The notes beneath the pieces were generated by a model. That model had not been told where the DNA came from. It saw only the letters and a list, made by a program, of their open reading frames with translations, and did no database searches. From Candidatus Iainarchaeum sp. (GTDB lineage Archaea > Iainarchaeota > Iainarchaeia > Iainarchaeales > JAZDEL01), in the NCBI GenBank assembly GCA_043808785.1, contig JAZDEL010000002.1, positions 1 through 32,000 on the forward strand: a stretch of DNA of 32,000 bases, in the 5' to 3' direction. This document shows, piece by piece, positions 1-32,000 of this stretch. The translations under genes were made by a program, and so were the position numbers. Every line of letters starts with the position of its first letter. Positions within the stretch are counted from its first letter, which is position 1.

Positions 1-132
1 AATCACTGCAGGCCCCACAGGAGCCTGCAGGGCAAGACGCCTGCAGAGGTCTACAACGAGTTCCACAGGCTGTTGTTTTTTAACAGGAAATGGGCCAAAA
101 CACTGAGGGATAAAAGCGGCAATATGTCATGA
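1..132 (+). mobile_element. 3' end of a DDE (rve/integrase-core type) transposase gene, truncated by the window edge
   Basis: Frame 1 reads NHCRPHRSLQGKTPAEVYNEFHRLLFFNRKWAKTLRDKSGNMS* (stop at 130-132). The RPH-SL-GKTP-E-Y block is the conserved C-terminal signature of IS3/IS481-like integrase-type transposases. Only 43 codons are visible and no terminal inverted repeat can be assigned. Confidence 0.5.
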
Positions 133-211
133 ACCCATACACGTTTTGCCTTTCGGGCACAAACAAGGCAGGCACGCCAAATTAAGAAATCGTACAGGGT
201 TGGTTTTATTG

Positions 212-610
212 CTACCCGCCTATGCCTGTGAAACCGTCTGAAGGGTCGGGTGTCTCAACAATATTGGCTTCTGAGACGCATTTGCATGTTCCGAGGTCGC
301 ATTTTGGGAAATCCGGGTTAGTGCACATACTATCTGCATCGCAATCGTGGTCAGGGTTTAATGCAGGGTCACAACTGCTAAACTCCGGGGGGTATGTTCC
401 TATTGGGGGGTTAGTCACGAGCTCGCCTCCAGTGCCCCCCGTCCCGGCAGCAGCCTCCATATTCGTAATCCCCGTCTGCACGATATCGTTAACCTCCCCG
501 CCCGTGCTTTTCCCAAGCCCGAGTATAAGCACAATAACAACAACGGCAACAAGCACCGCGCCGCCTATGAGAAGGAGGTACTCCAAAGCGCCCTGGCCTT
601 TCGAGTTCAT
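212..610 (-). CDS. Archaeal type IV pilin-like protein (class III signal peptide) with a Cys-rich C-terminal head
   Basis: The N-terminus MNSKGQGALEYLLLIGGAVLVAVVVIVLILGLG matches the archaeal prepilin motif (K-G/Q-x-x-x-E-Y-L-L-L-I followed by a hydrophobic helix). A Gly-rich linker follows, then six Cys in CDPALNPDHDCDADSMCTNPDFPKCDLGTCKC. The stop is TAG. An A/T-rich box (gcatatatctg, 627-637) lies just upstream. Confidence 0.85.
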   Translation of the reverse strand: MNSKGQGALEYLLLIGGAVLVAVVVIVLILGLGKSTGGEVNDIVQTGITNMEAAAGTGGTGGELVTNPPIGTYPPEFSSCDPALNPDHDCDADSMCTNPDFPKCDLGTCKCVSEANIVETPDPSDGFTGIGG

Positions 611-846
611 TTTTACCGTTCAGATATATGCAAACCACGTATTTAATTGTTTCGCCTTCGGGTTTCGCCTTTGCCGCGGGCATGCAAGCCCGCAAAAAAA
701 CAAAAACCGCAAAAGCGCGACCTCAAAAAAAAACAAAAACCCCGAACCGCGAACCCGCGGTTGTTTTTGGTTTGTTTTTTATTTTCCGTTTTTGCGCTTC
801 GGTTTTGCGTTTCCAGCATATCCTGCGCAAAAGCCCAATTGAAACC

Positions 847-862
847 TTTTTATTATATAAAG
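847..862 (+). promoter_or_regulatory. TATA-like box for the 890-7249 surface-protein operon
   Basis: The sequence tttttattatataaag is centred about 35 nt upstream of the ATG at 890. It is the only strong A/T box in the 280-nt divergent intergenic region on this side. Confidence 0.5.
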
Positions 863-889
863 ATGCAATTATATGGAAAAAGGCCGGTT

Positions 890-1963
890 ATGATGAAAGC
901 AAAACCCTTCCTGCTCGCAGCGCTGCTGCTGGTTCTCCTCTGCACATCCATATATGCGGTTGTGCCGAATTACCTGCGCGTGCAGGGCAAGATTTCGGAT
1001 GCAAGCGCATACTTCACAGGGGCGCAGGATGTAGAATTCCGCATTTATTCAAGCGAGTCCGGCCCCAACGCATCATACCTCGAACAGCACACAGGCCTTA
1101 ACCCTGTGCCCTTTTCCAACGGCTGGTTTGACGTGAACCTCGGTTTGTTAACCCCCCTTGACCTGAACTTCCGCTCCTCGCAGTACACGCCCTCCCAATA
1201 TTACCTCGGAATAACGGTTGGAACCGACGGCGAAATGGCGCCCCGCCTCCCGATACGCTCCTCGCCCTTCTGCTTCTCAACAAACGCCGCATATGATTTG
1301 AACTGCACGAACTGCATAGAGGATGCGGACATAGCAAACAACCTCACAATCGTAACCCCGAACGACTTTAATGTCCTCGGCACCCTGGATGTTTACGACC
1401 TTAATGTGCGCACCCTTGCTGTCGGTTCCGCAAACCAGCCCTCAATCGCGGGCGACATCAATATTTCCGGCAACCTTGAAATCGCGCCAGGAAAGAAACT
1501 CGTGATGCCAGGCACGCCCTTCGTTTACTGGATAAGTGCGGCGGAATACACTACACAGGACACAAACAAGCGCGGCGACGGCTTCACCCGCACCTCCTCC
1601 TACCGCACAACGCGCGGCACAATAAAAATAAGGCTCCCGAGCATAGCAAGCAGGTTTAATTCGGATGTTTACTTCGAGGAAATTTCACTTTACTTCTCCG
1701 GCCTCAACGGCGCGGACGCGAACATAGGAAACATTGCCCTTGTGCAGAACAACATGGGTTCGGATGTGAACGGCACAACAACCGCGCTGCGTTACGAGCC
1801 GGACATAGCAAGCGGCACCTCGGTAGACCTGAACAGCACAAACCTCACAGGCATGCCCTATAAGATGCTCGAGTACCCTTACTCCCTGAATGTTTTCATG
1901 AATGTTTCCCCGGGGCAGCAGATAGACCTGCGGTATGTAAAACTGGAGTACAGGATAGGGTGA
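890..1963 (+). CDS. Secreted surface protein, paralog 1 of 3 (unnamed family)
   Basis: The supplied ORF (647-1963) is trimmed to the in-frame ATG at 890 (MMKAKPFLLAALLLVLLCTSIYA, a signal peptide). This gives 357 aa, close to the 365 and 370 aa of its paralogs. It shares with them the blocks VQGK(I/L), F(R/K)IY, H(T/D)G, NG(W/F/Y)F, LG..(T/N)P(L/I).(D)LNF, Y(Y/W)LG(I/V), EM(A/S)PR, C(T/S)(N/S)C, LTI(V/I/A)TPN, AGD(I/L/V)N and a C-terminal LEY(R/H)(I/L)G. Confidence 0.8.
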   Translation: MMKAKPFLLAALLLVLLCTSIYAVVPNYLRVQGKISDASAYFTGAQDVEFRIYSSESGPNASYLEQHTGLNPVPFSNGWFDVNLGLLTPLDLNFRSSQYTPSQYYLGITVGTDGEMAPRLPIRSSPFCFSTNAAYDLNCTNCIEDADIANNLTIVTPNDFNVLGTLDVYDLNVRTLAVGSANQPSIAGDINISGNLEIAPGKKLVMPGTPFVYWISAAEYTTQDTNKRGDGFTRTSSYRTTRGTIKIRLPSIASRFNSDVYFEEISLYFSGLNGADANIGNIALVQNNMGSDVNGTTTALRYEPDIASGTSVDLNSTNLTGMPYKMLEYPYSLNVFMNVSPGQQIDLRYVKLEYRIG

Positions 1964-1967
1964 AAAA

Positions 1968-3065
1968 ATGGGGAAGCAAAGAAGCAGGAGAGTTGCATTC
2001 GCCGCGCTTGCGGCAGCCCTTATCCTGCTCCTCCTCGCAATCTCCGCAAGCGGTTACATAAATTACATAACCGTGCAGGGCAAGCTGAAAAACGGCAGCG
2101 GCTCAGCATATCTCTCGGGCGATTACGGCATGGTTTTCAAAATCTACGCAAGCGAGAACGCCGTAACCCCGCTTTACACCGAATCCCACACAGGCGCGAA
2201 TGCAGTAACCGTGAAGGACGGCTTCTTCAGCGCATCCCTCGGCACAATAACGCCTTTGGACCTTAACTTCCTGCAGAACTACTGGCTGGGCATAACTGTC
2301 GGGGCGGACAGCGAGATGAGCCCCAGGCAGCCTTTCATCCCGCAGCCTTATTCGATGTCCTCGCAGGTTGCGCTGGACGTAACCTGCTCCTCATGCGCAG
2401 GCGATGCCGAGATCGCCAATGCCCTGACGATTATAACGCCCAATGATGTGAACATCCTCGGCAGGGCGAATATTTACGACCTCAACATCGGGCGCACGAT
2501 TTCAGCCGGGGGCGCAAGGGGCACCTCCGCGGGCGACCTTAACATAGGCTCCTACCTGCACCTTGCGAAAACCTCGAAATGCATAATCGGCAGGAACTCC
2601 GCTTCATTGAGTTCCCCGATGCACTTATGGCTCTCCGCGCCCGAAACCCTGAGCAGGAACTCAATTCCCCCGGGGGCGAATGTTTTCGAAACTTCGGTAG
2701 AGGCAACCTCGGACGCAAACCTCTACTTCGCATTCCCCGTGCCTCACGGCGAACTTGGCTCCTCCGCGATTCTCGACAGCATAACAATCCAGTACTACGG
2801 CGCAACAGCAACGGACTACATCGACAGCGTTTACATAGAGCGCATAAACACGGGCACAAGCCTGAGCCTCACGCCCGTGATGAGCTACCACCCGAACATA
2901 ACAAGCGGCACAAGCAAAACCATAACCTCCGCAGACACCCCGAACCTGCCGCTCACCCTCGCCTCTGGCACGCCTTATCTCATAACCGTAGGCGTGGATG
3001 TTTCCCCGGCAACGCCGCAGCCTGTAACCATACACGGCTTCAAACTGGAGTACCACTTAGGGTGA
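1968..3065 (+). CDS. Secreted surface protein, paralog 2 of 3
   Basis: It starts 4 nt after the paralog 1 stop, and an aggGTGA SD overlaps that stop. The N-terminus MGKQRSRRVAFAALAAALILLLLAISASG is a signal peptide. The same conserved blocks as paralog 1 are present. Confidence 0.85.
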   Translation: MGKQRSRRVAFAALAAALILLLLAISASGYINYITVQGKLKNGSGSAYLSGDYGMVFKIYASENAVTPLYTESHTGANAVTVKDGFFSASLGTITPLDLNFLQNYWLGITVGADSEMSPRQPFIPQPYSMSSQVALDVTCSSCAGDAEIANALTIITPNDVNILGRANIYDLNIGRTISAGGARGTSAGDLNIGSYLHLAKTSKCIIGRNSASLSSPMHLWLSAPETLSRNSIPPGANVFETSVEATSDANLYFAFPVPHGELGSSAILDSITIQYYGATATDYIDSVYIERINTGTSLSLTPVMSYHPNITSGTSKTITSADTPNLPLTLASGTPYLITVGVDVSPATPQPVTIHGFKLEYHLG

Positions 3066-3072
3066 TGTGTAA

Positions 3073-4185
3073 ATGGCATGGATGAAAAATAAGGGCGCAA
3101 TTTCCTGCAGGGCAATACTGCAGCCGCTCCTTGTGCTTGCCCTGCTTACCTTGCTCTCAATCCCCATCGCCGCATACATAGGCGAGATGAACGCGCAGGG
3201 CAGGCTCTCCAATTCAACAGGCTTTGTTACAGGCGATTACAACATCGCGTTCACGATTTACAATGCCGAATCAGGGGGAAGCGCGCTCTGGACCGAAATA
3301 CACGACGGCGCAAACAAGGTGGGCGTGAACAACGGCTATTTCAGCACAACCCTCGGAACAATTAACCCTATAGAGGACCTTAACTTCCTGCAGGATTACT
3401 GGCTCGGGGTTAATGTCGAAAACACCGGTTACATGAGCCCGAGGCACAGGTTAACCCCTCTCCCCGGCTGCTTCACCTCGGAAACGGCGCAGGACGTGAA
3501 CTGCTCCTCGTGCATCTCCGACAGCGACGCCGACAACAGCCTCACAATTGCAACCCCGAACCAGGTTACCCTGCTCGGTTCCTCAAACTTCAGGGACACG
3601 AATGCCGTGCACTCACTGCGCACAGGCTCTGCAGCACAGCCCGCATCCGCAGGCGACGTTAACCTCTCAGGCAACCTTGTTATGCAGGCAGGCCAGGAAA
3701 TTGTGATGCCTGACCCCGAGGCAAGCGGGGCCTCAAGCATCTTTGTGGAGGCGGTCACAAACCTCCCGCAGTCCTCGGACGTTAACGGCAACGGAATTTC
3801 AAGGTCTTCGGTATGGCTCACCTCAGGCGGCATACTCCAGCTCGGCATGCCTGTGCATACCCTTGAGTACGGCGCAACACCCGTAATTGACAGGATAAAT
3901 GTTTACGATTACAACATGGGTGCAACTTTCTATGTCGACACAGTGCGCATAGAGAGCGTTAACCCCGACACCGGCACGCCCACAGTGCGCGCGATTTACA
4001 CAACAGACCAGACAAGCGGCACGGAGATAAACATGACCTCCGTAAATACAACAGGCTTCCCTTACAAGATGGTGAACGCGCCGCACCGCCTTGCCCTCGA
4101 TTTCAATGTTGCCGACATTAACCCGCACAGGTTTTACGTTTATGGGTATGAAATTCAGTACCATCTCGCGTACACAAGCAGGTGA
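3073..4185 (+). CDS. Secreted surface protein, paralog 3 of 3
   Basis: It starts 7 nt after the paralog 2 stop, preceded by a GGTGAT SD at 3060-3065. A hydrophobic N-terminal signal is present, along with the same conserved blocks (AQGRL, FTIY, HDG, NGYF, LNFLQDYWLGV, MSPR, CSSC, LTIATPN, AGDVNLSGNL, IQYHL). Confidence 0.85.
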   Translation: MAWMKNKGAISCRAILQPLLVLALLTLLSIPIAAYIGEMNAQGRLSNSTGFVTGDYNIAFTIYNAESGGSALWTEIHDGANKVGVNNGYFSTTLGTINPIEDLNFLQDYWLGVNVENTGYMSPRHRLTPLPGCFTSETAQDVNCSSCISDSDADNSLTIATPNQVTLLGSSNFRDTNAVHSLRTGSAAQPASAGDVNLSGNLVMQAGQEIVMPDPEASGASSIFVEAVTNLPQSSDVNGNGISRSSVWLTSGGILQLGMPVHTLEYGATPVIDRINVYDYNMGATFYVDTVRIESVNPDTGTPTVRAIYTTDQTSGTEINMTSVNTTGFPYKMVNAPHRLALDFNVADINPHRFYVYGYEIQYHLAYTSR

Positions 4186-4192
4186 GTTTTGA

Positions 4193-7100
4193 ATGGGCGG
4201 AATAAGCAAAGTGTGTTTTGTGTTTTTCCCCCTTGCCGTGGCACTTGCCTGCGCCGCACATGCCTCGGTCATGGGCAGCACCAACTACACGATGGAAGCG
4301 GATGTTTTCGCAGGCGGAACCGCAAGCAGCGCAACAGGCTACGACCTCAACGCGTTTTCCGTCGGCGAATTGGTTGCAGGCAACGCCTCCTCAGGCAGGT
4401 ATTTTGCCTATGTCGGGTTCCTGGCAACAGGCGCGGAAAAATGCAACGGCTGGGACGACGACCAGGACGGGAGCATTGACGAGGGCCCGTGGCCCGCGGA
4501 AACCTGCGGCAACGGCGTAGATGATGATTGCGACGGCAGCATTGATGAAGGGGCGTGCGGCACTGTTGCCATTGGCGGCACCGACGGCACGGCTGTGCGC
4601 CCCGCCTCTGGCTGCACATATTCCTGCGCAGGGCAGGAGGTATGCCCTGGCACGGTTTACGCCACAAGCGCGGGCGAGGTTTGCTGCAGCAGGCTGTGCA
4701 TTCCGGCAAGGGACCTGAACTATGCTGATGTGGCAATTACCTCCATGGGGCTCTCAAAGCACAACGCAAGTTCGGGCGACCTTGTGGAGTTCACCATAAA
4801 AATAAGGAACCGCGGCTCCGCAGCCTCAGGAAAGTTTGAAATCGCATTTTACATCCTGCGCGAACCAACGCAGGGAACCGCGGCTTTTTCCCCTGCAGCA
4901 GGCAAGCAAGCATACGCGCTTTTCGCGGATGAAAGCGAATTGGCAACATGGTCCGAGTTCGCCAGGTTCGAGGTTAACTCCCTTGCCCCGGGTGCGGAAA
5001 CAACAATTTCCGCGTCTTTCGACACCACAGGCTACAGCGGAGTCCTCGACTTGGGCGTGATGCTCGATTCTGAAAACTCAATAAGGGAAATAGACGAGGT
5101 CAACAACTGGGCGGACGCAAGCCTTGCAATAAGCGGCGGAATTACGCACCCTGAAATCTGCGGCAACAACATTGACGACGACCAGGACGGAATGGTTGAC
5201 GAGGATTGCACCGAAATCTGCGGCAACCTTATCGATGACGACCTTGACGGCAGGGTAGACGAGGGCTGCACAATCATATGCGACGGCAACATCTCTGGCG
5301 TTCCTCCGCAGCGCGAACTCGAGTGTGCGGCAGGCGGTGAAAAGCGGGCTCTTTTCAGCGACAAATACGTGAACGGCTTCTGCCTCGGCGGATGTGAAAA
5401 AACCCTCACGATTTATGCCGACGGTTCGGTCGGATATATCGAGAACATGTACGGCAATGTAAAGGAAATGCACGCAACCCTTACCTCGCAGGAACTGCAG
5501 CGCTTCAAGAACACAGTTGAAAACAGCGGCTTCCTCGCTCTCGACAAGGATTATTACACCTGCAGGGGCGCGCCAACAGACGCAGGCTCGCACACCTATG
5601 AATACACCAGCGGCGGCACCATAAAGAAAGCGGGCTTCTACTCGGCATGCACCTCGGAAATAGACCTCTCATTCCCGCGCGCATTCGGCATCATAGGCGC
5701 GGAACTCGGCACAATAAGCGGCATGCTTGAGGGCGGCGCCGCGCCCTCTGGAACCTCCCTTGCGGATATTTACGCCTGCACCGCAGATGCGGACTGCACC
5801 AACATACAGGACGGCTGCTGCGACTGCAACTACGGCGGCAGGAACACATCCATAAACAGGCGCTATGTGCAGTGCTGGCTCGAACACCTCGAGCAGGAAT
5901 TCACCTGCAGCGAAGCATTTTGCATAACCATGCCTTCGCTTGACCCGAGCTGTTTTGCGCTTCCAAAATGCGTTAACGGCCTCTGCACGAACGCTTCAGG
6001 TGATGCATGCTCCCGCATCACGCCCGAAACCTGCGGCAACAACATAGATGACGACCTTGACGGAATGGTTGACGAGGATTGCACCGAGGTTTGCACGGAC
6101 GGCATAGACAACGACCTCGACGGCAGGATTGACGAGGGCTGCGGCGAAATCTGCGACGACCATATCGACAACGACCTCGACGGCCTTACGGATGAGGATT
6201 GCTACACAATGCCGGAAATCTGCGGGGACGGGATAGACAACGATTTTGACGGCAGGATAGATGAAGGGTGCGGCGAGATATGCGGCAACAACATAGATGA
6301 CGACCTCGACGGCCTCATTGATGAGGAGTGCTATGAACTGCAGGAAATCTGCGGCAACAACTTGGATGACGACCACGACGGACTTGTGGACGAGCCGCCC
6401 TGCACTGACGGCGTGCCGGACAGCGATGATGACGGCCTTACCGATGAAGTGGAGCGCGGCATAGGCTCCGACCCGTATAATCCCGACACAGACTCAGACA
6501 GCCTGCGCGACGGAAAGGAAATAAACGAAACAGACACTAGCCCCATACTTTTTGACACAGACGAGGATAATGTCGGGGACGGCCAGGAATTCCTGTACGA
6601 CATAACCGACCCGGTAGACCCTATGAGCAACCTGCTCGAGCTTGTGATGAAGCCCGATGTCCCGGTAGGCGGGCAGCAGGAAGTTGGGGTAAAGCACCCC
6701 GCACTTGGCCTTATCCAAGGCATTTCCGCGCAGGTTATTTCCCCGTCCGGCGCGAAGCAGGGCTTCACTGCAGCGGATTCCAAAATAACCTTCACTGTCA
6801 AGGAGGAGGGAGTTTACACAGTGCTTGTAAGCAAGAAGGCATATTCCGCATCTGGCACATTTAATGGCGTGGGCACAGGCCTTGCAATAGGCGGCTATGC
6901 AGGCGACCTTGCCTCGCTTATATTCGGCTCCTCCCTGTTTGAAAACCCGTTGCTTGTCCTGCTCCTCTGCGTACTTTCAATTGCAGCATGCATCCTAGCA
7001 TACAGGAACAGTGCGGTGCTTTTCCGCGGGCGCGGCATGCCGCTTGCGGAAACCGCGGAGAGGAGGGAGAAGCTCAAGCGCGCGGGGGTAGCGGTGTTGT

Positions 7101-7249
7101 TCTTCATCGTGCCGCTGCTCATAAACAGGTTCCTTGACACCGGCTTGGCAATCCTTTTCGCTGTGCTCGAGATAGCGGTGATTTACGCCGCAACCTATAT
7201 GCTGCGCGCAAAAACCCGCGCAATGGAAGAGAAGCCGATAAGGGTTTAA
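4193..7249 (+). CDS. Giant membrane-anchored surface protein with MopE-like Cys/Asp repeats, a CARDB-like domain and thrombospondin type 3-like Asp repeats
   Basis: An aggtga SD lies 7 nt upstream and the N-terminus is a signal peptide (VCFVFFPLAVALACAAHA). About 10 copies of C(G/T/D)(N/D)x(I/V/L)D(D/N)D(x)DGxxDE(x)C occur in three clusters (about 4440-4555, 5155-5270 and 6020-6405). This resembles the 'putative metal-binding motif' repeat of MopE-type proteins. A CARDB-like segment is present (DVAITSM...FTIKIRNRGSAASG...NSLAPGAETTI...EVNNWA). An Asp-rich DSDDDGLTDE...DPYNPDTDSDS...FDTDEDNVGDG run resembles TSP3 calcium-binding repeats. Three C-terminal hydrophobic helices follow. Confidence 0.85.
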   Translation: MGGISKVCFVFFPLAVALACAAHASVMGSTNYTMEADVFAGGTASSATGYDLNAFSVGELVAGNASSGRYFAYVGFLATGAEKCNGWDDDQDGSIDEGPWPAETCGNGVDDDCDGSIDEGACGTVAIGGTDGTAVRPASGCTYSCAGQEVCPGTVYATSAGEVCCSRLCIPARDLNYADVAITSMGLSKHNASSGDLVEFTIKIRNRGSAASGKFEIAFYILREPTQGTAAFSPAAGKQAYALFADESELATWSEFARFEVNSLAPGAETTISASFDTTGYSGVLDLGVMLDSENSIREIDEVNNWADASLAISGGITHPEICGNNIDDDQDGMVDEDCTEICGNLIDDDLDGRVDEGCTIICDGNISGVPPQRELECAAGGEKRALFSDKYVNGFCLGGCEKTLTIYADGSVGYIENMYGNVKEMHATLTSQELQRFKNTVENSGFLALDKDYYTCRGAPTDAGSHTYEYTSGGTIKKAGFYSACTSEIDLSFPRAFGIIGAELGTISGMLEGGAAPSGTSLADIYACTADADCTNIQDGCCDCNYGGRNTSINRRYVQCWLEHLEQEFTCSEAFCITMPSLDPSCFALPKCVNGLCTNASGDACSRITPETCGNNIDDDLDGMVDEDCTEVCTDGIDNDLDGRIDEGCGEICDDHIDNDLDGLTDEDCYTMPEICGDGIDNDFDGRIDEGCGEICGNNIDDDLDGLIDEECYELQEICGNNLDDDHDGLVDEPPCTDGVPDSDDDGLTDEVERGIGSDPYNPDTDSDSLRDGKEINETDTSPILFDTDEDNVGDGQEFLYDITDPVDPMSNLLELVMKPDVPVGGQQEVGVKHPALGLIQGISAQVISPSGAKQGFTAADSKITFTVKEEGVYTVLVSKKAYSASGTFNGVGTGLAIGGYAGDLASLIFGSSLFENPLLVLLLCVLSIAACILAYRNSAVLFRGRGMPLAETAERREKLKRAGVAVLFFIVPLLINRFLDTGLAILFAVLEIAVIYAATYMLRAKTRAMEEKPIRV

Positions 7250-7255
7250 TATTCT

Positions 7256-7549
7256 CTAGGCGGGATATTTCCTTTTGCAGCCGCACTCTTTGCAGGAGAA
7301 CTCTTCAAGCGTGCCCGCCTTTTTCGTTTTCATTTTCGCCTCCCCTGCCCAATATGCCCCGCACTTCCTGCAGAACCTTTTCTTCAGTTCCCTTGGAATG
7401 GGCACGCGGTTCCTCTTTCCTAATTCACGCGCAAGGTGCACATACCTTTTGCTCCTTTCGGGATGCTTTTCGAATTCCTTTTCCGCAAGTTCGAAAAGCC
7501 TGCGCATCCTTTCCAGGGTTATTTCCCGTACAAGCCCCTTTCCCATCAA
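7256..7549 (-). CDS. rnp4: RNase P protein component 4 (Rpr2/Rpp21 family zinc ribbon)
   Basis: The N-terminal helical region ITLERMRRLFELAEKEF..RSKRYVHLARELGKRNRVPIPRELKKRFCRKCGAYW is followed by a second Cys pair (CKECG). This is the layout of archaeal Rpr2. The stop is TAG. Confidence 0.75.
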   Translation of the reverse strand: MMGKGLVREITLERMRRLFELAEKEFEKHPERSKRYVHLARELGKRNRVPIPRELKKRFCRKCGAYWAGEAKMKTKKAGTLEEFSCKECGCKRKYPA

Positions 7550-7558
7550 ACCACCATT

Positions 7559-8485
7559 TCAAGGTGCGGCCGGGTTGATTATGGGGAACGCGTAATAAAC
7601 CTCCACTATCGCGCCCGCAACCACGAGCATTGCCGCAAACACCAGGATTACAAGCGCGTCAACAACAAGCATGCCGAAATTTTCCGAATTGAAATTCTCC
7701 CATATTGCCCTGAATGTTATGGCGCCCGAAATTGCGGAGCAGAGGTAAGCAGCAGCCTCTATTATCAGGTGCGGCATTATCGCAACAAGGGTTATCAGCG
7801 CAAAGAGCAGGACGTTCCCGTCCCCCGAAAGTGCGTTCGCCCTGAGGTAGCTGCCGAGTATCACGCCCCATACTGACGCGTTCCACACGACAATGAAAAT
7901 TCCAGACCTGTAAACCAGTGAAATTATGAAGCATATCGCGAAAACCCCGATGTTGTTCAGGAATATGTCCGCAAGCGAAATCGCGCCCGCCGATGCCGCG
8001 CCAGTTGCCGAGCCTGCGGCTTCCACAGCGGACCCGACATTAAAAATCCCCTTCTGCTGCAGGAACAGGTTCTGTGCCATGTCCGCGGGCAGCATCAGCT
8101 GCAGAACCGTGTAAACCACAAAAACCCCGAGGAAGCTGAAAACATACGCCCTGAACAAATCCCCGTGGTTTTCAATCACCTTGAGCGGATTAAACCAGCC
8201 GCTTATCTGCGATGCCCTGAGTTCCGTGATTTTTATTCCCTTCTCCGCCTTTACTTCCGTTTCAGTCCCCACAGTCATTGCCCTTGTTGAAATCAACTTA
8301 TCCCACGAGGGGAAAACCGCAAGCGAGGTGAAGAAAACGCTTATCATCCCTATGCCGCCCGCGAGCGAACCCCCCGCAAAAAGCACCCATGCAGTTGTGA
8401 TTCCGAGCAGCGCACACCCCACTCCCGTGAGGAAAGCAAGCAGCGGCGCATGCCTTACGGCGTCCCTTATCGACTTGAGGTTCAT
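7559..8485 (-). CDS. Polytopic membrane protein, DUF95/SpoIIM-like
   Basis: Multiple predicted TM helices are present. The segment MPHLIIEAAAYLCSAISG resembles the PHGxxExxA motif of the DUF95 (stage II sporulation protein M-like) family. It starts 1 nt after the upstream stop. Confidence 0.55.
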   Translation of the reverse strand: MNLKSIRDAVRHAPLLAFLTGVGCALLGITTAWVLFAGGSLAGGIGMISVFFTSLAVFPSWDKLISTRAMTVGTETEVKAEKGIKITELRASQISGWFNPLKVIENHGDLFRAYVFSFLGVFVVYTVLQLMLPADMAQNLFLQQKGIFNVGSAVEAAGSATGAASAGAISLADIFLNNIGVFAICFIISLVYRSGIFIVVWNASVWGVILGSYLRANALSGDGNVLLFALITLVAIMPHLIIEAAAYLCSAISGAITFRAIWENFNSENFGMLVVDALVILVFAAMLVVAGAIVEVYYAFPIINPAAP

Positions 8486-8486
8486 G

Positions 8487-8957
8487 CTACAATAACGCCT
8501 TGCGGGTTTTTAATGGTTTTCTTGGCTGCATCCGACGTGGAACTTCCAGTTTGAGCTTACCCTGCCTGAAGCCACGGGTAGTGTGAATGCAACCTGTCTG
8601 CACAATTTTCAAATTCCCCCAATTAAGGTTTGCCATCTTGAAGAATTCCTTAGGGAAACTCCTTGCGCAGGCATCTTGGTATACGCCGTATGCCTCACCC
8701 TTTGCATTCGGCGAAATTTTGAGTCCCCCCTTGCTAATCTGTGAAATAACTTCTTCAGCCACACCGCTCCACACCCCGTGTTTTGCGCTGACCGCTACCC
8801 TGTTTTTCAGCATGCGCCGCAAAAACAATTCCAAATCATTCTCGGCTTTTTCCATTTCGCTTTTCCTATTCTGGTCGACCTTCCATGCAGGTTCGTTTGG
8901 GTTATTCGGCGGTGCCTGTTTGCCCGCGATTCCCCGCCTAACTGCCGCCTCAAACAA
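8487..8957 (-). CDS. Hypothetical protein; may be the C-terminal part of a gene interrupted by an in-frame TAG
   Basis: The ORF starts only at a TTG, two codons after the TAG that ends ORF 8961-9164, and it is in the same frame. No family was recognised. Confidence 0.45.
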   Translation of the reverse strand: MFEAAVRRGIAGKQAPPNNPNEPAWKVDQNRKSEMEKAENDLELFLRRMLKNRVAVSAKHGVWSGVAEEVISQISKGGLKISPNAKGEAYGVYQDACARSFPKEFFKMANLNWGNLKIVQTGCIHTTRGFRQGKLKLEVPRRMQPRKPLKTRKALL

Positions 8958-8960
8958 TTC

Positions 8961-9164
8961 CTACCTTGTTGGTATTCCGCTTTTCACAAGCACGACAAGC
9001 GAGTTCGGCTCGTTCTGCGCCACATTTTTTATAAGCGGATTGAGCACTGTTTCTATTAATGCATTCGTCTGTCTCGCTGCCTGTTGTGGCGTTCTTGTCG
9101 TTGCGATGAACGTATGCGCAGGATGCGTTATGAAATAAATCTTGTCTATTATTTTTTCAGCCAC
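8961..9164 (-). CDS. Hypothetical protein; may be the N-terminal part of a gene interrupted by an in-frame TAG
   Basis: The product is 67 aa (MAEKIIDKIYFITHPAHTFIATT...SLVVLVKSGIPTR) and ends at TAG 8961-8963. It looks like part of an alpha/beta domain rather than a complete protein. Confidence 0.45.
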   Translation of the reverse strand: MAEKIIDKIYFITHPAHTFIATTRTPQQAARQTNALIETVLNPLIKNVAQNEPNSLVVLVKSGIPTR

Positions 9165-9181
9165 ATTTCCGCCTCAGTTGT

Positions 9182-9294
9182 CCGCCCGCCCCAAGGCGGG
9201 CACTTGCAGTTTTCGCCAGCCTTCGCAGGCAGCGTGATTTTTGCGAAGCAAAAATCCTTCTTTTTGCTAACTTTTTCTTGCAAAGAAAAAGTTA
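9182..9294. repeat. Mosaic palindromic repeat locus R1 (modules A+B+C)
   Basis: Module A is gcccgccccaaggcgggcacttgcagttttcgcca, also found at 27283-27318. Module B is gcgtgatttttgcgaagcaaaaatccttctttttgc at 9232-9267. Module C is the hairpin aactttttcttgcaaagaaaaagtt at 9269-9293, ending 1 nt from the tRNA 3' end. Confidence 0.85.
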
Positions 9295-9431
9295 TGCGCC
9301 CGCCGGGACTCGAACCCGGACGAAGAGCTTGCCCCAACAACCGCAACCTGCCTTGTGTTTCTTTTGTCAACTTTTCTTTCTTAAAGAAAAGTTGTTGGAG
9401 GGCTCTCATGCTGCCATTACACCACGGACGC
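9295..9431 (-). tRNA. tRNA-Gly (anticodon TCC) with a roughly 66-nt intron at 37/38 (intron 9330-9395)
   Basis: A manual cloverleaf was built. The acceptor is GCGTCCG/CGGGCGC plus A73, the D arm GTGT-AATGGCA-GCAT, the anticodon stem AGAGC/GCTCT, the variable loop 4 nt (TCGT), and the T arm CCGGG-TTCGAGT-CCCGG. The spliced loop is CCTCCAA. G1-C72, C2-G71, G3-C70, A73 and a 4-nt variable loop fit Gly. A 3-nt CAA bulge next to the anticodon stem and a 4-bp CCUC/GGGG helix fit a relaxed bulge-helix-bulge motif. The TATA box aatatattaata lies at 9461-9472. Caveat: position 33 would be C. Confidence 0.65.
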
Positions 9432-9525
9432 ATTTTCGCCTGCGCGCCACTTGGCGCGTGAATATATTAATAGCCGCCTCGGTTAATAATTTAATTGTTC
9501 TCCCTGCATTGAGGAAGGGTTTGAT

Positions 9526-10245
9526 ATGGCCAAAAATGCGAAAAACGCTAAAAATGCAGGTTCGGGCAAAGGCGCGGTTTCCGCAAAAAAACAAAGGCCA
9601 AAAACCCGCGCGCCGCGGGTTAAGGGGTTTTTCCTTGTTATTGACGGCATTGACGGCTCGGGGAAGGGCACAATCCTTTCGCTCCTGCATGATTGGTTCC
9701 TTGCGCAGGGGGTTCCGCCGGGTAGGCTCCTGCTTACCGCCGAACCGACTTCAGGCGCCTATGGCAGGCGCATAAGGGAACTCCTCCGTTCCGGCGCCGA
9801 CCCTCACGCCCGGGCGCGCGAACTGCTGAACCTTTACATAAAGGACAGGAAGGAGCACATTTCCCGCGCAATTCTGCCAGCGCTTTCCGCTGGAAAAATA
9901 ATCCTGTGCGACCGCTACAAATACAGCACAATTGCATACCAGTCCGCGCAGGGTTTGGATAAGGGCAAACTGATTTCCCTGCACAAAAAAATGCCGGTGC
10001 CGAACCTTGCCTTGATTTTGGATTTGCCTGTTGAGGAAGCGCTTTCCCGCATCTCCTCCGACAGCAGCCGCAGCGGCAAGGACGTTTTCGAGCGCTCCGC
10101 GTTCCTTGAGAAAGTGCGCGCCAATTTCCTCGCGCTTAAGGAGGAACTGCCGAAGGAGAAAATCGCGGTTATTGACGCCTCGGGAACCAAAGAGGAAGTT
10201 TTTGGGCGCGTGCTCGCGGCAGTGAAGAAAAGTGCCGCAATTTAA
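9526..10245 (+). CDS. tmk: Thymidylate kinase with a basic N-terminal extension of about 31 aa
   Basis: The P-loop region is FFLVIDGIDGSGKGT. The DRY-type motif CDRYKYSTIAYQ and a typical C-terminal half are present. No start codon lies nearer the P-loop, and V32 (GTT) sits where Tmk proteins normally begin. Confidence 0.85.
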   Translation: MAKNAKNAKNAGSGKGAVSAKKQRPKTRAPRVKGFFLVIDGIDGSGKGTILSLLHDWFLAQGVPPGRLLLTAEPTSGAYGRRIRELLRSGADPHARARELLNLYIKDRKEHISRAILPALSAGKIILCDRYKYSTIAYQSAQGLDKGKLISLHKKMPVPNLALILDLPVEEALSRISSDSSRSGKDVFERSAFLEKVRANFLALKEELPKEKIAVIDASGTKEEVFGRVLAAVKKSAAI

Positions 10246-10258
10246 TTGCCCGCATTAA

Positions 10259-10348
10259 GCGTGATTTTCGCCGAAGGCGAAAATCCTTCTTTTTGCTTGC
10301 TTTTGTTGACTTTTCGGAAGCGGGCTATGCCCGCGCTCCTAAAAGTCA
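10259..10348. repeat. Mosaic palindromic repeat locus R2 (module B plus a C-like hairpin)
   Basis: Module B is gcgtgattttcgccgaaggcgaaaatccttctttttgc at 10259-10296. It is followed by gacttttcggaagcgggctatgcccgcgctcctaaaagtc, a hairpin that abuts the tRNA 3' end. Confidence 0.8.
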
Positions 10349-10526
10349 TGCGACTGCCGGGAATCGAACCCGGGTCTGAACCTTGTTGCAAGAACCTCCT
10401 GTGAGGCTTCGGAACCGCAGGTTCCGCCGCCCTGCAGAACCCGCAAGGGTTCTGCCGCAAGGGAGGTATCGGAACCGTAGGTTCTGATGTGGCAAGGTCC
10501 AAGCCTAACCGCTAGCCTACAGTCGC
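10349..10526 (-). tRNA. tRNA-Gly (anticodon GCC) with a 106-nt intron at 37/38 (intron 10384-10489)
   Basis: The acceptor is GCGACTG/CAGTCGC plus A73, the D arm GGCT-AGCGGTTA-GGCT, the anticodon stem GGACC/GGTTC, the variable loop AGAC, and the T arm CCGGG-TTCGATT-CCCGG. The spliced loop is TTGCCAA. A 3' CAA bulge and a perfect 4-bp central helix UUGC/GCAA are present, and the 5' bulge is enlarged (relaxed BHB). The A/T box ttttaaaa at 10558-10565 lies about 32-39 nt upstream. Confidence 0.75.
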
Positions 10527-10539
10527 ATGCCCTCTAAAC

Positions 10540-11952
10540 CTATTTCCTAAGCAAATCTTTTAAAACGAATATAGATGTGGCTGCAATTATAAGCACAAGC
10601 CCTGCAATTGCAAGCGCCTTTACCGCCTGTATTGCCGCATCCCCTGCGCTCATTTTGGGTGCAGGCGCCACCCTTGCGGAAAGCCCGCCCTCGGGGTAAA
10701 CCTCGATGTAATCGCTTATATTGCCGTCCGGCAGCAGCAATATGAATTCATACCTCCCATACGCGCCCATGGTTTCGAATTTCGGCGCAACAACAATGAA
10801 TTCCGCAGTTCCCCACTCCCCCGGCTTCAGCCACACAAGCCTCTTCGATATGCCCTTTATTTTGAAATCCCTGTGCATTTCCAGCTCCACAGGAACTATC
10901 ACATTCATTTTCTGCAGGCCTTTCATTTCTATCGCCAGCCCGACATCCTGCATCGATTCCCCCTTATCCTTCCTCACACTTGCCTGCACAATTCCCATGA
11001 AAACCCTTACTTCGTTTATGGACACCTTCGGCGCCAGGAGCGTGATTTTCGCCTTCACCGAATTTATTGTGTTAGTTGCCACTGTTATGTTTGATAAATC
11101 GTTCACGTCCGCGGACTTCGCAAGCGGGAAATGCAGCGCATCCACATACCCTGCCTCGCCGTATGTAGGGTCCACGCCCACCCAGCCTGTGCCGGGCAGG
11201 TAAGCCTCGATCCAGCCGTGGTTGTTGAATTCCTCCCCGTTGTAACTTACGCCCGAAACATACCTTACGGGAATGCCCTTCGCCCTCATCAGTGCGGCAG
11301 CCATGTTTGCGAACTCGCCGCACACCCCGCGCCTTATCTCGAACGTTTCCCTCGCCCCGTTTTTCACGCCGTAATAGCCGCGGTCGTACGTTATGTTCGA
11401 GTTCACCCACTCGGTTATCCCCCTTATCGCCTCTATTTCCGACGTGCCGCGGAATTCCGAATTCGTGAAATCAACAATCTCATTTGCGTCGCTCTCTATG
11501 AACTCGGTGGGTTCCAGGAATTCCGCCATTTCCTCGCCCCACCCGCCCTTTCCGAGGATGAAATCTTCCCCCAGCCCCATACTCGCGGTGCGCTTTACCC
11601 TTGCCCTTACCTTTATTTCGAACCGCGGGGTTTTTTCATATTTATACATATCCGGAATTTCAAACACCGCATACATCACTCCGTTCAAATCCTCGTTCCT
11701 TGCGTTGTAAGTTTCCCCGCCCATAACCAGGGTTTCCCCGAGGTACTCGACTTCCTGCCCCTCCTGCGCTGCAGGGATTATGAACCTGACTTCCAGCGTG
11801 TCCTGCGCGCTCAATACGCCCGTTATTTCCCCGCTTGCGCCTGTTTCGATAATCACATCGGCATAGTTCACGGTTTCGGGCATTATTTCCTGCGCCGAGC
11901 ATGCCTGCGCCGCAAGCAACACAAGCGCGAGCAAAGCCACTTCTTTTTTCAT
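10540..11952 (-). CDS. Transglutaminase-like cysteine protease-fold protein, secreted and C-terminally anchored
   Basis: The N-terminal signal is MKKEVALLALVLLAAQACSA. The transglutaminase core is RGVCGEFANMAAALMRAKGIPVRYVSG...HGWIEAYL...WVGVDPT, giving a Cys-His-Asp triad. A C-terminal TM helix (ALAIAGLVLIIAATSIFVL) is present. Confidence 0.85.
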   Translation of the reverse strand: MKKEVALLALVLLAAQACSAQEIMPETVNYADVIIETGASGEITGVLSAQDTLEVRFIIPAAQEGQEVEYLGETLVMGGETYNARNEDLNGVMYAVFEIPDMYKYEKTPRFEIKVRARVKRTASMGLGEDFILGKGGWGEEMAEFLEPTEFIESDANEIVDFTNSEFRGTSEIEAIRGITEWVNSNITYDRGYYGVKNGARETFEIRRGVCGEFANMAAALMRAKGIPVRYVSGVSYNGEEFNNHGWIEAYLPGTGWVGVDPTYGEAGYVDALHFPLAKSADVNDLSNITVATNTINSVKAKITLLAPKVSINEVRVFMGIVQASVRKDKGESMQDVGLAIEMKGLQKMNVIVPVELEMHRDFKIKGISKRLVWLKPGEWGTAEFIVVAPKFETMGAYGRYEFILLLPDGNISDYIEVYPEGGLSARVAPAPKMSAGDAAIQAVKALAIAGLVLIIAATSIFVLKDLLRK

Positions 11953-11985
11953 GCAGAATAAGTTATCCGTTCAATAATAAAAATG

Positions 11986-12150
11986 CGGCGGTTCAGCCTT
12001 TTCGGAGCGTGGGGCTTCGCTATTTTGCCTTGCCCTATTTTGCCTCTTGGCAAAATGGGCGCAATTGGCTGTAGCCAATTAGCGCGGCAAAATGCGCGCA
12101 TTCGGCTCAAGCCGAATAGCGTCAGCCCCACTTCCAAAAGCCTGGGGAAA
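11986..12150. repeat. Mosaic palindromic repeat locus R5 (modules F, E, G)
   Basis: Module F is gcggttcagccttttc at 11988-12003, identical to 27186-27201. Module E at 12037-12085 is attttgcctcttggcaaaatgggcgcaattggctgtagccaattagcgc, matching 26228-26277. The segment ccacttccaaaag at 12128-12140 is the reverse complement of 27320-27332. Confidence 0.8.
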
Positions 12151-12184
12151 AACGTTAGCCAGCGCATCCCGAACCAGCGAAAAC

Positions 12185-12583
12185 TCAGAAATCCTCCGCG
12201 ACAAACCCGGCAAGCGCCTTCCTTGCGTCGTCCATCCTGTTTACCTTTGCGGCAAAAATCCCCCTGCCCCCTTTCTTTGTCAGGAGGTAGATGTGCTCTA
12301 TGTTTATCTTCGACTTCTCGAGGATTCTCGCAATCTTCGCAAGCGAGCCCGCCCTGTCGTCCGCTGAAAAGAGCAGGATTTCGGACTCAGTTAACTTGTA
12401 GCCCGTATTTGCAAGCGCCTTCTTCGCCCCCGCAACATCCCGTGTTACCATGCGTATGATTGCGCCGTCCGCAAACGTTTCCGCGCTTATGCTCTCCATG
12501 TTTATCCCGTTATTGCCGAGGCGTTCCGCGATTTCCGCAAGCACCCCCGGCCTGTTGTCCGTCAGTATTGTCAGTTGCTTCAT
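12185..12583 (-). CDS. Tandem ACT-domain protein
   Basis: Two ACT-like units are visible: LTILTDNRPGVLAEIAERLGNNGINMESISA and LLFSADDRAGSLAKIARILEKSKINIEHIY. An AGGAGGG SD lies at 12589-12595 on the minus strand. Confidence 0.75.
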   Translation of the reverse strand: MKQLTILTDNRPGVLAEIAERLGNNGINMESISAETFADGAIIRMVTRDVAGAKKALANTGYKLTESEILLFSADDRAGSLAKIARILEKSKINIEHIYLLTKKGGRGIFAAKVNRMDDARKALAGFVAEDF

Positions 12584-12613
12584 GCCATCCCTCCTGATTT
12601 TTTTTGTGTTGAA

Positions 12614-12676
12614 GCGTGATTTTCGCGAAGCGAAAATCCTTCTTTTTGCAAACTTTTTCTTTCCAAGAAAAAGTTT
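12614..12676. repeat. Mosaic palindromic repeat locus R3 (modules B+C)
   Basis: Module B is gcgtgattttcgcgaagcgaaaatccttctttttgc at 12614-12649. Module C is aactttttctttccaagaaaaagtt at 12651-12675, ending 1 nt from the tRNA-Val 3' end. Confidence 0.85.
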
Positions 12677-12749
12677 TGGGCCGGGGCGGAATCGGACCGC
12701 CGATTTCTGCCTTGTAAAGGCAGCGTCATAGCCGCTAGACCACCGGCCC
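12677..12749 (-). tRNA. tRNA-Val (anticodon TAC), intronless
   Basis: The minus strand reads GGGCCGG-TG-GTCTAGCGGCTATGAC-G-CTGCC-TTTACAA-GGCAG-AAATC-GGCGG-TCCGATT-CCGCC-CCGGCCC-A. This is a perfect 7-bp acceptor with anticodon loop TT-TAC-AA. No CCA is encoded. The TATA box tttaaa at 12777-12782 lies 28-33 nt upstream. Confidence 0.9.
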
Positions 12750-12900
12750 GCACACTAGGTTATGGGTGCGCATTCCTTTAAAGTTTTCTGGCTAACAGGA
12801 AAATGCGCCGGTAGTGGAATGGTGCAACAACGCCCCCCATAACAAAACCTTTAAATAGGGTTCAAACATTATAGATTACGATTTCAAAAGGTGCGTTTGA

Positions 12901-13329
12901 TTGAAAAAGGTGGTTTCTTTCTTCGGCAGGGGAAAAAATGTCCATCTCCCCAAGCTTATAGGCGCGTTCATACTTTTTGCGGCATTGCTGATGTTCATAA
13001 AGGTAAGCGCTGAAATGTTCGAATCCTGGGACAATGCAAAGGCGGTTAATGCCTGCCTTGCCGCGGCGGACGACGAAACAAAGTTCCTTTTCTGCTACAA
13101 TTACGCGAACGAATCATTAGGCGTCACCGTAAGGCCCGAACAGGATAAGCTCACCGGAAGGCAGTTCTGGCAGGTCCTCCTCGGGCCGGTGGTAAGCATG
13201 CTTATCTGGCTCGCGGTGCTCTTTGTGGGGTGGATGCTCTACAGGGCAAGCCATCTTGTCTTTTTCGTCGAGGAGCCCTCGGCAATGAGGGAGCGCTTTT
13301 CGGAGCATGCGTTCAAGAGGAAGAGGTAG
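12901..13329 (+). CDS. Small membrane protein, unknown function
   Basis: It starts at TTG, preceded by an aaaggtg SD-like motif, with the TATA-like box tttaaata at 12852-12859. Two hydrophobic helices are present (IGAFILFAALLMFI and VVSMLIWLAVLFVGWML). Confidence 0.55.
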   Translation: MKKVVSFFGRGKNVHLPKLIGAFILFAALLMFIKVSAEMFESWDNAKAVNACLAAADDETKFLFCYNYANESLGVTVRPEQDKLTGRQFWQVLLGPVVSMLIWLAVLFVGWMLYRASHLVFFVEEPSAMRERFSEHAFKRKR

Positions 13330-13420
13330 TTCTTTCCTTCTTGGGAAGGGTCGGTTTCACTTCAGCGCAGCCTGCGGCATGAGTGCGGGAAATAATGCGG
13401 CAGTGCCGCCTGCCGGCTCC

Positions 13421-13446
13421 TGCAAGTTAAAATAAAAAAATAAGAA
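13421..13446 (-). terminator. Oligo-T tract downstream of dnaG
   Basis: The minus strand reads gccttttcttatttttttattttaac immediately after the dnaG stop. Archaeal transcription termination is associated with oligo-T runs. Confidence 0.5.
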
Positions 13447-13451
13447 AAGGC

Positions 13452-15335
13452 TTAGGCGCCGAGCGCCACAGCCTTAACCTTTTTAGTTCCCTCTACTTTC
13501 CCGCGTTTCATGCCGACGAGGTAGCCGACGCCTGACTCATCCGCCTTCGAAGCAAGGCGCTGCGTAACAATGCCGTCGAAAACAACAGCATGTACGCCCT
13601 TCTCGGTGCCGAGCTTCCCGATAAGTTCCTTGACATCGCATTCCCCGACTTGCTTCATCGCGCTGTCGAAGAGCCTTGCCTTGAAGCTTCCCGAAAGTTC
13701 CTTCATCACAGGAATGAACTGCGACTCTTCTTCCGCAGTGAGCCTCGGGCATGTTTCGCGCTTCTCGAATCCGCCTGCCCCTTCATCCCTGCCCCTTCCG
13801 AAGCTTGGGCGCGCTCCGCCCCTGCCCCTTCCTGGCCCGTCCCTTCCTGGGCCTGCCCTTGAACCGAATCCTCCGCGTTCACTGCGCCCTCCGAATCCGC
13901 CCTCCCTTCCGGAGCCGCGGCCGAAGCCCCCTCTCCTCGGGCCTGCCCTGCCCCCTCTTGGAGGCCCGCTGCGGGAACCGAAGCCCCTTGATGGGCTGCG
14001 CCTTTCCCTGCCGGAGTAAGCGGATTCTCCTGAAACCGCAGGCTTCTCCCCGCCGTTGCTCATGCTGTGCGCCTCCGCAACATCCTGAACATAGCCGGAG
14101 CTTTCTCCCGCACCCTTTGCGCCCGTGCCGTAATCATCGCGAGGCTCTCTCGGGGTGCCGTAGCCCCTGTCCCTGAAACCTCCCCTTGAGCCGAAGCCTC
14201 CTGCGCGCCTGTCAGGGTATCCTGAACTGCCGCGCATTCCGCCCCTGTCTCTTCCGGAATAGCCGCGCCCTGTCCCCGAAAAGCCCCTCCCTTCGGAACG
14301 CCCGCGCCTCGGTGCGTAATCGCCGCCACCTTCAGGAGTGCCCCTTCCGCCACCGCGGTAGCCGCGTTCGTCCCTGCCGCCGAAGCCTCCGCGTTCGTGG
14401 CGCCCTTCCCCTGCGGAATATCCGCCAGCGGAAACGCTCCTGATAATTGCTTCGCCAGAAACCTCGTGCCCCGTATCTGCAGTGATGTGTTCCCTCCCAT
14501 TGAAGCCGTGCCTGAAATCTTCCTCATCCGCGGGAACCCGCCTCTTGAGGGAAAGCAATATTTCTTTGCCTGTAAGCTCTTCCACTTCCTTCCCATCTGG
14601 CGCGCGCGCAACATATGCGACGCTCGCAATCTGCTTAAGCTTCCTCGCGTTCAGTTCCCCGCCCCTGTCGCCGTCCACAAACACGGTTAATTTCTTCCTC
14701 CTGCTTAATTGCACAACCACGGGGCTTATCTGCGAACCCCCCATTCCTATTGCGTTCTTTATACCGTTCTTCAGGAGGTTAAGCACGTCAGCCCTTCCCT
14801 CGACAACAATCAGCTCGTCGCTGTCGTCTATATCCGGGCCTGCAGGCACCTTGTCTTTTCCATACCCCACAATTTCAGCCTTGCGGGCGCTGCCCCTTAT
14901 CTCCTCAGTGAGTTCGTTGCTTTCTGGTATCTGCTCCTTCATCATCCTCTGCAGCAGCACCTTTGCGCGCTCCTTGATTATCTCGCGCTTCGCGCCCCTC
15001 ACATCCTCTATGTTCGTTATCTTGAACTCCGCATCGCACGGCCCCACCTTATCCACGGTTTCGATTCCCGCTGCAAGCGTGCTTGTCTGCACCATGTCCA
15101 TGCTGCTTGGGACAAGAATTTCGCCCTTTGTCCTGCCCATGCTGCTCTTTGAATTTATTTCAATCCTGCCGACCTTCCCGTTTTTCTGCAGTTCCTTGAG
15201 GTCCATCTCGTCCCCGAGCAGGCCCTCGCTCTGCCCGAAGATTGCGCCGATTATATCGGGCTTCTCCACAATGCCCGAAATAACGAAGTCTATATGTATC
15301 ATGTACTTGACCGTGTTCAAATAAGTTTTAGCCAT
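13452..15335 (-). CDS. dnaG: Archaeal DnaG (TOPRIM, exosome-associated) with a large internal RG/RGG-rich low-complexity insertion
   Basis: The N-terminal region is YMIHIDFVISGIVEKPDIIGAIFGQSEGLLG. The TOPRIM motifs are LIVVEGRADVLNLLKNGIKNAIGMGG and TVFVDGDRGGE. The C-terminal block is HAVVFDGIVTQRLASKADESGVGYLVG. A GGAGGA SD lies upstream. Residues about 296-525 are almost entirely G/R/S/F/E/P. Confidence 0.85.
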   Translation of the reverse strand: MAKTYLNTVKYMIHIDFVISGIVEKPDIIGAIFGQSEGLLGDEMDLKELQKNGKVGRIEINSKSSMGRTKGEILVPSSMDMVQTSTLAAGIETVDKVGPCDAEFKITNIEDVRGAKREIIKERAKVLLQRMMKEQIPESNELTEEIRGSARKAEIVGYGKDKVPAGPDIDDSDELIVVEGRADVLNLLKNGIKNAIGMGGSQISPVVVQLSRRKKLTVFVDGDRGGELNARKLKQIASVAYVARAPDGKEVEELTGKEILLSLKRRVPADEEDFRHGFNGREHITADTGHEVSGEAIIRSVSAGGYSAGEGRHERGGFGGRDERGYRGGGRGTPEGGGDYAPRRGRSEGRGFSGTGRGYSGRDRGGMRGSSGYPDRRAGGFGSRGGFRDRGYGTPREPRDDYGTGAKGAGESSGYVQDVAEAHSMSNGGEKPAVSGESAYSGRERRSPSRGFGSRSGPPRGGRAGPRRGGFGRGSGREGGFGGRSERGGFGSRAGPGRDGPGRGRGGARPSFGRGRDEGAGGFEKRETCPRLTAEEESQFIPVMKELSGSFKARLFDSAMKQVGECDVKELIGKLGTEKGVHAVVFDGIVTQRLASKADESGVGYLVGMKRGKVEGTKKVKAVALGA

Positions 15336-15432
15336 TCCAATTCCTCCTTTGGCCTTGCCTTTTTTTGGCTTTTTGTTTTCCTTTGCAGGCTTTATTTTTC
15401 ATTTGCCTGTCCTGTTTTCGCTTCTTGCAGAA

Positions 15433-15720
15433 TCAGGGCGCAGGGGAAATTTTCCCGGAGAGGATTTCGCGGAGTTCTTCCGCGCCCATGCCCTCTATGA
15501 AAACCTTTTTGGTTTTCGATTTCAGGCCGGAAACAATCCTTGCTTTCCTTCCGAGTTCCTTTTCAAGGGCCTTTAACAATTCCCTGTTCGCCTTCCCTTT
15601 TACAGGCATGGATTTGAGCGCGATTTTCAGTACCGCGCTGTGCGGGTCGTAACCCGAAATTCCCGCGCGCTTCGCGCGGGTTTTCACTTCCAAGCCTATC
15701 AAAAGGCCTTTTTCAAGCAT
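15433..15720 (-). CDS. DUF167/YggU-family protein (UPF0235)
   Basis: LKIALKSMPVKGKANRELLKALEKELGRKARIVSGLKSKTKKVFIEG matches the xPxxGKANxEL...G.xSRxK pattern of DUF167 proteins. Confidence 0.7.
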   Translation of the reverse strand: MLEKGLLIGLEVKTRAKRAGISGYDPHSAVLKIALKSMPVKGKANRELLKALEKELGRKARIVSGLKSKTKKVFIEGMGAEELREILSGKISPAP

Positions 15721-15944
15721 TTAAACCTAAACCAACATTTTTTGGTTCCGCGCCTTTGCGGGAACAAAAACCAAACCCGATTTTAACGGTTAAAATTTTG
15801 GTTCTTTTCGGTTCCAAGTCGTGCCGCGTTGCGGCATACCTGTGCCCTGATTCTGGAATATTGCTGGATGTGAGGGTATATTAATATATTGGTTCGGGCA
15901 ACCTTTTGTGGGTGCGGGTTCGGCTGCTGATGGGGGCAAAAAAA

Positions 15945-16382
15945 ATGACACGTTACCGCAAAGGCGCAGATGCCGAGCGCGAATTAATACACATGCTTTA
16001 TGATTTGGGCTTTTCGGTTGTTCGCGCAGCAGGCAGCGGAGCCACAGCCCTCCCCGCGCCCGATTTAATCGCAATGCGCGCGGGGCGTTGCATAGCATTC
16101 GAAAGCAAAGCCTGGGACGCCGCATATCTCAATATCCCGAACGACCAGATGAACGAGTTAAAAGGTTGGTGCTCCCGCGCCGGCGCGGAATTGGTTGTTG
16201 CGTGGAAAATCCCGCGCGCAGGCTGGCTCTTCCTGAAGGCGGAGGATTTTGTCGACACAGGCAGGAACCACGCAATCACGCGCAGGAACGCGGAATCAAA
16301 GGCTGTTGCGCTCTCCGTGCTTGCAGGGCACCAGTCGAGGCTTGATTTGGTTAAGCCGCTGAGGAGGGCAGATGGCAAATGA
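15945..16382 (+). CDS. hjc: Holliday junction resolvase Hjc
   Basis: The supplied ORF is trimmed to the ATG at 15945 (MTRYRKGADAERELIHMLYDLGFSVVRAAGSG...PDLIAMRAGRCIAFESKAW). This is the KG..ERE...GF.V.R...S..PD..A....IE.K nuclease motif pattern of Hjc. Confidence 0.85.
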   Translation: MTRYRKGADAERELIHMLYDLGFSVVRAAGSGATALPAPDLIAMRAGRCIAFESKAWDAAYLNIPNDQMNELKGWCSRAGAELVVAWKIPRAGWLFLKAEDFVDTGRNHAITRRNAESKAVALSVLAGHQSRLDLVKPLRRADGK

Positions 16383-16528
16383 ATGCGCGCAATTCAAAAA
16401 AAGAACTTGCAAAAGCAGCCCTAGCGCGGCAGTCCGCGCTGATGGAAAAGGGCATTGGTCCAGGTATAAAAAAATTCAGGAGGGAGGACGCTTATAAGGA
16501 GCGCCTTAAGGGGTTAATGTCCCCTTAA
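16379..16528 (+). CDS. Possible 49-aa basic small protein translationally coupled to hjc
   Basis: Its ATG overlaps the hjc TGA (ATGA at 16379-16382). The product is MNARNSKKELAKAALARQSALMEKGIGPGIKKFRREDAYKERLKGLMSP*. It is below the ORF-track cut-off and no homology was recognised. Confidence 0.35.
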   Translation: MNARNSKKELAKAALARQSALMEKGIGPGIKKFRREDAYKERLKGLMSP

Positions 16529-16670
16529 AACACCTCAAAACCCATGTTTCCTGCGGTTATGGCTGTGTTTGCCCTTACAGGAAATCCGCCCAAAGAACGT
16601 TTAAAAACCCCTCGCAGCCCTATTTTATTATAGGGGCTTTCAGCCCCGCGCTTTCTGGAAGTGCGTCAAA

Positions 16671-16820
16671 ATGATAGAACTCGAAACCCTGATGAACGAC
16701 CTTAACAGGCTCTACACAAAGGAGAAGGGCATGAGGAAGCGCATCTACCTCGAGCAGGCTCTCGCCTCCCTGAAGCAGTACGAAAAGCAGATTGCGCTGG
16801 ACGAGACGAGGAAGCTGTAA
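16671..16820 (+). CDS. Possible 49-aa helical small protein upstream of the wHTH regulator
   Basis: The product is MIELETLMNDLNRLYTKEKGMRKRIYLEQALASLKQYEKQIALDETRKL*. The A/T box ctattttattatagg lies about 40 nt upstream. Its stop abuts the next ORF at 16821. Confidence 0.35.
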   Translation: MIELETLMNDLNRLYTKEKGMRKRIYLEQALASLKQYEKQIALDETRKL

Positions 16821-16847
16821 TTGCCGGATAAGGTAAAAGTGGCAATT

Positions 16848-17189
16848 ATGAAACCCAAAAAATCACTCTTTACTGGTTTCTTTGGTAACTGCCCCAAGAT
16901 AAGGGTCCTCGACTTCCTCATAGAGCAGGACGCATTCGACTACCCGAAAAAGGAAATCTGCAGGCAGGCGGACGTTTCATGGAACACGCTCGAAACCTTC
17001 TGGCCGCGCCTCGAAAGCAGCGGAATAGTGGCGCGCACGCGCAAGGTCGGGAAGGCGGAACTCTATAAACTGAACCTCAAGCACCCTGTTGTGAAGCAGT
17101 TGATTGAACTGGACAACAAACTGATGAAGCAGGCGATGGATGCCGCAGCACCCGAGCGCGAAATGCTGAAAGTTGTTGCGCGGGGATAG
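16848..17189 (+). CDS. Winged helix-turn-helix transcriptional regulator
   Basis: KIRVLDFLIEQDAFDYPKKEICRQADVSWNTLETFWPRLESSGIVARTRKVGKAELYKLN has the layout of a small archaeal wHTH (helix-turn-helix followed by a beta wing). The start could instead be the TTG at 16821. Confidence 0.65.
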   Translation: MKPKKSLFTGFFGNCPKIRVLDFLIEQDAFDYPKKEICRQADVSWNTLETFWPRLESSGIVARTRKVGKAELYKLNLKHPVVKQLIELDNKLMKQAMDAAAPEREMLKVVARG

Positions 17190-17198
17190 AGGCGCGCT

Positions 17199-17804
17199 TC
17201 AGTGCGGCTTCTTAGGGCGAACCATTGGCGAGTTTGCACTTCTTTTTCTCCATTTCCTGAAATTTATGAGTGCAGGCGTAATCTCGCCGGACTGCATTGA
17301 TGCCCCTTTGACGATATGCACGATGCAGTTGCTGCCTGCATCTTCCAGCAGTTTCTTGATGTTTTGTGCGCCAGTATCTACGCACCCCGGGCCTGTATGG
17401 TCGCCCATCGCACAAATAAAAACATTCCTGTCAAATTTGAATCTGGATAACCCCCTTTTGCCGACCCCACTCAGCCCGGCATCCGCCTCGACAGAAAAAT
17501 AGCCGAGCGAAGGGGGAAGTATGGCAAGCCTGTCGCCCAACTTCTTCTTTGCAAAAACGATAAACCGTTTGTAATTATTTTTCAGTTCTTTGTTCTGCAT
17601 TATTTTACTGCCTGGCGCGATTAATACTGCTATTGCATTTTTTTCGTTTTCGAACCCAAGAATATGTCTCCCAAACAAATCAAACCTGTTCTTTACGAAT
17701 AGGCGTTCCGCGGCATTTAATTTTCTATCGTCTTTCCGAACTTCACCAATGCTAAACAGAGGATGTACAATTGCGTAAATCCACTTAATCTGTTCGGCAG
17801 CCAT
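17199..17804 (-). CDS. Hypothetical protein (about 201 aa)
   Basis: The supplied ORF is trimmed to the ATG at 17804 (MAAEQIKWIY...), 13 nt after the upstream stop. No family was recognised. It contains CAMGDHTGPGCVDTGAQ. Confidence 0.5.
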   Translation of the reverse strand: MAAEQIKWIYAIVHPLFSIGEVRKDDRKLNAAERLFVKNRFDLFGRHILGFENEKNAIAVLIAPGSKIMQNKELKNNYKRFIVFAKKKLGDRLAILPPSLGYFSVEADAGLSGVGKRGLSRFKFDRNVFICAMGDHTGPGCVDTGAQNIKKLLEDAGSNCIVHIVKGASMQSGEITPALINFRKWRKRSANSPMVRPKKPH

Positions 17805-17817
17805 CAGTAGCCCGCCT

Positions 17818-18477
17818 TCATATAACCGTCGCCACAAACAGCAGCGTTATCCCCACGAGCGCCATCACAACTGTTATTATTATGCTGTCAATCGTGACCG
17901 CGCCGCCGAAACTGCCGAAAAACAGGTAGAAGTCAGCGGCGAGGAAAACAAATCCCGCGAAAAGAAGCGCAAGCGCGACAAGCCTGTTCCTTCCCCCCAC
18001 GCCCTTCACTTTTATCTCATCCATGTCCACCTGAACCTTCTGCACAGCCTCCCCTAAATTGTTCAATTGCTCCCTTACGCGGTCGCTTAATTCAGCCACG
18101 CGCCGAACGTTCTCGTTAATCATCTCCTGAAACGTCTTGCTCTGCCCGGTGATGTCCTTCTCATATTTCTTCAAATCCGCCATCACCGCTGCCTCAACCT
18201 TCTCCTTGCTCCCCGCAACGCTCTTCTCAACGGTTTTTGAAATGTAATCCTCCAGCGCGGGCTTCTGCTTCTCCAAATCAGCAGCTACAATTTTCGAAAT
18301 CTCGCCCCTGAGTAAGGCAAATGTATCGGCTTGGCCAAGGAGCAATAACCTCTTGGCTTTGTCCGGCTCCACGCCCAAATCCTTGAGCGTCTGTACAATC
18401 TTCTCCTCGCTCTCCCCTTCCTCCACCATCTTCTGGATGATGTCGATTATTCCCGCTTCGCCCATCTGTTTCGGCAT
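17818..18477 (-). CDS. Coiled-coil protein with C-terminal transmembrane helices
   Basis: A long charged helical region is followed by LVALALLFAGFVFLAADFYLFFG and IIITVVMALVGITLLFVATVI. Confidence 0.55.
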   Translation of the reverse strand: MPKQMGEAGIIDIIQKMVEEGESEEKIVQTLKDLGVEPDKAKRLLLLGQADTFALLRGEISKIVAADLEKQKPALEDYISKTVEKSVAGSKEKVEAAVMADLKKYEKDITGQSKTFQEMINENVRRVAELSDRVREQLNNLGEAVQKVQVDMDEIKVKGVGGRNRLVALALLFAGFVFLAADFYLFFGSFGGAVTIDSIIITVVMALVGITLLFVATVI

Positions 18478-18571
18478 TCAAAAGCACCTCATTTCCCCAA
18501 GCATTCCCGCAAACGCCCCCAGTTTTCCCCGCCTCTCCATCTCCTGTTTCTGCCCCAAATTTCCGGCGCCC

Positions 18572-19240
18572 CTATTCAAGCACCTCTATTTCCCTCTCGA
18601 TTTCCTTGCTAATACTTCCCGCTTTGATATTAAAATAGATTGTGGTTGGCCCCGCCTTTGCGGAGGTAAGGGAATACTGCAGTTCCTTGCAGCCGCCCGC
18701 GGGGACAGAGGTGGTTTTCCCCTCCCCTTCCGAGCCGAAAACCGAGGCATCGTGCCTTTCCTGAACCACGAAATCCAGCGTTTTCGTGCCGTGGTTGCAT
18801 AGTTTCAGCGAAAAAGAAAATTCAACCCCCGCATAAACCTTCGTGGGGAAAATCACGTCATATCCGATTTCAGGCGCCCCCACGGTGGAAACAACTATTT
18901 TTTTAACAAACGTCTGGTGGAACGGCGCTTCAATTATAATCTCCTTCTCTCCCGCTGTTCCGAAGAAATCATAACCCCCGATTTCGGTACGCGCGCCTGG
19001 CGCAAGTTCCGCAATCCCGGCAAGTTCCTTTGGTTCCCCTCCCTCACGCACGCTCACGGTTATGTCCCTTATCAGGTGCGAACCCGTGTTCACAACATAA
19101 ACCGCCCTTGCCCCGCCCTCTCCGGTTTCCTCCGCCCCAAGCCCTGCGTTGAAAAACAAAAGGTAAAGCAGCGCGACAATAAGCACGGCATAAATAACCG
19201 CGAAGAAATAAATCACGCGCCTCTTCTTTGCGGGAATCAT
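18572..19240 (-). CDS. N-terminally anchored protein with two CARDB-like beta-sandwich modules
   Basis: The TM helix is VIYFFAVIYAVLIVALLYLLFF. Two segments of CARDB style follow: VYVVNTGSHLIRDITVSV...LAPGARTEI and FSLKLCNHGTKTLDFVV...VPAGGCKELQYSL. Confidence 0.55.
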   Translation of the reverse strand: MIPAKKRRVIYFFAVIYAVLIVALLYLLFFNAGLGAEETGEGGARAVYVVNTGSHLIRDITVSVREGGEPKELAGIAELAPGARTEIGGYDFFGTAGEKEIIIEAPFHQTFVKKIVVSTVGAPEIGYDVIFPTKVYAGVEFSFSLKLCNHGTKTLDFVVQERHDASVFGSEGEGKTTSVPAGGCKELQYSLTSAKAGPTTIYFNIKAGSISKEIEREIEVLE

Positions 19241-19330
19241 GCTATTAGAACGGTTTTGGGTTATTTAAACCTTTATTTTTAGCCCGCCCCTTCCGCTGTG
19301 CGCATTAAGCCTTTATTTCCCCGCGCGCAC

Positions 19331-20158
19331 CTAAACCTTTATCTTTCCCCTCTGCCAGTCGGCAATTATCATGCGCGACATAGTTTCAATATCAGGTTCC
19401 CCGCCCTTCACAAGGCGGTTCCTCGCCACGGCGATTTTCTCTATTGTTTCGTAAGGGTCCGCGCCCTCGGCAATTTCAAGCCCGTAACACCCTGCAAGCC
19501 CCTTCCTGTTGTGCTCGAGCAGGTATTTCACAATTCTTTCGGCAGCGGCAACCCTGTCCTTCAATTGGTTCGGGCTCAGCGCATTCAAAAGAACCAAATC
19601 CTGCCACGGCTTTCCCCTGAACGAAACCACGCCCGGCGTGTCTATAATCAGCACGCCCTCATTCACCCTTATGAACTGCTCCCCGCGAGTGAACGCGGCC
19701 TGCGCCGATGTCCTTGCACTCCCCCTTCCCGAAAGGTAATTTATCAGCGAACTCTTGCCCGTGTTCGGATACCCGAACGCCCCTATAATCAGCCCGCGCT
19801 GCGAAACCCTGTGCTGCATCTTCCTGCCCAGTTCCTTTTCCGCTGTGGAAATAGCCCTTTTGAGTTCGTTCTTCCCCGTGCGCTCGGTGCACGAGACAGG
19901 CACAACAACAAACCCCTTCCTCCGCAGTTTCAGCCTCAGCGCCTTCAGTGCCTGCCCTGAAATTAATTCCGCCTTGTTCAGCACGACTATGAGCCCCTTG
20001 CCCATCCACTGCACCTTCTTCTCGAGCATGAAATTGCGCGTTTCCTGCGCAAACCTTGCATCAAGCACTTCAAGCAGTATGTCGCTCTTCCTTATGACGC
20101 GCAGCACGCGCTTCTCGAATTTCCTGTCCTTCATTTTTTTGTCCTTTGTTTCCTTCAT
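19331..20158 (-). CDS. Circularly permuted GTPase (YlqF/RbgA-like ribosome-biogenesis GTPase family)
   Basis: The motif order is G4 (VLNKAEL), then G1 (GYPNTGKSSLIN), then G3 (IIDTPGV). This order is diagnostic of cpGTPases. Confidence 0.75.
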   Translation of the reverse strand: MKETKDKKMKDRKFEKRVLRVIRKSDILLEVLDARFAQETRNFMLEKKVQWMGKGLIVVLNKAELISGQALKALRLKLRRKGFVVVPVSCTERTGKNELKRAISTAEKELGRKMQHRVSQRGLIIGAFGYPNTGKSSLINYLSGRGSARTSAQAAFTRGEQFIRVNEGVLIIDTPGVVSFRGKPWQDLVLLNALSPNQLKDRVAAAERIVKYLLEHNRKGLAGCYGLEIAEGADPYETIEKIAVARNRLVKGGEPDIETMSRMIIADWQRGKIKV

Positions 20159-20216
20159 GTTTTACCGCCTTTTTGGTTTTTCCTGCTGTTCGCCCGCTCC
20201 GCCATTTGCCCCTCCC

Positions 20217-20759
20217 TCAGTCTGAGGCCCATCTCCAAAGTATCAAGAAAATTAAATTGTGCCCCTCCCCGACCATTTCCTCCATAAGGCTGAGCAAAGT
20301 TTCCTGTTTCTCCTTTTCCTTGCCTGCGATGGCTTTCATGAACTTCTCAGCCTCCCACGTGGCAACATTCCCCCTGCCGAACTTATTCCTCGCATTTCCG
20401 AACATCCTGATGAACTTGCCCTTCAGCTTACGGTCCATTGCGGCTGTTTTCTCTATCCTCCTCCTGAGTGGCACATTGTCAAGCTCTTCAGCATATATTC
20501 CGTGAATGTAGTTCGTTGCTCCCCTGTACGGCACTCCGCCAGTGTGCGTTGGCGCAAATCCCCTGCTCCTGGCCCACTTGCTTATCTCACCACGCTCCTT
20601 CTTCGTTATTTTTGAAAGTGCTATGTTCCTTATGTTGGGTCCCCCGCCACTCTCAACAAATGCCGCCTTCCTGCCAGTAACTGCCTTCTTCCTGAGTTCT
20701 CTCAGCATCGCCAGCCTTTCCACAAACTTCGGGTTTCCGCGCCTGTGCATTTTATTCAC
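20217..20759 (-). CDS. Basic protein, short member of the local multi-HTH paralog family
   Basis: Its GTG start overlaps the upstream TGA (GTGA); an alternative ATG lies at 20750. It shares the block F(I/L)(R/K)MFG(N/S)A(R/K)xKFG with ORF 20756-21664. Confidence 0.55.
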   Translation of the reverse strand: MNKMHRRGNPKFVERLAMLRELRKKAVTGRKAAFVESGGGPNIRNIALSKITKKERGEISKWARSRGFAPTHTGGVPYRGATNYIHGIYAEELDNVPLRRRIEKTAAMDRKLKGKFIRMFGNARNKFGRGNVATWEAEKFMKAIAGKEKEKQETLLSLMEEMVGEGHNLIFLILWRWASD

Positions 20760-21664
20760 CTTTTATCCGCGCTCCGCCCGTATTCCCGCGCTATTTCTAT
20801 TCCTGTGTTGAAAGCCCTAAAAAAGCCGTCCCTATTCCCGGCATCAACATAGCCCCGCATCCTTTTCAGGAAATCCTCCATCCTGCCCCCGCTGTTATGC
20901 AAAGCCACGATAAGGTCGGTTACCTCGCTGTCGCTTATTTTCGCGCCCCCAAACTTCCTCTTCGCGCTCCCGAACATTTTCAGGTATTCGCCAAGCAGCC
21001 GCTTATTCATGCCGGTTTCTTTTGAAAGCCACCCAATTATTCCCAGCCTTTCCAAATGGTGCTTAAGGTGCCGCCTCCTGAGCGATTTGCTTATTTCGCG
21101 CAGGTATTCTTCCTTATGCTTAAGCAGTTCCCCCCTGTCAAGCGCAAAAAATACCTTCGGCACTTTATTGCCCATAATTCTCACTGCCGGCGCGCTGCCT
21201 TCCTTGTCATTTGCCCAGATATTTACCGAACCCTCCGAAACGCCCAGCGTATCAGCCACTTTTTTTGCGCCCAGATAGTTCCCTTTTATGTAATTCTCCA
21301 TGACAATTTTTTCAATGATTCCTTTCAGTTCTTCAAGAGGCAGCCCCACAACCGCCAATTTCCCCCCGCGATTCATGCGCCTCCACGGGAGCTTACTCAC
21401 CTCTTTATGGAGCCAGGTGTTCCTCGATATATTATATCTGCTGTAGAAATCCAGCTTGCTGACATGTTTTGTGCTGTCGAATATTTCAAATGAATCCCTC
21501 CGCTTTTTCAGAAGCGCCAGCTGTTCATCGCTTATCGGGCTCTTGAACCCGGCATTTTTTATGATGTGTTTGGCCATCGAATCGCTTACCCCAAGAGTGA
21601 GCCCGACCTTGCCCGGGCCGTGGTGCGGTCCATGCCGTGCGTTGGGGCGCATTTTTCCCGCCAT
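20756..21664 (-). CDS. Basic multi-helix-turn-helix protein, paralog family member (302 aa)
   Basis: HTH-like segments are LTLGVSDSMAKHIIKNAG and AKKVADTLGVSEGSVNIWAN. The module KLDFYSRYNISRNTWLHKEVSKLPWRRMNRGGKLAVVGLP aligns with TDFINELGIRLGKYATGFKAWRIGKIKWEKRVNEQGMVINALP of ORF 21948-23510. Confidence 0.6.
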   Translation of the reverse strand: MAGKMRPNARHGPHHGPGKVGLTLGVSDSMAKHIIKNAGFKSPISDEQLALLKKRRDSFEIFDSTKHVSKLDFYSRYNISRNTWLHKEVSKLPWRRMNRGGKLAVVGLPLEELKGIIEKIVMENYIKGNYLGAKKVADTLGVSEGSVNIWANDKEGSAPAVRIMGNKVPKVFFALDRGELLKHKEEYLREISKSLRRRHLKHHLERLGIIGWLSKETGMNKRLLGEYLKMFGSAKRKFGGAKISDSEVTDLIVALHNSGGRMEDFLKRMRGYVDAGNRDGFFRAFNTGIEIAREYGRSADKR

Positions 21665-21673
21665 TTTCCCACC

Positions 21674-21907
21674 TTACTTCGCAGCCCCCTTCATTGCCTC
21701 AAACCCCGCCCTTGCGAGGTAAAACCCGCCGAACACCAGAATCGCGACAACGCCAAGCACGCCCCACACGCTGTACTGCGAAAAAAGCCTGTCAATCGTG
21801 AACACGCCCTGAAACTGCGCAAGCCATCCCGCAAGCCCGAGGCTGAGCGCGAAAGCAAGAACGCCGATGAGCAAAACAATGGCGCTGTTTATCCAGTTCA
21901 GTTCCAT
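21674..21907 (-). CDS. Small membrane protein with two TM helices
   Basis: The hydrophobic helices are INSAIVLLIGVLAFALSLGLAGWL and VWGVLGVVAILVFGGFYL. It is tightly packed between the paralogs. Confidence 0.5.
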   Translation of the reverse strand: MELNWINSAIVLLIGVLAFALSLGLAGWLAQFQGVFTIDRLFSQYSVWGVLGVVAILVFGGFYLARAGFEAMKGAAK

Positions 21908-21947
21908 GTTGATTAATTGGCGCGAACTTTAATTTATTGGTTTGCTT

Positions 21948-23510
21948 TCAGCGCAAGGCTGAATATATTGGTTTGCTTTTCTGTTTCTGCTCCATTTCAA
22001 TCCTCTGCATTTTCCTGACAGTGCTATCGAATGTGCCGTAGAACTCGGCCTCCCTTTTCGCATCGCTTAATACGTAGTCGATATACTTGTATATTTTGTT
22101 CGGATTTTTTTCCTGCGACAGCGCGAGCATGAAATATTTGATTTTCGGCAAAGAGTATTTCTCCAAATATTCCTTGCCGTTCATGTTCCTAAGTGTGTCG
22201 AAGTGCCTCAGCATTCCGTCAATTACCCCCCCATCCAGCTTTTCGGAAAACGCAGCCTCTATAAAACGGAAACTATCGGGAGATTTCTTCAGCGTTTCGC
22301 TGATTTCCATATCAGCCTCGCGCTCCCATTTCTGCCGCTGCCCTTTCCCCGTTTTAAGATAATGCAGTTCCTTCAGTGCAGCCTCGTTGTTTTGTATTGA
22401 CTTAATGAACTTGCTTATCTTAAGCGTGCTCAGCGTTTCCTCCCCCAATTTCTCCTGCCTTTTCCTTAGCAGTTTTATTATTGATTTTGCCGTGTCCAAC
22501 CCTGCCCCTTTTTCAGCCATCTCATTTTCCCAATTCGCATCCGTCCTTGCCTTCATGCCCTCCTTCCGCAGGTATTCCCTGTTCGCCTTAATGTATTCCC
22601 TGTCCACAAGGGTAAATCCCCTGCCTTTTAGGACTTTGTCCTCAGGGATTTTTCCGAGCCTAACCAAAAGGTCAACCGAGCCAAACGATGTGTTGAGAAT
22701 CGGGCACGCATCCCTCAGCGTCACTTTGCCTTTCGATTTTTCAATAAACTCCCTTAGCTTCTCAACCGCCGAATTTATCCTCGGGTCGCCCTGCTTAAGG
22801 TAATGCGTCTCGCGCCCCCTGCTCTTGAATGTCGGCCAGCCTTCTGCTATCTCCTTTGAATATACGACAACATATCCGAAACTTGGATTTATCCCGTGGC
22901 ACTCGAGAAGGCGCGGGATAGTTATTATCTTCCCGAGCCTCGGGTGATTAATCAGCATGTCTTTTATTTTCGGGGTTTTGCCCATTTTCGAGAGTTTCTT
23001 CTCCTTCTCTCTTTTCATCATTTCCTGATATTCTTTCTCCTTTTCGGGGTCGCCCATATCCCTGACGGCGTTTTTGATTTCCTTGCCGCCCCTCGGCAGC
23101 GCGTTTATGACCATCCCCTGCTCGTTCACCCTCTTTTCCCACTTTATTTTGCCTATGCGCCATGCCTTGAAGCCAGTGGCGTATTTGCCGAGCCTGATTC
23201 CCAACTCATTGATAAAATCGGTCTTTGTTACCTCCGCCTTCCTGTCAATGAACGGCACCTTCCTTTCCTTCAGCAGCCGCGTCACGAATTCGGGGGAAAT
23301 CAGAACCTGCCTGTTTTTTAACAGCCTGCCTGAGGGGCCAAACTCCTTGAAAATAACGTCCTTTGGAACCGCGTTTGCCCTCTTCGCGCGGTTTATTATG
23401 GAAGAGGTGCCCTTAAATCCAGTTGCCAGCGCTGCTTCCTGCGGCGTGAAATACATATGCTTAAGCCTGATTTTTTTGAGGCTTGCGCCGGTGCCTGCGG
23501 CATTGGGCAT
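21948..23510 (-). CDS. Basic multi-helix-turn-helix protein, paralog family member (520 aa)
   Basis: Excisionase-like HTH segments are YFTPQEAALATGFKGTSSIINRAKRANAVP and VTLRDACPILNTSFGSVDLLVRLGKIPEDKVLKGRGFTLVDREYI. It aligns along its N-terminal and central regions with ORF 24166-25707 (shared IKWEKR, ALP, DP(R/Q)I). Confidence 0.6.
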   Translation of the reverse strand: MPNAAGTGASLKKIRLKHMYFTPQEAALATGFKGTSSIINRAKRANAVPKDVIFKEFGPSGRLLKNRQVLISPEFVTRLLKERKVPFIDRKAEVTKTDFINELGIRLGKYATGFKAWRIGKIKWEKRVNEQGMVINALPRGGKEIKNAVRDMGDPEKEKEYQEMMKREKEKKLSKMGKTPKIKDMLINHPRLGKIITIPRLLECHGINPSFGYVVVYSKEIAEGWPTFKSRGRETHYLKQGDPRINSAVEKLREFIEKSKGKVTLRDACPILNTSFGSVDLLVRLGKIPEDKVLKGRGFTLVDREYIKANREYLRKEGMKARTDANWENEMAEKGAGLDTAKSIIKLLRKRQEKLGEETLSTLKISKFIKSIQNNEAALKELHYLKTGKGQRQKWEREADMEISETLKKSPDSFRFIEAAFSEKLDGGVIDGMLRHFDTLRNMNGKEYLEKYSLPKIKYFMLALSQEKNPNKIYKYIDYVLSDAKREAEFYGTFDSTVRKMQRIEMEQKQKSKPIYSALR

Positions 23511-23562
23511 AGTATGATTAGTGCTTTCAGGAATTTATTGCTTTGCTTTATGCCGCGCGCGG

Positions 23563-24003
23563 CTATCCCTTTTTGCCGCGCTTTTTGGATGCCTTTTTCT
23601 TTGCCGCGGGCTTCCCCTTTGCCTTCACGGCCTTTCGCTTTGCGGGCTTCGCCTTCCTCGCCGCCCTGCGTGCGGGAGCCTTTGCCTTTCCCTTCCCCTT
23701 CGCAACAGCAGGCCTCTTAGCGGCGCTTGGAATGGCAATCCCTTCCACAACCCTGAAAACCTGCGCAACAGGCCTCACAGGCTGCACAATCTTCATTCCA
23801 ATGCTCTGCCCGGCCTTCGCTTCCATAACCTTATCGTGCTCTATCTGCATGCTGTCCACTGTCTGCGAGAAGGCCTCCCCGCCCTTCTTGATTACTATTT
23901 CGTCCCCCTGCTTTAAAGTTCCTGTGAGGTCAACCACTGCGACGCCTATCTTATCGTAGTAATGAGATATTTTCCCGACAAGCTTTTCAGCCAAAAACAT
24001 CAC
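23563..24003 (-). CDS. EF-Tu domain 2-like beta-barrel protein with a Lys/Ala-rich histone H1-like tail
   Basis: LVGKISHYYDKIGVAVVDLTGTLKQGDEIVIKKGGEAFSQTVDSMQIEHDKVMEAKAGQSIGMKI matches the small 'translation elongation factor-like' barrel family. The C-terminal roughly 50 aa are AKRPAVAKGKGKAKAPARRAARKAKPAKRKAVKAKGKPAAKKKASKKRGKKG. Confidence 0.65.
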   Translation of the reverse strand: MMFLAEKLVGKISHYYDKIGVAVVDLTGTLKQGDEIVIKKGGEAFSQTVDSMQIEHDKVMEAKAGQSIGMKIVQPVRPVAQVFRVVEGIAIPSAAKRPAVAKGKGKAKAPARRAARKAKPAKRKAVKAKGKPAAKKKASKKRGKKG

Positions 24004-24165
24004 CCTTCTAAATAGGCACGAAGTTAATAAATTGTTAGCGTTTGCGGGTTCCGCAGGGCAGTGAAAAAAAGCAAAAACAAGCCCCCCAAAACAAAACCGC
24101 GAACGTGGGTTTCCCGCGGTTTGCGGGATTATTTTCGTGGTTCAAAGCAGTTTCGGGACCCTGTG

Positions 24166-25707
24166 CTAATCAGCCCGTGAACCGGATATGGCATCTATTA
24201 TTCTTTTCCTGTACCATTCCTTATCTTCGGTCGTTTTCTGCAGGTTATACTCGTACTGCAGCCCCATAATTTTTGCGTGTTCAGCCTGTATTTTGCCCGG
24301 CGTCCAGGATGCCGTGTAATTGTCTACCACCTGCTGAGGCAAGCCAAAGCTGCGCTGCATCCCCGCCACCAGATTTGCGAATTTTTGCTTTATTTCTAAT
24401 TGCTGGCGGTTCCACCTGTAGCTTACCTGCCCTGTTTTGGGCGGCGGCTGCGAAATTTTGCGCCCGCCCGCTTTTGTTGCGGCGCTTTCCGCCCCAAGCT
24501 TCGGCAAGCCCAGTTCGCGCAGCCTACGCCCCACGATCACTCTGAGGCGCGTTATGTTTTCGGGATGCTCGAAAAATTTCCTTGAGAGGTAGTGCTTGCC
24601 CTTGTGCGTTATCACTTCATCCCCCAACTTCCCCTTCAGGAATTCCCCGAGGCGGAACTTGTAGGCGGCGGCGCGCGCCATTTCAATCCCCATAGTATTT
24701 CCTACTTCGGCCATTCCAGCATATTCCTGCAGCACACCGTCCCTCTTTTGCTTTATCCTGAGCGAGCTGTCGAACGAAGCGGCCTTTTCCAGCAGTTTGT
24801 CCAGCATTTCCTTGTTTTTCAGCGCATAATCCCTGTTGATGTAATAGCGCCCCCCGAACTCGATTACCCTGTCGCTGTTGTATGGGCCCTCTGGCACGTT
24901 TTTCAGTATAAATCCGTGCTTTATCGCGGCAGTCACATATGCGTTGTTTTTGCCAAGTAGCCGCGCCAATTCTGCCGCAGGCATGCTTTTTTTAACCGCC
25001 TTCTTCAGGCGCCAAGCGGCTTCTTCAAGCACCTTGATTTGCGGGTCGTCAGGAAGCAGGTATTCTATGTTGCCCTGCTTTTCTATTGGAGCCTTGCCGC
25101 CCTTTCCATAGCCCGACCGGTAAATTCTCCACTTAACCATTTTCTTCAGGAAATCGAAGCGTTCCGTCTTTTCTCTTGAGGGTACTGCGCCAAAAAACAT
25201 CGCAAGGAACTTCGGCCAGCTGTACATGTTATGGACATGAATTTTATATAATCCCGCTTCCTTCAGTTTTTGCTCTATTTTTTTAATTTCCGCATCAGGC
25301 AGCGCATACACGATGTTCGGCCCGCGCTTCCCCCTGATAATCCGCTTTTCCCATTTGATGCCCCCAATTATTTCCTTTTTTGCCTTTGTGAGCTTGTTCT
25401 CGTACCAAACACCCTGGTCTTCAAGGAACACCTTCTTTGTTGTCTCGGTTTTTTCGTCAAATTCCTTTACCCCCTCCCTTTCCACAGCCAGGCTCCTGAC
25501 AAAATCGGCATCAACGAAATACTGCCGTTTCATTACTGTTTTCGGTTTGCCGCCCCATAAAATGCTCGTTTGCACAGGACGTTGCGATAGTGCGCCCGCG
25601 CCCTTTGCCCTGAGCATTATTATCTTGCGCTCAAAGCCCGTCAGCCGTTCCGCATCTTTTATGCTGTGATGCAGTTGTCCCGCGGCTTTGTTCGGCGGTT
25701 TCGGCAT
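24166..25707 (-). CDS. Basic multi-helix-turn-helix protein, paralog family member (513 aa)
   Basis: HTH-like segments are SIKDAERLTGFERKIIMLRAKGAG and MPAAELARLLGKNNAYVTAAIKHGFI. It shares IKWEKR, YALP, DPQI and YINRDY-type blocks with ORF 21948-23510. Confidence 0.6.
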   Translation of the reverse strand: MPKPPNKAAGQLHHSIKDAERLTGFERKIIMLRAKGAGALSQRPVQTSILWGGKPKTVMKRQYFVDADFVRSLAVEREGVKEFDEKTETTKKVFLEDQGVWYENKLTKAKKEIIGGIKWEKRIIRGKRGPNIVYALPDAEIKKIEQKLKEAGLYKIHVHNMYSWPKFLAMFFGAVPSREKTERFDFLKKMVKWRIYRSGYGKGGKAPIEKQGNIEYLLPDDPQIKVLEEAAWRLKKAVKKSMPAAELARLLGKNNAYVTAAIKHGFILKNVPEGPYNSDRVIEFGGRYYINRDYALKNKEMLDKLLEKAASFDSSLRIKQKRDGVLQEYAGMAEVGNTMGIEMARAAAYKFRLGEFLKGKLGDEVITHKGKHYLSRKFFEHPENITRLRVIVGRRLRELGLPKLGAESAATKAGGRKISQPPPKTGQVSYRWNRQQLEIKQKFANLVAGMQRSFGLPQQVVDNYTASWTPGKIQAEHAKIMGLQYEYNLQKTTEDKEWYRKRIIDAISGSRAD

Positions 25708-25716
25708 TTCAACACT

Positions 25717-26073
25717 TCACAGCAGTTTCAAATGCCCCGTCAGTTTATCCAGCTCGGCATCCTCCGCAGGCCCGACCCCGAAGCATGTTTTCGTGCCGGG
25801 CGCGATCTGTGTGTGCCCCGCATCCTGCACAAGCGCGGGCTTCAGCCCCGCGTTTTTAACCTTCTGGAAAAGTTCAACAAGTTCGCGCTCGCTGTTCACT
25901 TTCAGCACAACTTTTTTCTGCCCCTCGGAGCGCCATTCATCAACATCATCAGGGCTCTCCCTCTCCGCGTTCTCCATCGCCATTATGCTCGCGTGCGAGC
26001 ACTGCGCCGCTATTTTTCCCCTGCCCATTTTAAGGTCGGTGCGGACTACAATTACCTGTTTCATCCCAGCCAC
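25717..26073 (-). CDS. pth2: Peptidyl-tRNA hydrolase, archaeal/eukaryotic type (Pth2)
   Basis: MKQVIVVRTDLKMGRGKIAAQCSHAS...KVVLKV.SE.EL......AGL...LVQDAGHTQIAPGT.T..GVGP is the characteristic PTH2 sequence pattern. Confidence 0.85.
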   Translation of the reverse strand: MAGMKQVIVVRTDLKMGRGKIAAQCSHASIMAMENAERESPDDVDEWRSEGQKKVVLKVNSERELVELFQKVKNAGLKPALVQDAGHTQIAPGTKTCFGVGPAEDAELDKLTGHLKLL

Positions 26074-26143
26074 CCTGCGGCAATTGCCTGCTTCATACTA
26101 ATCTTTAATGGCAAACCCATATTTATACCCTGCGCGCCGAGTT

Positions 26144-26311
26144 GCTTTTGATTTTGCGAAGCAAAATCCTTCTTTTTGTCAACTTCCCGTTTTGGCAAAA
26201 GCCAAAAGGGCCCTTTTGGACCAGCCTATTTTGGCTCACGTCAAAATGGGCGCAGTTGGGCAATGCCCAACTAGCGCAGCCCAAAACGGGTTTCTTGCAA
26301 AGAAAAAGTTG
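26144..26311. repeat. Mosaic palindromic repeat locus R4 (modules B, split C, D, E)
   Basis: A 5'-shortened module B lies at 26146-26178. The 18-nt perfect palindrome ccaaaagggcccttttgg at 26202-26219 is identical to 27231-27248. Module E lies at 26228-26277. The right half of module C, tttcttgcaaagaaaaagttg, lies at 26291-26311. The arms cccgttttgg (26186-26195) and ccaaaacggg (26281-26290) bracket the inner modules. Confidence 0.85.
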
Positions 26312-26365
26312 CAGTGGAAATCAGCCCTGCGCGCGTTTTTAAACCGTGCCAAGGCATAATTTTTC

Positions 26366-26782
26366 ATGCAGAGGAAATTCTACCTCGACACCGCGATATG
26401 GATGGATTATTTCGGCGCGCGCGGCAACGGCATCAGGCCGCTCGGGGACCTCGCATTCCAGTTGCTGAAGAAGTGCCGCGAGGATAATTCGCAGATTATC
26501 GTTTCAGATGCCGTTACCGAGGAACTTGAAGCAAGCCTCTCCAAAGCGGAAATAGAAGCGATGTTTTCCGGTTTTGCAGGGCTAATTGCCAGGGTCTGGC
26601 GGACAAAGGAACAGGCAGTAGAGGCATTTGCCTTGCGCAGGAAATTAGGCAGCGAGTTCCCGCTTTACGACATCCTGCATTCGATTATTGCTAGAGATGA
26701 GAAAGCGGTTCTTGTCGCGCGCGACAGGCATTTCTGGGAAATTGGCATTGCGGAAGTTTGCCTGCCCGAGGATTTGCTTTAG
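26366..26782 (+). CDS. PIN-domain protein (VapC-like ribonuclease)
   Basis: The acidic PIN positions are present: FYLDTAIW (D near the N-terminus), VTEELE, LYDILH and ARDRHF. The size is typical of VapC toxins. A TATA-like box gtttttaaacc lies at 26334-26344. Confidence 0.7.
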   Translation: MQRKFYLDTAIWMDYFGARGNGIRPLGDLAFQLLKKCREDNSQIIVSDAVTEELEASLSKAEIEAMFSGFAGLIARVWRTKEQAVEAFALRRKLGSEFPLYDILHSIIARDEKAVLVARDRHFWEIGIAEVCLPEDLL

Positions 26783-26849
26783 CGCCCGCCTAATTCCGCG
26801 CATTGCTTTGGCTCAGGGCGCGGATGCATGCCATTTGGGGCCGAAGTCT

Positions 26850-27149
26850 TCACGGCTTTATGCCGAATTGTTCGCACAGCCTCTTTTCCAGTTCCCTGCT
26901 CCCTTCGCCGCTTCTCCATGCGTGAAATTCCTCGTCCGTTTTGAACCTGCCCTTCCCCTTGAATGCGCCTTTCGCGGCAAACAGCGCTTCCCACGCCTTT
27001 TTCTTCGAGCGCTCCCCGTCAAGTTCCTTGAGTTTCGCCCTTATGGCGTCCCTGATGAACTCTGTTTTGGTCGTATAATTGAACTCGCGCATTCCCTTTT
27101 CAACTTGCCTCGCAATCGAGGCATCCAGCTGAATGCTTATATGCTCCAT
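26850..27149 (-). CDS. Ribbon-helix-helix (CopG-like) DNA-binding protein
   Basis: The N-terminus ISIQLDASIARQVEKGMREFNYTTKTEFIRDAIRAKL is a canonical RHH (beta strand plus two helices). It is convergent with the PIN gene rather than co-transcribed. Confidence 0.7.
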   Translation of the reverse strand: MEHISIQLDASIARQVEKGMREFNYTTKTEFIRDAIRAKLKELDGERSKKKAWEALFAAKGAFKGKGRFKTDEEFHAWRSGEGSRELEKRLCEQFGIKP

Positions 27150-27185
27150 AGCATTAAATGCTACATAGTGCTTTTTAAAAAACCC

Positions 27186-27372
27186 GCGGTTCAGCCTTTT
27201 CTTATAAAGAAACCCGTTTTGGGCTAAAGCCCAAAAGGGCCCTTTTGGCGCAAGCCAAAACGGGAGGCTGGCGAAAAGAACAGCCCGCCTCTAGGCGGGC
27301 ACTCGCAGTTTTCGCCAACCTTTTGGAAGTGGGTTTGAGCCCAAGCGAAAACCCACGCTCCGAAAAGGTTGC
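27186..27372. repeat. Mosaic palindromic repeat locus R6 (modules F, D, A, G)
   Basis: Module F lies at 27186-27201, the 18-nt palindrome at 27231-27248, and module A (gcccgcctctaggcgggcactcgcagttttcgcca) at 27283-27318. The segment cttttggaagtgg lies at 27320-27332. The hairpin gtgggtttgagcccaagcgaaaacccac follows. Confidence 0.85.
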
Positions 27373-27437
27373 ACCGGAAACGCACCCTCCCAACCTTTTT
27401 AAACCAGGTTCGGGCAATTGTTATTCGGTGCGCGCAA

Positions 27438-28529
27438 ATGGACCGAATTACGGGGATGATAAGCGAGGCTGTTTCGTACATAAATTCATATGAGGAACGC
27501 AAGCGCGAACTCGCGCGTGCGCTCGCGCCTTTGAAAAAACAAAAACTCGCGCTTTCTCAAGAGGTTCTTGAGGAAAAGCTTGTTTTTCCCGTGGGCAAGG
27601 CGGAATTAAACTTCCGCGCTGCGGGCGTTGATTCTGGTTTCATGGGGAGGCGCCTTTCCTCCGCCGACATAGTTCTTGTGCGTGCAGTTGGCACTGTTTT
27701 CGATTATGAGCGCGGAAAGCTTGCCCGCGCTTCTTATCACCCGAACTTCTTCTCCTTCCCCATGCCTCACCTTTCGAATAACGCGCTTGAGGAAGATGAA
27801 TATGGGTGCAGCATGGGGCTGATAAGGCTGCGCGAGGAAGTTAAAATCGCGCGCGAAATCCTTGAAAAACACAAGCCGCGCTATCTTTTCCTCGACGGCA
27901 GCATTGTCCCGCAATATGCCGACAAGCCGCGCTCGGATTCGGTTGTCAGGAACCTTTACCACGACCTTTTGCACAGTTTCCGGAGCCTTTACAGTGAGGC
28001 CGAGAAAAATGGGTGCACGCTCATTGCATGCATCGAGGATTCAAGGGGAAAGCGCATAAATGAAATACTGCGCGCGGAACTTAACGCCGATGAAAAATTA
28101 ACGCAGAACAGGAACATAGAGGGGATGTTCGACTGGGCAATTTTAGATTACCTCCTTGAAGTCGGGGAACGCACGCTGGCATTCCCCTACAGCGCGAACA
28201 TACGCAAGCACCCAATCCTGACAGACATGGGCGAGTGGAGCGGCAGCATTTACGGCATGTACCTGCGCCCCGCGCAGTACGACAGGCCCCTGCGTTTGGA
28301 GTTCCTTTGCAAAAACGGAAAAATAGGCGAACGCGCGGACGAGGTTGCGTCCGCAGCCTGCTCGCTCGCGGGCATGCACCGCGAATACGCTTACCCCTCC
28401 GTGCTGATAGAGGCGGATTTGAAGGCGCGCCTCAGGCCCGATGAAATCGATTTGGTTTTCGGGAAAATCTTCGACAAGCTGGGAAAGAATGTGCGCCTCA
28501 GGCTCAGGCGCGAAAGCAGACCGTTTTAA
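27438..28529 (+). CDS. nurA: NurA 5'-3' nuclease
   Basis: The supplied ORF is trimmed to the ATG at 27438, because the upstream codons lie in repeat locus R6 and a ctttttaaa box lies at 27392-27402. NurA-style blocks are AAGVDSGF...ADIVLVRAVG and RYLFLDGSIVPQY. The gene sits directly upstream of herA. Confidence 0.75.
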   Translation: MDRITGMISEAVSYINSYEERKRELARALAPLKKQKLALSQEVLEEKLVFPVGKAELNFRAAGVDSGFMGRRLSSADIVLVRAVGTVFDYERGKLARASYHPNFFSFPMPHLSNNALEEDEYGCSMGLIRLREEVKIAREILEKHKPRYLFLDGSIVPQYADKPRSDSVVRNLYHDLLHSFRSLYSEAEKNGCTLIACIEDSRGKRINEILRAELNADEKLTQNRNIEGMFDWAILDYLLEVGERTLAFPYSANIRKHPILTDMGEWSGSIYGMYLRPAQYDRPLRLEFLCKNGKIGERADEVASAACSLAGMHREYAYPSVLIEADLKARLRPDEIDLVFGKIFDKLGKNVRLRLRRESRPF

Positions 28530-28555
28530 TTGGGGTTTGTTGGTTTATTTGTATT

Positions 28556-28843
28556 GTGGTGGCTGTGATGCAAAAAAACAAAAAACCCGTACGCATGGTT
28601 CATGGCGGCGGGGTTCACCCGCGCGAGATTCATTCGCGCGGGCAGGGGATGTTCTGCCCCAACTGCGGCTCCGCGGACCTGAAAATGGTGCAAACCCCCG
28701 TGTTTGTGCAGTCGGGCACTTTTCGGATGTACAAGTGCGGGAACTGCGGTTACGAGGGGCCGATAGTAATCGGCGGCCTCGGCATGCAGAAAGGGCTGAT
28801 GAAAAATTATTCGGAAAGGAAGGGGCGTGGATTGGATGGATGA
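28556..28843 (+). CDS. Small zinc-ribbon protein between nurA and herA
   Basis: Two Cys pairs form a four-Cys ribbon (CPNCGSADL...YKCGNCGYEG). It starts at GTG 28556 or ATG 28568 and overlaps the herA start by 17 nt. Confidence 0.55.
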   Translation: MVAVMQKNKKPVRMVHGGGVHPREIHSRGQGMFCPNCGSADLKMVQTPVFVQSGTFRMYKCGNCGYEGPIVIGGLGMQKGLMKNYSERKGRGLDG

Positions 28844-30437
28844 TGGGCTGCATAGGGCTGCAGAAGGCGGGCACACGACTGAACCGAAAACCCGCGAACC
28901 TGGCGCCGCGGAAGAGCTGGGCACGGTTATAAGCACAATGGACTCCCCCTCGCCGAGCGCCCTCTCGTTTGTCGTCACGAACGGAAAGGCGCACCGCGGC
29001 GAATTCGTTGAAATGGATTATGAGGAGGGCACGCTGATTGCGCTCATCACAAACGTTGTGAAAACAAACCGCTATTTCGAGCGCGCGGATTCGGTTAAGG
29101 AATTCGAGAGCAACGGCAGGAAAATGTTCGAGCATTTCCCGACATCGGAATGGGAATACCTTGTTGCGCAAACCCGCCCTTTGGGCGCTTATTCGGAAGG
29201 CAGGGTCACGCGCGCATCTTTTCCGCCAAGCCCGGGCACAAAGGTGCGCATTGCCTCCGCGGAAAGCCTCAGGAACTTCCTGCATTTCGATGACAAAGGC
29301 CTGCACATGGGCGAGATAGAGCACCCGCGTGTTGACGTTAAGTTGAACCTGACAAAGCTGCTGCAGAAGCACCTCTCAATCCTTGCCCAGAGCGGCGCGG
29401 GGAAAAGTTACACAGTATCGTGCTTACTCGAGGAACTCCTCGACCGCAGGAAAGAACATGGGAGGGTTGCCGTTGTCGTCCTCGACCCGCACGGCGAATA
29501 CAGTTGCTTTGCGGAACCCTGCACAGATAAGGGGCACACTGATTATTCCTCCCGCACGCGGCTTGTGCGCGCGCGCGACATAAAAATCGGGGTGCCGAAA
29601 CTCACCGCGGGAATTATCGCGGGAATGACTCCCGACATAACAAGCATACAGAAGCGCCATTTGGAAAAGGCGCTCAATGCTTTGCGCGCTAAAATGAAGT
29701 CAGGCGAGGGGCCTTTCGATTTCGGGGATGTGAAAAGGGAACTGAACAGAGACGAGGAACTCAAGGATAATGTTCGCGCCCCGCTCGTAGCAAGGCTTTC
29801 TTCGCTCGAGGATTTGCGCATTTTCGGCAGGACTGACAATCCGAGCCTCACGGATTTGGTGAAGCCCGGCATGTTAACAATCATTGACCTCGGCGATTTG
29901 ACAGACCTGATAAAAAAGCAGATTATAGTGAGTTATTTCGCGCAGAAGCTTTTCCGCGAGCGCAGGGCAAAAACCGTCCCTCCCTTCCTGCTCGTCATAG
30001 AGGAGGCGCACCAGTTCGCGCCCGAAAAAGTGCGGCACGAGGGGGCGATTTCAAAAAGCATAATCCGCACAATCGCGAGGGAGGGGAGAAAATTCGGCGC
30101 CGCCCTTTGCTTGGTTTCCCAGAGGCCCGTGCATTTGGACACAACAGTTCTTAGCCAGTGCAACACCCACCTCATACTTCGCGTAACAAACCCTTACGAT
30201 TTGGACCACATAGGGAAAAGTTCCGAGGGCATAGACAGGGCAAGCCAGGATATGATTACCTCGCTGCGCGTGGGGGAAGCGTTGCTTGTAGGGGAAGCGG
30301 TTAACAACCCGATATTCTTCCGCGTGCGCAAGCGCAGGTCCGCGCCCTCGAAGCACGAGGTTCCTTTGGAGGAAACGGCAAGGCTTTACGAGGAGAACAG
30401 GGAGCAGGCGAAAGAAGAGGCGGAAGAATTTTTGTGA
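28827..30437 (+). CDS. herA: HerA-type hexameric ATPase/helicase
   Basis: The N-terminal barrel-like region is LSFVVTNGKAHRGEFVEMDYEEGTLIALITNV. Walker A is ILAQSGAGKSYT and Walker B is FLLVIEEAHQF. The downstream block LVSQRP...THLILRV is typical of the HerA/FtsK-like clade. Confidence 0.85.
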   Translation: MDWMDDGLHRAAEGGHTTEPKTREPGAAEELGTVISTMDSPSPSALSFVVTNGKAHRGEFVEMDYEEGTLIALITNVVKTNRYFERADSVKEFESNGRKMFEHFPTSEWEYLVAQTRPLGAYSEGRVTRASFPPSPGTKVRIASAESLRNFLHFDDKGLHMGEIEHPRVDVKLNLTKLLQKHLSILAQSGAGKSYTVSCLLEELLDRRKEHGRVAVVVLDPHGEYSCFAEPCTDKGHTDYSSRTRLVRARDIKIGVPKLTAGIIAGMTPDITSIQKRHLEKALNALRAKMKSGEGPFDFGDVKRELNRDEELKDNVRAPLVARLSSLEDLRIFGRTDNPSLTDLVKPGMLTIIDLGDLTDLIKKQIIVSYFAQKLFRERRAKTVPPFLLVIEEAHQFAPEKVRHEGAISKSIIRTIAREGRKFGAALCLVSQRPVHLDTTVLSQCNTHLILRVTNPYDLDHIGKSSEGIDRASQDMITSLRVGEALLVGEAVNNPIFFRVRKRRSAPSKHEVPLEETARLYEENREQAKEEAEEFL

Positions 30438-30482
30438 GTGCGATGGCGCGCAGGCGCACGGATTAGTCAGGCTAACGCAACT

Positions 30483-30698
30483 TCAACAGAGGTTACCATC
30501 TTCCGGCCCCTCCTGTTCCCGAACTCCAAACGCTCGGCAGGGGGTCAGGCATTCTATGTGCAGTTCTATGGCTTCCTTCAAGTTAGCTATGGCTTCCTCC
30601 ACGGTATCGCCCTGCGAAGCGATATCCAAATTAGGAGACCAAGCGGAAAAAGAGCCGCCCTCAGGAATTATCACTGCCAAAAAATCAAACGTATTCAT
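30483..30698 (-). CDS. HicB-like antitoxin-fold protein (UPF0150)
   Basis: FDFLAVIIPEGGSFSAWSPNLDIASQGDTVEEAIANLKEAIELHIE is the HicB N-terminal (RNase H-like fold) pattern. No HicA-like ORF is adjacent. Confidence 0.65.
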   Translation of the reverse strand: MNTFDFLAVIIPEGGSFSAWSPNLDIASQGDTVEEAIANLKEAIELHIECLTPCRAFGVREQEGPEDGNLC

Positions 30699-30710
30699 GT
30701 AACCGCCGCC

Positions 30711-30986
30711 CTAATTATATTTAACCTTCATCCAAACCAGCGCGGTAACTATTGTAATTGATGCCGTGTTCGTGGCAATCACCGGCATGTTTTCAATCAT
30801 TATTCCGTAGGCGAGCCAGAGCACGCTTCCCGCGAGGATTATAAGCAGGGTCCAGAGTGAGAGGTCCTTTGCGCTTTTAGTTGTCCATGTCCTGAACAAC
30901 TGCGGCAGCCATGCCGCGACAATCAACAGCCCCGCGAAAAACCCTACCACTTCCGCGAACCCCGCAACATCCGCAAGCACGTTCAA
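30711..30986 (-). CDS. SemiSWEET / PQ-loop three-helix membrane protein
   Basis: It has three TM helices and the PQ motif (AAWLPQLFRTWTTKSAKDLSLWT). It starts at TTG, 7 nt after the Fic stop. The stop is TAG. Confidence 0.65.
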   Translation of the reverse strand: MNVLADVAGFAEVVGFFAGLLIVAAWLPQLFRTWTTKSAKDLSLWTLLIILAGSVLWLAYGIMIENMPVIATNTASITIVTALVWMKVKYN

Positions 30987-30993
30987 CGCACCT

Positions 30994-31890
30994 TCAGCAT
31001 TTCTGCATTATGCAATCCTTATATTGGCTGATGTAAGCCTGATAAAGGTATCTGACAAAAGGCCTCTCCTTTTTCTTTGCGTCCACTTCCCGAAGGGTGA
31101 GGTAATACAGCATTTTTTCGGAATTGTAGATGTTTAGAAGGGGATAATTGTTCTTCATCAGTATGTAATTCATGAGCAGCCTCGAAACCCTCCCGTTTCC
31201 GTCCATGAACGGGTGTATGCGTGCAATGCGCAGGTGCACGAGCGCTGCAAGCTCGAAAGTGTGCAGCATGCCCTCCGCCTGCCCGAACCACGAGAACAGC
31301 CTTGCAAGTTCAGCAGGCACTTCCTCCGGCTTAGGGGGCAGGTAATTGCCGACTATATTCTGCCTTTCCCTTATTTTTCCCGCCTCGGGGTGCACGCCCT
31401 TCATTTCAAGAGCATGCAGCTTCAGCAGCAGTTCTTTGCCAAATTCACCCTTATAATCGAAAAGGAAGTCTATGCACGCCTTCATGTTCTTTACTTCCCT
31501 GATGCTGCGCTTCGCGTATTTTGTTTTCGGCTTTTTCCCGTCGATTATGTTCCCCGTGTCCTCATAACTTACAGGGCAGCCCTCAATCGCGTTCGTGTCA
31601 TAAATGAACCCTATAAGCCTTTCCTTCCCGCTTTTCCACATCCCCTTCCCTATTTTGTGCCTTTTCAGGTAGCCCTCCCTAAGCAGTTCTATTACTTTCA
31701 CCTGTTTCGGCGTCATCAGCCTTTTCACCGGCTGCGCAAGTTCGAGCCCCTTTTCCGCAGTTCCCAGGTTGGAGAGGTCCTTCCCCACGTATTTGCTTAT
31801 CTTTTTCCACTTGCCCTTCGAAACGCGGATATTCCTGGAAAGGTAGAAGTATTCCTTTCCCGCGACCTTCTTCCGTTCTATATATGCCAT
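30994..31890 (-). CDS. Fic-domain protein (AMPylase family) with an N-terminal wHTH-like region
   Basis: The canonical Fic motif HPFMDGNGRVSRLL (HxFx[DE]GNGRxxR) is present. The supplied ORF is trimmed to the ATG at 31890 (MAYIERKKVAGKEYFYLS...). The box cttttaaac lies 22-30 nt upstream, implying a near-leaderless mRNA. Confidence 0.85.
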   Translation of the reverse strand: MAYIERKKVAGKEYFYLSRNIRVSKGKWKKISKYVGKDLSNLGTAEKGLELAQPVKRLMTPKQVKVIELLREGYLKRHKIGKGMWKSGKERLIGFIYDTNAIEGCPVSYEDTGNIIDGKKPKTKYAKRSIREVKNMKACIDFLFDYKGEFGKELLLKLHALEMKGVHPEAGKIRERQNIVGNYLPPKPEEVPAELARLFSWFGQAEGMLHTFELAALVHLRIARIHPFMDGNGRVSRLLMNYILMKNNYPLLNIYNSEKMLYYLTLREVDAKKKERPFVRYLYQAYISQYKDCIMQKC

Positions 31891-31897
31891 GGTATAA

Positions 31898-31967
31898 TTA
31901 GGGCGCACAAAGTTTAAAAGCCTATTTAGGGCGCACAATTTTCATTTTTTGAAACGTGCGCCCTAAA
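31898..31967. promoter_or_regulatory. Three copies of TTAGGGCGCAC flanking the Fic TATA box (putative operator)
   Basis: The copies are ttagggcgcacaa at 31898-31910, tttagggcgcacaa at 31925-31938, and the inverted copy gtgcgccctaaa at 31956-31967. The TATA-like gtttaaaag at 31912-31920 lies between copies 1 and 2. Confidence 0.6.
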
Positions 31968-32000
31968 TCACATGCCTGCGTAGGGTTCCTTCTGGCGGCA

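Follow-up and report, generated by a model that had tools for sequence, protein, structure and literature searches.

A putative cell-surface adhesin assembly of short fibres and a membrane-anchored stalk protein, encoded beside a pilin gene in a DPANN archaeon

The left part of the window (the whole 32,000 nt stretch of DNA that was analyzed) carries five adjacent genes, and the question that they raise is what kind of surface structure, if any, their products build. The host is a DPANN archaeon, Candidatus Diapherotrites (Iainarchaeum-like), in agreement with the small-genome archaeon proposed in a preliminary description of this DNA. All five open reading frames were found where that description placed them, and, as it predicted, their products are secreted or surface proteins and carry no enzyme signatures. 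It also saw loci of this kind as candidates for host-contact machinery in episymbiotic archaea; both the host contact and such a lifestyle are suppositions here. The locus is arranged as follows:

212-610, minus strand: pilin gene (132 aa), divergent from the four-gene operon
611-889, no strand: divergent promoter region between pilin and operon, recognized from the sequence
890-1963, plus strand: fibre paralog 1 (357 aa), the first operon gene
1968-3065, plus strand: fibre paralog 2 (365 aa)
3073-4185, plus strand: fibre paralog 3 (370 aa)
4193-7249, plus strand: giant stalk/anchor protein (1018 aa)

The start codon of paralog 1 is the ATG at 890 and not that of a longer ORF from 647. The operon genes are separated by gaps of 4, 7 and 7 nt, and the Shine-Dalgarno sequences of genes 2-4 (GGGTGA, GGGTGA and AGGTGA) each overlap the TGA stop of the preceding gene; both the spacing and the overlapping GGTGA motifs had been described before and are seen in the sequence. 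Unlike genes 2-4, gene 1 has no Shine-Dalgarno sequence, and its mRNA may be short-leader or leaderless. The promoter region contains TATA-like boxes at 847-862 (operon) and ~620-640 (pilin), an imperfect A-run/T-run palindrome at ~690-800 and inverted repeats I1-I13. The related contig L004 keeps the TATA region and the palindrome, the latter in expanded form. The five-gene set has the same order and orientation in three other assemblies and one Logan contig that carry it (L001-L004), so the genes are co-conserved in relatives, a point that the preliminary description had singled out for checking. All five are under purifying selection relative to L004, with dN/dS values of 0.12-0.19 for the operon genes.

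Each of the three paralogs is a short secreted fibre protein of chimeric build. Their paralogy, suggested earlier, is real: full-length pairwise identity is 34-38%, and 42 columns are invariant across nine sequences. Positional orthologs are 58% and 82-84% identical, compared with 30-39% between paralogs (for paralog 2, 58% and 82% against 34-37%), and comparison with the L004 orthologs gives 82-84% amino acid identity and dN/dS values of 0.12-0.14. The triplication predates the split of the genomes, with strict 1:1:1 positional orthology. Each paralog has a signal peptide, a ~100-aa N-domain, a conserved CxxC, a poorly modelled shaft and a jelly-roll head:

Paralog 1, plus strand: signal peptide aa 1-23; MAT_N-like N-domain aa ~24-136 (nt 959-1297); CxxC aa 139-142; shaft aa ~143-194; jelly-roll head aa 195-357 (nt 1472-1960)
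Paralog 2, plus strand: N-domain nt ~2052-2381; head nt 2550-3062
Paralog 3, plus strand: N-domain nt ~3172-3498; head nt 3667-4182

The N-domain was compared with that of the mosaic adhesive trimers (MATs), which are chimeric fibre proteins of Bdellovibrio bacteriovorus (Caulton et al. 2024, PMC10769870; N-domain profile NCBIfam NF053851). Paralog 1 matches Bdello_MAT_N with an E-value of 5.8e-5, which is below the cutoff. Matches were obtained for all three paralogs (15-23 bits, cutoff 60) and for 19 of the 21 members of the homolog alignment (best E-value: 3.3e-10), while paralog 1 matches a local N-domain HMM with an E-value of 1.8e-38. By these profile matches, the paralog N-domain is homologous to the Bdellovibrio MAT N-domain at the superfamily level. 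In bacterial homologs, the N-domain is followed by collagen triple-helix repeats or by Peptidase_S74, each a mark of trimeric fibres. The paralogs are about one third of the length of MAT fibres. In the AF2 model of paralog 1, the N-domain has a pLDDT of 77-93 and residues 124-240 fall below 50. The shaft, whose pLDDT is below 50, probably folds only as a trimer, and the fibres are putative trimers.

The head of paralog 1 was modelled with a pLDDT of 82.7 and a pTM of 0.79. Its best structural matches are CBM86/36/6, Cry-toxin domain III, the distal parts of Klebsiella phage tail fibres/tailspikes (E-value: 3.7e-6) and giant-virus collagen-repeat proteins; the TM values of these matches are only ~0.4-0.57, a generic jelly-roll similarity. 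Sequence searches show the head as a rare module, with the ending '..YGFKVEYHLE', at the C-terminus of proteins that are otherwise unrelated; two of these proteins have CBM_4_9 and tail-fibre PHROG matches as well. The head is a CBM/tail-spike-like jelly-roll and the likely ligand-binding end of the fibre, and it may bind glycans or a host. Comparison of the Diapherotrites genomes shows no greater divergence in the heads than elsewhere in the protein, unlike typical fast-evolving receptor-binding tips.

The likeness of the heads to the distal domains of phage tail-spikes and tail-fibres would also fit a viral tail-fibre cassette, domesticated or in decay, or a different mobile element, in either case without a role at the surface of the cell. 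So would the ORF end that flanks the locus:

1-132, plus strand: 3' end of a transposase/integrase-like ORF (43 codons visible; runs off the left window edge)

This ORF is convergent with the pilin gene. Its frame-1 translation ends ...HCRPHRSLQGKTPAEVYNEF...*, and its motif RPHRSLQGKTPAEVY resembles the C-terminus of rve-type DDE integrases. An integrase identity was confirmed neither by tblastn against plasmids nor by phmmer against the PDB, and the ORF may be a transposase remnant or an intact gene cut by the window edge. At the corresponding position, L001 and L004 encode a membrane protein of 74 aa and a secreted, Cys-rich protein of 630-700 aa. A viral or mobile cassette is highly improbable for several reasons. 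First, none of the five locus proteins matches PHROGs, an IMG/VR pattern scan found no relatives and tblastn with the N-domain found no match in 50,697 phage genomes. Second, the locus lies between housekeeping genes, and its synteny is kept across genomes whose proteins are only ~58% identical. Third, the GC content of the locus is close to that of its surroundings, and the dN/dS values of the operon are low.

The last operon gene encodes a protein with a signal-like segment at its N-terminus and the following parts:

4265-4432, plus strand: SNY module (aa 25-80, ~55 aa), directly after the signal peptide
4442-6394, plus strand: stalk, with acidic double-disulfide (MopE-like) repeats at aa 84-119, 323-357 and 614-734
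Further stalk segments, plus strand: CARDB aa 182-307; DUF6438-like aa 394-484; Cys-rich aa ~528-600
6404-6592, plus strand: TSP3-like acidic calcium-binding repeats (aa 738-800)
6908-7210, plus strand: C-terminal membrane anchor (hydrophobic aa 906-944 and 963-1006 with a basic loop between, by Kyte-Doolittle; putative topology)

The giant protein passes the cutoffs of NF033662 (51.4 bits, cutoff 41), PF11617 (38 bits, cutoff 27) and PF07705 (50.8 bits, cutoff 22.7), and a regular-expression count gives 10 acidic Cys/Asp repeats. The DUF6438 match (PF20033, 27.2 bits) is below its cutoff of 30. The TSP3-like region is likewise below cutoff (PF18884, E-value: 0.0028) and has a weak PDB sequence match to the biofilm-associated surface protein 7c7r (E-value: 0.0097). 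The MopE/TSP3/CARDB mosaic described earlier therefore stands for its MopE-type and CARDB parts, which exceed curated cutoffs, and not for TSP3, which is below threshold. Full-length homologs were found in the same clade only (P0023, 49% identity).

The SNY module consists of three 'SS-x-x-Y-x-L' repeats (STNYTM...SATGYDL...SSGRYFAYVGF). All three orthologs of the giant protein match NCBIfam CPR_pilus_PamT at positions ~10-81 with E-values of 2.7e-6 to 2.3e-4, a match of 21 bits (cutoff 240) that partly covers the signal peptide. The module resembles, below threshold, the initial third of PamT, a pilus-tip protein of CPR bacteria. The module in the giant protein matches a local SNY HMM with an E-value of 2e-25. 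Among 14 metagenome loci picked by similarity to the fibre N-domain alone, nine have an ORF with an SNY module adjoining the fibre gene on the same strand, and the remaining five have little or no flanking sequence; no further ORF among 1655 matched the SNY HMM at E<0.01. The same pairing is present at all four loci of an independent set (L022-L025), for a total of 13 unrelated loci. E-values to the SNY HMM are modest at five loci (3e-5 to 2.5e-3), and these matches are convincing mainly because of their positions. The closely related archaeal contigs L016 and L021 share ~93% identity over the SNY partner and the N-terminal ~240 aa of the fibre but have swapped the distal fibre; the conserved parts of fibre and partner co-vary. 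The operon is one case of a widespread fibre and SNY-partner gene pair, and the pairing itself may be new. The earlier view that the locus could be assigned to no described system is not supported, and a partial assignment can be made, as the N-domain falls in the MAT superfamily, the SNY module is like the N-terminal third of PamT and the gene pair is widespread.

Because the SNY module recurs beside fibre genes in many unrelated microbes, it is probably the docking site of the fibres. We lean towards the reading that the four genes of the operon make up a self-contained adhesin assembly at the cell surface, in which the SNY module would dock the fibre N-domains on the stalk by physical binding. 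The paralogs would be secreted as short fibres, each with an N-terminal attachment domain, a CxxC staple, a short shaft and a ligand-binding head. The giant protein would be a rod-like stalk stabilized by Ca2+ and disulfides, with its C-terminus embedded in the membrane and the SNY module at its distal N-terminus, and the lectin-like heads would be displayed ~900 residues from the membrane. Such an assembly would act like a pilus tip adhesin, yet on a single polypeptide. The MAT paper (PMC10769870) and a 2025 review both state that what the MAT N-domain binds on the cell surface has yet to be identified. SNY docking, if true, would supply this missing partner.

The SNY partner is usually a small gene directly downstream of the fibre gene, overlapping it or a few nucleotides away. 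Genes for phage tail-fibre assembly chaperones (tfa) lie just downstream of tail-fibre genes in the same way, and the SNY protein could instead be an assembly or secretion factor that aids trimerization or export, perhaps binds only transiently and is here fused to an unrelated surface protein. At L009, L022 and L025 an enzyme-bearing protein carries the module at an internal position or at its C-terminus, so a role in assembly, cargo or another process is possible; the carriers in L009 (M23/OmpL47-like) and L025 (CHAP) are not obvious anchors. We nevertheless consider an assembly factor rather doubtful. Several SNY partners have display or anchoring devices (T9SS CTD, TM helices, dockerin-like module): that of L023 is a T9SS Por_Secre_tail fusion, those of L018 and L020 contain a dockerin-like module and that of L015 has a hydrophobic tail. 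The module is also similar to the beginning of a subunit predicted to form a pilus tip, a chaperone would be oddly placed on a membrane-anchored stalk of 1018 aa that binds Ca, and the conserved part of the fibre is the proximal N-domain, whereas phage chaperones act on the distal part.

If the fibres do dock on the stalk, they could do so as three homotrimers or as one obligatory 1:1:1 heterotrimer of the paralogs that docks on one SNY module through the three pseudo-repeats of the latter. The heterotrimer would suit the strict positional orthology and the age of the triplication, the short gaps with stop-overlapping Shine-Dalgarno sequences, which favour equimolar synthesis, and the three internal repeats of the module; L009 likewise has exactly three tandem fibre genes beside one SNY module. 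It is unlikely, however, given that L022 has seven tandem fibre genes, then a giant protein of at least 1974 aa, and two SNY modules, that L015 has two of each, that most loci have one of each and that MAT fibres are described as homotrimers.

The place of the pilin is a separate matter. It begins with a class III signal peptide (MNSKGQGALEYLLLIGG...), followed by a Gly/Thr linker and a small 6-Cys head, and it passes the Pfam Class_IIIsignal profile PF04021 (E-value: 5e-7, 29.9 bits, cutoff 23.7), as do its orthologs in L001 and L004; the class III pilin of the preliminary description is thereby upheld. The N-terminal helix is near-identical among orthologs and the head is fast-evolving (54% amino acid identity to the L004 ortholog, dN/dS 0.37). 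Membership of the pilin in the fibre/stalk system is plausible, and any role there is putative. All five genes could form one machine in which the pilin builds a type IV-like filament and the fibres, the giant protein or both serve as tip or accessory adhesins. The pilin gene is adjacent and divergent in all four related contigs, and L016 and L021, which belong to a distant lineage of archaea, have a pilin-like gene (MKAAFTILQAML...) that stops 1 nt before the fibre gene, with two T2SSF genes, a KaiC-like ATPase and a PIN/T2SSE/KH ATPase just upstream. The resemblance of the SNY module to PamT and the tail-fibre-like gene co-localized with CPR pam operons point the same way. We judge a pilus-associated adhesin to be improbable all the same. 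Pilin synteny is weak evidence because the housekeeping flanks (Rpr2 and a SpoIIM-like protein) are equally syntenic in the clade, and in relatives the pilin heads a separate leftward operon with other secreted proteins. The window contains no pilus ATPase, platform protein or prepilin peptidase, no bacterial locus with the fibre-SNY pair has a pilin, the giant protein has a membrane anchor of its own, and the L021 pilin-like protein has no Pfam match and no similarity to the pilin of the window.

The preferred assembly shares features with four known systems. Like phage tail fibres, tailspikes and collagen-like fibres, the paralogs combine a proximal attachment domain, a shaft and a distal jelly-roll head in modular fashion, close strains (L016 and L021) swap distal parts and a small partner gene lies directly downstream. 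They differ in having no sequence relatives in phage genomes, IMG/VR or PHROGs, in being chromosomal and syntenic and in their proposed attachment to a cellular stalk instead of a baseplate. The giant protein is comparable to large Ca-binding repeat adhesins, which are mosaics of acidic double-disulfide/MopE, TSP3 and CARDB parts: it exceeds the curated cutoffs for acid_disulf_rpt, MopE-type and CARDB and combines Ca-binding with Ig-like extracellular modules in one mosaic. Its exact architecture, which opens with the SNY module and closes with a multi-helix anchor, occurs in its own clade only.

PamT is a subunit predicted to form the tip of the Pam pilus of CPR (bioRxiv 10.64898/2026.03.03.709456; profile NCBIfam NF058579). 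It and the giant protein share an N-terminal signal peptide with a ~55-aa SS-x-x-Y triple-repeat segment (profile positions ~3-81), both would occupy the distal end of a long surface appendage, and the CPR pam operon also has its tail-fibre-like gene. However, the giant protein matches only the first third of the profile with no sign of the truncated Ig-like domain of PamT, homologs of PamA/B/C/D/E/R are absent here, and its "appendage" would be one 1018-aa membrane-anchored polypeptide and not a donor-strand-exchange polymer. Compared with the MATs, the paralogs are archaeal, 357-370 aa long as opposed to ~1000 aa, and score far below the family cutoff; they are tandem and translationally coupled where MAT genes are dispersed, their head belongs to a different, rare family, and their operon includes a candidate anchor, for which no MAT counterpart has yet been identified. 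In both, a signal peptide directly precedes a homologous N-domain that has no PDB homologue, followed by a fibre-type middle and a variable beta-rich C-terminal tip, and in both there are several paralogs per genome, predicted to act as surface adhesins, and the organism is small and may live on other cells.

The window belongs to a DPANN archaeon; its proteins are labelled Candidatus Diapherotrites archaeon at NCBI (locus tags V1676_012xx). All five open reading frames of the locus reported in the preliminary description were found exactly at the coordinates claimed:

212-610, minus strand: pilin gene, divergent from the operon
890 (start), plus strand: paralog 1, 357 aa
1968 (start), plus strand: paralog 2, 365 aa
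3073 (start), plus strand: paralog 3, 370 aa
4193 (start), plus strand: giant protein, 1018 aa

The operon spacing was also as described, with intergenic gaps of 4, 7 and 7 nt and a GGTGA over the preceding TGA stop in each. Because the paralog 1 gene has no GGTGA Shine-Dalgarno sequence and lies ~35 nt after a TTTTTATTATATAAAG box, the operon's sequence suggests that the first gene has a short leader and that those after it are translationally coupled. The three ~360 aa products are true paralogs (34-38% identity). The pilin/paralog 1 promoter region (690-800) contains a long imperfect palindrome with 35-nt arms (74% complementary), carrying A5-9C/G runs on the left arm and T-runs on the right. 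This palindrome is conserved in L004 (a related contig, where it is expanded ~100 nt) and partly present in L001 (another), and may bend the DNA or play a regulatory part at both promoters. At the left edge, a transposase remnant had been proposed at 1-132: the final 43 codons of an ORF interrupted by the window edge are present and encode an integrase-like motif, while database searches gave no confirmation and a PDB sequence search with the peptide was without a match.

Synteny of the five-gene set, put forward in the preliminary description as a check, was borne out in three further NCBI assemblies and a Logan contig (L001-L004). Each has a divergent pilin, three paralogs and a ~1035 aa protein, and wherever the contig extends far enough, Rpr2 and a SpoIIM-like membrane protein come next. 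In the window, a 308 aa multi-pass membrane protein (7559-8485, minus strand) is encoded beside Rpr2 on the opposite strand to the operon, and its position beside the locus is conserved; Pfam finds nothing in the window copy, and its L001 ortholog matches SpoIIM (E-value: 5.9e-9). Each paralog has its own positional ortholog, with identities of 58% and 82-84% as compared to 30-39% between paralogs. The triplication is therefore older than these genomes, with all three copies retained in order since. With respect to L004, the paralogs have dN/dS values of 0.12-0.14, the giant 0.19 and the pilin 0.37. A scan of GTDB species representatives produced a Ca. Iainarchaeum contig as its sole match; the nine-sequence paralog alignment is too divergent for pattern scanning. 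A word-indexed protein search returned paralogs 1 and 3, with paralog 2 and its own orthologs missing, which looks like a gap in database coverage rather than biology.

Several further genes were noted elsewhere in the window:

10540-11952, minus strand: transglutaminase-like protein, 470 aa
12677-12749, minus strand: tRNA-Val(TAC)
13452-15335, minus strand: Toprim-domain protein, 627 aa
20756-25707, minus strand: three large lysine-rich proteins (302, 520 and 513 aa) with no Pfam match
27369-30437, plus strand: adjacent NurA (386 aa) and HerA-type helicase (536 aa; DUF87 plus HAS barrel) genes
30994-31938, minus strand: Fic/DOC family protein

The 520 and 513 aa lysine-rich proteins are distant paralogs (24% identity, E-value: 5e-8). 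The NurA/HerA gene pair is an archaeal DNA end-resection module.

The paralogs have no match in Pfam or PHROGs. Their N-termini match the NCBIfam model Bdello_MAT_N (NF053851), which describes the N-domain of the Bdellovibrio mosaic adhesive trimer (MAT) fibres, at 22.9, 19.1 and 15.2 bits (E-values: 5.8e-5 to 0.014), all below the curated cutoff of 60 bits. Because 19 of the 21 aligned relatives match the same model (best E-value: 3.3e-10), the alignments support homology at the superfamily level, and family membership is not accepted. In a large-database search, full-length relatives of the paralogs were limited to this archaeal clade, and many bacterial proteins (E-values down to 1e-21) have in common with them the ~110 residues that directly follow the signal peptide. 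These bacterial proteins run on into collagen repeats or Peptidase_S74, both of them typical of trimeric fibres. The AF2 model of the paralog 1 N-domain has a pLDDT of 77-93, and a CxxC immediately after this domain is invariant in 9/9 aligned sequences. Residues 124-240 fall below a pLDDT of 50 in the monomer, as would be expected for a shaft that folds only in an oligomer. The full-length model (mean pLDDT 59) leaves the shaft unmodelled and gave no Foldseek match below an E-value of 1e-3, nor did a PDB sequence search with the paralog profile produce a match.

The C-terminal halves were used in an exhaustive profile search over 1.84 billion representatives, which returned three strong matches, all from the same clade, plus about ten that were weak but consistent (E-values: 1e-9 to 2e-4). 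In the weak ones, proteins that are otherwise unrelated can be aligned over the full length of their last ~150-175 residues, which close with '...IYGFKVEYHLE'. Two of these have weak CBM_4_9 matches upstream, one of them also with tail-fibre PHROG matches; a word-indexed homolog search with the head alignment found 2 proteins only. Modelled alone with the search alignment, the head is predicted to form a jelly-roll sandwich (pLDDT 82.7, pTM 0.79). Its best Foldseek matches in the PDB (E-values: ~3e-4 to 3e-3, TM up to 0.54-0.64) were CBM86, CBM36, CBM6, CBM11, Cry-toxin domain III and viral capsid jelly rolls, and its best in BFVD were distal parts of Klebsiella phage tail fibres/tailspikes (E-value: 3.7e-6) and giant-virus collagen-repeat proteins. 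These models support a lectin-like distal domain with no specific family assigned. The heads are also the most divergent part between paralogs (22-30% identity vs 38-48% for the N-domain). We considered whether the paralogs might be S-layer subunits and rejected this based on their small size, fibre-type N-domain and tandem lectin-head repertoire.

A viral origin of the locus was similarly rejected. The locus proteins have no match in PHROGs, IMG/VR pattern scans found no relatives, and a tblastn search of 50,697 phage records with the N-domain was negative; in addition to this lack of phage relatives, chromosomal synteny around the locus is conserved, its dN/dS is low and its GC content is ordinary.

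The giant consists of a signal peptide, a 55 aa segment with three SS-x-x-Y-x-L repeats (aa 25-80, referred to here as the SNY module), stalk modules and C-terminal hydrophobic helices. The part following the SNY module contains acidic double-disulfide repeats (NF033662, 51.4 bits vs a cutoff of 41), CARDB (PF07705, aa 182-307, 50.8 bits vs a gathering score of 22.7), a DUF6438-like segment and TSP3-like repeats; the MopE-type motif (PF11617) scores 38 bits vs a cutoff of 27, and ten C-x-G-x-DDD-x-DG-x-x-DE repeats were counted by pattern. PDB sequence searches produced one weak match with the giant and none with the SNY profile. The Pam pilus was described recently, and PamT is predicted to be its tip subunit (bioRxiv 10.64898/2026.03.03.709456). 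The giant matches the NCBIfam model of PamT (NF058579) at 21.1 bits over profile positions 9-80 of 241, below the cutoff of 240 bits and with no sign of PamT's truncated Ig-like domain; the orthologs of the giant score 20.6 and 27 bits. All three giant orthologs match the first ~80 positions of PamT (E-values: 2.7e-6 to 2.3e-4). As the match is confined to the first third of the profile, the giant was rejected as a PamT ortholog; no other Pam model (PamA/B pilins, PamC/D chaperones) matched the locus proteins in the NCBIfam scan.

In the window, the giant with its SNY module begins 7 nt after paralog 3. We defined a fibre-SNY pair as a gene with a SNY module adjacent, on the same strand, to at least one gene with a MAT_N-type domain (a fibre gene). 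Two sets of loci were compared: 14 loci from a metagenome scan with paralog 2, similar to it in the N-domain only, and an independent set (L022-L025) made up of four N-domain homologs on long contigs, taken from the first protein search.

Arrangement of fibre-SNY pairs (metagenome loci by local HMMs)
L011, L013, L014, L015 (twice), L016, L018, L020, L021: same strand, SNY ORF downstream of fibre gene
L009: same strand, SNY module upstream of fibre gene, at the C-terminus of a 677 aa protein
L022 (Caldilineaceae; MAG JAGPDZ010000065.1), 1-12957: seven tandem ~300 aa fibre genes, after which comes a giant (at least 1974 aa) that carries two SNY modules
L023 (Ignavibacteriales): tandem pair of fibre genes, with a 173 aa protein after them made up of a signal peptide, SNY module and T9SS sorting domain only
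L024: resembles L023
L025: two SNY modules in a CHAP-domain protein that lies directly upstream of fibre gene

A SNY-module ORF adjoins a fibre gene on the same strand in 9 of the 14 metagenome loci. Two of these, L009 and L015, are partly circular, as they were included in the seed HMMs; the other seven were found by search with these models. In the remaining five, the downstream sequence is absent or shorter than 1 kb. No further ORF was found at E<0.01 with the SNY HMM over 1655 ORFs. The pairing is present in all four loci of the independent set, including L022, a bacterial parallel to the archaeal operon whose fibres have the N-domain in common and a different ~130 aa head each, one of them an H-type lectin. 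The 97 aa SNY protein of L015 matches PamT positions 3-77 (E-value: 2.1e-8).

Across these loci, the conserved parts are the proximal N-domain in the fibres and the SNY module in their partners, while the rest varies. The partners often end in devices for fixation at the surface, such as a T9SS CTD, TM helices, a dockerin-like module or a hydrophobic tail. In two near-identical archaeal contigs (L016, 10013-11941, and L021, 10013-12937), which carry the same pilin-like gene, fibre N-terminus and SNY partner, the first ~240 fibre residues and the SNY partner are ~93% identical and the distal fibre is replaced (642 vs 974 aa), a difference that indicates tip swapping. The L021 fibre also has a Pfam Shufflon_N match (E-value: 1.1e-11).

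On the most economical explanation of the pairing, the SNY module would be the docking site for the fibre N-domain. In the archaeal giant, the putative docking module comes first after the signal peptide and the opposite end is predicted to lie in the membrane, a layout that would hold the fibres on the distal tip of a stalk stabilised by disulfides and Ca. The three paralogs could form one heterotrimer, as suggested by their 1:1:1 conservation and coupling, the three SNY repeats and the presence of three fibre genes in L009. They could also form three separate homotrimers, a reading suggested by the seven fibre genes of L022.

The pilin was correctly recognized as a class III signal-peptide protein (PF04021, 29.9 bits vs 23.7; orthologs 27.5 and 30.5 bits). 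Its head is small, Cys-rich and diverges much faster (54% aa identity with L004). A functional link between the pilin and the fibre operon, whether as a rival or an extension of the docking model, is plausible and unproven: L016 and L021 have a pilin-like gene directly before the fibre gene, with two T2SSF genes, a KaiC-like ATPase and a PIN/T2SSE/KH ATPase upstream, whereas no prepilin peptidase, PilB/ArlI ATPase or PilC/ArlJ platform turned up in those ORFs of the 32-kb window that were scanned, and no pilin occurs in the bacterial loci with a fibre-SNY pair. Homology of the window pilin to the L021 pilin-like protein was rejected. The pilin assembly machinery may be encoded elsewhere in the genome. 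In L001 (6950-9308) and L004 (255-4698), the pilin gene opens a leftward operon that continues with a 74-77 aa membrane protein with a Gly-rich tail and then 617-699 aa secreted Cys-rich proteins (no Pfam or NCBIfam match), a pair that is duplicated in L004; the window counterpart of this position is the end of the transposase-like ORF. Since the housekeeping flanks in this clade are as syntenic as the pilin, and the pilin heads its own leftward operon, adjacency alone does not tie it to the fibre operon.

To our knowledge, few host- or substrate-contact proteins are recognizable in DPANN archaea. The surface-attachment reading of the preliminary description is supported in outline and can be sharpened to MAT-like chimeric fibre adhesins with a fused anchor, making the locus a concrete, testable candidate adhesin assembly for Diapherotrites, with heads, stalk, anchor and a predicted docking interface of ~55 + 100 residues. 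The fibre-SNY pairing may be a more interesting result than the locus itself. We tentatively propose, while considering it somewhat doubtful, that SNY is a general, previously unrecognized cell-surface docking site for MAT_N-type fibre adhesins in Bacteria and Archaea. If so, the same fibres would be carried on differing structures (a T9SS-anchored stub or dockerin-like proteins in some lineages, a pilus tip in others and one giant stalk in this archaeon).

In the description of the MAT fibres (PMC10769870), the surface element to which their N-domain binds was not identified, and the question was still open in a 2025 review. The fibre-SNY pair is a candidate answer to what holds MAT fibres on the Bdellovibrio cell; were docking general, SNY would be the element sought. 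A tail-fibre-like gene co-localizes with pam operons (bioRxiv 10.64898/2026.03.03.709456), and the pair suggests a function for this gene in CPR pilus loci and for the PamT N-terminus: general docking would explain the gene's presence, with the N-terminal segment of PamT holding the fibre at the pilus tip. MAT fibres are homotrimers of ~1000 aa, while the paralogs described here, at 357-370 aa, fall short of that length; like MAT tips, their heads are variable, beta-rich C-terminal domains predicted to fold independently. The locus is an archaeal version of a known kind of fibre adhesin, MAT-like with a fused anchor, and it is the version that is new.

Follow-up and report, generated by a model that had tools for sequence, protein, structure and literature searches.

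Putatively mobile hairpin cassettes nest in the intergenic regions and tRNA trailers of a DPANN archaeon

Six intergenic regions in a stretch of archaeal DNA are built from short palindromes, which raises the question of whether these are ordinary elements of the host, parts of structured RNAs or units that move. The stretch, 32 kb analysed whole and here called the window, belongs to a metagenome-assembled genome of Candidatus Diapherotrites (DPANN). Its six spacers (regions 1 to 6) have exact or near-exact hairpin modules in common, of which shuffled sequence yields practically none. As the initial annotation had proposed, the regions are non-coding and combine a common hairpin vocabulary in varied ways. 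The recurrences that it listed are all present, with four copies of module B and two each of module A, of the 18-nt palindrome and of module E. The ORFs that run over the regions are spurious, as it also held, and the B-C unit is open in six of six reading frames. The same reading overlooked the tRNA context of the modules and the conservation of orthologous cassettes.

All six regions fold, on both strands, well beyond their dinucleotide shuffles (z from -2.8 to -7.0). Perfect hairpins number 5.0 per 10 kb in the window, against 0-2.5 in more distant relatives of conserved gene order (L032, L033 and L044-L047), where none of the modules was found. The cassettes are non-coding, self-complementary units of 18-55 bp, with stems centred on A4/T4-5 tracts. 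Their palindromes comprise at least eight distinct, mutually unrelated stem sequences, and each module has two to four copies within the 32 kb. The asymmetric modules are co-oriented, all copies of B (four), A (two) and E (two) lying on the plus strand. Modules A, B and C are placed as follows.

9184-9218, plus strand: module A copy 1, GCCCGCC-ccaa-GGCGGGC with tail ACTTGCAGTTTTCGCCA
27268-27316, plus strand: module A copy 2, outer stem TGGCGAAAA/TTTTCGCCA surrounding GCCCGCC-tcta-GGCGGGC
9232-9268, plus strand: module B copy 1, hairpin GATTTTTGC-gaa-GCAAAAATC with pyrimidine tail CTTCTTTTTGC
10259-10296, plus strand: module B copy 2, stem one pair longer (GATTTTCGCC/GGCGAAAATC)
12614-12650, plus strand: module B copy 3
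26150-26179, plus strand: module B copy 4, stem shorter (GATTTTGC/GCAAAATC)
9269-9293, plus strand: module C copy 1, AACTTTTTCTT-gca-AAGAAAAAGTT, T5 run on both strands
12651-12675, plus strand: module C copy 2, adjoining the 3' end of tRNA-Val(TAC)
26180-26310, plus strand: module C copy 3, split into CAACTT (26180-26185) and TTTCTTGCAAAGAAAAAGTT (26291-26310)
10308-10347, plus strand: C-type outer hairpin GACTTTT...AAAAGTC, enclosing GCGGGC-tat-GCCCGC

Module A recurs at 9184 and 27283, its first copy being without the left outer arm TGGCGAAAA of the second. The invariant core of module B, AAAATCCTTCTTTTTG, occurs four times, on the plus strand only (9251, 10280, 12633 and 26163); shuffles give 0.09. 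Module C is whole at two places, and its last 20 nt return at 26291-26310. The initial annotation had counted three to four copies of C. The third is real, with the correction that it is a whole C split by a 105-nt insert: the rejoined pieces give an intact module, including the T5 run.

Three minus-strand tRNA genes have regions 1, 2 and 4 as their 3' trailers:

9294-9432, minus strand: tRNA gene with a 64-nt intron, called Trp(CCA) by ARAGORN
10348-10527, minus strand: tRNA-Gly(GCC) with a 106-nt intron of GGAACC/GGTTCC-type hairpins
12677-12749, minus strand: tRNA-Val(TAC), 3' end next to module C copy 2

All three tRNA genes of the window are followed on their 3' side by module C, then module B. 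Copy 1 of module C begins 1 nt past the 3' end of the first gene, the C-type hairpin at 10308-10347 adjoins the 3' end of tRNA-Gly, and module B copy 2 lies directly 3' of the stop codon of the dTMP kinase gene. The Trp(CCA) intron itself carries a C-like hairpin (9368-9394) followed by ACAAAAGAA, and resembles module C plus the tail of B on the same strand; the alignment scores 29, shuffles score 13.3 +/- 2.4, and 1 of 1000 shuffles reaches this value.

Such positions bring up the possibility that the hairpins are ordinary host cis-elements, that is, oligo-T/hairpin terminators, tRNA 3'-trailer processing signals and promoter-proximal sites. They would have arisen by local duplication and convergent selection, and the indels seen in relatives would be deletions or slippage at palindromes. 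We consider this unlikely, even if the B-C units after the three tRNA genes and the dTMP kinase gene do carry T4-T5 runs on both strands. Judged by position, an oligo-T terminator would fit regions 1, 2 and 4 and misfit regions 5 and 6. The latter two separate divergent genes, a setting with no evident need for a terminator. The promoter-proximal part of the argument concerns a repeated sequence found at two sites:

11988-12003, plus strand: GCGGTTCAGCCTTTTC copy 1, on the BRE side, directly upstream of the TATA box of the minus-strand transglutaminase-like gene
27186-27201, plus strand: GCGGTTCAGCCTTTTC copy 2, directly upstream of the palindromic TATA box at 27172-27182 of the minus-strand RHH gene

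The left arm of hairpin H, described below, opens with the 3' half of the first copy. TATA boxes border both GCGGTTCAGCC and the right ends of regions 5 and 6, and flanking sequence is kept in L048, a sister genome, and in L032. GCGGTTCAGCCTTTTC and these right ends may belong to promoters and not to cassettes. Even so, relatives that have these genes and promoters manage without the modules.

The remaining modules are arranged inside one another.

27212-27263, plus strand: 52-nt palindrome unit, CCCGTTTTGGG-ctaaag-CCCAAAAGGGCCCTTTTGG-cgcaag-CCAAAACGGG, without module E
26186-26290, plus strand: 105-nt insert within module C, terminal inverted repeats CCCGTTTTGG/CCAAAACGGG
11996-12142, minus strand: hairpin H, inverted; arms 11996-12015 and 12125-12142, loop full of nested hairpins
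27318-27367, plus strand: hairpin H of region 6, loop empty

The 18-nt palindrome CCAAAAGGGCCCTTTTGG occurs at 26202 and 27231, and module E at 12051 and, with a loop longer by 1 nt as read from the sequence, at 26240-26275. The 105-nt insert holds the palindrome unit (26202-26219) together with module E (about 26226-26279). It ends in 10-nt inverted repeats and interrupts module C exactly in the T5 run (26185/26291); no target duplication could be read there in the window sequence. Hairpin H is found in both orientations, and CCACTTCCAAAAG occurs once per strand (12128 and 27320). The loop of H, empty in region 6, holds two inner hairpins in L048 and three to four in region 3. Those of region 3 include ATTTTGCC (12037-12056), AATTGGC (12063-12080) and ATTCGGC (12100-12117), the first two being parts of module E. 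Cassettes sit within the loops or T-runs of other cassettes, giving a nested mosaic. At unrelated loci (regions 3, 5 and 6, and L048), the same composite units of 105 or 55 nt are enclosed by other hairpins, which counts against the cis-element explanation.

L048, whose genes are 79-85% identical to those of the window, shows how these units behave over a short distance. Its orthologous RHH-NurA spacer contains the region 6 cassettes and two extra inserts, of 44 nt just before hairpin H and of 55 nt in the loop of H (after 27346), each consisting of two complete hairpins. At the site of region 5, where the flanks are conserved, L048 carries a hairpin H in place of modules B, C and E and the palindrome unit. 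Gain and loss between close relatives affects entire cassettes. An intergenic indel may be either an insertion or a deletion, and hairpin recombination or replication slippage could produce a similar picture. The junctions read nothing at the T5 run of module C, and CC, AGCG or A at the others; across them we found no common target sequence, common end sequence or duplication.

Could the units be fragments of a classical IS element or MITE, or relics of an element integrated at tRNA genes? The 10-nt terminal inverted repeats of the 105-nt unit, the AGCG on either side of the 55-nt insert of L048 and the proximity of modules to tRNA genes would be expected of such an origin. We regard it as highly improbable: inverted repeats and target duplications are inconsistent from unit to unit, the units are a mere 18-55 bp, no tRNA 3' end is duplicated, and the phage and plasmid records contain no match to the modules. 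Among the approximately 30 ORFs of the 32-kb window, no transposase (TnpA included), integrase, HUH protein, TnpB or Y1 transposase domain of the RAYT type was found. The lack of a transposase in the window is equally in line with host cis-elements.

Palindromes upstream of genes may also be operators, bound by dimeric proteins such as the RHH protein encoded next to them in the PIN/RHH pair. A perfect 18-bp palindrome indeed precedes both the PIN and the RHH gene, and the uniform conservation of stems and loops is what a double-stranded binding site would show. The palindrome is missing upstream of PIN in L048, however, and L044 has the PIN/RHH gene pair without any module. In addition, the palindromes have at least eight unrelated sequences, and both half-sites co-vary between copies, which fits pairing within one strand and not one protein. 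We therefore give operators very little credence.

Covariation of this kind is central to a further alternative, in which regions 3, 5 and 6 are multi-hairpin non-coding RNA genes of an undescribed family, the modules are their helices and the indels are expansion segments. The initial annotation had argued that stems are kept by compensatory changes; we do see both stem sides altered together between module copies, with few such changes per family. Long-range outer stems close regions 3 and 6 (z = -5.6 to -7.0), the TATA box at 27172-27182 would serve such a gene, and hairpins shared with L048 are about 99% identical in stems and loops while the linkers vary. We still judge RNA genes to be quite unlikely. 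G-U pairs are rare (4-5% of pairs) and equally frequent on both strands, so the palindromes are of the DNA type, with no strand signal. A search with the covariance models of Rfam 15 returned only tRNAs and no match to the modules even at E <= 5. Close relatives differ by whole helices of 44-105 nt, the region 5 site of L048 holds wholly different modules, and the same modules are also found as tRNA trailers and as an intron.

The conservation deserves a closer look. The RHH-NurA spacer is 94.8% identical between the window and L048 (273 of 288 positions), with a single substitution in the 52-nt palindrome unit. For comparison, NurA and HerA are 60.6% and 66.1% identical at third codon positions, against 94.8% and 96.1% at second positions. 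At this one locus, in this one pair of genomes, conservation of orthologous cassettes resembles that of second codon positions. It is uniform over stems and loops, loop sequences included, and about three of six substitutions in region 6 fall within one 11-nt linker. Copies diverge more between paralogues than between orthologues, so gene conversion among copies does not explain the conservation. Being far above that of neutral sites, it argues against plain selfish junk; it is also what host cis-elements would lead us to expect.

B-C-type units occur outside the window in two Woesearchaeota-like genomes, so the window modules are not a local duplication. These matches were chosen by a pattern already demanding 22-23 bases, and their independent features are only the longer stem, TCAA(G)CTTTTT, the second hairpin and the tRNA-adjacent position. 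In one of the two, the metagenome-assembled genome L016, the tRNA-Glu(CUC) gene is interrupted twice, in the T-loop by a C-B-B insert of 145 nt and in the D-loop by a hairpin insert of 30 nt. Each insert has a 4-bp helix, and the cuts predicted 2 nt downstream of it would give back the mature sequence. Removal of the 145 nt leaves the T-loop UUCAAAU, and ARAGORN then calls tRNA-Glu(CUC).

We looked for the bulge-helix-bulge (BHB) pattern of archaeal introns, taken as helix, 3-nt bulge, 4-bp helix, 3-nt bulge and helix at the junctions, with excision restoring a functional RNA. Among the inserts and copies, it was found only in the T-loop insert of L016, a predicted and near-canonical BHB at T-loop position 59/60. 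In this motif the T-stem is UCGGG/CCCGA and the 4-bp helix UUCA/UGAA; the bulges read AAA and AGU, and AACCUUUUU/AAAAAGGUU forms the inner helix. The window's intergenic copies lack an exon context, and a loose BHB scan of the window was uninformative. The orthologous tRNA-Glu gene is uninterrupted in L049, L050 and L051; the C-B-B unit of L016 is thus an insertion, not a deletion or a terminator, at odds with the cis-element explanation.

We now propose that the modules are mobile, nesting hairpin cassettes of some DPANN archaea, REP/BIME-like in form, and we give this reading about an even chance. A cassette would spread as DNA, through an insertion or copying process dependent on hairpins or single strands; this process would leave no regular target duplication, and its enzyme would be encoded outside the window. 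A copy landing in a tRNA gene could survive if the splicing endonuclease excises it, which would amount to intron gain. Fixed copies would serve the host, most likely as hairpin-plus-oligo-T boundary elements that would stop or trim transcripts of either strand, including tRNA 3' trailers. On the other side of the ledger stand the missing transposase in 32 kb, the lack of a common target and the two to four copies per module. The same kind of cassette, present as a putatively removable tRNA intron in a related archaeon, suggests an origin of archaeal tRNA introns. More tentatively, and with rather less confidence, one mobile hairpin-cassette family might fill DPANN spacers and tRNA trailers, directly source non-canonical tRNA introns and have had its fixed copies co-opted for a sequence-specific host function. 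If that is true, intergenic copies are the long-missing reservoir and intermediate of archaeal intron transposition.

How does this compare with known systems? The oligo-T terminators of archaea and the bidirectional hairpin terminators of bacteria share with the modules the T4-T5 runs on both strands and the place directly after tRNA genes and dTMP kinase. In contrast, two of the six regions are flanked by divergent genes, the window has other terminators that consist of a T-run with no hairpin (as after dnaG), and the loop sequences of the modules are conserved. Hairpins are not known to be required for termination in archaea.

The REP, BIME and REPIN elements of bacteria, which RAYT (TnpA-REP) transposases mobilise, are likewise short imperfect palindromes in spacers, forming mosaics in both orientations, often at gene 3' ends and with insertion within other repeats. 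They are vertically inherited and conserved over long times, according to the RAREFAN preprint, and vertical inheritance with long-term conservation is a further likeness. A nested mosaic is present here, of units that are mutually unrelated and, for most of the asymmetric ones, in one orientation. The differences are many unrelated stems instead of one REP consensus of 20-40 bp in high copy number, stems on A/T tracts instead of G+C-rich ones, and the GTAG/CGTC tag, read on no stem of the modules in the window sequence. There is also no RAYT gene in the window; RAYT classes are reported in Bacteria only, with only IS200-type TnpA in Archaea (PMC6006769).

MITEs and PATEs (palindrome-associated elements derived from IS200/IS605) are also small, non-coding and structured, lie in spacers and, like some units here, have terminal inverted repeats. 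The present units are much shorter, without common ends, and no TnpA or TnpB gene accompanies them in the window. The 105-nt unit has inverted ends without duplication. With PATEs the modules share hairpins, the missing duplication and the co-orientation of B, A and E, which recall single-strand transposition; a fixed target, of 4-5 nt in PATEs and just 5' of the insertion, is not seen, and hairpin H occurs in both orientations. From the BIME/MITE-like label of the initial annotation we retain the gain and loss of units between close relatives, and drop membership in REP/BIME and in classical MITEs.

The last comparison is with tRNA introns. DPANN lineages are known for disrupted tRNA genes (PMC5829648). 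In Thermoproteales, BHB tRNA introns transpose (Fujishima et al. 2010, as summarised in PMC4090602), similar short sequences occur at canonical and non-canonical tRNA positions, and intron gain is thought to take place at the DNA level by an unknown mechanism (same source). Our literature search found no description of such intergenic copies of tRNA-intron-like units. Unlike those introns, the units described here also lie in trailers, between promoters and nested in other hairpins, and vary in presence between close relatives; in the tRNA-Glu gene of L016, the likeness extends to the near-canonical BHB itself.

The gene content of the window is archaeal (Hjc, PTH2, NurA/HerA, DnaG primase, dTMP kinase) and its G+C is 52.8%. 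Eight of its proteins (HerA, the transglutaminase-like protein, Tmk, ACT, DnaG, PIN, RHH and NurA) match entries in the NCBI range MFH1224406-MFH1224433 exactly, which come from a "Candidatus Diapherotrites archaeon" MAG. Six of its spacers, regions 1-6 (9182-9294, 10259-10348, 11986-12150, 12614-12676, 26144-26311 and 27186-27372), are built from recurrent hairpin types, named here modules A, B, C, E and H and the palindrome unit. All recurrences listed in the initial annotation are present in the sequence. The invariant 16-mer of module B is found in four copies, all on the plus strand, against 0.09 in shuffles; two copies each are present of module A, the 18-nt palindrome and GCGGTTCAGCCTTTTC, for which shuffling predicts 0.00-0.08. 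Module C has two complete copies and a third copy of its 3' 20 nt, and module E two copies, the second with a loop 1 nt longer. On either strand, the six regions fold far better than dinucleotide shuffles (z from -2.8 to -7.0). Perfect hairpins with a stem of at least 8 bp reach 5.0 per 10 kb in the window, versus 0-2.5 in relatives that share the gene order. The pattern is genuine and non-random, and more than a local duplication, with copy numbers that are small and one sister genome for comparison. The regions are indeed non-coding, as had been proposed, since module indels are 44, 55 and 105 nt long; their joined open frames gave no match at E <= 10 among 5.8 billion proteins.

Nearly all module stems are built on A4/T4-5 tracts. 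G-U pairs make up 4-5% of pairs and are equally frequent on both strands (19/405 versus 16/407), hence the modules are DNA-type palindromes; for covariation, the B stems were tabulated directly. Well-folded regions might be expected of ncRNA genes, a reading that we consider decidedly improbable; Rfam has no family matching the modules even at E <= 5. The palindromic form might also suggest protein operators, which seems to us barely credible.

Apart from hairpin H, the only module found in both orientations, the asymmetric modules (four copies of B and two each of A, E and GCGGTTCAGCC, between 9232 and 27317) all lie on the plus strand, regardless of the orientation of flanking genes. Within these 32 kb, this could reflect a replication-strand bias. 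A further hairpin-rich spacer, at 15720-15850 between a DUF167 gene and hjc, contains GGTTCCGCG-ccttt-GCGGGAAC, ATTTTAAC-g-GTTAAAAT and GTGCCGCGTTGCGGCAT, a vocabulary not in common with the six regions.

Regions 1, 2 and 4 are not anonymous spacers: they adjoin three tRNA genes.

9294-9432, minus strand, tRNA gene called Trp(CCA) by ARAGORN, with a 64-nt intron
10348-10527, minus strand, tRNA-Gly(GCC) gene, with a 106-nt intron
12677-12749, minus strand, tRNA-Val(TAC) gene

A default ARAGORN run missed both intron-bearing genes, and Rfam at gathering score missed one. The identity of the tRNA at 9294-9432 is uncertain: a reading as Trp(CCA) leaves an imperfect anticodon stem, and Gly(UCC) with C33 would be compatible with the Rfam alignment.

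A C-type hairpin stands 1-3 nt past the discriminator base of each tRNA gene, and its 5' arm gives a T4-T5 run. Beyond it, each trailer continues with the purine stretch GCAAAAAGAAGG and then a B hairpin. This B-C unit (C then B as seen from the tRNA) accompanies all three tRNA genes of the window, versus only 1 of roughly 30 other spacers. Region 2 is also directly after the dTMP kinase stop codon, region 3 is flanked by two minus-strand genes, and divergent gene pairs flank region 5 (PTH2/PIN) and region 6 (RHH/NurA).

The intron of the 9294-9432 gene itself contains a C-like hairpin followed by ACAAAAGAA. Aligned with module C plus the tail of B, in the same-strand orientation, this stretch scores 29 versus 13.3 +/- 2.4 for shuffles. 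A loose scan for bulge-helix-bulge (BHB) structures in the window returned many chance matches and did not recover the known tRNA introns in strict form. It indicated that the intron's C-like hairpin can pair with the trailer C module across the 3' exon (9283-9382, minus strand), a pairing that may be incidental. A C/D-box RNA in this intron was considered and dropped, as no C or D boxes could be read there.

The modules form cassettes that lie inside one another. In region 5, a module C is split into CAACTT (26180-26185) and TTTCTTGCAAAGAAAAAGTT (26291-26310); joining the two pieces restores a complete C, with a run of exactly five T's. Between them are 105 nt that start with CCCGTTTTGG and end with CCAAAACGGG; region 6 holds a 52-nt version of this unit, lacking module E. 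Hairpin H retains an asymmetric internal loop, which reveals its orientation: forward in region 6, inverted in region 3. The loop of H is 11 nt long in region 6, whereas in region 3 it contains about 110 nt made up of additional hairpins.

A contig of a sister genome, L048, was found via 90% protein clusters (Logan assembly, run SRR22387960); its genes are 79-85% identical to those of the window. Exact-cluster look-ups of ten window proteins yielded no other sister contig, and the transglutaminase-like protein, used as query for synteny around regions 1-4, has homologues of at most 42% identity only. More distant relatives with the same gene order (L032, L033 and L044-L047; HerA 82%, 76% and about 65% identical) contain no modules. 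One of them, L044, carries PIN together with a 98-aa gene upstream of NurA; therefore these genes are ancestral and the cassettes are not. We rejected the idea that PIN and RHH are carried by an element with regions 5 and 6 as its borders, as L044 and L048 carry the gene pair at the same place. PIN and RHH (26366-27149) are convergent, each with its own promoter, unlike a toxin-antitoxin operon with co-directional genes; L048 and L044 preserve this layout.

The RHH-NurA spacer of L048 has the same cassettes as the window in unchanged order, plus two extra units. One, of 44 nt, lies just before H (CTTTCGGGA-tat-TCCCGAAAG and GATTCCGAAC-ccaa-GTTCGGAATC); the other, of 55 nt, sits inside the H loop (ATTCGGGC-atat-GCCCGAAT and ATTTTGCC-gaaa-GGCAAAAT), and its modules are those filling H in region 3 of the window. 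In the PTH2-PIN spacer the flanks are conserved, and a single H-type hairpin in L048 stands against B, C, the palindrome unit and E in the window. Whole cassettes therefore turn over between close relatives.

What the two genomes share is closely preserved. Identity is 94.8% over the RHH-NurA spacer (273/288 aligned positions). In NurA and HerA it is 60.6% and 66.1% at third codon positions, and 94.8% and 96.1% at second ones. It is 75% for the RHH coding sequence, and 43% and 74% for two further non-coding stretches. Over the 187 nt of region 6, the two genomes differ by about 6 substitutions, three falling within a single 11-nt linker, and the loops are conserved as well as the stems. Homogenisation among copies is not the cause of this conservation, since paralogous copies within the window are more divergent than orthologous ones. 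At the RHH-NurA spacer, for this one locus and one genome pair, the cassettes are constrained: neutral junk would have diverged about ten times more. Such constraint would suit hairpins that are ordinary cis-elements, as would their place after tRNA genes; we think this reading unlikely.

Some neighbouring motifs may belong to promoters. GCGGTTCAGCCTTTTC, at 11988-12003 and 27186-27201, lies directly on the BRE side of minus-strand TATA boxes, those of the transglutaminase-like gene and the RHH gene; so placed, it may not be a cassette but a promoter element. A second motif, GCA(G/C)(T/C)GGAAA(T/C)..CCC, precedes the TTTTTAAACC TATA boxes of PIN and NurA by about 10 nt. L048 retains it, and L032 has two copies in the form GCACCGGAAAT.

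26311-26327, window, motif copy
27370-27386, window, motif copy
3334-3350, L048, motif copy
4422-4438, L048, motif copy
about 2262, L032, motif copy
about 2787, L032, motif copy

The motif is a candidate transcription-factor site. It resembles the origin-recognition-box core, CCAGTGGAAA, but is placed at promoters. A replication origin was rejected, given the fixed distance of the ORB-like motif from TATA boxes and no orc1/cdc6 gene nearby.

Elsewhere in the window, two paralogous orphan genes (21948-23510 and 24166-25707, both on the minus strand; 520 and 513 aa, 24% identity, E = 5e-8) each occupy a stretch of about 1.6 kb absent from L048. Neither protein has a Pfam, NCBIfam or PHROG match, and a set of 1.84 billion representative proteins contains no relative of the 513-aa one. 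The 520-aa gene has flanking direct repeats, about 29 nt long and with ATTTATTGGTTTGCTTT at their end (21920, 21951, 23521), and both genes may be mobile. Three tandem paralogous genes with no Pfam match (438, 365 and 370 aa) fill 647-4185. They are followed at 4193-7249 by a gene whose 1018-aa product, probably a surface protein, repeats a Cys/Asp-rich unit of about 20 aa at least ten times and has CARDB, MopE-like and TSP3-like matches.

Outside this lineage, we scanned collections of genome contigs and metagenome contigs with a module B pattern. All matches were single chance ones in A+T-rich genomes, except L016 and L034/L035, which are Woesearchaeota-like contigs: the proteasome subunit of L034/L035 and the EF-1alpha of L016 fall in 90% clusters with "Ca. 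Woesearchaeota" proteins. Viral contigs gave one chance match for module B and none for module A, and a scan of archaeal loci for a T-tract hairpin with a pyrimidine tail brought no further B-like units. The L034/L035 unit, between divergent genes, reads GATTTTTGCC-caat-GGCAAAAATC, CTTCTTTTTG, then GTCAAGCTTTTTAAC-gtaa-GTTAAAAAGGTTGA; L016 carries a unit of this type plus a second B hairpin. The 22-23 bases common to the window and these units are so by construction, having been demanded by the search pattern. The pattern did not impose the lengthened stems, TCAA(G)CTTTTT, the additional hairpin or the tRNA, C, B order, which are independent features.

In L016, the unit is located inside a tRNA-Glu(CUC) gene (3004-3256), with the junctions ...CUCGGGUUCAAA | 145 nt | UCCCGAUGGGAGCA. 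These form a near-canonical BHB: T-stem, a 4-bp helix UUCA/UGAA, 3-nt bulges AAA and AGU, and an inner 9-bp helix that is the terminal inverted repeat of the cassette. BHB introns are cut 2 nt into each bulge. Such cuts are predicted to give the consensus T-loop UUCAAAU, and with the insert removed ARAGORN calls tRNA-Glu. A second insert in the same gene, 30 nt in the D-loop, has a like geometry (helix GUCC/GGAC, predicted cuts 2 nt downstream). The orthologue is uninterrupted in L049, L050 and L051, relatives from L016's EF-1alpha cluster; conversely, their tRNA-Ser(GGA) gene (about 4500-4620) has a 21-nt D-loop insert absent from that of L016 (2566-2662). The BHB junctions and the uninterrupted orthologues argue that cassettes enter tRNA genes in the L016 group, taking the form of introns there.

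Small tRNA-gene inserts vary among Woesearchaeota-like genomes with EF-1alpha at least 90% identical; in L049, introns also occur in tRNA-His (72 nt) and tRNA-Thr (13 nt). Two other members of the cluster, L056 (3665-4280) and L057 (5637-5894), lack tRNA-Ser and tRNA-Glu in the spacer that follows S10, which is packed with other small A4/T4-stem hairpins (AAAAATC/GATTTTT, CGAAAACT/AGTTTTCG, GGAAATCC/GGATTTCC, GAAAATTC/GAATTTTC). The L055 contig stops short of the tRNA region.

The cassettes are discrete units that nest, vary in presence between close relatives and accompany tRNA genes. We propose, giving it an even chance, that they spread at the DNA level, survive in tRNA genes by splicing and serve the host once fixed. 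Spread would depend on hairpins or single strands, prefer T/A runs and hairpin loops, and leave no regular duplication (junctions observed: none, CC, AGCG, A). Copies in tRNA genes would persist since the splicing endonuclease removes them. Fixed copies would have a host role, most plausibly as hairpin-plus-oligo-T transcript boundaries on either strand; against a boundary or terminator role, regions 5 and 6 are placed where terminators are not obviously needed.

One cassette type is thus met in three settings: free in spacers, nested in cassettes and inside a tRNA gene. The L016 tRNA-Glu case is a recent insertion with BHB borders, of which intact orthologues show the "before" state. Archaeal tRNA intron gain therefore becomes testable, using existing metagenomes and splicing-endonuclease assays. 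DPANN-type genomes are usually described as streamlined. Cassettes hide tRNA genes from standard finders and give open frames in all six reading frames, and so affect the annotation of DPANN MAGs.

The regions had been described as BIME/MITE-like. In form they do resemble BIMEs, but they have no single REP consensus, no tag and, in the window, no RAYT gene; RAYT classes are reported only in Bacteria (PMC6006769). The MITE definition fails because consistent inverted ends and target duplication are absent. That the regions are relics of an IS element or MITE we regard as highly improbable; the window has no transposase or integrase gene, and phage and plasmid records show no similarity to the modules. 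CRISPR was rejected, the regular repeat-spacer pattern being absent. The nearest biological precedent is intron transposition among Thermoproteales tRNA genes; archaeal tRNA intron transposition was inferred from sequence similarity, and neither a donor outside tRNA genes nor a mechanism is known (PMC4090602). A related precedent comes from DPANN lineages with broad-specificity endonucleases, where tRNA genes are disrupted at a high rate (PMC5829648). Our searches of the open-access literature turned up no account of such units lying between genes in archaea, which is not proof of novelty. The cassettes resemble both REP/BIME-like repeats and transposing BHB introns and, as far as we have found, would be the first system in archaea with a REP/BIME-like form.

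Follow-up and report, generated by a model that had tools for sequence, protein, structure and literature searches.

Nested T-rich palindromes at tRNA 3' ends and other gene borders of a Diapherotrites archaeon: a possible family of two-way transcription stops

Introduction

Why does a hairpin stand at the 3' end of each of three tRNA genes in one stretch of archaeal DNA, and do such hairpins belong to the tRNAs at all? The window (the whole stretch of DNA that was analyzed) comprises 32 kb of a 269,610-bp contig (the contig encoding protein MFH1224409.1) from a small DPANN archaeon, Candidatus Diapherotrites, and is the scope of the module census presented here. DPANN genomes are very compact, and transcription running between neighboring genes is a real risk in them; to our knowledge, their termination signals and intergenic architecture are essentially unstudied. 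The initial annotation had described the same hairpin modules behind every tRNA gene and had proposed either a conserved trailer, serving processing or termination of tRNA transcripts, or a mobile module directed at the 3' ends of tRNA genes.

Results

All three tRNA genes of the window were found by a search with Rfam RF00005 (Table 1), and ARAGORN called tRNA-Val only, both tRNA-Gly genes being missed because of their long introns. Several GC-rich hairpins lie inside the tRNA-Gly(GCC) intron, and sequence comparison showed that position 33 of tRNA-Gly(UCC) is C and not the U33 of its relatives. With Rfam 15, no module reached the gathering score, the matches in the window were the tRNAs alone, and hairpin matches at 25900-27600 were at chance level only. 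Annotators should be aware that default tools miss intron-rich tRNAs in such genomes and that the repeats give rise to spurious ORF calls, e.g., at 26108-26359 and 9149-9433.

Table 1. tRNA genes and palindromic modules of the window
Feature	Position	Strand	Description
tRNA-Gly(UCC)	9295-9431	minus	RF00005, 41.3 bits; intron of ~70 nt
tRNA-Gly(GCC)	10349-10526	minus	RF00005, 41.5 bits; intron of ~108 nt
tRNA-Val(UAC)	12677-12749	minus	RF00005, 63.2 bits; also called by ARAGORN
Module A copy 1	9184-9221	+	GC hairpin GCCCGCC-nnnn-GGCGGGC, then ACTTGCAGTTTTCGCCAGCC
Module A copy 2	27271-27320	+	Overlaps start of F-type hairpin 27316-27371
Module B copy 1	9231-9267	+	AGCGT-GATTTTTGC-GAA-GCAAAAATC-CTTCTTTTTGC; hairpin plus T5
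Module B copy 2	10258-10296	+	Starts 13 nt past tmk stop (10245); tmk-sense hairpin plus T5
Module B copy 3	12613-12649	+	
Module B copy 4	26148-26179	+	Between divergent Pth2 (-) and PIN (+); no tRNA nearby
Hairpin C copy 1	9268-9294		Palindrome TAACTTTTTCTT-GCA-AAGAAAAAGTTA, perfect 12 bp; flush with tRNA-Gly(UCC); T5 on both strands
Hairpin C copy 2	12650-12676		Perfect 12-bp AAACTTTTTCTT-TCC-AAGAAAAAGTTT; flush with tRNA-Val discriminator
Hairpin C copy 3	26180-26311		CAACTT / TTTCTTGCAAAGAAAAAGTTG; split after 26185 by 105-nt palindromic insert 26186-26290
C-type intron hairpin	9368-9394		In tRNA-Gly(UCC) intron; perfect 12 bp CAACTTTTCTTT-CTT-AAAGAAAAGTTG; T4, C, T3, no T5
Long F-type hairpin	10307-10348		TGACTTTTCGGAAGCGGGC-TAT-GCCCGCGCTCCTAAAAGTCA; flush with tRNA-Gly(GCC); fold z = -7.0
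F-type outer hairpin	11994-12144		CAGCCTTTTCGGAGCGTGGGGCT...AGCCCCACTTCCAAAAGCCTG around several small hairpins; between ACT gene 3' end and transglutaminase-like gene promoter
F-type hairpin	27316-27371		CAACCTTTTGGAAGTGGG...CCCACGCTCCGAAAAGGTTG; directly upstream of NurA promoter
G-type hairpin	27192-27270		CAGCCTTTTCTTATAAAGAAA / AGGCTG; split by 52-nt version of the 105-nt palindromic insert, 27213-27264

As first described, a hairpin abuts all three tRNA 3' ends, its outermost base pair touching the discriminator at trailer position +1 in 3/3 cases. The hairpin C sequence AACTTTTTCTTnnnAAGAAAAAGTT occurred at 9269-9293 and 12651-12675 and had no match in 100 shuffles; with the flanking T..A or A..T pair included, these two tRNA-linked copies are perfect 12-bp stems. 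Stems of at least 11 bp were observed at three loci versus 0 to 1 per shuffle, and the fold z-scores of the tRNA trailers ranged from -2.9 to -7.0 on both strands. The hairpin at tRNA-Gly(GCC) (TGACTTTT...AAAAGTCA) is longer and of a different subtype with an inner GC hairpin, so that its earlier description as C-like was fair, while the claim of one and the same module at all three tRNAs was inexact. The C-type hairpin within the tRNA-Gly(UCC) intron carries an interrupted T-run (T4CT3), as expected if T5 is avoided within a transcribed gene. A recent insertion of C as its origin was rejected, since the orthologous intron of a distant relative (L051) has a comparable AACTTTT...AAAAGTT helix.

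The pattern of module B, GATTTTn(2-4)GAAn(2-4)AAAATCCTTCTTTTTG, had four matches, all on the + strand, and none in shuffles. Three of them lie beside tRNAs (9236-9266, 10263-10295, and 12618-12648), which upheld the single orientation claimed for the tRNA-side copies, and the fourth is at 26150-26178. At the tRNA-Gly(GCC) locus, B and the flush hairpin are 10 nt apart (10297-10306). On the + strand, every B copy takes the shape of a hairpin with T5 behind it, and bacterial-type terminator criteria, which ask for a GC-containing stem-loop and a T-rich tail no more than 2 nt behind it, called 3/3 tRNA-linked copies, with 9 to 10 pairs and the tail CTTCTTTTTG; the window total under these criteria was 7 versus 6.5 in shuffles, so the form alone is a weak indicator. 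Across five copies, the B stem differs by one compensated substitution and three paired indels, with no other differences, and a relative whose tmk has 63% amino acid identity (L053) has a B-like element a few nucleotides past the tmk stop, the stem being kept via paired changes. A role of B as a promoter of the downstream minus-strand genes was rejected on account of inconsistent spacing to their starts (30, 67, and 75 nt) and the lack of a TATA-like box in B; for Pth2, moreover, the real TATA box lies outside B. Module A copy 1 is common to 27282-27320 and to the tRNA-Gly(UCC) trailers of two related genomes, L053 and L054.

With a curated gene list, 20 intergenic regions of the window measure 40 nt or more. 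Modules occupy 6/20 of them as a mosaic of several types, and the hypergeometric probability that all three tRNA 3' flanks fall among the four B-holding regions is 4/1140 = 0.0035, orientation not counted; for the six regions with any module, it is 20/1140 = 0.018. The link between tRNA 3' ends and hairpins that was noted initially is real.

About half of the module copies lie away from tRNAs, with two loci (26148-26311 and 27192-27371) between divergent genes. Away from tRNAs, a copy lies either directly behind the end of a gene or ~25 nt in front of a TATA box (ACT/transglutaminase, PIN, and NurA), and these placements are terminator-promoter arrangements. Palindromes are nested at both divergent loci: the 105-nt and 52-nt inserts have the terminal inverted repeats CCCGTTTTGG / CCAAAACGGG and lie at T-tract borders (CT^TTTC and CC^TTTT) with no duplication. 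By the criterion used for MITEs, no target duplication was found, and rejoining the flanks (AACTT + TTTCTTGCAAAGAAAAAGTT) regained hairpin C exactly. The locus at 27192-27270 is an inverted copy of 26180-26311 and is conserved in a related genome (L060); the G-type hairpin occurs unsplit after tRNA-Gly(UCC) in L054.

All of these hairpins and modules belong to a single family of nested palindromes, which have T4-5/A4-5 cores and comprise at least seven module types. In the alignment of the C and G hairpins, 97.6% of cells pair, 5/12 pairs are changed on both sides, and both one-sided changes and G-U pairs number 0; the T-run is invariant, and the adjacent stem positions vary. Throughout the family of the window, where arms differ, the compensating changes are all of the Watson-Crick type.

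Relatives are present in the metagenomes SRR22387960, SRR22388062, and JGI 3300009513. Hairpins of this kind also stand at the orthologous sites of three related metagenomic genomes (L053, L054, and L060), where they are frequently of another subtype or come with additional nested hairpins. A T-rich hairpin begins at +1 to +4 (+3/+4 in L053) behind 6/6 tRNAs of the window, L053, and L054 taken together, a sample of three window tRNAs and three from close relatives in which orthologous cases are not independent, and in this clade 6/6 tRNAs have at least T4 at +5 to +10, within the hairpin 5' arm. Position is kept at orthologous sites between genomes with only 60 to 63% tmk identity while the subtype changes, modules having been replaced or gained in L060, L053, and L054. 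In L053, the F-type ortholog at tRNA-Gly(GCC) has a different inner hairpin. In L060, the site orthologous to 26180-26311 holds an F-type hairpin, i.e., a different module, and additional two-hairpin inserts of 43 nt and 55 nt lie at borders of T-tracts. Further hairpins occupy tRNA introns whose counterparts in relatives are short or missing.

Gene order around the tRNAs is conserved with L049, L051, and L056, and their syntenic tRNAs have no such hairpins; in the distant relatives L049 and L051, a plain ACTTTTTCT tract lies at +6/+7. The T-tract therefore appears to be older than the palindrome.

A scan of 596 Gb of reference genomes with GCRAAAATCCTTCTTTTTGY gave 46 single chance matches, mostly in Flavobacteriaceae, and no multi-copy genome. 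In JGI metagenomes, the full B pattern had two matches (L047 and L048), which were rejected as chance look-alikes, an AT-rich bacterial terminator; the L048 match, judged on a 700-nt stretch, is a simple 6-bp hairpin without the AGCGT head and GC-closing pairs of B. Among viral contigs, the A/F junction pattern had 0 matches, and the hairpin C pattern matched one bacterial phage-like element (L058/L059) with a nearly identical GCCAACTTTTTCTTTGAAAGAAAAAGTTGCC and with anti-restriction, methyltransferase, and repair genes; this hairpin was treated as a convergent bidirectional terminator and not as a homolog, though the TTCTTTTTGCCAAC prefix is shared.

With regard to termination, the trailers of tRNA-Gly(UCC) and tRNA-Val both have a T5 starting at +5, and that of tRNA-Gly(GCC) has T4 only, also at +5. 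On the + strand, a T5 begins 45 nt past the tmk stop, at 10290, and T-tracts occur in series, with three T5 within 40 nt (9238-9276) and T8, T5, and T5 at 12598-12658. The DnaG gene ends in a plain CCTTTTCTTATTTTTTT, the first 12 nt of which (CCTTTTCTTAT) match the 5' arm of the G-type hairpin, and other genes of the window have plain T-tracts or none. Archaeal RNA polymerase terminates at runs of 5 to 6 T, and a hairpin is not required (PMC2253867); termination alone therefore does not explain why the palindromes are perfect or why they sit exactly flush at +1. Also against termination are the modules that separate divergent genes, since no transcript has to be ended there. No recognizable TATA box follows the modules at 9165-9294 and 12584-12676 for the same-strand genes starting at 9164 and 12583, and efficient termination upstream would silence both genes. 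Of the trailer originally proposed, the terminator character fits the T-tracts at +5, the T-tract of hairpin-free relatives, and the hairpin plus T5 of B just past tmk; its restriction to tRNAs did not survive the finding of so many copies elsewhere.

Discussion

The modules are not a tRNA-specific device and, judged from their sequence, would most likely stop transcription in both directions. The reading that we favor, to which we give about an even chance, is that they are lineage-specific, REP/BIME-like palindromic intergenic repeats that turn over by copying or recombination and whose T-rich arms serve as oligo-T stops on both strands. A palindrome such as AACTTTTTCTT...AAGAAAAAGTT would present T5 on whichever strand is transcribed, and archaeal polymerase stops at oligo-dT. 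Hairpin C would end the tRNA transcript 5 to 9 nt past the discriminator, and hairpin C together with module B, which offers its hairpin and T-rich tail on the opposite strand, would halt polymerases entering the tRNA gene from the 3' side. Similar outer arms may recombine or undergo gene conversion, or some transposition may be at work, so that the family spreads and is homogenized; under such copying, the subtype at a site would differ among close relatives while a family hairpin persists. The B+C cassette may be the variant now expanding in the host genome, and at tRNA-Gly(UCC) it may have taken the place of the 5' arm in an older G/F-type hairpin, leaving behind the 3' arm AGGCTG, GCGAAAA, and module A.

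A less likely alternative is that the palindromes are purely selfish mobile elements resembling REPINs, MITEs, or IS200/IS605 ends, with an enzyme encoded elsewhere and no benefit to the host, the tRNA flanks either tolerating insertion or offering a preferred target in the form of a T-tract or a hairpin already in place. Such elements would account for the inserts with terminal inverted repeats inside hairpin arms and the absence of target duplication, for the extra inserts of L060 and the different modules at the same site there, for hairpins in introns that are otherwise short or missing, and for copies between divergent genes; the compensation by Watson-Crick changes without G-U suggests, in addition, a constraint at the DNA level. 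However, Pfam scans of the window ORFs revealed no transposase, RAYT, TnpA/TnpB, integrase, or copying enzyme within the 32 kb, and the conserved position, the invariant T-run, and the lack of T5 in the intron copy suggest a sequence-specific constraint beyond propagation. The mobile module of the initial annotation gains, in a weaker form only, from turnover, nested insertion, and module replacement, and loses its exclusive tRNA targeting, with neither target duplication nor transposase found. Selfish propagation is largely compatible with the favored explanation and differs from it in function only.

It is unlikely that the modules are instead a tRNA-specific RNA element, in which one transcript would cover the tRNA together with the gene downstream and the cut by RNase Z would leave a blunt 12-bp hairpin at the new 5' end, protecting the RNA from 5'-to-3' exonucleases or guiding processing. 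The outermost pair at +1 of all three window trailers fits this idea, as do the Shine-Dalgarno-like sequences of the ACT gene (12583) and of the ORF from 9164, which lack a TATA box after the modules, and a hairpin of L054 that forms a G-U pair in the tRNA sense and an A-C mismatch on the other strand. However, T5 at +5 should stop most transcripts short of the 3' arm, and tRNA-Gly(GCC) has no same-strand gene downstream, since tmk converges on it. Identical modules without tRNAs, the shifted hairpin start in L053, the hairpin-free syntenic tRNAs of L049, L051, and L056, and an ACT ortholog in L055 that has its own promoter and no adjoining tRNA all argue in the same direction.

Scars of site-specific integration at tRNA genes, i.e., att remnants of small integrative elements, are a very improbable source, largely refuted for the window: in L049, a 64-nt segment with two hairpins does separate tRNA-Val from a 20-nt duplicate of its 3' end, but the window has no such duplicate (at most 4 mismatches in 18 nt), Rfam searches around B copy 4 and the other non-tRNA modules detected no tRNA remnant, no integrase was found, and the conserved order of flanking genes indicates that no cargo was inserted. 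By eye, no motif supporting a dif/Xer site, a C/D-box sRNA, or a K-turn was seen.

As putative REP/BIME-like repeats with proposed two-way oligo-T stops, the modules combine features of several known systems. Archaeal oligo-dT terminators are RNA polymerase III-like, and four consecutive T-tracts follow the hpyA1 gene of Pyrococcus furiosus (PMC2253867). The modules resemble them in having T5 directly after a gene and T-tracts in series; unlike in those terminators, the T-tracts lie within perfect, compensated palindromes that are nested and repeated across loci. Bacterial bidirectional intrinsic terminators, with a hairpin between an A-tract and a T-tract, likewise use one palindrome to give a U-tract on either strand; their hairpin precedes the U-tract and is required, whereas here the T-tract is in the 5' arm, and in archaea the stem would not be needed.

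Bacterial REP/BIME elements and REPINs are repetitive extragenic palindromes that form mosaics and are moved by RAYT transposases. The family shares with them short extragenic palindromes of several types, mosaics in both orientations, frequent location at gene ends, paired stem changes, two-hairpin units, and a proposed role in termination or insulation, and differs in its archaeal host, in its T/A-rich stems (theirs being GC-rich), and in that neither a GTAG-type head nor RAYT was seen in the window. Archaeal MITEs and IS200/IS605-derived palindromic elements, of which the PATEs of Haloquadratum walsbyi are reportedly an example, are similarly small and noncoding, with inverted ends or hairpins, no target duplication (as in IS200/IS605), and strain differences; in contrast, the modules measure 25 to 105 nt, which is much shorter, they are nested within each other's stems, their T-tracts are invariant, and the window yielded neither a parent IS nor TnpA/TnpB. 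More speculatively, archaea of the Diapherotrites lineage may host an archaeal counterpart of REPs and REPINs, in which self-propagating, nested T-rich palindromes would act as two-way terminators or insulators, with one copy exactly at every tRNA 3' boundary and an exchange between sites fast enough for close relatives to differ, copied by an enzyme new to such archaeal repeats or by hairpin-templated repair. If so, they would provide a testable archaeal example of selfish-looking palindromes used as regulatory parts, ready-made two-way stops that are swapped between orthologous sites.

Hairpins adjoin the 3' ends of all three tRNA genes

ARAGORN reported tRNA-Val alone in the window (G+C content, 52.8%; host, an uncultured DPANN archaeon), and the Rfam tRNA model gave three minus-strand genes, two of them with introns. 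On the Rfam coordinates, a hairpin lies flush with each tRNA 3' end, as the initial annotation had claimed; its further claim that the module is the same throughout was borne out at tRNA-Gly(UCC) and tRNA-Val and is inexact at tRNA-Gly(GCC), where its term "C-like" is fair. The first two genes are followed by hairpin C (9269-9293 and 12651-12675), a T-rich palindrome that 100 shuffles never produced. Each copy, once the flanking T..A or A..T pair is counted, is a perfect 12-bp stem reaching the discriminator-adjacent base; Markov shuffles of the window yielded essentially no stems of 11 bp or more. The tRNA-Gly(GCC) gene adjoins, equally flush, a longer hairpin (10307-10348) whose outer arms, GACTTTT/AAAAGTC, are like those of hairpin C and which contains an inner GC hairpin.

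The strict pattern of module B, a hairpin followed by T5, had four matches in the window, all on the plus strand, and none in shuffles. Three of the four follow one tRNA gene each, confirming the presence and uniform orientation noted previously. The curated gene list leaves 20 intergenic regions 40 nt or longer, and the hypergeometric probability that all three tRNA 3' flanks would be among the four B-holding regions was 4/1140. Every tRNA trailer folds as the two expected hairpins on both strands, with z-scores of -2.9 to -7.0.

Repeat loci, tRNA genes and neighboring genes in the window, and 5'-side hairpins in related contigs
Feature	Position	Strand	Remarks
Rpr2	7256-7549	-	
Membrane protein	7559-8485	-	
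ORF with in-frame TAG	8487-9164	-	
tRNA-Gly(UCC)	9295-9431	-	Intron of ~70 nt; Rfam tRNA model
Perfect 12-bp C-type hairpin	9368-9394		Inside tRNA-Gly(UCC) intron
tmk (thymidylate kinase)	9526-10245	+	Between tRNA-Gly(UCC) and tRNA-Gly(GCC)
tRNA-Gly(GCC)	10349-10526	-	Intron of ~108 nt; Rfam tRNA model
Transglutaminase-like protein	10540-11952	-	
Large F-type hairpin enclosing several small ones	11994-12144		Between ACT gene end and next promoter
ACT protein	12185-12583	-	tRNA-Val next
tRNA-Val	12677-12749	-	ARAGORN, Rfam tRNA model
DnaG-like Toprim protein	13452-15335	-	Beyond tRNA-Val
B + hairpin C	26148-26311		Between divergent Pth2 and PIN
PIN	26366-26782	+	
RHH	26850-27149	-	
G-type hairpin + module A + F-type hairpin	27192-27371		Between divergent RHH and NurA
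5'-side T/A-rich hairpins	L049 ~15706-15750; L050 ~3500-3560; L056 ~5233-5275	-	Related contigs

The encoded thymidylate kinase, ACT-domain protein and Pth2 match, at 100% identity, NCBI proteins annotated to Candidatus Diapherotrites. Several neighboring features were recorded separately. The 225-codon frame at 8487-9164, broken by a single TAG at 8961-8963, had no Pfam match and no recognizable promoter downstream of the repeat modules; it occupies the site of a DUF7523/ACT_7 gene in the related contigs L049 and L051, and pseudogenization, a sequencing error or stop-codon read-through could account for the break. The plus-strand gene at 4193-7249 encodes a 1018-aa product, probably a surface protein, with a CARDB domain, a MopE-like metal-binding motif and about 10 tandem 51- to 60-nt repeats encoding Cys...DxDxDG-type motifs. 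Long spurious ORFs (26108-26359, plus; 9149-9433, minus; 8587-9138, plus) cross repeat loci and a tRNA gene or run antisense to a genuine gene, and automatic annotation could call them.

The repeat family extends beyond tRNA genes and is nested

A repeat search of the whole window, with direct reading of the sequence, found loci built of the same parts at Pth2-PIN, at RHH-NurA and beyond the ACT gene, so the modules are not a tRNA-specific trailer; neither a tRNA nor a tRNA remnant was found at the Pth2-PIN locus. The parts include F- and G-type hairpins and module A, a GC hairpin. The PIN and NurA promoters (26312-26345 and 27372-27404) have in common GCAsYGGAAAYsCAsCCC and then TTTTTAAACC, a unit lying right behind a family hairpin; a promoter-proximal part may therefore belong to the repeat.

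At 26180-26311, a 105-nt palindromic insert, bounded by the terminal inverted repeats CCCGTTTTGG/CCAAAACGGG, splits hairpin C after AACTT. Rejoining the flanks restores hairpin C exactly, and target duplication is thus absent. The G hairpin is interrupted at the corresponding point by a 52-nt version of the insert (27213-27264), and the C and G composites are inverted copies on either side of the PIN/RHH gene pair. These bracketing composites of split hairpin plus insert (~90 to 145 nt; 26166-26311 and 27192-27283) are kept in L060, and the pair may be a cassette-like toxin-antitoxin unit.

L060, the closest relative recovered (Pth2 identity, 88% aa and 83% nt), has identical gene order. Its RHH-NurA locus is kept module by module, with two extra two-hairpin inserts: 43 nt at the F T-tract border and 55 nt in the F loop, the latter also present in one F copy of the related contig L053. 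The flanks of the Pth2-PIN locus are likewise kept, yet an F-type hairpin in L060 stands where the window has B and split C.

Paired changes and turnover at orthologous tRNA genes

Hairpins C and G and the outer F stem are variants of a single design, CA(A/G)C(C/T)TTTT...AAAA(G/A)G(T/C)TG. Seven 27-nt copies were aligned (five from the window and one each from L054 and L060), with the nested insert removed by hand in three. Paired cells made up 97.6%; changes were two-sided in 5 of 12 pairs and one-sided in none, with no G-U pairs and invariant T-run columns. The five copies of the B stem are distinguished by a T-A to C-G swap, an added C-G pair and two deletions, every one of these changes being paired. 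Quasi-palindrome correction by template switching could also yield paired changes without selection on structure.

Comparison of orthologous tRNA loci drew on L053 and L054, short contigs with the local gene order of the window (tmk, 63% and 60% aa identity). In the window clade, a hairpin was present at 6 of 6 tRNA 3' ends, its subtype often differing between L053, L054 and the window. In each case it begins between +1 and +4, and its 5' arm contains at least T4 at +5 to +10; the orthologs among the six do not count as independent cases. In the tmk/tRNA-Gly(GCC) spacer of L053, a B-like hairpin and TGTTCTTTTTGCC come a few nucleotides past the stop codon. At a distance of 2 nt from the tRNA lies an F-type hairpin with outer and middle stems as in the window and a different inner hairpin. 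Nucleotide identity to the window is 62% for both this spacer and the tmk coding sequence. Downstream of tRNA-Gly(UCC), module A accompanies an F-type hairpin in L053 and an unsplit G-type one in L054. The five-way alignment has a backbone of T-rich 5' arm, variable interior, AGG(C/T)TG-GCGAAAA and GC hairpin. In the window trailer, the older hairpin is reduced to its 3' arm, AGGCTG, and C+B stands flush with the tRNA in place of the 5' arm, so C+B arrived there later. The more distant syntenic contigs L049, L050, L051 and L056 (tmk, 53 to 58% aa identity) were without these modules; two of their tRNAs have ACTTTTTCT at +6/+7 and no hairpin.

The tRNA-Gly(UCC) intron is ~70 nt in the window versus ~15 nt in L053 and L054. 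That of tRNA-Gly(GCC) (10385-10492) contains three similar GC-rich hairpins of the GGAACC-GNAG-GGTTCC type; since the orthologous intron measures 34 nt in L049 and is missing from L051 and L056, hairpin modules seem also to enlarge tRNA introns. Position 33 of the anticodon loop of tRNA-Gly(UCC) is C in the window and the near-universal U in L049, L053, L054 and L056.

In the subclade of L049, L050 and L056, the 5' end of tRNA-Val or tRNA-Gly(GCC) is preceded at 2 to 4 nt by a perfect hairpin rich in T and A (e.g., CTTTTCTTTTTCTCGAAAAAGAAAAG); part of this element is common to different genomes. In L049 (15544-15629, minus), tRNA-Val has behind it a 64-nt stretch containing two hairpins (TACCCATCCGAAGGATGGGTA, GAAACTTTTGGCAAAAGTTTC) and then a 20-nt exact duplicate of its own 3' end (TTCGAGTCCTCCCTGGCCCA), an arrangement resembling a scar of insertion or of att type.

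Proposed termination signals in a repeat family that turns over

Archaeal RNA polymerase terminates at runs of 5 to 6 T's, and a preceding hairpin was without effect in vitro (PMC2253867). A T-rich palindrome presents T5 on both strands; hairpin C would thereby supply a stop 5 to 9 nt past the tRNA and another for polymerases traveling in the opposite direction. In three of three cases, module B carries its hairpin and T5 on the strand antisense to the tRNA, at tmk the sense strand of that converging gene, and would add a stop against transcription on that strand. Also consistent with termination are the lack of T5 in the intron copy, the plain T-tract resembling a G-hairpin arm at the DnaG gene end, and the position of non-tRNA copies after gene ends or ~25 nt upstream of TATA boxes. 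Of the suggested tRNA terminator, the T-tracts positioned as oligo-dT stops survive and the tRNA specificity does not. Termination alone leaves unexplained the perfect palindromy, the exact +1 start, the copies between divergent genes and the absence of any visible promoter ahead of the genes that follow two of the tRNAs.

The turnover data show active copying, and this favors a REP/BIME-like repeat family whose T-tracts do useful work, a reading held with middling confidence. The main rivals are a purely selfish repeat family, which is less likely, and an RNase Z/5'-hairpin reading, which is improbable. The proposed mobile module aimed at tRNA 3' ends agrees with the turnover at orthologous sites and conflicts with the copies lacking a tRNA; no transposase or integrase was among the scanned ORFs of the window, and an att-scar origin of the modules there is largely excluded.

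Comparison with known systems

No Rfam family matches the modules. Across 185,579 reference genomes, JGI metagenomes and IMG/VR, exact-pattern scans turned up neither a further carrier of module B nor a homolog of the A/F junction, and full-text literature searches gave no description of such repeats in DPANN archaea. Besides the window genome, carriers are known only from three metagenomic relatives, which were reached solely via protein neighbors. A bacterial phage-like contig (L058, 430-600; L059, 9530-9700) has GCCAACTTTTTCTTTGAAAGAAAAAGTTGCC within a cluster of nested T-rich hairpins; its striking similarity to the B/hairpin C junction was judged a probable convergence. Neither RAYT nor TnpA was found in the available sequence. 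The family differs from MITEs in having no target duplication; it matches archaeal oligo-dT terminators in sequence form and resembles bacterial REP/BIME or REPIN elements in genomic behavior.

Follow-up and report, generated by a model that had tools for sequence, protein, structure and literature searches.

Archaeal tRNA genes can carry bulge-helix-bulge (BHB) type introns at position 37/38, which are cut out by the splicing endonuclease EndA, with RtcB as the ligase. How archaeal tRNA introns originated and are gained is an old question, argued in terms of intron-early versus intron-late models and of transposition without a known mechanism. Split tRNA genes, in which the 5' half has a trailer and the 3' half a leader, occur in Nanoarchaeum equitans and Caldivirga. 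Archaeal tRNA-Trp introns house C/D-box sRNAs, which can also be co-transcribed with tRNAs. Outside tRNA genes, bacterial REP/BIME elements and MITEs are short dispersed palindromic repeats. For Thermoproteales, a tRNA intron "transposition" has been described, as far as it is summarized in a later paper, in which related introns lie in non-orthologous tRNA genes and the mechanism is unknown (Fujishima et al. 2010, via PMC4090602). Gain of tRNA introns through integrating mobile elements has also been proposed (Sugahara et al. 2012, PMC3293823), and in split tRNAs the trailer and the leader together act as an opened intron (PMC4090602, PMC3218864). In DPANN archaea, L3-loop splicing endonucleases are reported to accompany increased tRNA gene disruption, and such endonuclease inserts have been linked to broad substrate specificity (PMC5829648). 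In a limited search of the literature, no published case came up in which the intron of a contiguous tRNA gene matches the 3' trailer element of its own gene family.

We analysed a stretch of 32,000 nt (hereafter, the window) from a single MAG of an uncultured archaeon of the Candidatus Diapherotrites (DPANN). The thymidylate kinase (Tmk) encoded there is 100% identical to a protein from a MAG of that group. The window contains three tRNA genes, Gly-UCC, Gly-GCC and Val-UAC, all on the minus strand. An earlier note on this DNA had proposed that the predicted 66-nt intron of tRNA-Gly(UCC) carries a copy of a repeat that also lies just behind the gene, in the same orientation, and that this repeat is linked to intron gain or expansion. 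The strings that it quoted read as given, apart from one that starts 1 nt earlier (tcctt from 9255, not 9256). We think it likely that the 66 nt form a genuine BHB-type intron, and that a paralogous DNA copy of a palindromic tRNA-flank repeat, which expanded an intron already in place, makes up at least its first 40 nt and possibly its whole length (Table 1).

Table 1. Positions of the tRNA genes, intron segments and repeat copies in the window.
Feature	Coordinates	Strand	Evidence
tRNA-Gly(UCC) gene, one intron	9295-9431	-	Rfam tRNA 41.3 bits; spliced form aligns with orthologues
5' exon, 36 nt, ends ...CCCTCCA at position 37	9396-9431	-	
3' exon, 35 nt	9295-9329	-	
Intron, 66 nt, canonical position 37/38, ACAACTTTTCTTTAAGAAAGAAAAGTTGACAAAAGAAACACAAGGCAGGTTGCGGTTGTTGGGGCA	9330-9395	-	Comparison with orthologues
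Intron hairpin, hairpin C type, CAACTTTTCTTT aag AAAGAAAAGTTG, perfect 12-bp arms	9368-9394	-	Palindrome scan and folds
Intron spacer, A-rich, ACAAAAGAAACA	9356-9367	-	
Intron 3' part; GGGG pairs with anticodon-loop positions 32-35	9330-9355	-	
C-B-A trailer module adjoining the tRNA-Gly(UCC) 3' end: hairpin C 9268-9294, module B 16-mer 9251-9266, hairpin A 9236-9256, then TCACGCT	9231-9294	-	
Distal tRNA-Gly(UCC) trailer (C'-B'-GC): GGCGAAAACTGCAAGT and GC hairpin GCCCGCC..GGCGGGC	9179-9230	-	nhmmer 9184-9247, E = 6.8e-06
tRNA-Gly(GCC), 106-nt intron	10349-10526	-	
C-B-A module adjoining the tRNA-Gly(GCC) 3' end	10258-10348	-	
tRNA-Val(UAC)	12677-12749	-	
C-B-A module adjoining the tRNA-Val(UAC) 3' end	12613-12676	-	92% identity to the Gly(UCC) trailer over 63 nt
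C-B-A copy away from tRNAs, between divergent PTH2 and PIN genes	26150-26311	-	
Dispersed copy of the older subfamily (C'-B'-GC), upstream of NurA/HerA and not beside a tRNA; matches the intron	27192-27300	+	

Comparison with orthologues establishes, as far as sequence can, the exon structure and the identity of the tRNA-Gly(UCC) gene. With relaxed filters, the gene scores 41.3 bits in Rfam (gathering score 29), level with the 41.5 bits of the neighbouring tRNA-Gly(GCC) gene; its four stems are all intact and its anticodon stem AGAGC/GCUCU is interrupted by 71 nt. Removal of 9330-9395 leaves a tRNA of 71 nt, which ARAGORN calls tRNA-Gly(tcc) and which aligns column by column with the orthologues, that of the intronless relative L066 included. 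The 66 nt are very probably a true intron, as had been predicted. On the unspliced gene, ARAGORN in intron mode calls a Trp-CCA tRNA with an intron at 38/39; this call was dropped because of the tRNA-Gly(tcc) call on the spliced form and the alignment with the orthologues. The gene was picked up neither by ARAGORN with default settings nor by Rfam scans at the gathering threshold or with default filters. Several tRNA genes of these loci were missed or miscalled by standard tools. No second tRNA-Gly(UCC) was seen within the 32 kb. Position 33 is a C in the window's gene and a U in every orthologue examined.

The pre-tRNA was folded with both splice sites forced to be unpaired and with the CCUC/GGGG helix enforced. 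This BHB-constrained fold has an energy of -48.2 kcal/mol, against -50.9 kcal/mol for the minimum free energy fold, a gap of 2.7 kcal/mol. In the predicted structure, the 4-bp helix CCUC/GGGG forms and the 3' splice site (CA/A) lies in a canonical 3-nt bulge. The predicted 5' site (CA/A) lies at the junction between the 4-bp helix and the 12-bp hairpin rather than in a strict 3-nt bulge, and may represent a relaxed, bulge-helix-loop-like (BHL) form. In the intron of the relative L069, a canonical hBHBh' structure was obtained by hand pairing, and the constrained fold left AACC/GGUU unpaired. Since the GGGG in the 3' part of the window's intron still pairs with loop positions 32-35 and the 3' site falls in the canonical bulge, tRNA-Gly(UCC) probably remains spliceable. 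With C33 in place of the near-universal U33, the gene may nevertheless not be fully functional. No EndA gene lies in the window. The position, the kind of gene, the predicted 4-bp helix with its 3-nt 3' bulge and the introns of orthologues at the same site are all as in described BHB introns. The differences are the relaxed 5' side, with a hairpin in the junction straight after the splice site, and a sequence that appears traceable to a flank repeat, which is no known property of such introns.

The intron hairpin begins 1 nt past the 5' splice site. Only three AT-rich palindromes with perfect 12-bp arms occur in the 32 kb: this one and those of the tRNA-Gly(UCC) and tRNA-Val trailers, both of which adjoin the tRNA 3' ends. 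These three palindromes, of 27 nt each, are the longest hairpins of the window and share the arm core AACTTTT(T)CTT; the T-run of the intron copy is T4 only. The intron was rejected as a host of C/D-box or H/ACA guide RNAs: the 66 nt contain neither a C box (RUGAUGA) nor a D box (CUGA), match no Rfam snoRNA and form no pseudouridylation pocket. A collapsed-repeat assembly artefact was also rejected, because the intron copy differs from every other copy.

The repeat itself was recognized behind the tRNA genes. In 3/3 of them, a C-B-A module lies within 2 nt of the 3' end; in the tRNA sense it comprises hairpin C (AACTTTTTCTT..AAGAAAAAGTT), module B (GCAAAAAGAAGGA), hairpin A (TTTT(T)GC..GCAAAA) and TCACGCT. 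The 16-mer AAAATCCTTCTTTTTG has four exact occurrences in the window, where 0.8 would be expected by chance even at <=3 mismatches; three of the four are behind tRNAs and the fourth is within 26150-26311. In the tRNA-Gly(GCC) trailer, hairpin C has the stem GACTTTT/AAAAGTC around a GC-rich loop of 26 nt. An older subfamily, C'-B'-GC, comprises the copy at 27192-27300, the distal tRNA-Gly(UCC) trailer and the trailers of the relatives L011 and L064; the distal trailer (9179-9230) is orthologous to these two trailers and to 27271-27316. The copy at 27192-27300 consists of hairpin C' (CAGCCTTTTCTT..AAGAAA, a 52-nt insert at about 27213-27264, then AGGCTG), followed by GCGAAAAGAACA and a GC hairpin. 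Likewise, hairpin C at 26150-26311 is interrupted by an insert of 105 nt (about 26186-26290) from a second palindromic family. These second-palindrome inserts show that small elements were inserted or copied repeatedly.

Both subfamilies thus have multiple dispersed copies, and further module copies were found in L006 and L017/L024. A scan of genome contigs with hairpin A and the 16-mer gave 10 loci, of which only L006 looks genuine, the rest being T-rich chance matches. Among the 49 loci found in metagenome contigs, only L017/L024 are real, possibly together with L057/L061, and the three matches in viral contigs are all chance. A BLASTN-short comparison of all the loci brought nothing further. 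All repeat copies begin with CA(A/G)C and their 3' ends differ. Reading of the sequence revealed no target-site duplication or direct repeat around the intron copy or the trailer copies; no leftover exon fragment was found at the intron copy, and no transposase or recombinase among 20 window ORFs scanned against Pfam. Like REP/BIME elements and MITEs, the family consists of short imperfect palindromes that occupy many intergenic places, frequently at the 3' ends of genes, and that show nested insertions and subfamilies. It differs from them in its archaeal host, in the lack of any RAYT or transposase among the window ORFs and of target-site duplications, and in an unusually strong tie to tRNA gene ends.

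A T5 run begins 5 nt after the tRNA-Gly(UCC) 3' end and 4 nt after that of tRNA-Val; the corresponding run behind tRNA-Gly(GCC) is T4. The trailer module has T5 runs on both strands, and convergent genes lie on either side of it; its function is therefore most economically read as that of a bidirectional oligo-T terminator. Judged by these runs, hairpin C in the trailers would most plausibly be an oligo-T terminator usable on both strands. Within the intron, the hairpin is probably just tolerated.

How closely the intron resembles this repeat depends on the copy chosen for comparison, and all the sequences compared are short, T/A-rich and of low complexity. Against its own trailer, the intron reaches a Smith-Waterman score of 29, equalled in 32/5000 dinucleotide shuffles. 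With a profile of the three trailer modules of the window, it is the best non-family match in the window (E = 0.021). In the other tRNA intron of the window, that of tRNA-Gly(GCC), the module models, whose use the earlier note had suggested for the whole genome, revealed no copy. The decisive similarity lies in the trailers of relatives, similarity to the own trailer being modest. The trailer of the L011 orthologue (CAGCCTTTCTTTTATAAAGAAAGGTTGGCGAAAGAAACAG...) matches the intron at 29/34 positions without a gap (z = 10.4, 0/5000 shuffles). When the alignment is extended from intron base 1, set against the L011 discriminator base and trailer, 33/40 positions agree, again ungapped (0/3000 shuffles). 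The dispersed copy at 27192-27300, once its insert is removed, also gives a match equalled in 0/5000 shuffles. When about 126 kb of Diapherotrites sequence is searched with a profile of the older subfamily, the intron ranks first among the non-members (E = 0.009, model positions 1-40). These matches to the L011 trailer and to 27192-27300, with none equalled among the shuffles, indicate that the intron segment and the flank element are homologous.

The subfamily to which the intron copy belongs can be read from the spacer. ACAAAAGAAACA has its counterparts in GGCGAAAGAAACA of the L011 trailer and GCGAAAAGAACA at 27271-27282, and is closer to the older subfamily (L011 and L064 trailers, 27192-27300) than to the adjacent trailer. 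By its sequence, the intron segment is thus a member of the subfamily with hairpin C' and GCGAAAGAAACA, not of the adjacent C-B-A module. The proposal that the intron carries the neighbouring module holds only in part: the intron has hairpin C and a spacer, and lacks the invariant 16-mer AAAATCCTTCTTTTTG and hairpin A; identity with the element of the adjacent trailer is borne out by a modest match only, since the older subfamily (L011, L064, 27192-27300) matches better. That the resemblance exceeds T-rich chance holds firmly for the L011 trailer and for 27192-27300, and moderately for the own trailer. The shared orientation was correct: the same-strand alignment scores 43 and the opposite-strand alignment 29, and in all copies, read on the tRNA-sense strand, the hairpin comes before the A-rich spacer.

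Similarity beyond the first 40 nt is weaker. The whole intron agrees at 50/64 positions, with two gaps, with a composite clade-1 trailer that joins sequences of two organisms, L011 and L064 (0/3000 shuffles), and its 3' third alone matches flank sequence only weakly (29/5000 shuffles). Within this 3' part, GGCAGGTTGCGGTTG (intron bases 44-58) is identical at 13/15 positions to the distal L064 trailer, with the order kept. Leader sequences, weighed as a possible origin of the 3' part of the intron, showed no similarity to it by eye, and no pair of a leader with this part was among the top all-vs-all pairs.

Relatives were located through Tmk synteny, and eight share the block tRNA-Gly(UCC) - tmk - tRNA-Gly(GCC) ... 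tRNA-Val. The two closest found, L011 and L064, have Tmk identities to the window of about 57-60% and 61-63%; a homology search for closer relatives with the trailer-adjacent ORF (8587-9138) gave no matches. In a Tmk neighbour-joining tree, which is weak and based on a single gene, the window joins L011 and L064. Intron length is polymorphic among the syntenic tRNA-Gly(UCC) orthologues. Facing the 66 nt of the window are introns of 14 nt in L011, 15 nt in L064, 50 nt in L069, 53 nt in L012 (which has a second intron, in the D-arm) and 68 nt in L067; the gene is intronless in L066 and L068, and was not seen on the L065 contig. These relatives provide the shorter and intronless alleles that the earlier note had advised looking for. 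The tRNA-Gly(GCC) gene has an intron of 35 nt in L066, none in L012, L065, L067, L068 and L069, and is not on the contigs of L011 and L064. Because orthologues already have introns of 14-68 nt at 37/38, the event looks like expansion of an existing intron through DNA-level copying of a flank repeat, as judged from these sequences, and not like de novo gain. Of the suggested tie between the repeat and intron gain or expansion, the change in size is what remains.

We infer the direction of copying, from flank to intron, and its mechanism as follows. The element combines a 12-bp T-rich/A-rich hairpin with an A-rich spacer and, after that, a GC-rich tail. Its usual place in this lineage would be at tRNA 3' ends, including those of the tRNA-Gly(UCC) orthologues of the closest relatives found, and a few further copies lie elsewhere between genes. 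A short intron of about 14-15 nt, as in the sister lineages, was most likely there beforehand. The anticodon loop would then have received a copy of the element along one of two routes: from the gene's own trailer, 100 nt off, through ectopic recombination or a local duplication (such as one of the 3' exon and trailer with later loss of the proximal exon copy), or through insertion of a dispersed copy. The inserted palindrome would fold on itself directly past the 5' splice site. The locus provides a traceable donor, as the intron resembles the element behind the same gene in sister lineages that have introns of only 14-15 nt, and this combination makes intron expansion testable.

Four other explanations were weighed. 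Copying may have run the other way, the hairpin intron being older and its copies, or the intron together with the 3' exon, having spread to trailers and intergenic sites. A hairpin does stand right after the 5' splice site in three lineages of both Tmk clades (window, L012, L069), and introns move between genes, as the likeness of the window's Gly(GCC) intron to the L067 Gly(UCC) intron indicates; intron transposition by an unknown mechanism is also documented (PMC4090602). The introns of L012 and L069, which are more distant relatives, start with a T/A-rich hairpin too, so that the hairpin could be an old intron feature with later exchange between intron and trailer, and not a recent insertion. 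These two introns are, however, far less like the window's intron than are the L011 trailer and 27192-27300 (z = 2.1 for the introns), many flank copies face a single intron copy, and the GC hairpin and B/A modules of the flank copies are absent from the intron or degenerate in it. We regard this reverse direction as unlikely, though as the least unlikely of the four. Chance or convergence, in which a stable U-rich/A-rich hairpin is needed both as the h' helix of an intron and as a trailer terminator and low complexity does the rest, would agree with the weak pairwise match to the own trailer and with the differing T/A-rich palindromes that flank tRNA genes throughout these genomes, including the 5' leaders of L066-L069. 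It fits poorly with an ungapped 33/40 match that runs through the non-palindromic spacer and was never equalled in 3000-5000 composition-preserving shuffles, with an independent second copy (27192-27300) that matches too, and with collinearity that goes on weakly into the 3' part of the intron; we hold it to be very improbable.

The gene might also be a pseudogene, inactivated when a palindromic repeat inserted into its anticodon loop, so that the 66 nt are never spliced. C33 at an otherwise invariant U33, a 5' splice site without a strict bulge and the failure of the default Rfam filters to find the gene all point this way, and on account of C33 we leave this reading a small share of probability. 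Against it stand the four intact stems and a score level with that of tRNA-Gly(GCC), the insertion exactly at 37/38 where orthologues have their introns, the retained GGGG pairing and canonical 3-nt 3' bulge, the conserved syntenic position and the lack of another tRNA-Gly(UCC) in the 32 kb. An equally slight chance is given to a functional small or protein-binding RNA, a hairpin with an A-rich tail that RNase Z would release from trailers and the splicing endonuclease from introns, much like the C/D-box sRNAs of tRNA-Trp introns. Between genomes in which Tmk is only about 57-60% identical, the element has 82-85% identity; it always adjoins a processing site, and keeps its hairpin through compensatory arm changes (the first pair being T-A, A-T or C-G; also A-T/G-C and T-A/C-G); TATA-like boxes lie upstream of non-tRNA copies at 26312-26345 (-), at 27165-27180 (+) and in L017. 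A DNA-level element would conserve the palindrome equally well, however, the T5 run in the first arm should end transcription before most of the module, and neither C/D or H/ACA boxes (read from the sequence) nor an Rfam match was found.

Copying from a tRNA flank into a pre-existing intron, the reading we prefer, sets the locus beside the other described routes to new intron content. As in the Thermoproteales, introns seem to have moved at the DNA level: the tRNA-Gly(GCC) intron of the window matches the tRNA-Gly(UCC) intron of L067 (z = 7.2, 0/5000 shuffles). The tRNA-Gly(UCC) intron differs from the Thermoproteales cases in that its kin are trailers and intergenic repeats rather than introns, in a DPANN lineage; no similar intron occurs in the other intron-bearing tRNA gene of the window. 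With regard to split tRNA genes, the stretch right behind the 5' exon resembles a tRNA trailer with a terminator-type hairpin, which is how a fused or about-to-split gene would look. Unlike a split gene, this one is contiguous, with its exons 66 nt apart on one strand. Its trailer-like part shows no complementarity to a leader; the intron has no TATA-like box, nor is there an evident promoter that could serve a 3' half.

It is conceivable, though we would not presume it, that the T/A-rich palindromes at tRNA ends in these DPANN archaea are an active DNA-level source of tRNA introns: a copy that reached the anticodon loop through local trailer duplication or insertion would create or expand a spliceable BHB intron. 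If true, this would be the mechanism long missing behind archaeal tRNA intron gain and "transposition", and the resulting arrangement, with a terminator-type trailer behind the 5' exon, could be a first step to a split tRNA gene. Drawn from one MAG and from short, low-complexity sequences, the case may serve as a concrete example of where the sequence of an archaeal tRNA intron comes from.

The syntenic block varies in intron presence, length and sequence, and one intron is common to different isoacceptor genes in different genomes. This suggests that the block Gly(UCC)-tmk-Gly(GCC)...Val is a useful natural system for the disruption of tRNA genes in DPANN archaea. Intron gain through integrating elements resembles what is seen here in that a DNA-level event at a tRNA gene alters intron content within a short evolutionary span. 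The tRNA-Gly(UCC) intron differs from that model in having no recombinase, att duplication or large insertion, and either a short palindromic repeat or the trailer of the gene itself appears to have been its donor. In L066, L067 and L069, tRNA-Val is separated from a 20-nt duplicate of its 3' end by some 65-70 nt of trailer sequence with a hairpin; a duplication of this kind could make intron out of trailer if the proximal exon copy were lost. These duplicated 3' ends resemble att-site remnants, and represent a possible intermediate type for the conversion of a trailer into an intron.

Three GAACC..GGTTC hairpins make up the 106-nt intron of the window tRNA-Gly(GCC). Its 5' part, TCAGAACC..GGTTCCGA.ACCTCC, resembles the intron of a different isoacceptor, tRNA-Gly(UCC), in L067, one of the relatives' loci found through Tmk synteny (0/5000 shuffles). 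The syntenic Gly(GCC) orthologues of four such loci (L012, L067, L068 and L069) lack an intron, and that of L066 carries a 35-nt intron unrelated to the one in the window. Taken together, these sequence comparisons suggest that an intron was transferred between the two Gly tRNA genes lying either side of tmk.

The anticodon loop of the window tRNA-Gly(UCC) reads CCUCCAA, with C33 (window 9400, + strand) in place of the near-universal U33, which was present in 5/5 tRNA-Gly(UCC) orthologues examined. C33 strengthens pairing with GGGG of the intron; it could be a sign of relaxed function, a consensus error of the metagenome-assembled genome (MAG) or a real variant. The L012 orthologue has two introns: a D-arm intron near position 22/23 (about 39 nt) and one of 53 nt at 37/38. 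It was undetected by ARAGORN in intron mode and by Rfam, and was called tRNA-Gly(tcc) once spliced by hand.

Coordinates of tRNA genes, repeats and reading frames in the window and in other contig loci
Feature	Location	Strand	Remark
tRNA-Gly(GCC)	window 10349-10526	-	106-nt intron
tRNA-Gly(UCC)	L067 9701-9840	-	intron-bearing
tRNA-Gly(UCC)	L012 1968-2131	-	two introns
tRNA-Val, downstream hairpin and duplicated tRNA 3' end	L066 15540-15702; L067 18740-18901; L069 9180-9350	-	
T/A-rich palindromes at tRNA 5' ends	L066 15702-15735; L067 9840-9872, 11246-11274; L068 5229-5270; L069 9350-9390		
Second palindromic repeat family	window ~26186-26290, ~27213-27264, 12034-12059		
Composite of nested palindromes	window 27165-27370	+	upstream of NurA-HerA genes
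Module copy	L006 3127-3183		exact 16-mer; hairpin A - B - hairpin C
Module copy	L017 5912-5964		identical to L024; exact 16-mer; hairpin A - B - hairpin C
183-aa ORF	window 8587-9138	+	convergent with tRNA-Gly(UCC)
1018-aa protein	window 4193-7249	+	CARDB and MopE-like metal-binding motifs

T/A-rich palindromes adjoin tRNA 3' ends in the window's clade, whereas in the other clade of relatives (L066-L069) long ones, with arms of 13-19 bp, adjoin tRNA gene 5' ends and overlap base +1 (for example, CGAGCTTTTTCTTTTTCTTcccAAGAAAAAGAAAAAGGTCG). These elements may serve as promoter, leader or insulator. Downstream of tRNA-Val in three loci of the latter clade, a stretch of roughly 65-70 nt, which includes the hairpin GAAAC(C)TTT(T)GGCAAA(A)G(G)TTTC, separates the tRNA from a second copy of its final 20 nt, T loop to discriminator (20/20 identical in L066 and in L067, 18/20 in L069). 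This second copy resembles the remnant of an att site, or else the product of a "3' exon plus trailer" duplication.

A second palindromic family, CCCGTTTTGGGC..GCCCAAAAGGG / CCCTTTTGGC..GCCAAAACGGG, interrupts two module copies at the identical point of hairpin C, after AAGAAA, and a further insert of about 60 nt is nested in its copy at 26186. Hairpin C of the tRNA trailer of L064, from the window's clade, holds a similar insert in reversed orientation (z about 8). The composite upstream of the NurA-HerA genes starts with a TATA-like TTTTTAAAAAA, followed by hairpin C' (the hairpin of the older repeat subfamily) with its insert, GCGAAAAGAACA, a GC hairpin, ACTCGCAGTTTTCGCC and a second AACCTTTTGG..CCGAAAAGGTT hairpin bearing its own insert. 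Like the copies at 26150-26311 (-) and in L017, this non-tRNA copy closely precedes a gene and shares its orientation.

L006, labelled a Methanosarcinales MAG, and L017/L024 are other metagenome contigs. AT-rich sequence is visible around the L017/L024 module. In L017, TTTATAAAT immediately precedes hairpin C, and 19 nt separate the module end from the downstream ORF start.

The 183-aa ORF had zero Pfam matches and no homologue, itself included, among 5.8 billion proteins searched; it may be a spurious reading frame or a lineage-specific gene. About ten diverged 60-69-nt DNA repeats (GAAATCTGCGGCAAC..GACGACGAC..GACGG) encode the 1018-aa protein.

Follow-up and report, generated by a model that had tools for sequence, protein, structure and literature searches.

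The window, the whole 32-kb stretch of DNA that was analysed, carries on its reverse strand a complete archaeal DnaG gene. The encoded protein has 100% identity to P0001, a protein of a MAG at NCBI, from 'Candidatus Diapherotrites archaeon'. It belongs to the NCBIfam equivalog NF003108 ('DNA primase DnaG'), which it matches at 435.1 bits (cutoff 300), and is an archaeal DnaG, as a sequence-only reading of this DNA had named it. The match falls into two stretches with a linker between them. The NF003108 profile has 419 positions whereas the window DnaG has 627 residues, the surplus being a linker of ~250 aa that is rich in RG and FG and predicted to be disordered. The remaining plan, comprising an N-terminal domain, a TOPRIM domain (E179, D221xD223) and a C-terminal domain with an FDG...RL cluster, is shared with other archaeal DnaG, such as that of S. 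solfataricus. The features of the gene are listed here, with residue numbers in brackets.

13452..15335, reverse strand: complete archaeal DnaG gene, a single unbroken ORF of 627 codons plus stop
14523..15335, reverse strand (aa 1-271): N-terminal RNA-binding domain and TOPRIM; NF003108 profile positions 1-262 fall on aa 10-271
14577-14819, reverse strand (aa 173-253): Pfam Toprim, with matches to Toprim_4, Toprim_2 and Toprim
14424..14522, reverse strand (aa 272-304): linker lead-in, not RG-rich, net charge -3; pLDDT below 50 from aa 276
14142..14423, reverse strand (aa 305-398): RG/FG-rich block 1, with 20 R, 33 G and 10 F/Y, net charge +9; pLDDT 34-41
14016..14141, reverse strand (aa 399-440): G/S/A/E-rich spacer with zero RG, net charge -4
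13776..14015, reverse strand (aa 441-520): RG/FG-rich block 2, with 20 R and 29 G, net charge +14 and repeated [RE]GGFG[GS]R units
13737..13775, reverse strand (aa 521-533): linker lead-out, AGGFEKRETCPRL; pLDDT climbs (mean 59 over aa 521-530); conserved in the fragment of a close relative (L081)
13452..13736, reverse strand (aa 534-627): conserved C-terminal domain with the VVFDGIVTQRL cluster; AF2 pLDDT 95-98, alpha/beta fold

The folded parts of the protein are those of a conventional family member. AF2 models the N-terminal and TOPRIM part with pLDDT mostly above 90, and the TOPRIM residues E179 and D221-G222-D223 are invariant across 88 homologs. Both regions that flank TOPRIM and linker (aa 1-170 and aa 534-627) are conserved, and their fold is modelled with confidence. 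Within the C-terminal domain, HAVVFDGIVTQRL occupies aa 582-594, with D587 and G588 invariant and T591-L594 nearly invariant in the 88 homologs; the VVFDGIVTQRL cluster probably corresponds to the F360-D367 cluster of S. solfataricus. Foldseek matches are to the TOPRIM domains of bacterial DnaG and RNase M5, and searches of the PDB by sequence or fold returned only these, with no archaeal DnaG or DnaG-exosome structure among them. Toprim families are all that Pfam reports at E<=0.1; neither an intein nor any other domain is among the matches.

The linker was delimited at aa 272-533 (window 13737-14522). The sequence-only reading had placed an RG/FG low-complexity run at 13760-14450 (aa 296-526), with TOPRIM on one side and the conserved C-terminal block on the other; the segment is real and so is its placement, with slightly wider limits. 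All the peptides quoted in that reading are present, namely GGFGGRDERGYRGGGRG at aa 316-332, GGFGSRGGFRDRGYG at aa 379-393, RGFGSRSG...GRGRDEG at aa 450-519, and the C-terminal aa 582-594. Between the HMM flanks the linker measures 258 aa, against 262 aa for aa 272-533, and over those 258 residues it is 30% G and 17% R, compared with 10% and 5% in the remainder of DnaG, giving a G+R content of 47%. It carries 46 R and 21 F/Y with G/S spacers between them, and 37 RG/GR and 12 RGG/GGR motifs; only 0.22 of the latter would be expected from the composition of the other window proteins (6,344 aa), which hold seven RGG/GGR in total. The other genuine coding frames of the window contain no comparable RG-rich stretch. 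With 12% acidic residues, the net charge is +17 over 262 aa (+0.06 per residue). In the AF2 model aa 276-523 have pLDDT below 50 and are assigned coil throughout by DSSP, between flanks above 90, and the region is accordingly modelled as an intrinsically disordered, low-complexity linker between folded domains. Opposite it, on the forward strand, lie the several long antisense ORFs that had been remarked on earlier (13570-14019, 13751-14176 and 14186-14443). These are to be expected, because the reverse complements of GGN, CGC and AGG codons cannot form stop codons.

The resemblance of this linker to RGG/GAR domains lies in its composition more than in its motifs. RGG/RG classes were assigned by the Thandapani spacing rules (0-4 residues) as quoted in PMC9957100, and GAR runs were counted with our own re-implementation of the published GAR Motif Finder pattern. 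By these rules the linker contains no tri-RGG and no di-RGG, RGG(X0-4)RGG, the nearest pair (RGG460/RGG468) being 5 residues apart; it has a single tri-RG, RG(X0-4)RG(X0-4)RG, as RGYRGGGRG at aa 324-332 in block 1. A phenylalanine-interspersed GAR domain has been defined for eukaryotic fibrillarin (PMC9957100). The fibrillarin type is one contiguous run of more than 10 RG/RGG units, whereas the linker has five runs of 2-5 units, its longest contiguous GAR-like run thus having 5. Within the RG blocks neither RG nor RGG is more frequent than in composition-preserving shuffles. R-G adjacency there follows from composition, and motif-level significance of RGG within the blocks was rejected. GFG/GYG units, by contrast, are truly enriched, with 25 occurrences of [FY]G/G[FY] in the linker against 12.3 +/- 2.9 in shuffles (P<5e-5).

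Eukaryotic RGG/GAR domains, including those of fibrillarin, GAR1, nucleolin, hnRNP U, FUS, LAF-1 and DDX4, are similarly rich in G and R, disordered and interspersed with F/Y in GGFGGR units, and like the DnaG linker they are attached to a protein that binds RNA within an RNA-processing machine. The GAR domain of fibrillarin is N-terminal, whereas the DnaG linker is internal, between two folded domains; and a classical GAR domain is highly basic, whereas the linker has only a modest net charge. There is no sequence homology between them. The earlier description of the segment as a eukaryote-like RGG/GAR element therefore stands for its chemistry and its fibrillarin-like GGFGGR-type units, but not for motif content or ancestry.

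It is very improbable that the segment stems from misassembly, a frameshift or a chimera, or that it was inserted from a foreign source as an intein, mobile element or fragment of eukaryotic origin. Its G+C content (64% vs ~52% for the window) could point that way, and low complexity can in principle confuse assemblers. Against this, the 627 codons are continuous with conserved domains on either side, and the linker DNA lacks long or perfect repeats: direct repeats reach at most 29 nt at 70-89% identity, and the sole array found by TRF is a degenerate one of 15 nt x 2.7 copies at 13820-13860, in block 2. With short degenerate repeats only, an origin by tandem repetition or slippage, or by misassembly, was rejected. 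Homologous sequence is also present in an independent assembly (L081), and comparable linkers occur in many others; that of P0057, for one, is present on 10 contigs of several origins. The earlier claim of a continuous frame free of frameshifts is borne out by the unbroken ORF, its conserved flanks and the independent assembly. A foreign source is countered by native codon usage, since the linker shares its Arg and Gly preferences (AGG/CGC, GGC) with the remainder of the dnaG gene, and by a search of 5.8 billion proteins with the linker alone, in which the single match was the DnaG fragment of the close relative; no eukaryotic GAR protein or other archaeal family was among the matches. The linker is not an artefact.

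This relative, L081, is known from a DnaG fragment in the independent Logan assembly SRR22387960 and has the syntenic downstream gene. In its fragment both the spacer and RG block 2 of the linker have homologous counterparts, with identities to the window protein of 87% over aa 395-440, 82% in block 2 (10 indel columns) and 88% in the C-terminal domain. Over 119 aligned linker codons dN/dS is 0.13 at a dS of 0.91, a value that comes from one pair and aa 395-523 only, with dS near saturation and a low-complexity alignment; dN/dS in the C-terminal domain is 0.09. By this comparison the linker is under purifying selection and evolutionarily maintained. P0007, the closest relative with a full core (81% identity there), carries a linker unrelated to this one and built of a GSDRRDSRPSYG repeat, so that linker sequence turns over fast at slightly larger distances. 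Close relatives in which conservation of block 1 could be followed were sought in metagenomes; a scan by exact peptides found none, and an alignment-seeded scan yielded 80 DnaG loci, none closer than 69%.

Comparison with orthologues, which the sequence-only reading had proposed as a means to delimit and trace an insert, finds a linker of widely differing length at this site in nearly all archaeal DnaG. At E<=1e-30 there are ~535 DnaG clusters. Among 240 sampled proteins the length ranges from 0 to 361 aa (median ~92), with at least 100 aa in 101. The segment is hence better described as an expansion of a hypervariable linker than as the discrete insertion first proposed. Since some DnaGs have a linker of just 0-15 aa, the core function of the protein does not depend on a long one. 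In other lineages the linker may be acidic, Q/N-rich, K/E-rich, K-rich, RS-rich or RG-rich, and this variety means that there is no universal chemical requirement. A net positive charge is nonetheless found in 188 of the 220 linkers of at least 30 aa, with a median R+K of 22%. In archaeal DnaG at large this site is a disordered linker, hypervariable and for the most part basic, of which the window protein, with the third longest linker and the most RGG in the sample, represents the extreme end.

Linkers of at least 50 aa with G+R of at least 40% number 19 of the 240. RG-rich linkers of disorder-type composition with RG/GFG units occupy the same position in P0003 and P0057 (Iainarchaeia), in P0133, and in the Thermoplasmata-like P0154 and P0175; that of P0003 has 19 RG in 236 aa, and that of P0133 has a contiguous GAR motif of 13 units, which makes it a more classical GAR than the linker described here. 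These linkers belong to separate lineages, cannot be aligned with that of the window protein, and are more acidic (the polyampholytes of P0003 are of ERREGFGG type) or shorter. RG-rich linkers have arisen repeatedly, in Iainarchaeia, in a Thermoplasmata-like lineage and in another DPANN lineage. The possibility raised in the sequence-only reading, that comparable inserts might prove common in archaeal DnaG, is thus partly borne out, independent lineages having RGG-rich linkers. The retrieved papers joining archaea, DnaG and RGG treat no such linker, at the level, for the most part, of titles and abstracts. In 491 kb of DnaG-flanking DNA from 80 GTDB genomes, a small sample and not whole proteomes, the non-DnaG stretches that were flagged are R-rich and unlike RG/GFG repeats; 16 of the 21 lie in three Thermoplasmata loci, and the flagged stretches are putative non-coding frames.

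Of the subunits of the archaeal exosome, an RNA-degrading complex, DnaG is the one least understood. In S. solfataricus its N-terminal and TOPRIM domains bind RNA, its C-terminal domain is needed for binding to the Csl4-exosome, and the C-terminal part of the archaeal protein is the least conserved (PMC4227792). Diapherotrites fall in DPANN Cluster 1, where Csl4 and the other exosome subunits are retained (PMC7414124). Exosome genes are absent from the 30 ORFs of the window that were scanned against Pfam. We infer that the DnaG of this organism associates with the exosome and that its linker serves as a tether and binds RNA. Taken as a whole, it is on balance probable that the linker is a flexible tether, kept by selection, which adds auxiliary RNA binding without specificity. 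The modest net charge, the DnaGs with hardly any linker, the varied chemistry of linkers in other lineages, R-G adjacency that composition explains and the turnover seen in P0007 weigh against this account. The linker would be an expanded form of the disordered, usually basic joint between the NTD-TOPRIM module and the exosome-docking C-terminal domain. In the Iainarchaeia (Diapherotrites) lineage it would have grown to ~250 aa, probably as short G/R/F-rich units, [RE]GGFG[GS]R, were duplicated time and again and diverged, with the outcome of two RG/FG-rich blocks around a neutral spacer; selection maintains it. Such a tether could give the NTD-TOPRIM module a wide reach about the exosome cap. 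The linker may also offer an auxiliary RNA surface without sequence specificity, through contacts of arginine with phosphate and stacking of arginine with aromatic residues; this surface would raise avidity for substrates such as rRNA or A-rich tails.

A precedent is found in bacterial Rho, in which arginine-rich disordered insertions increase RNA affinity (PMC11347177). The insertions of atypical Rho (M. tuberculosis, M. luteus, Bacteroides) are likewise lineage-specific, disordered, biased in composition (R, G, D, N) and up to a few hundred residues long, and like the DnaG linker they lie inside a conserved prokaryotic RNA-binding protein, are hypervariable between lineages and are not modelled by AlphaFold. 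By analogy the linker, which is lineage-specific, hypervariable, disordered and enriched in R within a conserved RNA-binding protein, may be placed in the same class. Rho differs in protein family, domain of life and position, and for its insertions raised RNA affinity or phase separation has been shown (PMC11347177).

The linker might instead be a spacer that is tolerated but has no function in itself. It would then have come about as repeats expanded in a region where only disorder or connectivity matters, and its RG richness would reflect mutational and compositional drift. The enormous differences in length and composition among DnaGs are what such a spacer would show, as are the wholly different repeat in P0007, the restriction of linker homologs to one close relative, and RG/RGG counts that do not exceed those of shuffles. 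We nevertheless regard this as unlikely. Nonsynonymous change between the window protein and L081 is held nearly as low in the linker as in the folded C-terminal domain (at dS ~0.9), aromatic-glycine adjacency is strongly non-random, net positive charge is kept in most linkers despite the turnover of their sequence, and the DNA bears no signature of recent slippage.

The disordered region of RNase E acts in bacterial BR-bodies, and RGG domains act in eukaryotic granules. By comparison with these, the RG/FG linker might be a phase-separation scaffold that gathers the exosome and its substrates into RNA-dependent condensates, perhaps tuned by arginine methylation. Its sticker-and-spacer composition, two-block layout and predicted full disorder would suit such a role, as would the purifying selection on the region, and the insertion in Rho of B. 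thetaiotaomicron is a prokaryotic disordered element that can phase-separate (PMC11347177). Phase separation is, however, barely documented in archaea, Cren7 being the sole archaeal example in PMC12532770; the acidic residues lower the net charge of the linker; and most DnaG linkers lack such chemistry, so that the property would be lineage-specific. Nor does the window encode an arginine methyltransferase, no methyltransferase domain having been found among its 30 ORFs scanned against Pfam. PMC7743719, consulted on the distribution of PRMTs, makes no mention of archaea or prokaryotes, and no claim is drawn from it. We consider a condensate role improbable, and regard it as just as improbable that this DPANN DnaG would be the scaffold of a membrane-less exosome 'degradation body', an independently evolved and possibly arginine-modified counterpart of BR-bodies and RGG granules.

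A hypervariable, mostly basic and disordered linker at the junction of TOPRIM and C-terminal domain is a general feature of archaeal DnaG that the retrieved literature does not discuss. In some lineages this junction has become a long stretch rich in RG and FG, with a chemistry that resembles that of eukaryotic GAR domains. Were these linkers tethers only, the result would be a descriptive note on the variability of DnaG. If they add RNA affinity or condensation, they would represent a simple, independently evolved archaeal parallel to the eukaryotic use of RGG domains in RNA-processing machines, and would offer tractable constructs for that idea.

The minus-strand ORF at 13452-15335 encodes an unbroken protein of 627 aa, identified by profile matches as the archaeal DnaG that the sequence-only reading took it to be. 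Its match to the NCBIfam equivalog NF003108 reaches 435 bits, where 300 is the cutoff, and falls into two stretches of which the first is aa 10-271; aa 173-253 are matched by Pfam Toprim models. An identical protein from an NCBI MAG, on a contig of 269,610 bp, is annotated as 'DNA primase DnaG [Candidatus Diapherotrites archaeon]'. Between TOPRIM and the C-terminal domain (CTD) lies a linker, delimited by flanking-domain profile alignment and structure prediction to aa ~272-533 (window 13737-14522). The AlphaFold2 model, built with an 88-sequence alignment, has pLDDT >90 for NTD-TOPRIM (aa ~5-268) and the CTD (aa 534-627), while aa 276-523 are predicted at pLDDT <50 with secondary structure absent. 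Sequence and fold searches of the PDB found no archaeal DnaG, the matches being only TOPRIM domains of bacterial DnaG and RNase M5. The linker is laid out as follows:

aa 272-304, lead-in
aa 305-398, RG/FG block 1, net charge +9
aa 399-440, RG-free G/S/A/E spacer, net charge -4
aa 441-520, RG/FG block 2, net charge +14
aa 521-533, short lead-out

Glycine and arginine make up 30% and 17% of the linker, versus 10% and 5% of the remaining protein. It contains 37 RG/GR and 12 RGG/GGR, the latter against 0.22 expected at the amino-acid composition of the neighbouring proteins (6,344 aa, which themselves hold 7 RGG/GGR altogether), so the RG richness is real and far above chance. The RG-rich run reported at 13760-14450 (aa 296-526) was recovered with all of its quoted peptides, as were the long antisense ORFs opposite it, which arise from the codons GGN, CGC and AGG, whose complements cannot give stop codons.

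Describing this run as GAR-like is apt for its chemistry, with GGFG-type units and aromatic-glycine enrichment, but not as a statement of homology, given the linker-only search described below, or of formal motif class. Applying the motif spacings that PMC9957100 quotes gives one tri-RG (aa 324-332) and neither a tri-RGG nor a di-RGG in the linker; a re-implemented, more relaxed GAR-finder pattern returned five short runs of 2-5 units and no single long GAR domain. Judged by composition-preserving shuffles, RG/GR adjacency is modestly high over the whole linker (37 versus 27 +/- 4, P=0.012), with no excess of RG or RGG within either RG block (P 0.1-0.4). The order of aromatic residues and glycine is truly non-random, with 25 adjacencies versus 12.3 +/- 2.9 in shuffles (P<5e-5) and significance in both blocks. 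A repeat unit, [RE]GGFG[GS]R, recurs at aa ~315, 378, 449, 468, 478 and 487, alongside RGY and GYS. The GAR domain of fibrillarin is likewise phenylalanine-interspersed (PMC9957100), and the linker units are of the same flavour.

An artefact or foreign insertion was rejected on the evidence of frame, DNA repeats, codon usage and independent assemblies. The reading frame is continuous through the conserved domains on either side, in agreement with the earlier judgement that no frameshift is involved. Repeats in the linker DNA comprise one 15-nt array of 2.7 copies and direct repeats that are degenerate (70-89% identity) and no longer than 29 nt, making collapse or expansion by an assembler unlikely, and the arginine (AGG, CGC) and glycine (GGC) codon preferences are those of the flanks. 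Searching 5.8 billion proteins with the linker only gave a single match, the DnaG P0268 from the independent Logan assembly SRR22387960; the 1.5-kb contig that carries it (L081) is open up to its edge, aligns with query aa 395-627 and carries the same 142-aa gene downstream of dnaG. Long RG-rich linkers of similar kind occur in many unrelated assemblies, and one homolog, P0057, is present on 10 contigs (NCBI, JGI, ENA, Logan).

Linkers were surveyed in the 118 nearest homologs, 74 DnaGs (from 80 loci) of GTDB species representatives, the best 150 representatives of 50%-identity clusters and 70 further DnaGs from JGI/ENA metagenomes. In the pooled 240 proteins with both flanks, a sample skewed to relatives of the query so that its fractions are not archaea-wide frequencies, linker length is 0-361 aa (median 91.5, interquartile range 68-117), with 101 linkers of >=100 aa and eight of >=200 aa. 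Composition is lineage-specific. Methanosarcina linkers are conserved, K/E/R-rich and ~140-160 aa long, some Micrarchaeota linkers are Q/N/S-rich and up to 226 aa, those of Thermoplasmata carry PEPR repeats, some clusters are strongly acidic, and most Iainarchaeia and Micrarchaeota linkers are R-rich. In the Methanosarcina-type loci L036, L042, L044, L046, L060 and L113-L151 a well-conserved basic segment (…RKIRAPE.VPRIAEKKLHKRVKVHRVS…) opens the linker, part of which therefore resembles a conserved motif rather than unconstrained low complexity. DPANN-type dnaG also occurs in GTDB on MAG contigs labelled Chloroflexi/Chloroflexota, Falkowbacteria, Saccharimonadales or 'bacterium' (L010, L011, L015, L038, L074), most likely mis-binned archaeal contigs.

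Net charge is positive in 188 of 220 linkers of >=30 aa, and the query is ordinary in charge per residue (+0.062 versus a median of +0.076); glycine content, length and RG density distinguish it. It ranks third of 240 in length and in G+R fraction, first in RGG (8) and joint first in RG (19). Nineteen of the 240 linkers combine G+R >=40% with a length >=50 aa. The linker of P0003 (236 aa) has ERREGFGG and DRGRGFGG units, that of P0057 is similar, P0133 has a contiguous GAR motif of 13 units and P0154 has ERGGGGRGRE repeats. The nearest DnaGs of P0154 and P0175 are from Thermoplasmata (~70% core identity) and those of the query from Iainarchaeum, indicating that RG-rich linkers arose more than once.

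Elsewhere the window encodes a thymidylate kinase, a transglutaminase-like protein, an ACT-domain protein, a YggU/DUF167 protein, an Hjc resolvase, a GTPase, a PIN protein, a Fic protein, several ORFs lacking a Pfam match and the following:

647-7249, plus strand, four large co-directional ORFs of 438, 365 and 370 aa (no Pfam match), then 1018 aa
10349-10526, minus strand, tRNA (Rfam 41.5 bits, full model 1-71, over 178 nt)
12677-12749, minus strand, tRNA-Val, anticodon TAC (ARAGORN and Rfam)
12901-13329, plus strand, 142-aa ORF with a hydrophobic N-terminal stretch, no Pfam match
27369-30437, plus strand, NurA nuclease (386 aa), then HerA helicase (536 aa; DUF87 and HAS-barrel)

The 142-aa ORF is directly downstream of dnaG and convergent with it, a synteny kept in L081 (798-1226); past it, ~700 bp downstream of dnaG, lies tRNA-Val. 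The tRNA at 10349-10526 is absent from ARAGORN output, and a full model spread over 178 nt points to an intron of about 105 nt, so this is probably an intron-containing archaeal tRNA. The 1018-aa protein contains CARDB, a MopE-like metal-binding motif and DUF6438, and its cluster may be a cell-surface one. In archaea NurA and HerA form the pair for DNA end resection; the window ORFs scanned included neither Mre11 nor Rad50. Cumulative GC skew over 1-32000 falls near-monotonically to ~28,000 and then rises (-7.38 to -6.99), a turn that may track the point where plus-strand genes take over from mainly minus-strand ones.

Against L081, from a close relative, the linker has dN 0.116, dS 0.91 and dN/dS 0.13 over 119 aligned codons (aa 395-523, RG block 1 lying outside), values from one pair with dS near saturation and a low-complexity alignment; dN/dS for the CTD is 0.09 (94 codons). 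At the amino-acid level, 87% of residues are identical over aa 395-440 and 82% in RG block 2, which has 10 indel columns; the CTD reaches 88%. Indels aside, the linker at this distance is nearly as conserved as a folded domain. P0007, a partial DnaG with a core 81% identical to the query, has an unrelated linker of near-perfect tandem GSDRRDSRPSYG copies running to the record end, so the region is replaced at slightly greater distances. In P0007 a different unit has recently expanded at this site, which shows how such linkers are generated. Such hypervariability would suit a functionless, tolerated spacer, but low dN/dS, charge conservation and GFG enrichment all count against that explanation, which we consider unlikely.

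In Sulfolobus solfataricus, the DnaG NTD is an RNA-binding domain cooperating with TOPRIM, and binding to the Csl4-exosome needs the CTD, which is better conserved in exosome-bearing archaea (PMC4227792). The linker therefore bridges a module for RNA capture and one for docking. DPANN Cluster 1, of which Diapherotrites are members, keeps Csl4, Rrp4, Rrp41 and Rrp42 (PMC7414124); no exosome subunit or methyltransferase is encoded in the 32-kb window. From this arrangement we infer that the expanded RG/FG linker most likely serves as a long flexible tether and adds a low-specificity RNA-binding surface that would raise avidity. Atypical Rho factors offer a prokaryotic precedent for an arginine-rich disordered insertion, the RNA effects being those of Rho: the insertion raises the affinity for RNA in M. 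tuberculosis and M. luteus, and that of B. thetaiotaomicron phase-separates (PMC11347177). Linker chemistry would also be compatible with a condensate scaffold, although phase separation in archaea is almost undocumented and such a role is improbable.

The sequence-only reading was right in what it observed and only partly so in its interpretation, as the linker varies in nearly all DnaGs. The protein is a member of a known family, with an extreme, selectively maintained, RG/FG-rich form of that variable linker. Proof that the linker binds RNA, forms condensates or carries modified arginines would be needed to raise its significance.

Follow-up and report, generated by a model that had tools for sequence, protein, structure and literature searches.

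Four orphan genes on one strand of a 32,000-nt window (that is, the whole stretch of DNA analysed) from an uncultivated Candidatus Diapherotrites (DPANN) archaeon are genuine and native to their host and, by sequence comparison, form two paralogue pairs, p513/p520 and p302/p180. We regard it as quite plausible, if a little short of probable, that they are native lineage-specific genes that arose by old local duplications and encode chains of nucleic-acid-binding winged HTH (wHTH) units of the MerR/excisionase type (Xis, HTH_17). Such duplications would have produced p513 and p520 as one pair and p302 and p180 as another, each protein would be a chain of small wHTH units (at least three, and possibly five, in p513), and each unit would combine a short HTH with a basic beta-hairpin wing, after which comes a helix. 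Xis, BldC and RdfS suggest, by analogy, how such proteins might work: strung together, the units might contact double-stranded DNA turn after turn, bending or coating it, and the proteins would then act as regulators or architectural proteins; winged-helix domains are also able to bind RNA or proteins.

Two pairs of native orphan genes

Each of the four proteins is a singleton cluster among ~15 billion proteins, and when 1.84 billion representatives were searched exhaustively with profiles, only p513 and p520 themselves were recovered. The four had no match in Pfam, NCBIfam or PDB sequences, no phage, plasmid or virus relative in PHROGs, GenBank phages, PLSDB plasmids or IMG/VR, no relative in metagenome scans and no match among the PADLOC anti-phage defence models. 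An earlier note on this DNA had stated that the proteins correspond to no known system, and this is borne out, as profile, structure-sequence, phage, plasmid, viral and metagenome searches returned no characterised family. As far as sequence comparison can detect relatives, all four are strict, lineage-specific orphans. The family is known from one metagenome-assembled genome (MAG), and therefore no function is backed by conservation.

The four-fold family of paralogues that had been proposed resolves into two pairs, pairwise alignments being significant within both pairs and at background, that is, at the level of controls, between them. By BLASTP, p513 and p520 align over ~320 aa with 24% identity (E=5e-8; Smith–Waterman z=14.5, the real score being reached in 0/300 shuffles). 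The stretch shared by p302 and p180 spans 43–66 aa at E about 1e-6 (BLASTP E=7e-7 over 43 aa; Smith–Waterman z=7.7; hhalign 4e-7), and p180 aligns with p302 residues ~97–290. Across pairs, E was 0.036 for p520–p302 and 0.39 for p513–p302, and hhalign with the 513/520 profile gave 0.09 against p302 and 0.23 against p180; shuffle P values of 0.016–0.57 were no better than those of unrelated controls (for example, 0.033 for p520 against the neighbouring GTPase), and module-level cross links reached 0.02–0.08 in HMM shuffle tests. The two pairs may be distantly related to each other. The motifs read earlier from the sequence (IKWEKR, DP(R/Q)I, (Y/F)..(D/N)R(D/E)Y, LGVSEGSVNIWAN and MFG(S/N)A(K/R).KFG) are present.

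All six ORFs reported for the locus were found in place on the minus strand (Table 1). The 180-aa ORF was correctly located, but its GenBank annotation is 177 aa long, with an ATG at 20750 that lies 5 nt after a GGTGA overlapping the p302 stop. The four ORFs are long and show GC3>GC1>GC2, and in codon usage and GC3 they cannot be told apart from housekeeping genes of the window. The genes thus exist and have native codon usage.

Table 1 Features of the locus, in window coordinates
Feature	Position	Strand	Remarks
p513 (GenBank MFH1224427.1, V1676_01355)	24166..25707	-	513-aa orphan protein, p520 paralogue
p513 module M1, residues 13-79	25471..25671	-	predicted beta-alpha-alpha-beta-beta-alpha winged HTH; best-modelled part, pLDDT ~70
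p513 module M2, residues 86-151	25255..25452	-	T.K.F ... IKWEKR ... ALP
p513 module M4, residues 241-310	24778..24987	-	predicted beta-alpha-alpha-beta-beta-alpha, ends RYYINRDY
p513 module M5, residues ~335-398	24514..24705	-	third predicted HTH, hairpin and helix unit; weakly like M4 and M1
Hairpin, then several oligo-U tracts	24060..24123	-	downstream of p513
146-aa protein	23563..24003	-	EF-Tu-domain-2-like beta-barrel and Lys/Ala/Pro-rich tail
18-nt promoter-like element, copy 1, AAAGCAAAGCAATAAATT	23532..23549	-	ends 21 nt upstream of p520 ATG
p520 (MFH1224425.1, V1676_01345)	21948..23510	-	520-aa orphan protein, p513 paralogue
18-nt element, copies 2 and 3, AAAGCAAACCAATATATT and AAAGCAAACCAATAAATT	21931..21979	-	p520 3' end
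p77, predicted membrane protein, 77 aa	21674..21907	-	opens p77-p302-p180 unit
p302 (MFH1224423.1, V1676_01335)	20756..21664	-	302-aa orphan protein; AGGTGG precedes start
p302 residues 124-192: HTH LGVSEGSVNIWAN, then FFALDRGELLKHKEEYL	21089..21295	-	weak matches from several HTH profiles
p302/p180 shared segment in p302, residues 213-255, YLKMFGSAKRKFG	20900..21028	-	BLASTP, hhalign
p180 (MFH1224422.1, V1676_01330)	20217..20750 as annotated (177 aa)	-	180-aa ORF = 20217-20759
p302/p180 shared segment in p180, residues 102-144 (180-aa numbering), FIRMFGNARNKFG	20328..20456	-	BLASTP, hhalign

Codon usage and GC3 also bear on the alternative that a mobile element or virus left the genes behind or carries them as cargo, the genes being fast-evolving HTH regulators of an integrated element that inserted between pth2 and the GTPase gene. 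Orphan status and rapid divergence would fit this origin, yet the housekeeping-like composition argues against it, as do the lack of matches in PHROGs, GenBank phages, PLSDB and IMG/VR and the p513/p520 identity of 24%, from which we infer long residence. Although phages and conjugative elements typically carry Xis/HTH_17-type units, the nearest structures in BFVD are phage proteins, and a PIN/RHH toxin–antitoxin cassette and a Fic gene lie upstream, the scanned ORFs of the window include neither an integrase, capsid or terminase gene nor one for replication, and no direct repeats bracket the four genes; we therefore think a mobile origin quite unlikely.

Predicted modules and their structural neighbours

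The repeating module described in the earlier note (HTH, hairpin and (D/N)R(D/E)Y helix) agrees with the secondary structure of the p513 model, and the Foldseek neighbours of the model are mostly MerR/excisionase wHTH domains; its E-values, however, are non-significant, model confidence is low and the modules do not detect one another. The AlphaFold model, made from a two-sequence alignment, has a mean pLDDT of 45.6, with the modules at 50–75 and ~60% of the model below 50, and shows a beta-alpha-alpha-beta-beta-alpha arrangement three times (residues 13–79, 241–310 and ~335–398; pLDDT 50–75). M2, the stretch of highest conservation between p513 and p520, has a weak counterpart in p302 residues 64–120 (hhalign P=0.0048; shuffle P=0.078). 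Internal repetition is suggested by M5, against which the real score was reached by 7/2000 shuffles with the M4 profile and 30/2000 with the M1 profile; M1 and M4 were not significantly alike by hhalign or HMM shuffles, and leave-one-out HMM searches failed to connect the modules. The p513/p520 modules matched no Pfam HTH model. A six-module profile weakly matched Xis of mycobacteriophage Pukovnik (4j2n, E=1.1). The curated threshold of the HTH_17 profile (PF12728, MerR clan) was not reached: whole proteins gave no match, the best isolated module had E=0.17 (1/6) and the remaining modules yielded no match.

In Foldseek searches of the PDB, the compact local matches to the p513 model (62–73 columns, rmsd 3.2–3.8 Å) were exclusively MerR-type wHTH domains, namely those of CarH (prob 0.90), GlnR–DNA (0.77), RacA–DNA (0.63) and Tn916 Xis; TraN, lambda gpNu1 and CueR/NmlR were also listed, but with much looser superpositions (rmsd 9–19 Å). 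The top matches in BFVD were phage proteins of 60–100 aa annotated as 'MerR-like HTH', 'HTH domain' or 'Excise' (prob up to 0.99). All structural matches, in PDB and BFVD alike, had E >=0.12 and none was significant. Winged HTH modules in p513 are weakly shown, as features of a predicted model. In p302, residues 124–165 drew weak but convergent matches from several independent HTH profiles (YdaS 4.6e-4, P22 Cro 0.014, HTH_23 0.048 and HTH_17 0.17), and PHROG DNA-binding families also matched this segment weakly; its module model (pLDDT 52) contains an HTH and a C-terminal helix only, with no wing.

It is possible, though we consider it unlikely, that the modules are something other than HTH units for binding nucleic acids and that the proteins are helical scaffolds or protein-interaction factors, the wHTH likeness being a product of low-confidence modelling and pattern reading. 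That every match of p513/p520 to HTH families, in sequence and in structure, falls below significance is consistent with this, as are the large share of the model at pLDDT <50 and a charge that is uninformative in this genome. Nevertheless, two independent Foldseek libraries were consistently enriched for one fold class, an identical secondary-structure motif occurs three times in p513 and p302 attracts convergent HTH profile matches.

The proteins had also been called highly basic and possible chromatin components or nucleic-acid chaperones. They are indeed basic (pI 9.9–10.6), but not distinctively so, as their net charge per residue of ~+0.08 is shared by thymidylate kinase, the GTPase, Fic and p212 of the window; because ordinary enzymes of the same genome are equally basic, the charge argument for a chromatin role fails. 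By sequence, the four proteins do not fall into the known archaeal chromatin families (histone, Alba, Cren7/Sul7, MC1, HTa and TrmBL2), having no Pfam or NCBIfam match; a non-significant AlbA match (E=0.14) is confined to their neighbour, the 146-aa protein.

Comparison with known systems

The topology predicted for the p513 modules, beta-alpha-alpha-beta-beta(-alpha), agrees with that of lambda and Tn916 Xis, BldC, RdfS and HTH_17, as does the sequence pattern 'HTH ... G(R/K)x(Y/F)(I/V)x(D/N)R(D/E)(Y/F)'; Foldseek listed the Xis proteins of Tn916 and Pukovnik, BldC and phage Excise proteins as neighbours (non-significant E). Xis, BldC and RdfS, however, are single-domain proteins of 55–110 aa that assemble head to tail as non-covalent multimers, whereas the units here are predicted to be covalently linked. 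Unlike Xis, these genes have no integrase or mobile element nearby. Recombination directionality factors (Xis/RDF) are encoded beside a tyrosine or serine integrase in a mobile element, a setting absent here: the scanned ORFs of the 32-kb window include no integrase or other mobile hallmark and no repeats bracket the genes. The N-terminal DNA-binding domains of MerR-family regulators and their relatives (CarH, GlnR and RacA) gave the best local superpositions (70–73 columns, rmsd 3.2–3.5 Å, prob 0.63–0.90), but at E 1.5–3.3. In MerR regulators a dimerising coiled coil and an effector domain come after the single wHTH, and these proteins showed no sign of either.

TraN of plasmid pIP501 has two wHTH motifs and a Xis/MerR/BldC-like structure that resembles Tn916 Xis (PMC10877727). 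In carrying several excisionase/MerR-like wHTH units per chain, TraN (PDB 4pm3; Foldseek rank 4 by E-value) is like the reading proposed here, but it is a monomer of ~120 aa whose units number two and whose gene belongs to a conjugation operon, whereas p513 and p520 are chromosomal archaeal proteins of ~515 aa with 3–5 putative units and a helical C-terminal region; TraN and p513 have no sequence similarity and their Foldseek match is non-significant (E=0.93).

On direct repeats, BldC assembles into cooperative multimers (PMC5859096), and this mechanism is described for MerR-like/excisionase wHTH proteins (PMC5859096, PMC11963761). An improbable extension of the wHTH-chain reading is that p513, p520 and the shorter proteins beside them are nucleoid proteins, each a fused, 'single-chain filament', in which 3–5 Xis/BldC-type wHTH units would allow one molecule to wrap or bend several turns of DNA, with autoregulation through the 18-nt repeats of the locus as a possibility; this would be a previously unseen kind in archaea, in one DPANN lineage. 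If so, one molecule would do what elsewhere takes separate proteins assembled into cooperative multimers.

Neighbouring genes and transcription units

The flanking genes had been named correctly: pth2 lies upstream (PTH2 E=2e-46) and a GTPase gene downstream (MMR_HSR1/RsgA match), the GTPase being circularly permuted, as its G4 motif precedes G1. Just upstream of the genes is a PIN/RHH toxin–antitoxin cassette with inverted repeats on its flanks, and a Fic gene lies farther upstream within the same window. The 146-aa protein with the barrel and K/A-rich tail is unrelated to the four proteins, and none of these genes lies near its homologues in three other genomes; the neighbourhood is not conserved.

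This gene company raises the possibility that winged-helix arrays bind rRNA, tRNA or mRNA and serve, with their neighbours, in translation or ribosome biogenesis. SelB offers a precedent, its four tandem winged helices binding SECIS RNA. Interspersed with the genes, on the same strand, are those of a translation-related set, namely pth2, the EF-Tu-domain-2-like barrel protein and the circularly permuted YlqF/RsgA-like GTPase, and p513, 9 nt from pth2, is probably co-transcribed with it; the lack of conservation around the barrel homologues and the division of the locus into several transcription units rather than one operon speak against such a role. Whole-chain Foldseek matches, none of them significant, include the SelB C-terminal array (2pjp, 1wsu) and pre-60S factors, but at prob 0.05–0.23 and rmsd >9 Å, whereas the matches that are compact and local are to DNA-binding MerR/Xis domains. 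Tandem winged helices like those predicted for p513 also occur in SelB (WH1–4), RNA polymerase III RPC3 and UFL1/DDRGK1, arrays that do not bind dsDNA and whose whole-chain matches are noise (rmsd 18–34 Å, prob <=0.12; no sequence relationship). On balance, we judge an RNA or ribosomal role to be rather unlikely.

The single housekeeping operon envisaged previously is replaced by several transcription units, since the locus has at least three promoters and one terminator. The p513 start lies 9 nt after the pth2 stop, and the two genes are therefore probably co-transcribed, to judge from their spacing; the hairpin and oligo-U tracts downstream of p513 are likely to be the end of this transcript. 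The gene of the 146-aa protein has its own TATA-like box ~25 nt upstream. Copies 2 and 3 of the 18-nt element are 31 nt apart and precede the ATG of p77 by 23 nt, and the 18-nt direct repeats occur only in the promoters of these genes themselves.

Gene content and paralogy of the locus

Four basic minus-strand proteins, p513, p520, p302 and p180 (named by their length in amino acids), are encoded between pth2 and a 275-aa GTPase, and the ORF map and domain matches bear out the coordinates, flanking genes and motifs that the earlier note had quoted. All four genes show the order GC3>GC1>GC2 and a codon usage matching the window's identifiable housekeeping genes, with no compositional sign of recent import. 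ORFs of 1.5 kb at ~50% GC are not chance products, and coding statistics indicate that the genes are real and native to the genome. GenBank holds proteins 100% the same as p302, p520 and p513, all from a 'Candidatus Diapherotrites archaeon' MAG and encoded on a 269,610-bp contig.

Features of the locus, of the adjacent toxin–antitoxin pair and of loci with barrel-protein homologues
Feature	Position	Strand	Remark
275-aa GTPase	19331-20158	-	downstream of array; matches MMR_HSR1/RsgA
p180	20217-20759	-	GenBank call: 177 aa from ATG at 20750
p302	20756-21664	-	GenBank locus tag V1676_01335
77-aa membrane protein (p77)	21674-21907	-	
18-nt element AAAGCAAASCAATAWATT, two tandem copies	21931-21979	-	31 nt apart; p520 end / upstream of p77
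p520	21948-23510	-	GenBank locus tag V1676_01345
18-nt element AAAGCAAASCAATAWATT, single copy	23532-23549	-	upstream of p520
146-aa barrel protein	23563-24003	-	
p513	24166-25707	-	GenBank locus tag V1676_01355
pth2	25717-26073	-	
Outer inverted-repeat arms	26170-26219 / 27231-27280		round PIN/RHH pair; 50 nt, 84% complementary
Inner inverted-repeat arms	26278-26311 / 27192-27225		nested; 34 nt, 85%
Direct repeat at PIN/RHH pair	26302-26345 / 27362-27405		44 nt
PIN toxin	26366-26782	+	
Ribbon-helix-helix (RHH) antitoxin	26850-27149	-	partner of PIN
Barrel homologue, L001	3219-3494		Sm-like protein gene comes next
Barrel homologue, L002	9998-10246		

Judged by alignment, p513 and p520 are clearly paralogues (BLASTP E=5e-8 over ~320 residues at 24% identity; Smith-Waterman score 144 versus 44.7±6.9 for shuffles, Gumbel P 5e-9), and p302 and p180 also match significantly (BLASTP E=7e-7 over 43 aa; Smith-Waterman z-score 7.7; hhalign 4e-7), with a global alignment suggesting that p180 corresponds to p302 residues ~97-290. 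Cross-pair scores do not establish a link between the pairs (BLASTP 0.036 for p520-p302 and 0.39 for p513-p302; hhalign of the 513/520 profile 0.09 against p302 and 0.23 against p180), and the cross-pair Smith-Waterman shuffle P values (0.016-0.57) span those of unrelated controls (p520-GTPase 0.033, p302-p219 0.017, p180-p222 0.017). The IKWEKR-type module of p513/p520 matches p302 residues 62-124 (hhalign P=0.0048; HMMER shuffle P 0.078) and the 'NRDY' module matches residues 122-196 (hhalign 0.061; HMMER shuffle 0.024); the collinearity of these two weak matches is a suggestive hint of kinship rather than proof. Given these cross-pair scores, we treat the locus as a set of two paralogue pairs, perhaps with a distant relationship between them, in place of the four paralogues proposed earlier.

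The proteins had also been called highly basic, and they do carry a net charge of ~+0.08 per residue, but this is equalled by thymidylate kinase, the GTPase, Fic and p212 (a further comparison protein) of the same window. As many ordinary cytoplasmic proteins are strongly basic here (for example, pI 10.1 for thymidylate kinase, 9.55 for Toprim primase, 9.8 for Fic and 10.2 for the GTPase), a high pI by itself does not mark a protein of this organism as binding nucleic acids, and an argument from charge carries little weight.

Orphan status and predicted module architecture

Each of the four proteins forms a singleton cluster among ~15 billion sequences. In word-seeded homology searches, p513, p520 and p302 each found only itself, even at E<=10, and an exhaustive hmmsearch of 1.84 billion representatives with the p513/p520 N-terminal profile yielded no relative beyond both queries (two further matches, tandem-repeat proteins with weak scores summed over repeats, were judged spurious). 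Neither whole proteins nor isolated modules gave anything significant in Pfam, NCBIfam, PHROGs or PADLOC (a Herpes_teg_N match to p513 at E=0.014 is taken as spurious), and PDB sequences gave chance-level matches only, for three profiles (A2, A3 and A6) and for p302 alone (Sm D2 0.034, eL39 0.42, Pukovnik Xis 1.1). No relative was found by tblastn against GenBank phages and PLSDB plasmids or in IMG/VR scans and two JGI metagenome scans; 23 matches to a degenerate MFG(S/N)A(K/R).KFG DNA pattern are attributed to chance. In agreement with the earlier view that the proteins lie outside any known system, the profile, structure, phage, plasmid, viral and metagenome tests run assign them to no defined family, and they are best filed as a new single-genome entry in the broad winged-HTH class. 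Orphan proteins are abundant in DPANN genomes, and the case illustrates the extent of fast-evolving orphan paralogues in this 'dark matter'.

The sole sequence-level domain signal lies at p302 residues 124-165 (LGVSEGSVNIWAN), on which independent HTH models converge weakly (YdaS 4.6e-4 with the module alone, PHROG 'DNA binding protein' 0.0047, P22 Cro 0.014, HTH_23 0.048, small-terminase HTH 0.14, HTH_17 0.17). An AlphaFold2 model of p513, built from the sole alignment to hand (that is, p513 and p520), is poor overall (mean pLDDT 45.6, pTM 0.21) and better at residues 12-40 and 61-80 (~70), 241-310 (50-67) and 351-400 (55-64). In this low-confidence model, a strand-helix-helix-strand-strand-helix order recurs at residues 13-79 (module M1), 241-310 (M4) and ~335-398 (M5), an arrangement typical of winged HTH domains of the excisionase/MerR type. 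The element order of the module first read from sequence (HTH, hairpin and (D/N)R(D/E)Y helix) also reappears in the model, but at low pLDDT and with no significant Foldseek match.

No Foldseek E-value for the p513 model against PDB was significant; the compact superpositions (62-73 columns, rmsd 3.2-3.8 Å) are exclusively with MerR-type winged HTH domains, namely CarH (probability 0.90), GlnR-DNA (0.77), RacA-DNA (0.63) and Tn916 Xis. Looser entries (rmsd 9-19 Å) include lambda gpNu1, CueR/NmlR and TraN, the last a protein with two Xis/MerR-type units (PMC10877727). The top BFVD entries are mostly phage proteins of 60-100 aa annotated as 'MerR-like HTH', 'HTH domain' or 'Excise' (probabilities up to 0.99, E-values 0.12-1). 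For the p302 module, a model for which five other modules served as alignment (pLDDT 52) shows an HTH and a C-terminal helix with the wing absent, and none of the Foldseek neighbours of this model (RacA, Cro, Pukovnik Xis, BldC, MerR regulators) is significant. No module detects another in leave-one-out HMMs; HMMER shuffle tests modestly link M5 to M4 (7/2000) and to M1 (30/2000), and no other pair. Given this convergence of weak evidence from HTH profiles, model, Foldseek and shuffles, with no single significant result, we suggest that a multi-winged-HTH architecture is the best available description; that it is an artefact of weak models we consider unlikely, if not strikingly so.

As the likeliest reading, with slightly less than even confidence, we propose that these are lineage-specific nucleic-acid-binding proteins in which winged HTH units of the Xis/MerR type are strung together and bind DNA, with a role in regulation or DNA architecture. 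Single units of Xis, BldC and RdfS multimerise head-to-tail on DNA (PMC5859096, PMC11963761), and concatenated units would provide a similar DNA-binding geometry within one chain; in those systems the units are separate and the multimers non-covalent, whereas here the units are predicted to be covalently joined. If the module assignment is true, proteins of ~500 residues can be assembled from copies of the small Xis/MerR-type winged helix. This would be a compact design for bending or coating DNA, and such a protein might serve one DPANN lineage as a chromatin component of its own.

Transcription units, neighbourhood and the surrounding window

The array had been placed in a single housekeeping operon. 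The p513 gene starts 9 nt past pth2, but a hairpin and several oligo-U tracts beyond p513, together with separate A/T-rich TATA-like boxes 21-25 nt upstream of the start codons of the 146-aa gene, p520 and p77, refute this arrangement; the sequence suggests that the leaders of these three genes are short or absent. After p77 come p302 and p180, preceded by Shine-Dalgarno-like AGGTGG and GGTGA, respectively. The GGTGA overlaps the p302 stop and lies 5 nt before the p180 ATG; as GGTGA-N5-ATG is what ordinary translational coupling would look like and the GenBank annotation has two genes here, a single frameshift-split gene is unlikely. The 32-kb window has three copies of the element AAAGCAAASCAATAWATT, all at the four-gene locus (at least three matches in 0/100 shuffles); the element may be a shared BRE/TATA promoter or a putative regulator site. 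Since its first tandem copy codes for part of the p520 C-terminal residues (KSKPIYSALR), a 31-nt tandem duplication of the promoter, now overlapping the p520 end, is suggested.

In the 146-aa protein, a Lys/Ala/Pro-rich tail of ~55 aa is joined to an EF-Tu-domain-2-like beta-barrel (Pfam E=7.5e-6, under the gathering score). Its homologues (54% identity in a Woesearchaeota MAG, 47% in a MAG labelled Saccharibacteria) have 82-91 aa and are tail-less, and by this comparison the tail is a lineage-specific addition. With the barrel protein as anchor, the three loci recovered (two in Woesearchaeota MAGs, one labelled Saccharibacteria) all encode barrel proteins devoid of the Lys/Ala tail and lack neighbours related to the four proteins, to pth2 or to the GTPase, so that no conserved neighbourhood is demonstrable. 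In the GTPase, NKAE (G4, ~residue 71) precedes GYPNTGKS (G1, ~residue 129), with DTPG (G3) after NKAE; this order implies circular permutation and fits a YlqF/RsgA-like protein of ribosome-assembly type. Such translation-linked neighbours would favour an RNA- or ribosome-related role for the four proteins, which we regard as rather unlikely.

Immediately upstream of pth2, the PIN/RHH pair appears to form a small toxin–antitoxin cassette, either mobile or recombining (26170-27405), with a palindrome, CCAAAAGGGCCCTTTTGG, in each outer arm and nowhere else in the window. A mobile-element origin of the four genes themselves seems quite improbable, as their composition is native and the scanned ORFs of the window included neither an integrase nor a viral hallmark gene. 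For the preferred reading of concatenated DNA-binding units, general importance is limited by a family from one MAG, an unconserved neighbourhood and a low-confidence predicted structure.

Archaeal traits of the window include an intron-containing tRNA, Pth2, NurA/HerA and an archaeal-type primase. The tRNA (10349-10526, minus strand; Rfam match, 41.5 bits; no ARAGORN report) spans 178 nt, implying an intron of ~100 nt. Downstream of the array, p219 (17818-18477, minus strand) has a coiled-coil middle and C-terminal transmembrane helices; its PADLOC LeoBC match (E=1.9e-7; DUF2207_C is weak) probably reflects coiled-coil composition, not homology. At 647-8957, ORFs of 438, 365, 370, 308 and 156 aa with no Pfam or PHROG match surround a 1018-aa acidic protein (pI 4.05, charge -113) with CARDB, MopE-like metal-binding and DUF6438 domains; these genes probably form a cluster for cell-surface proteins.
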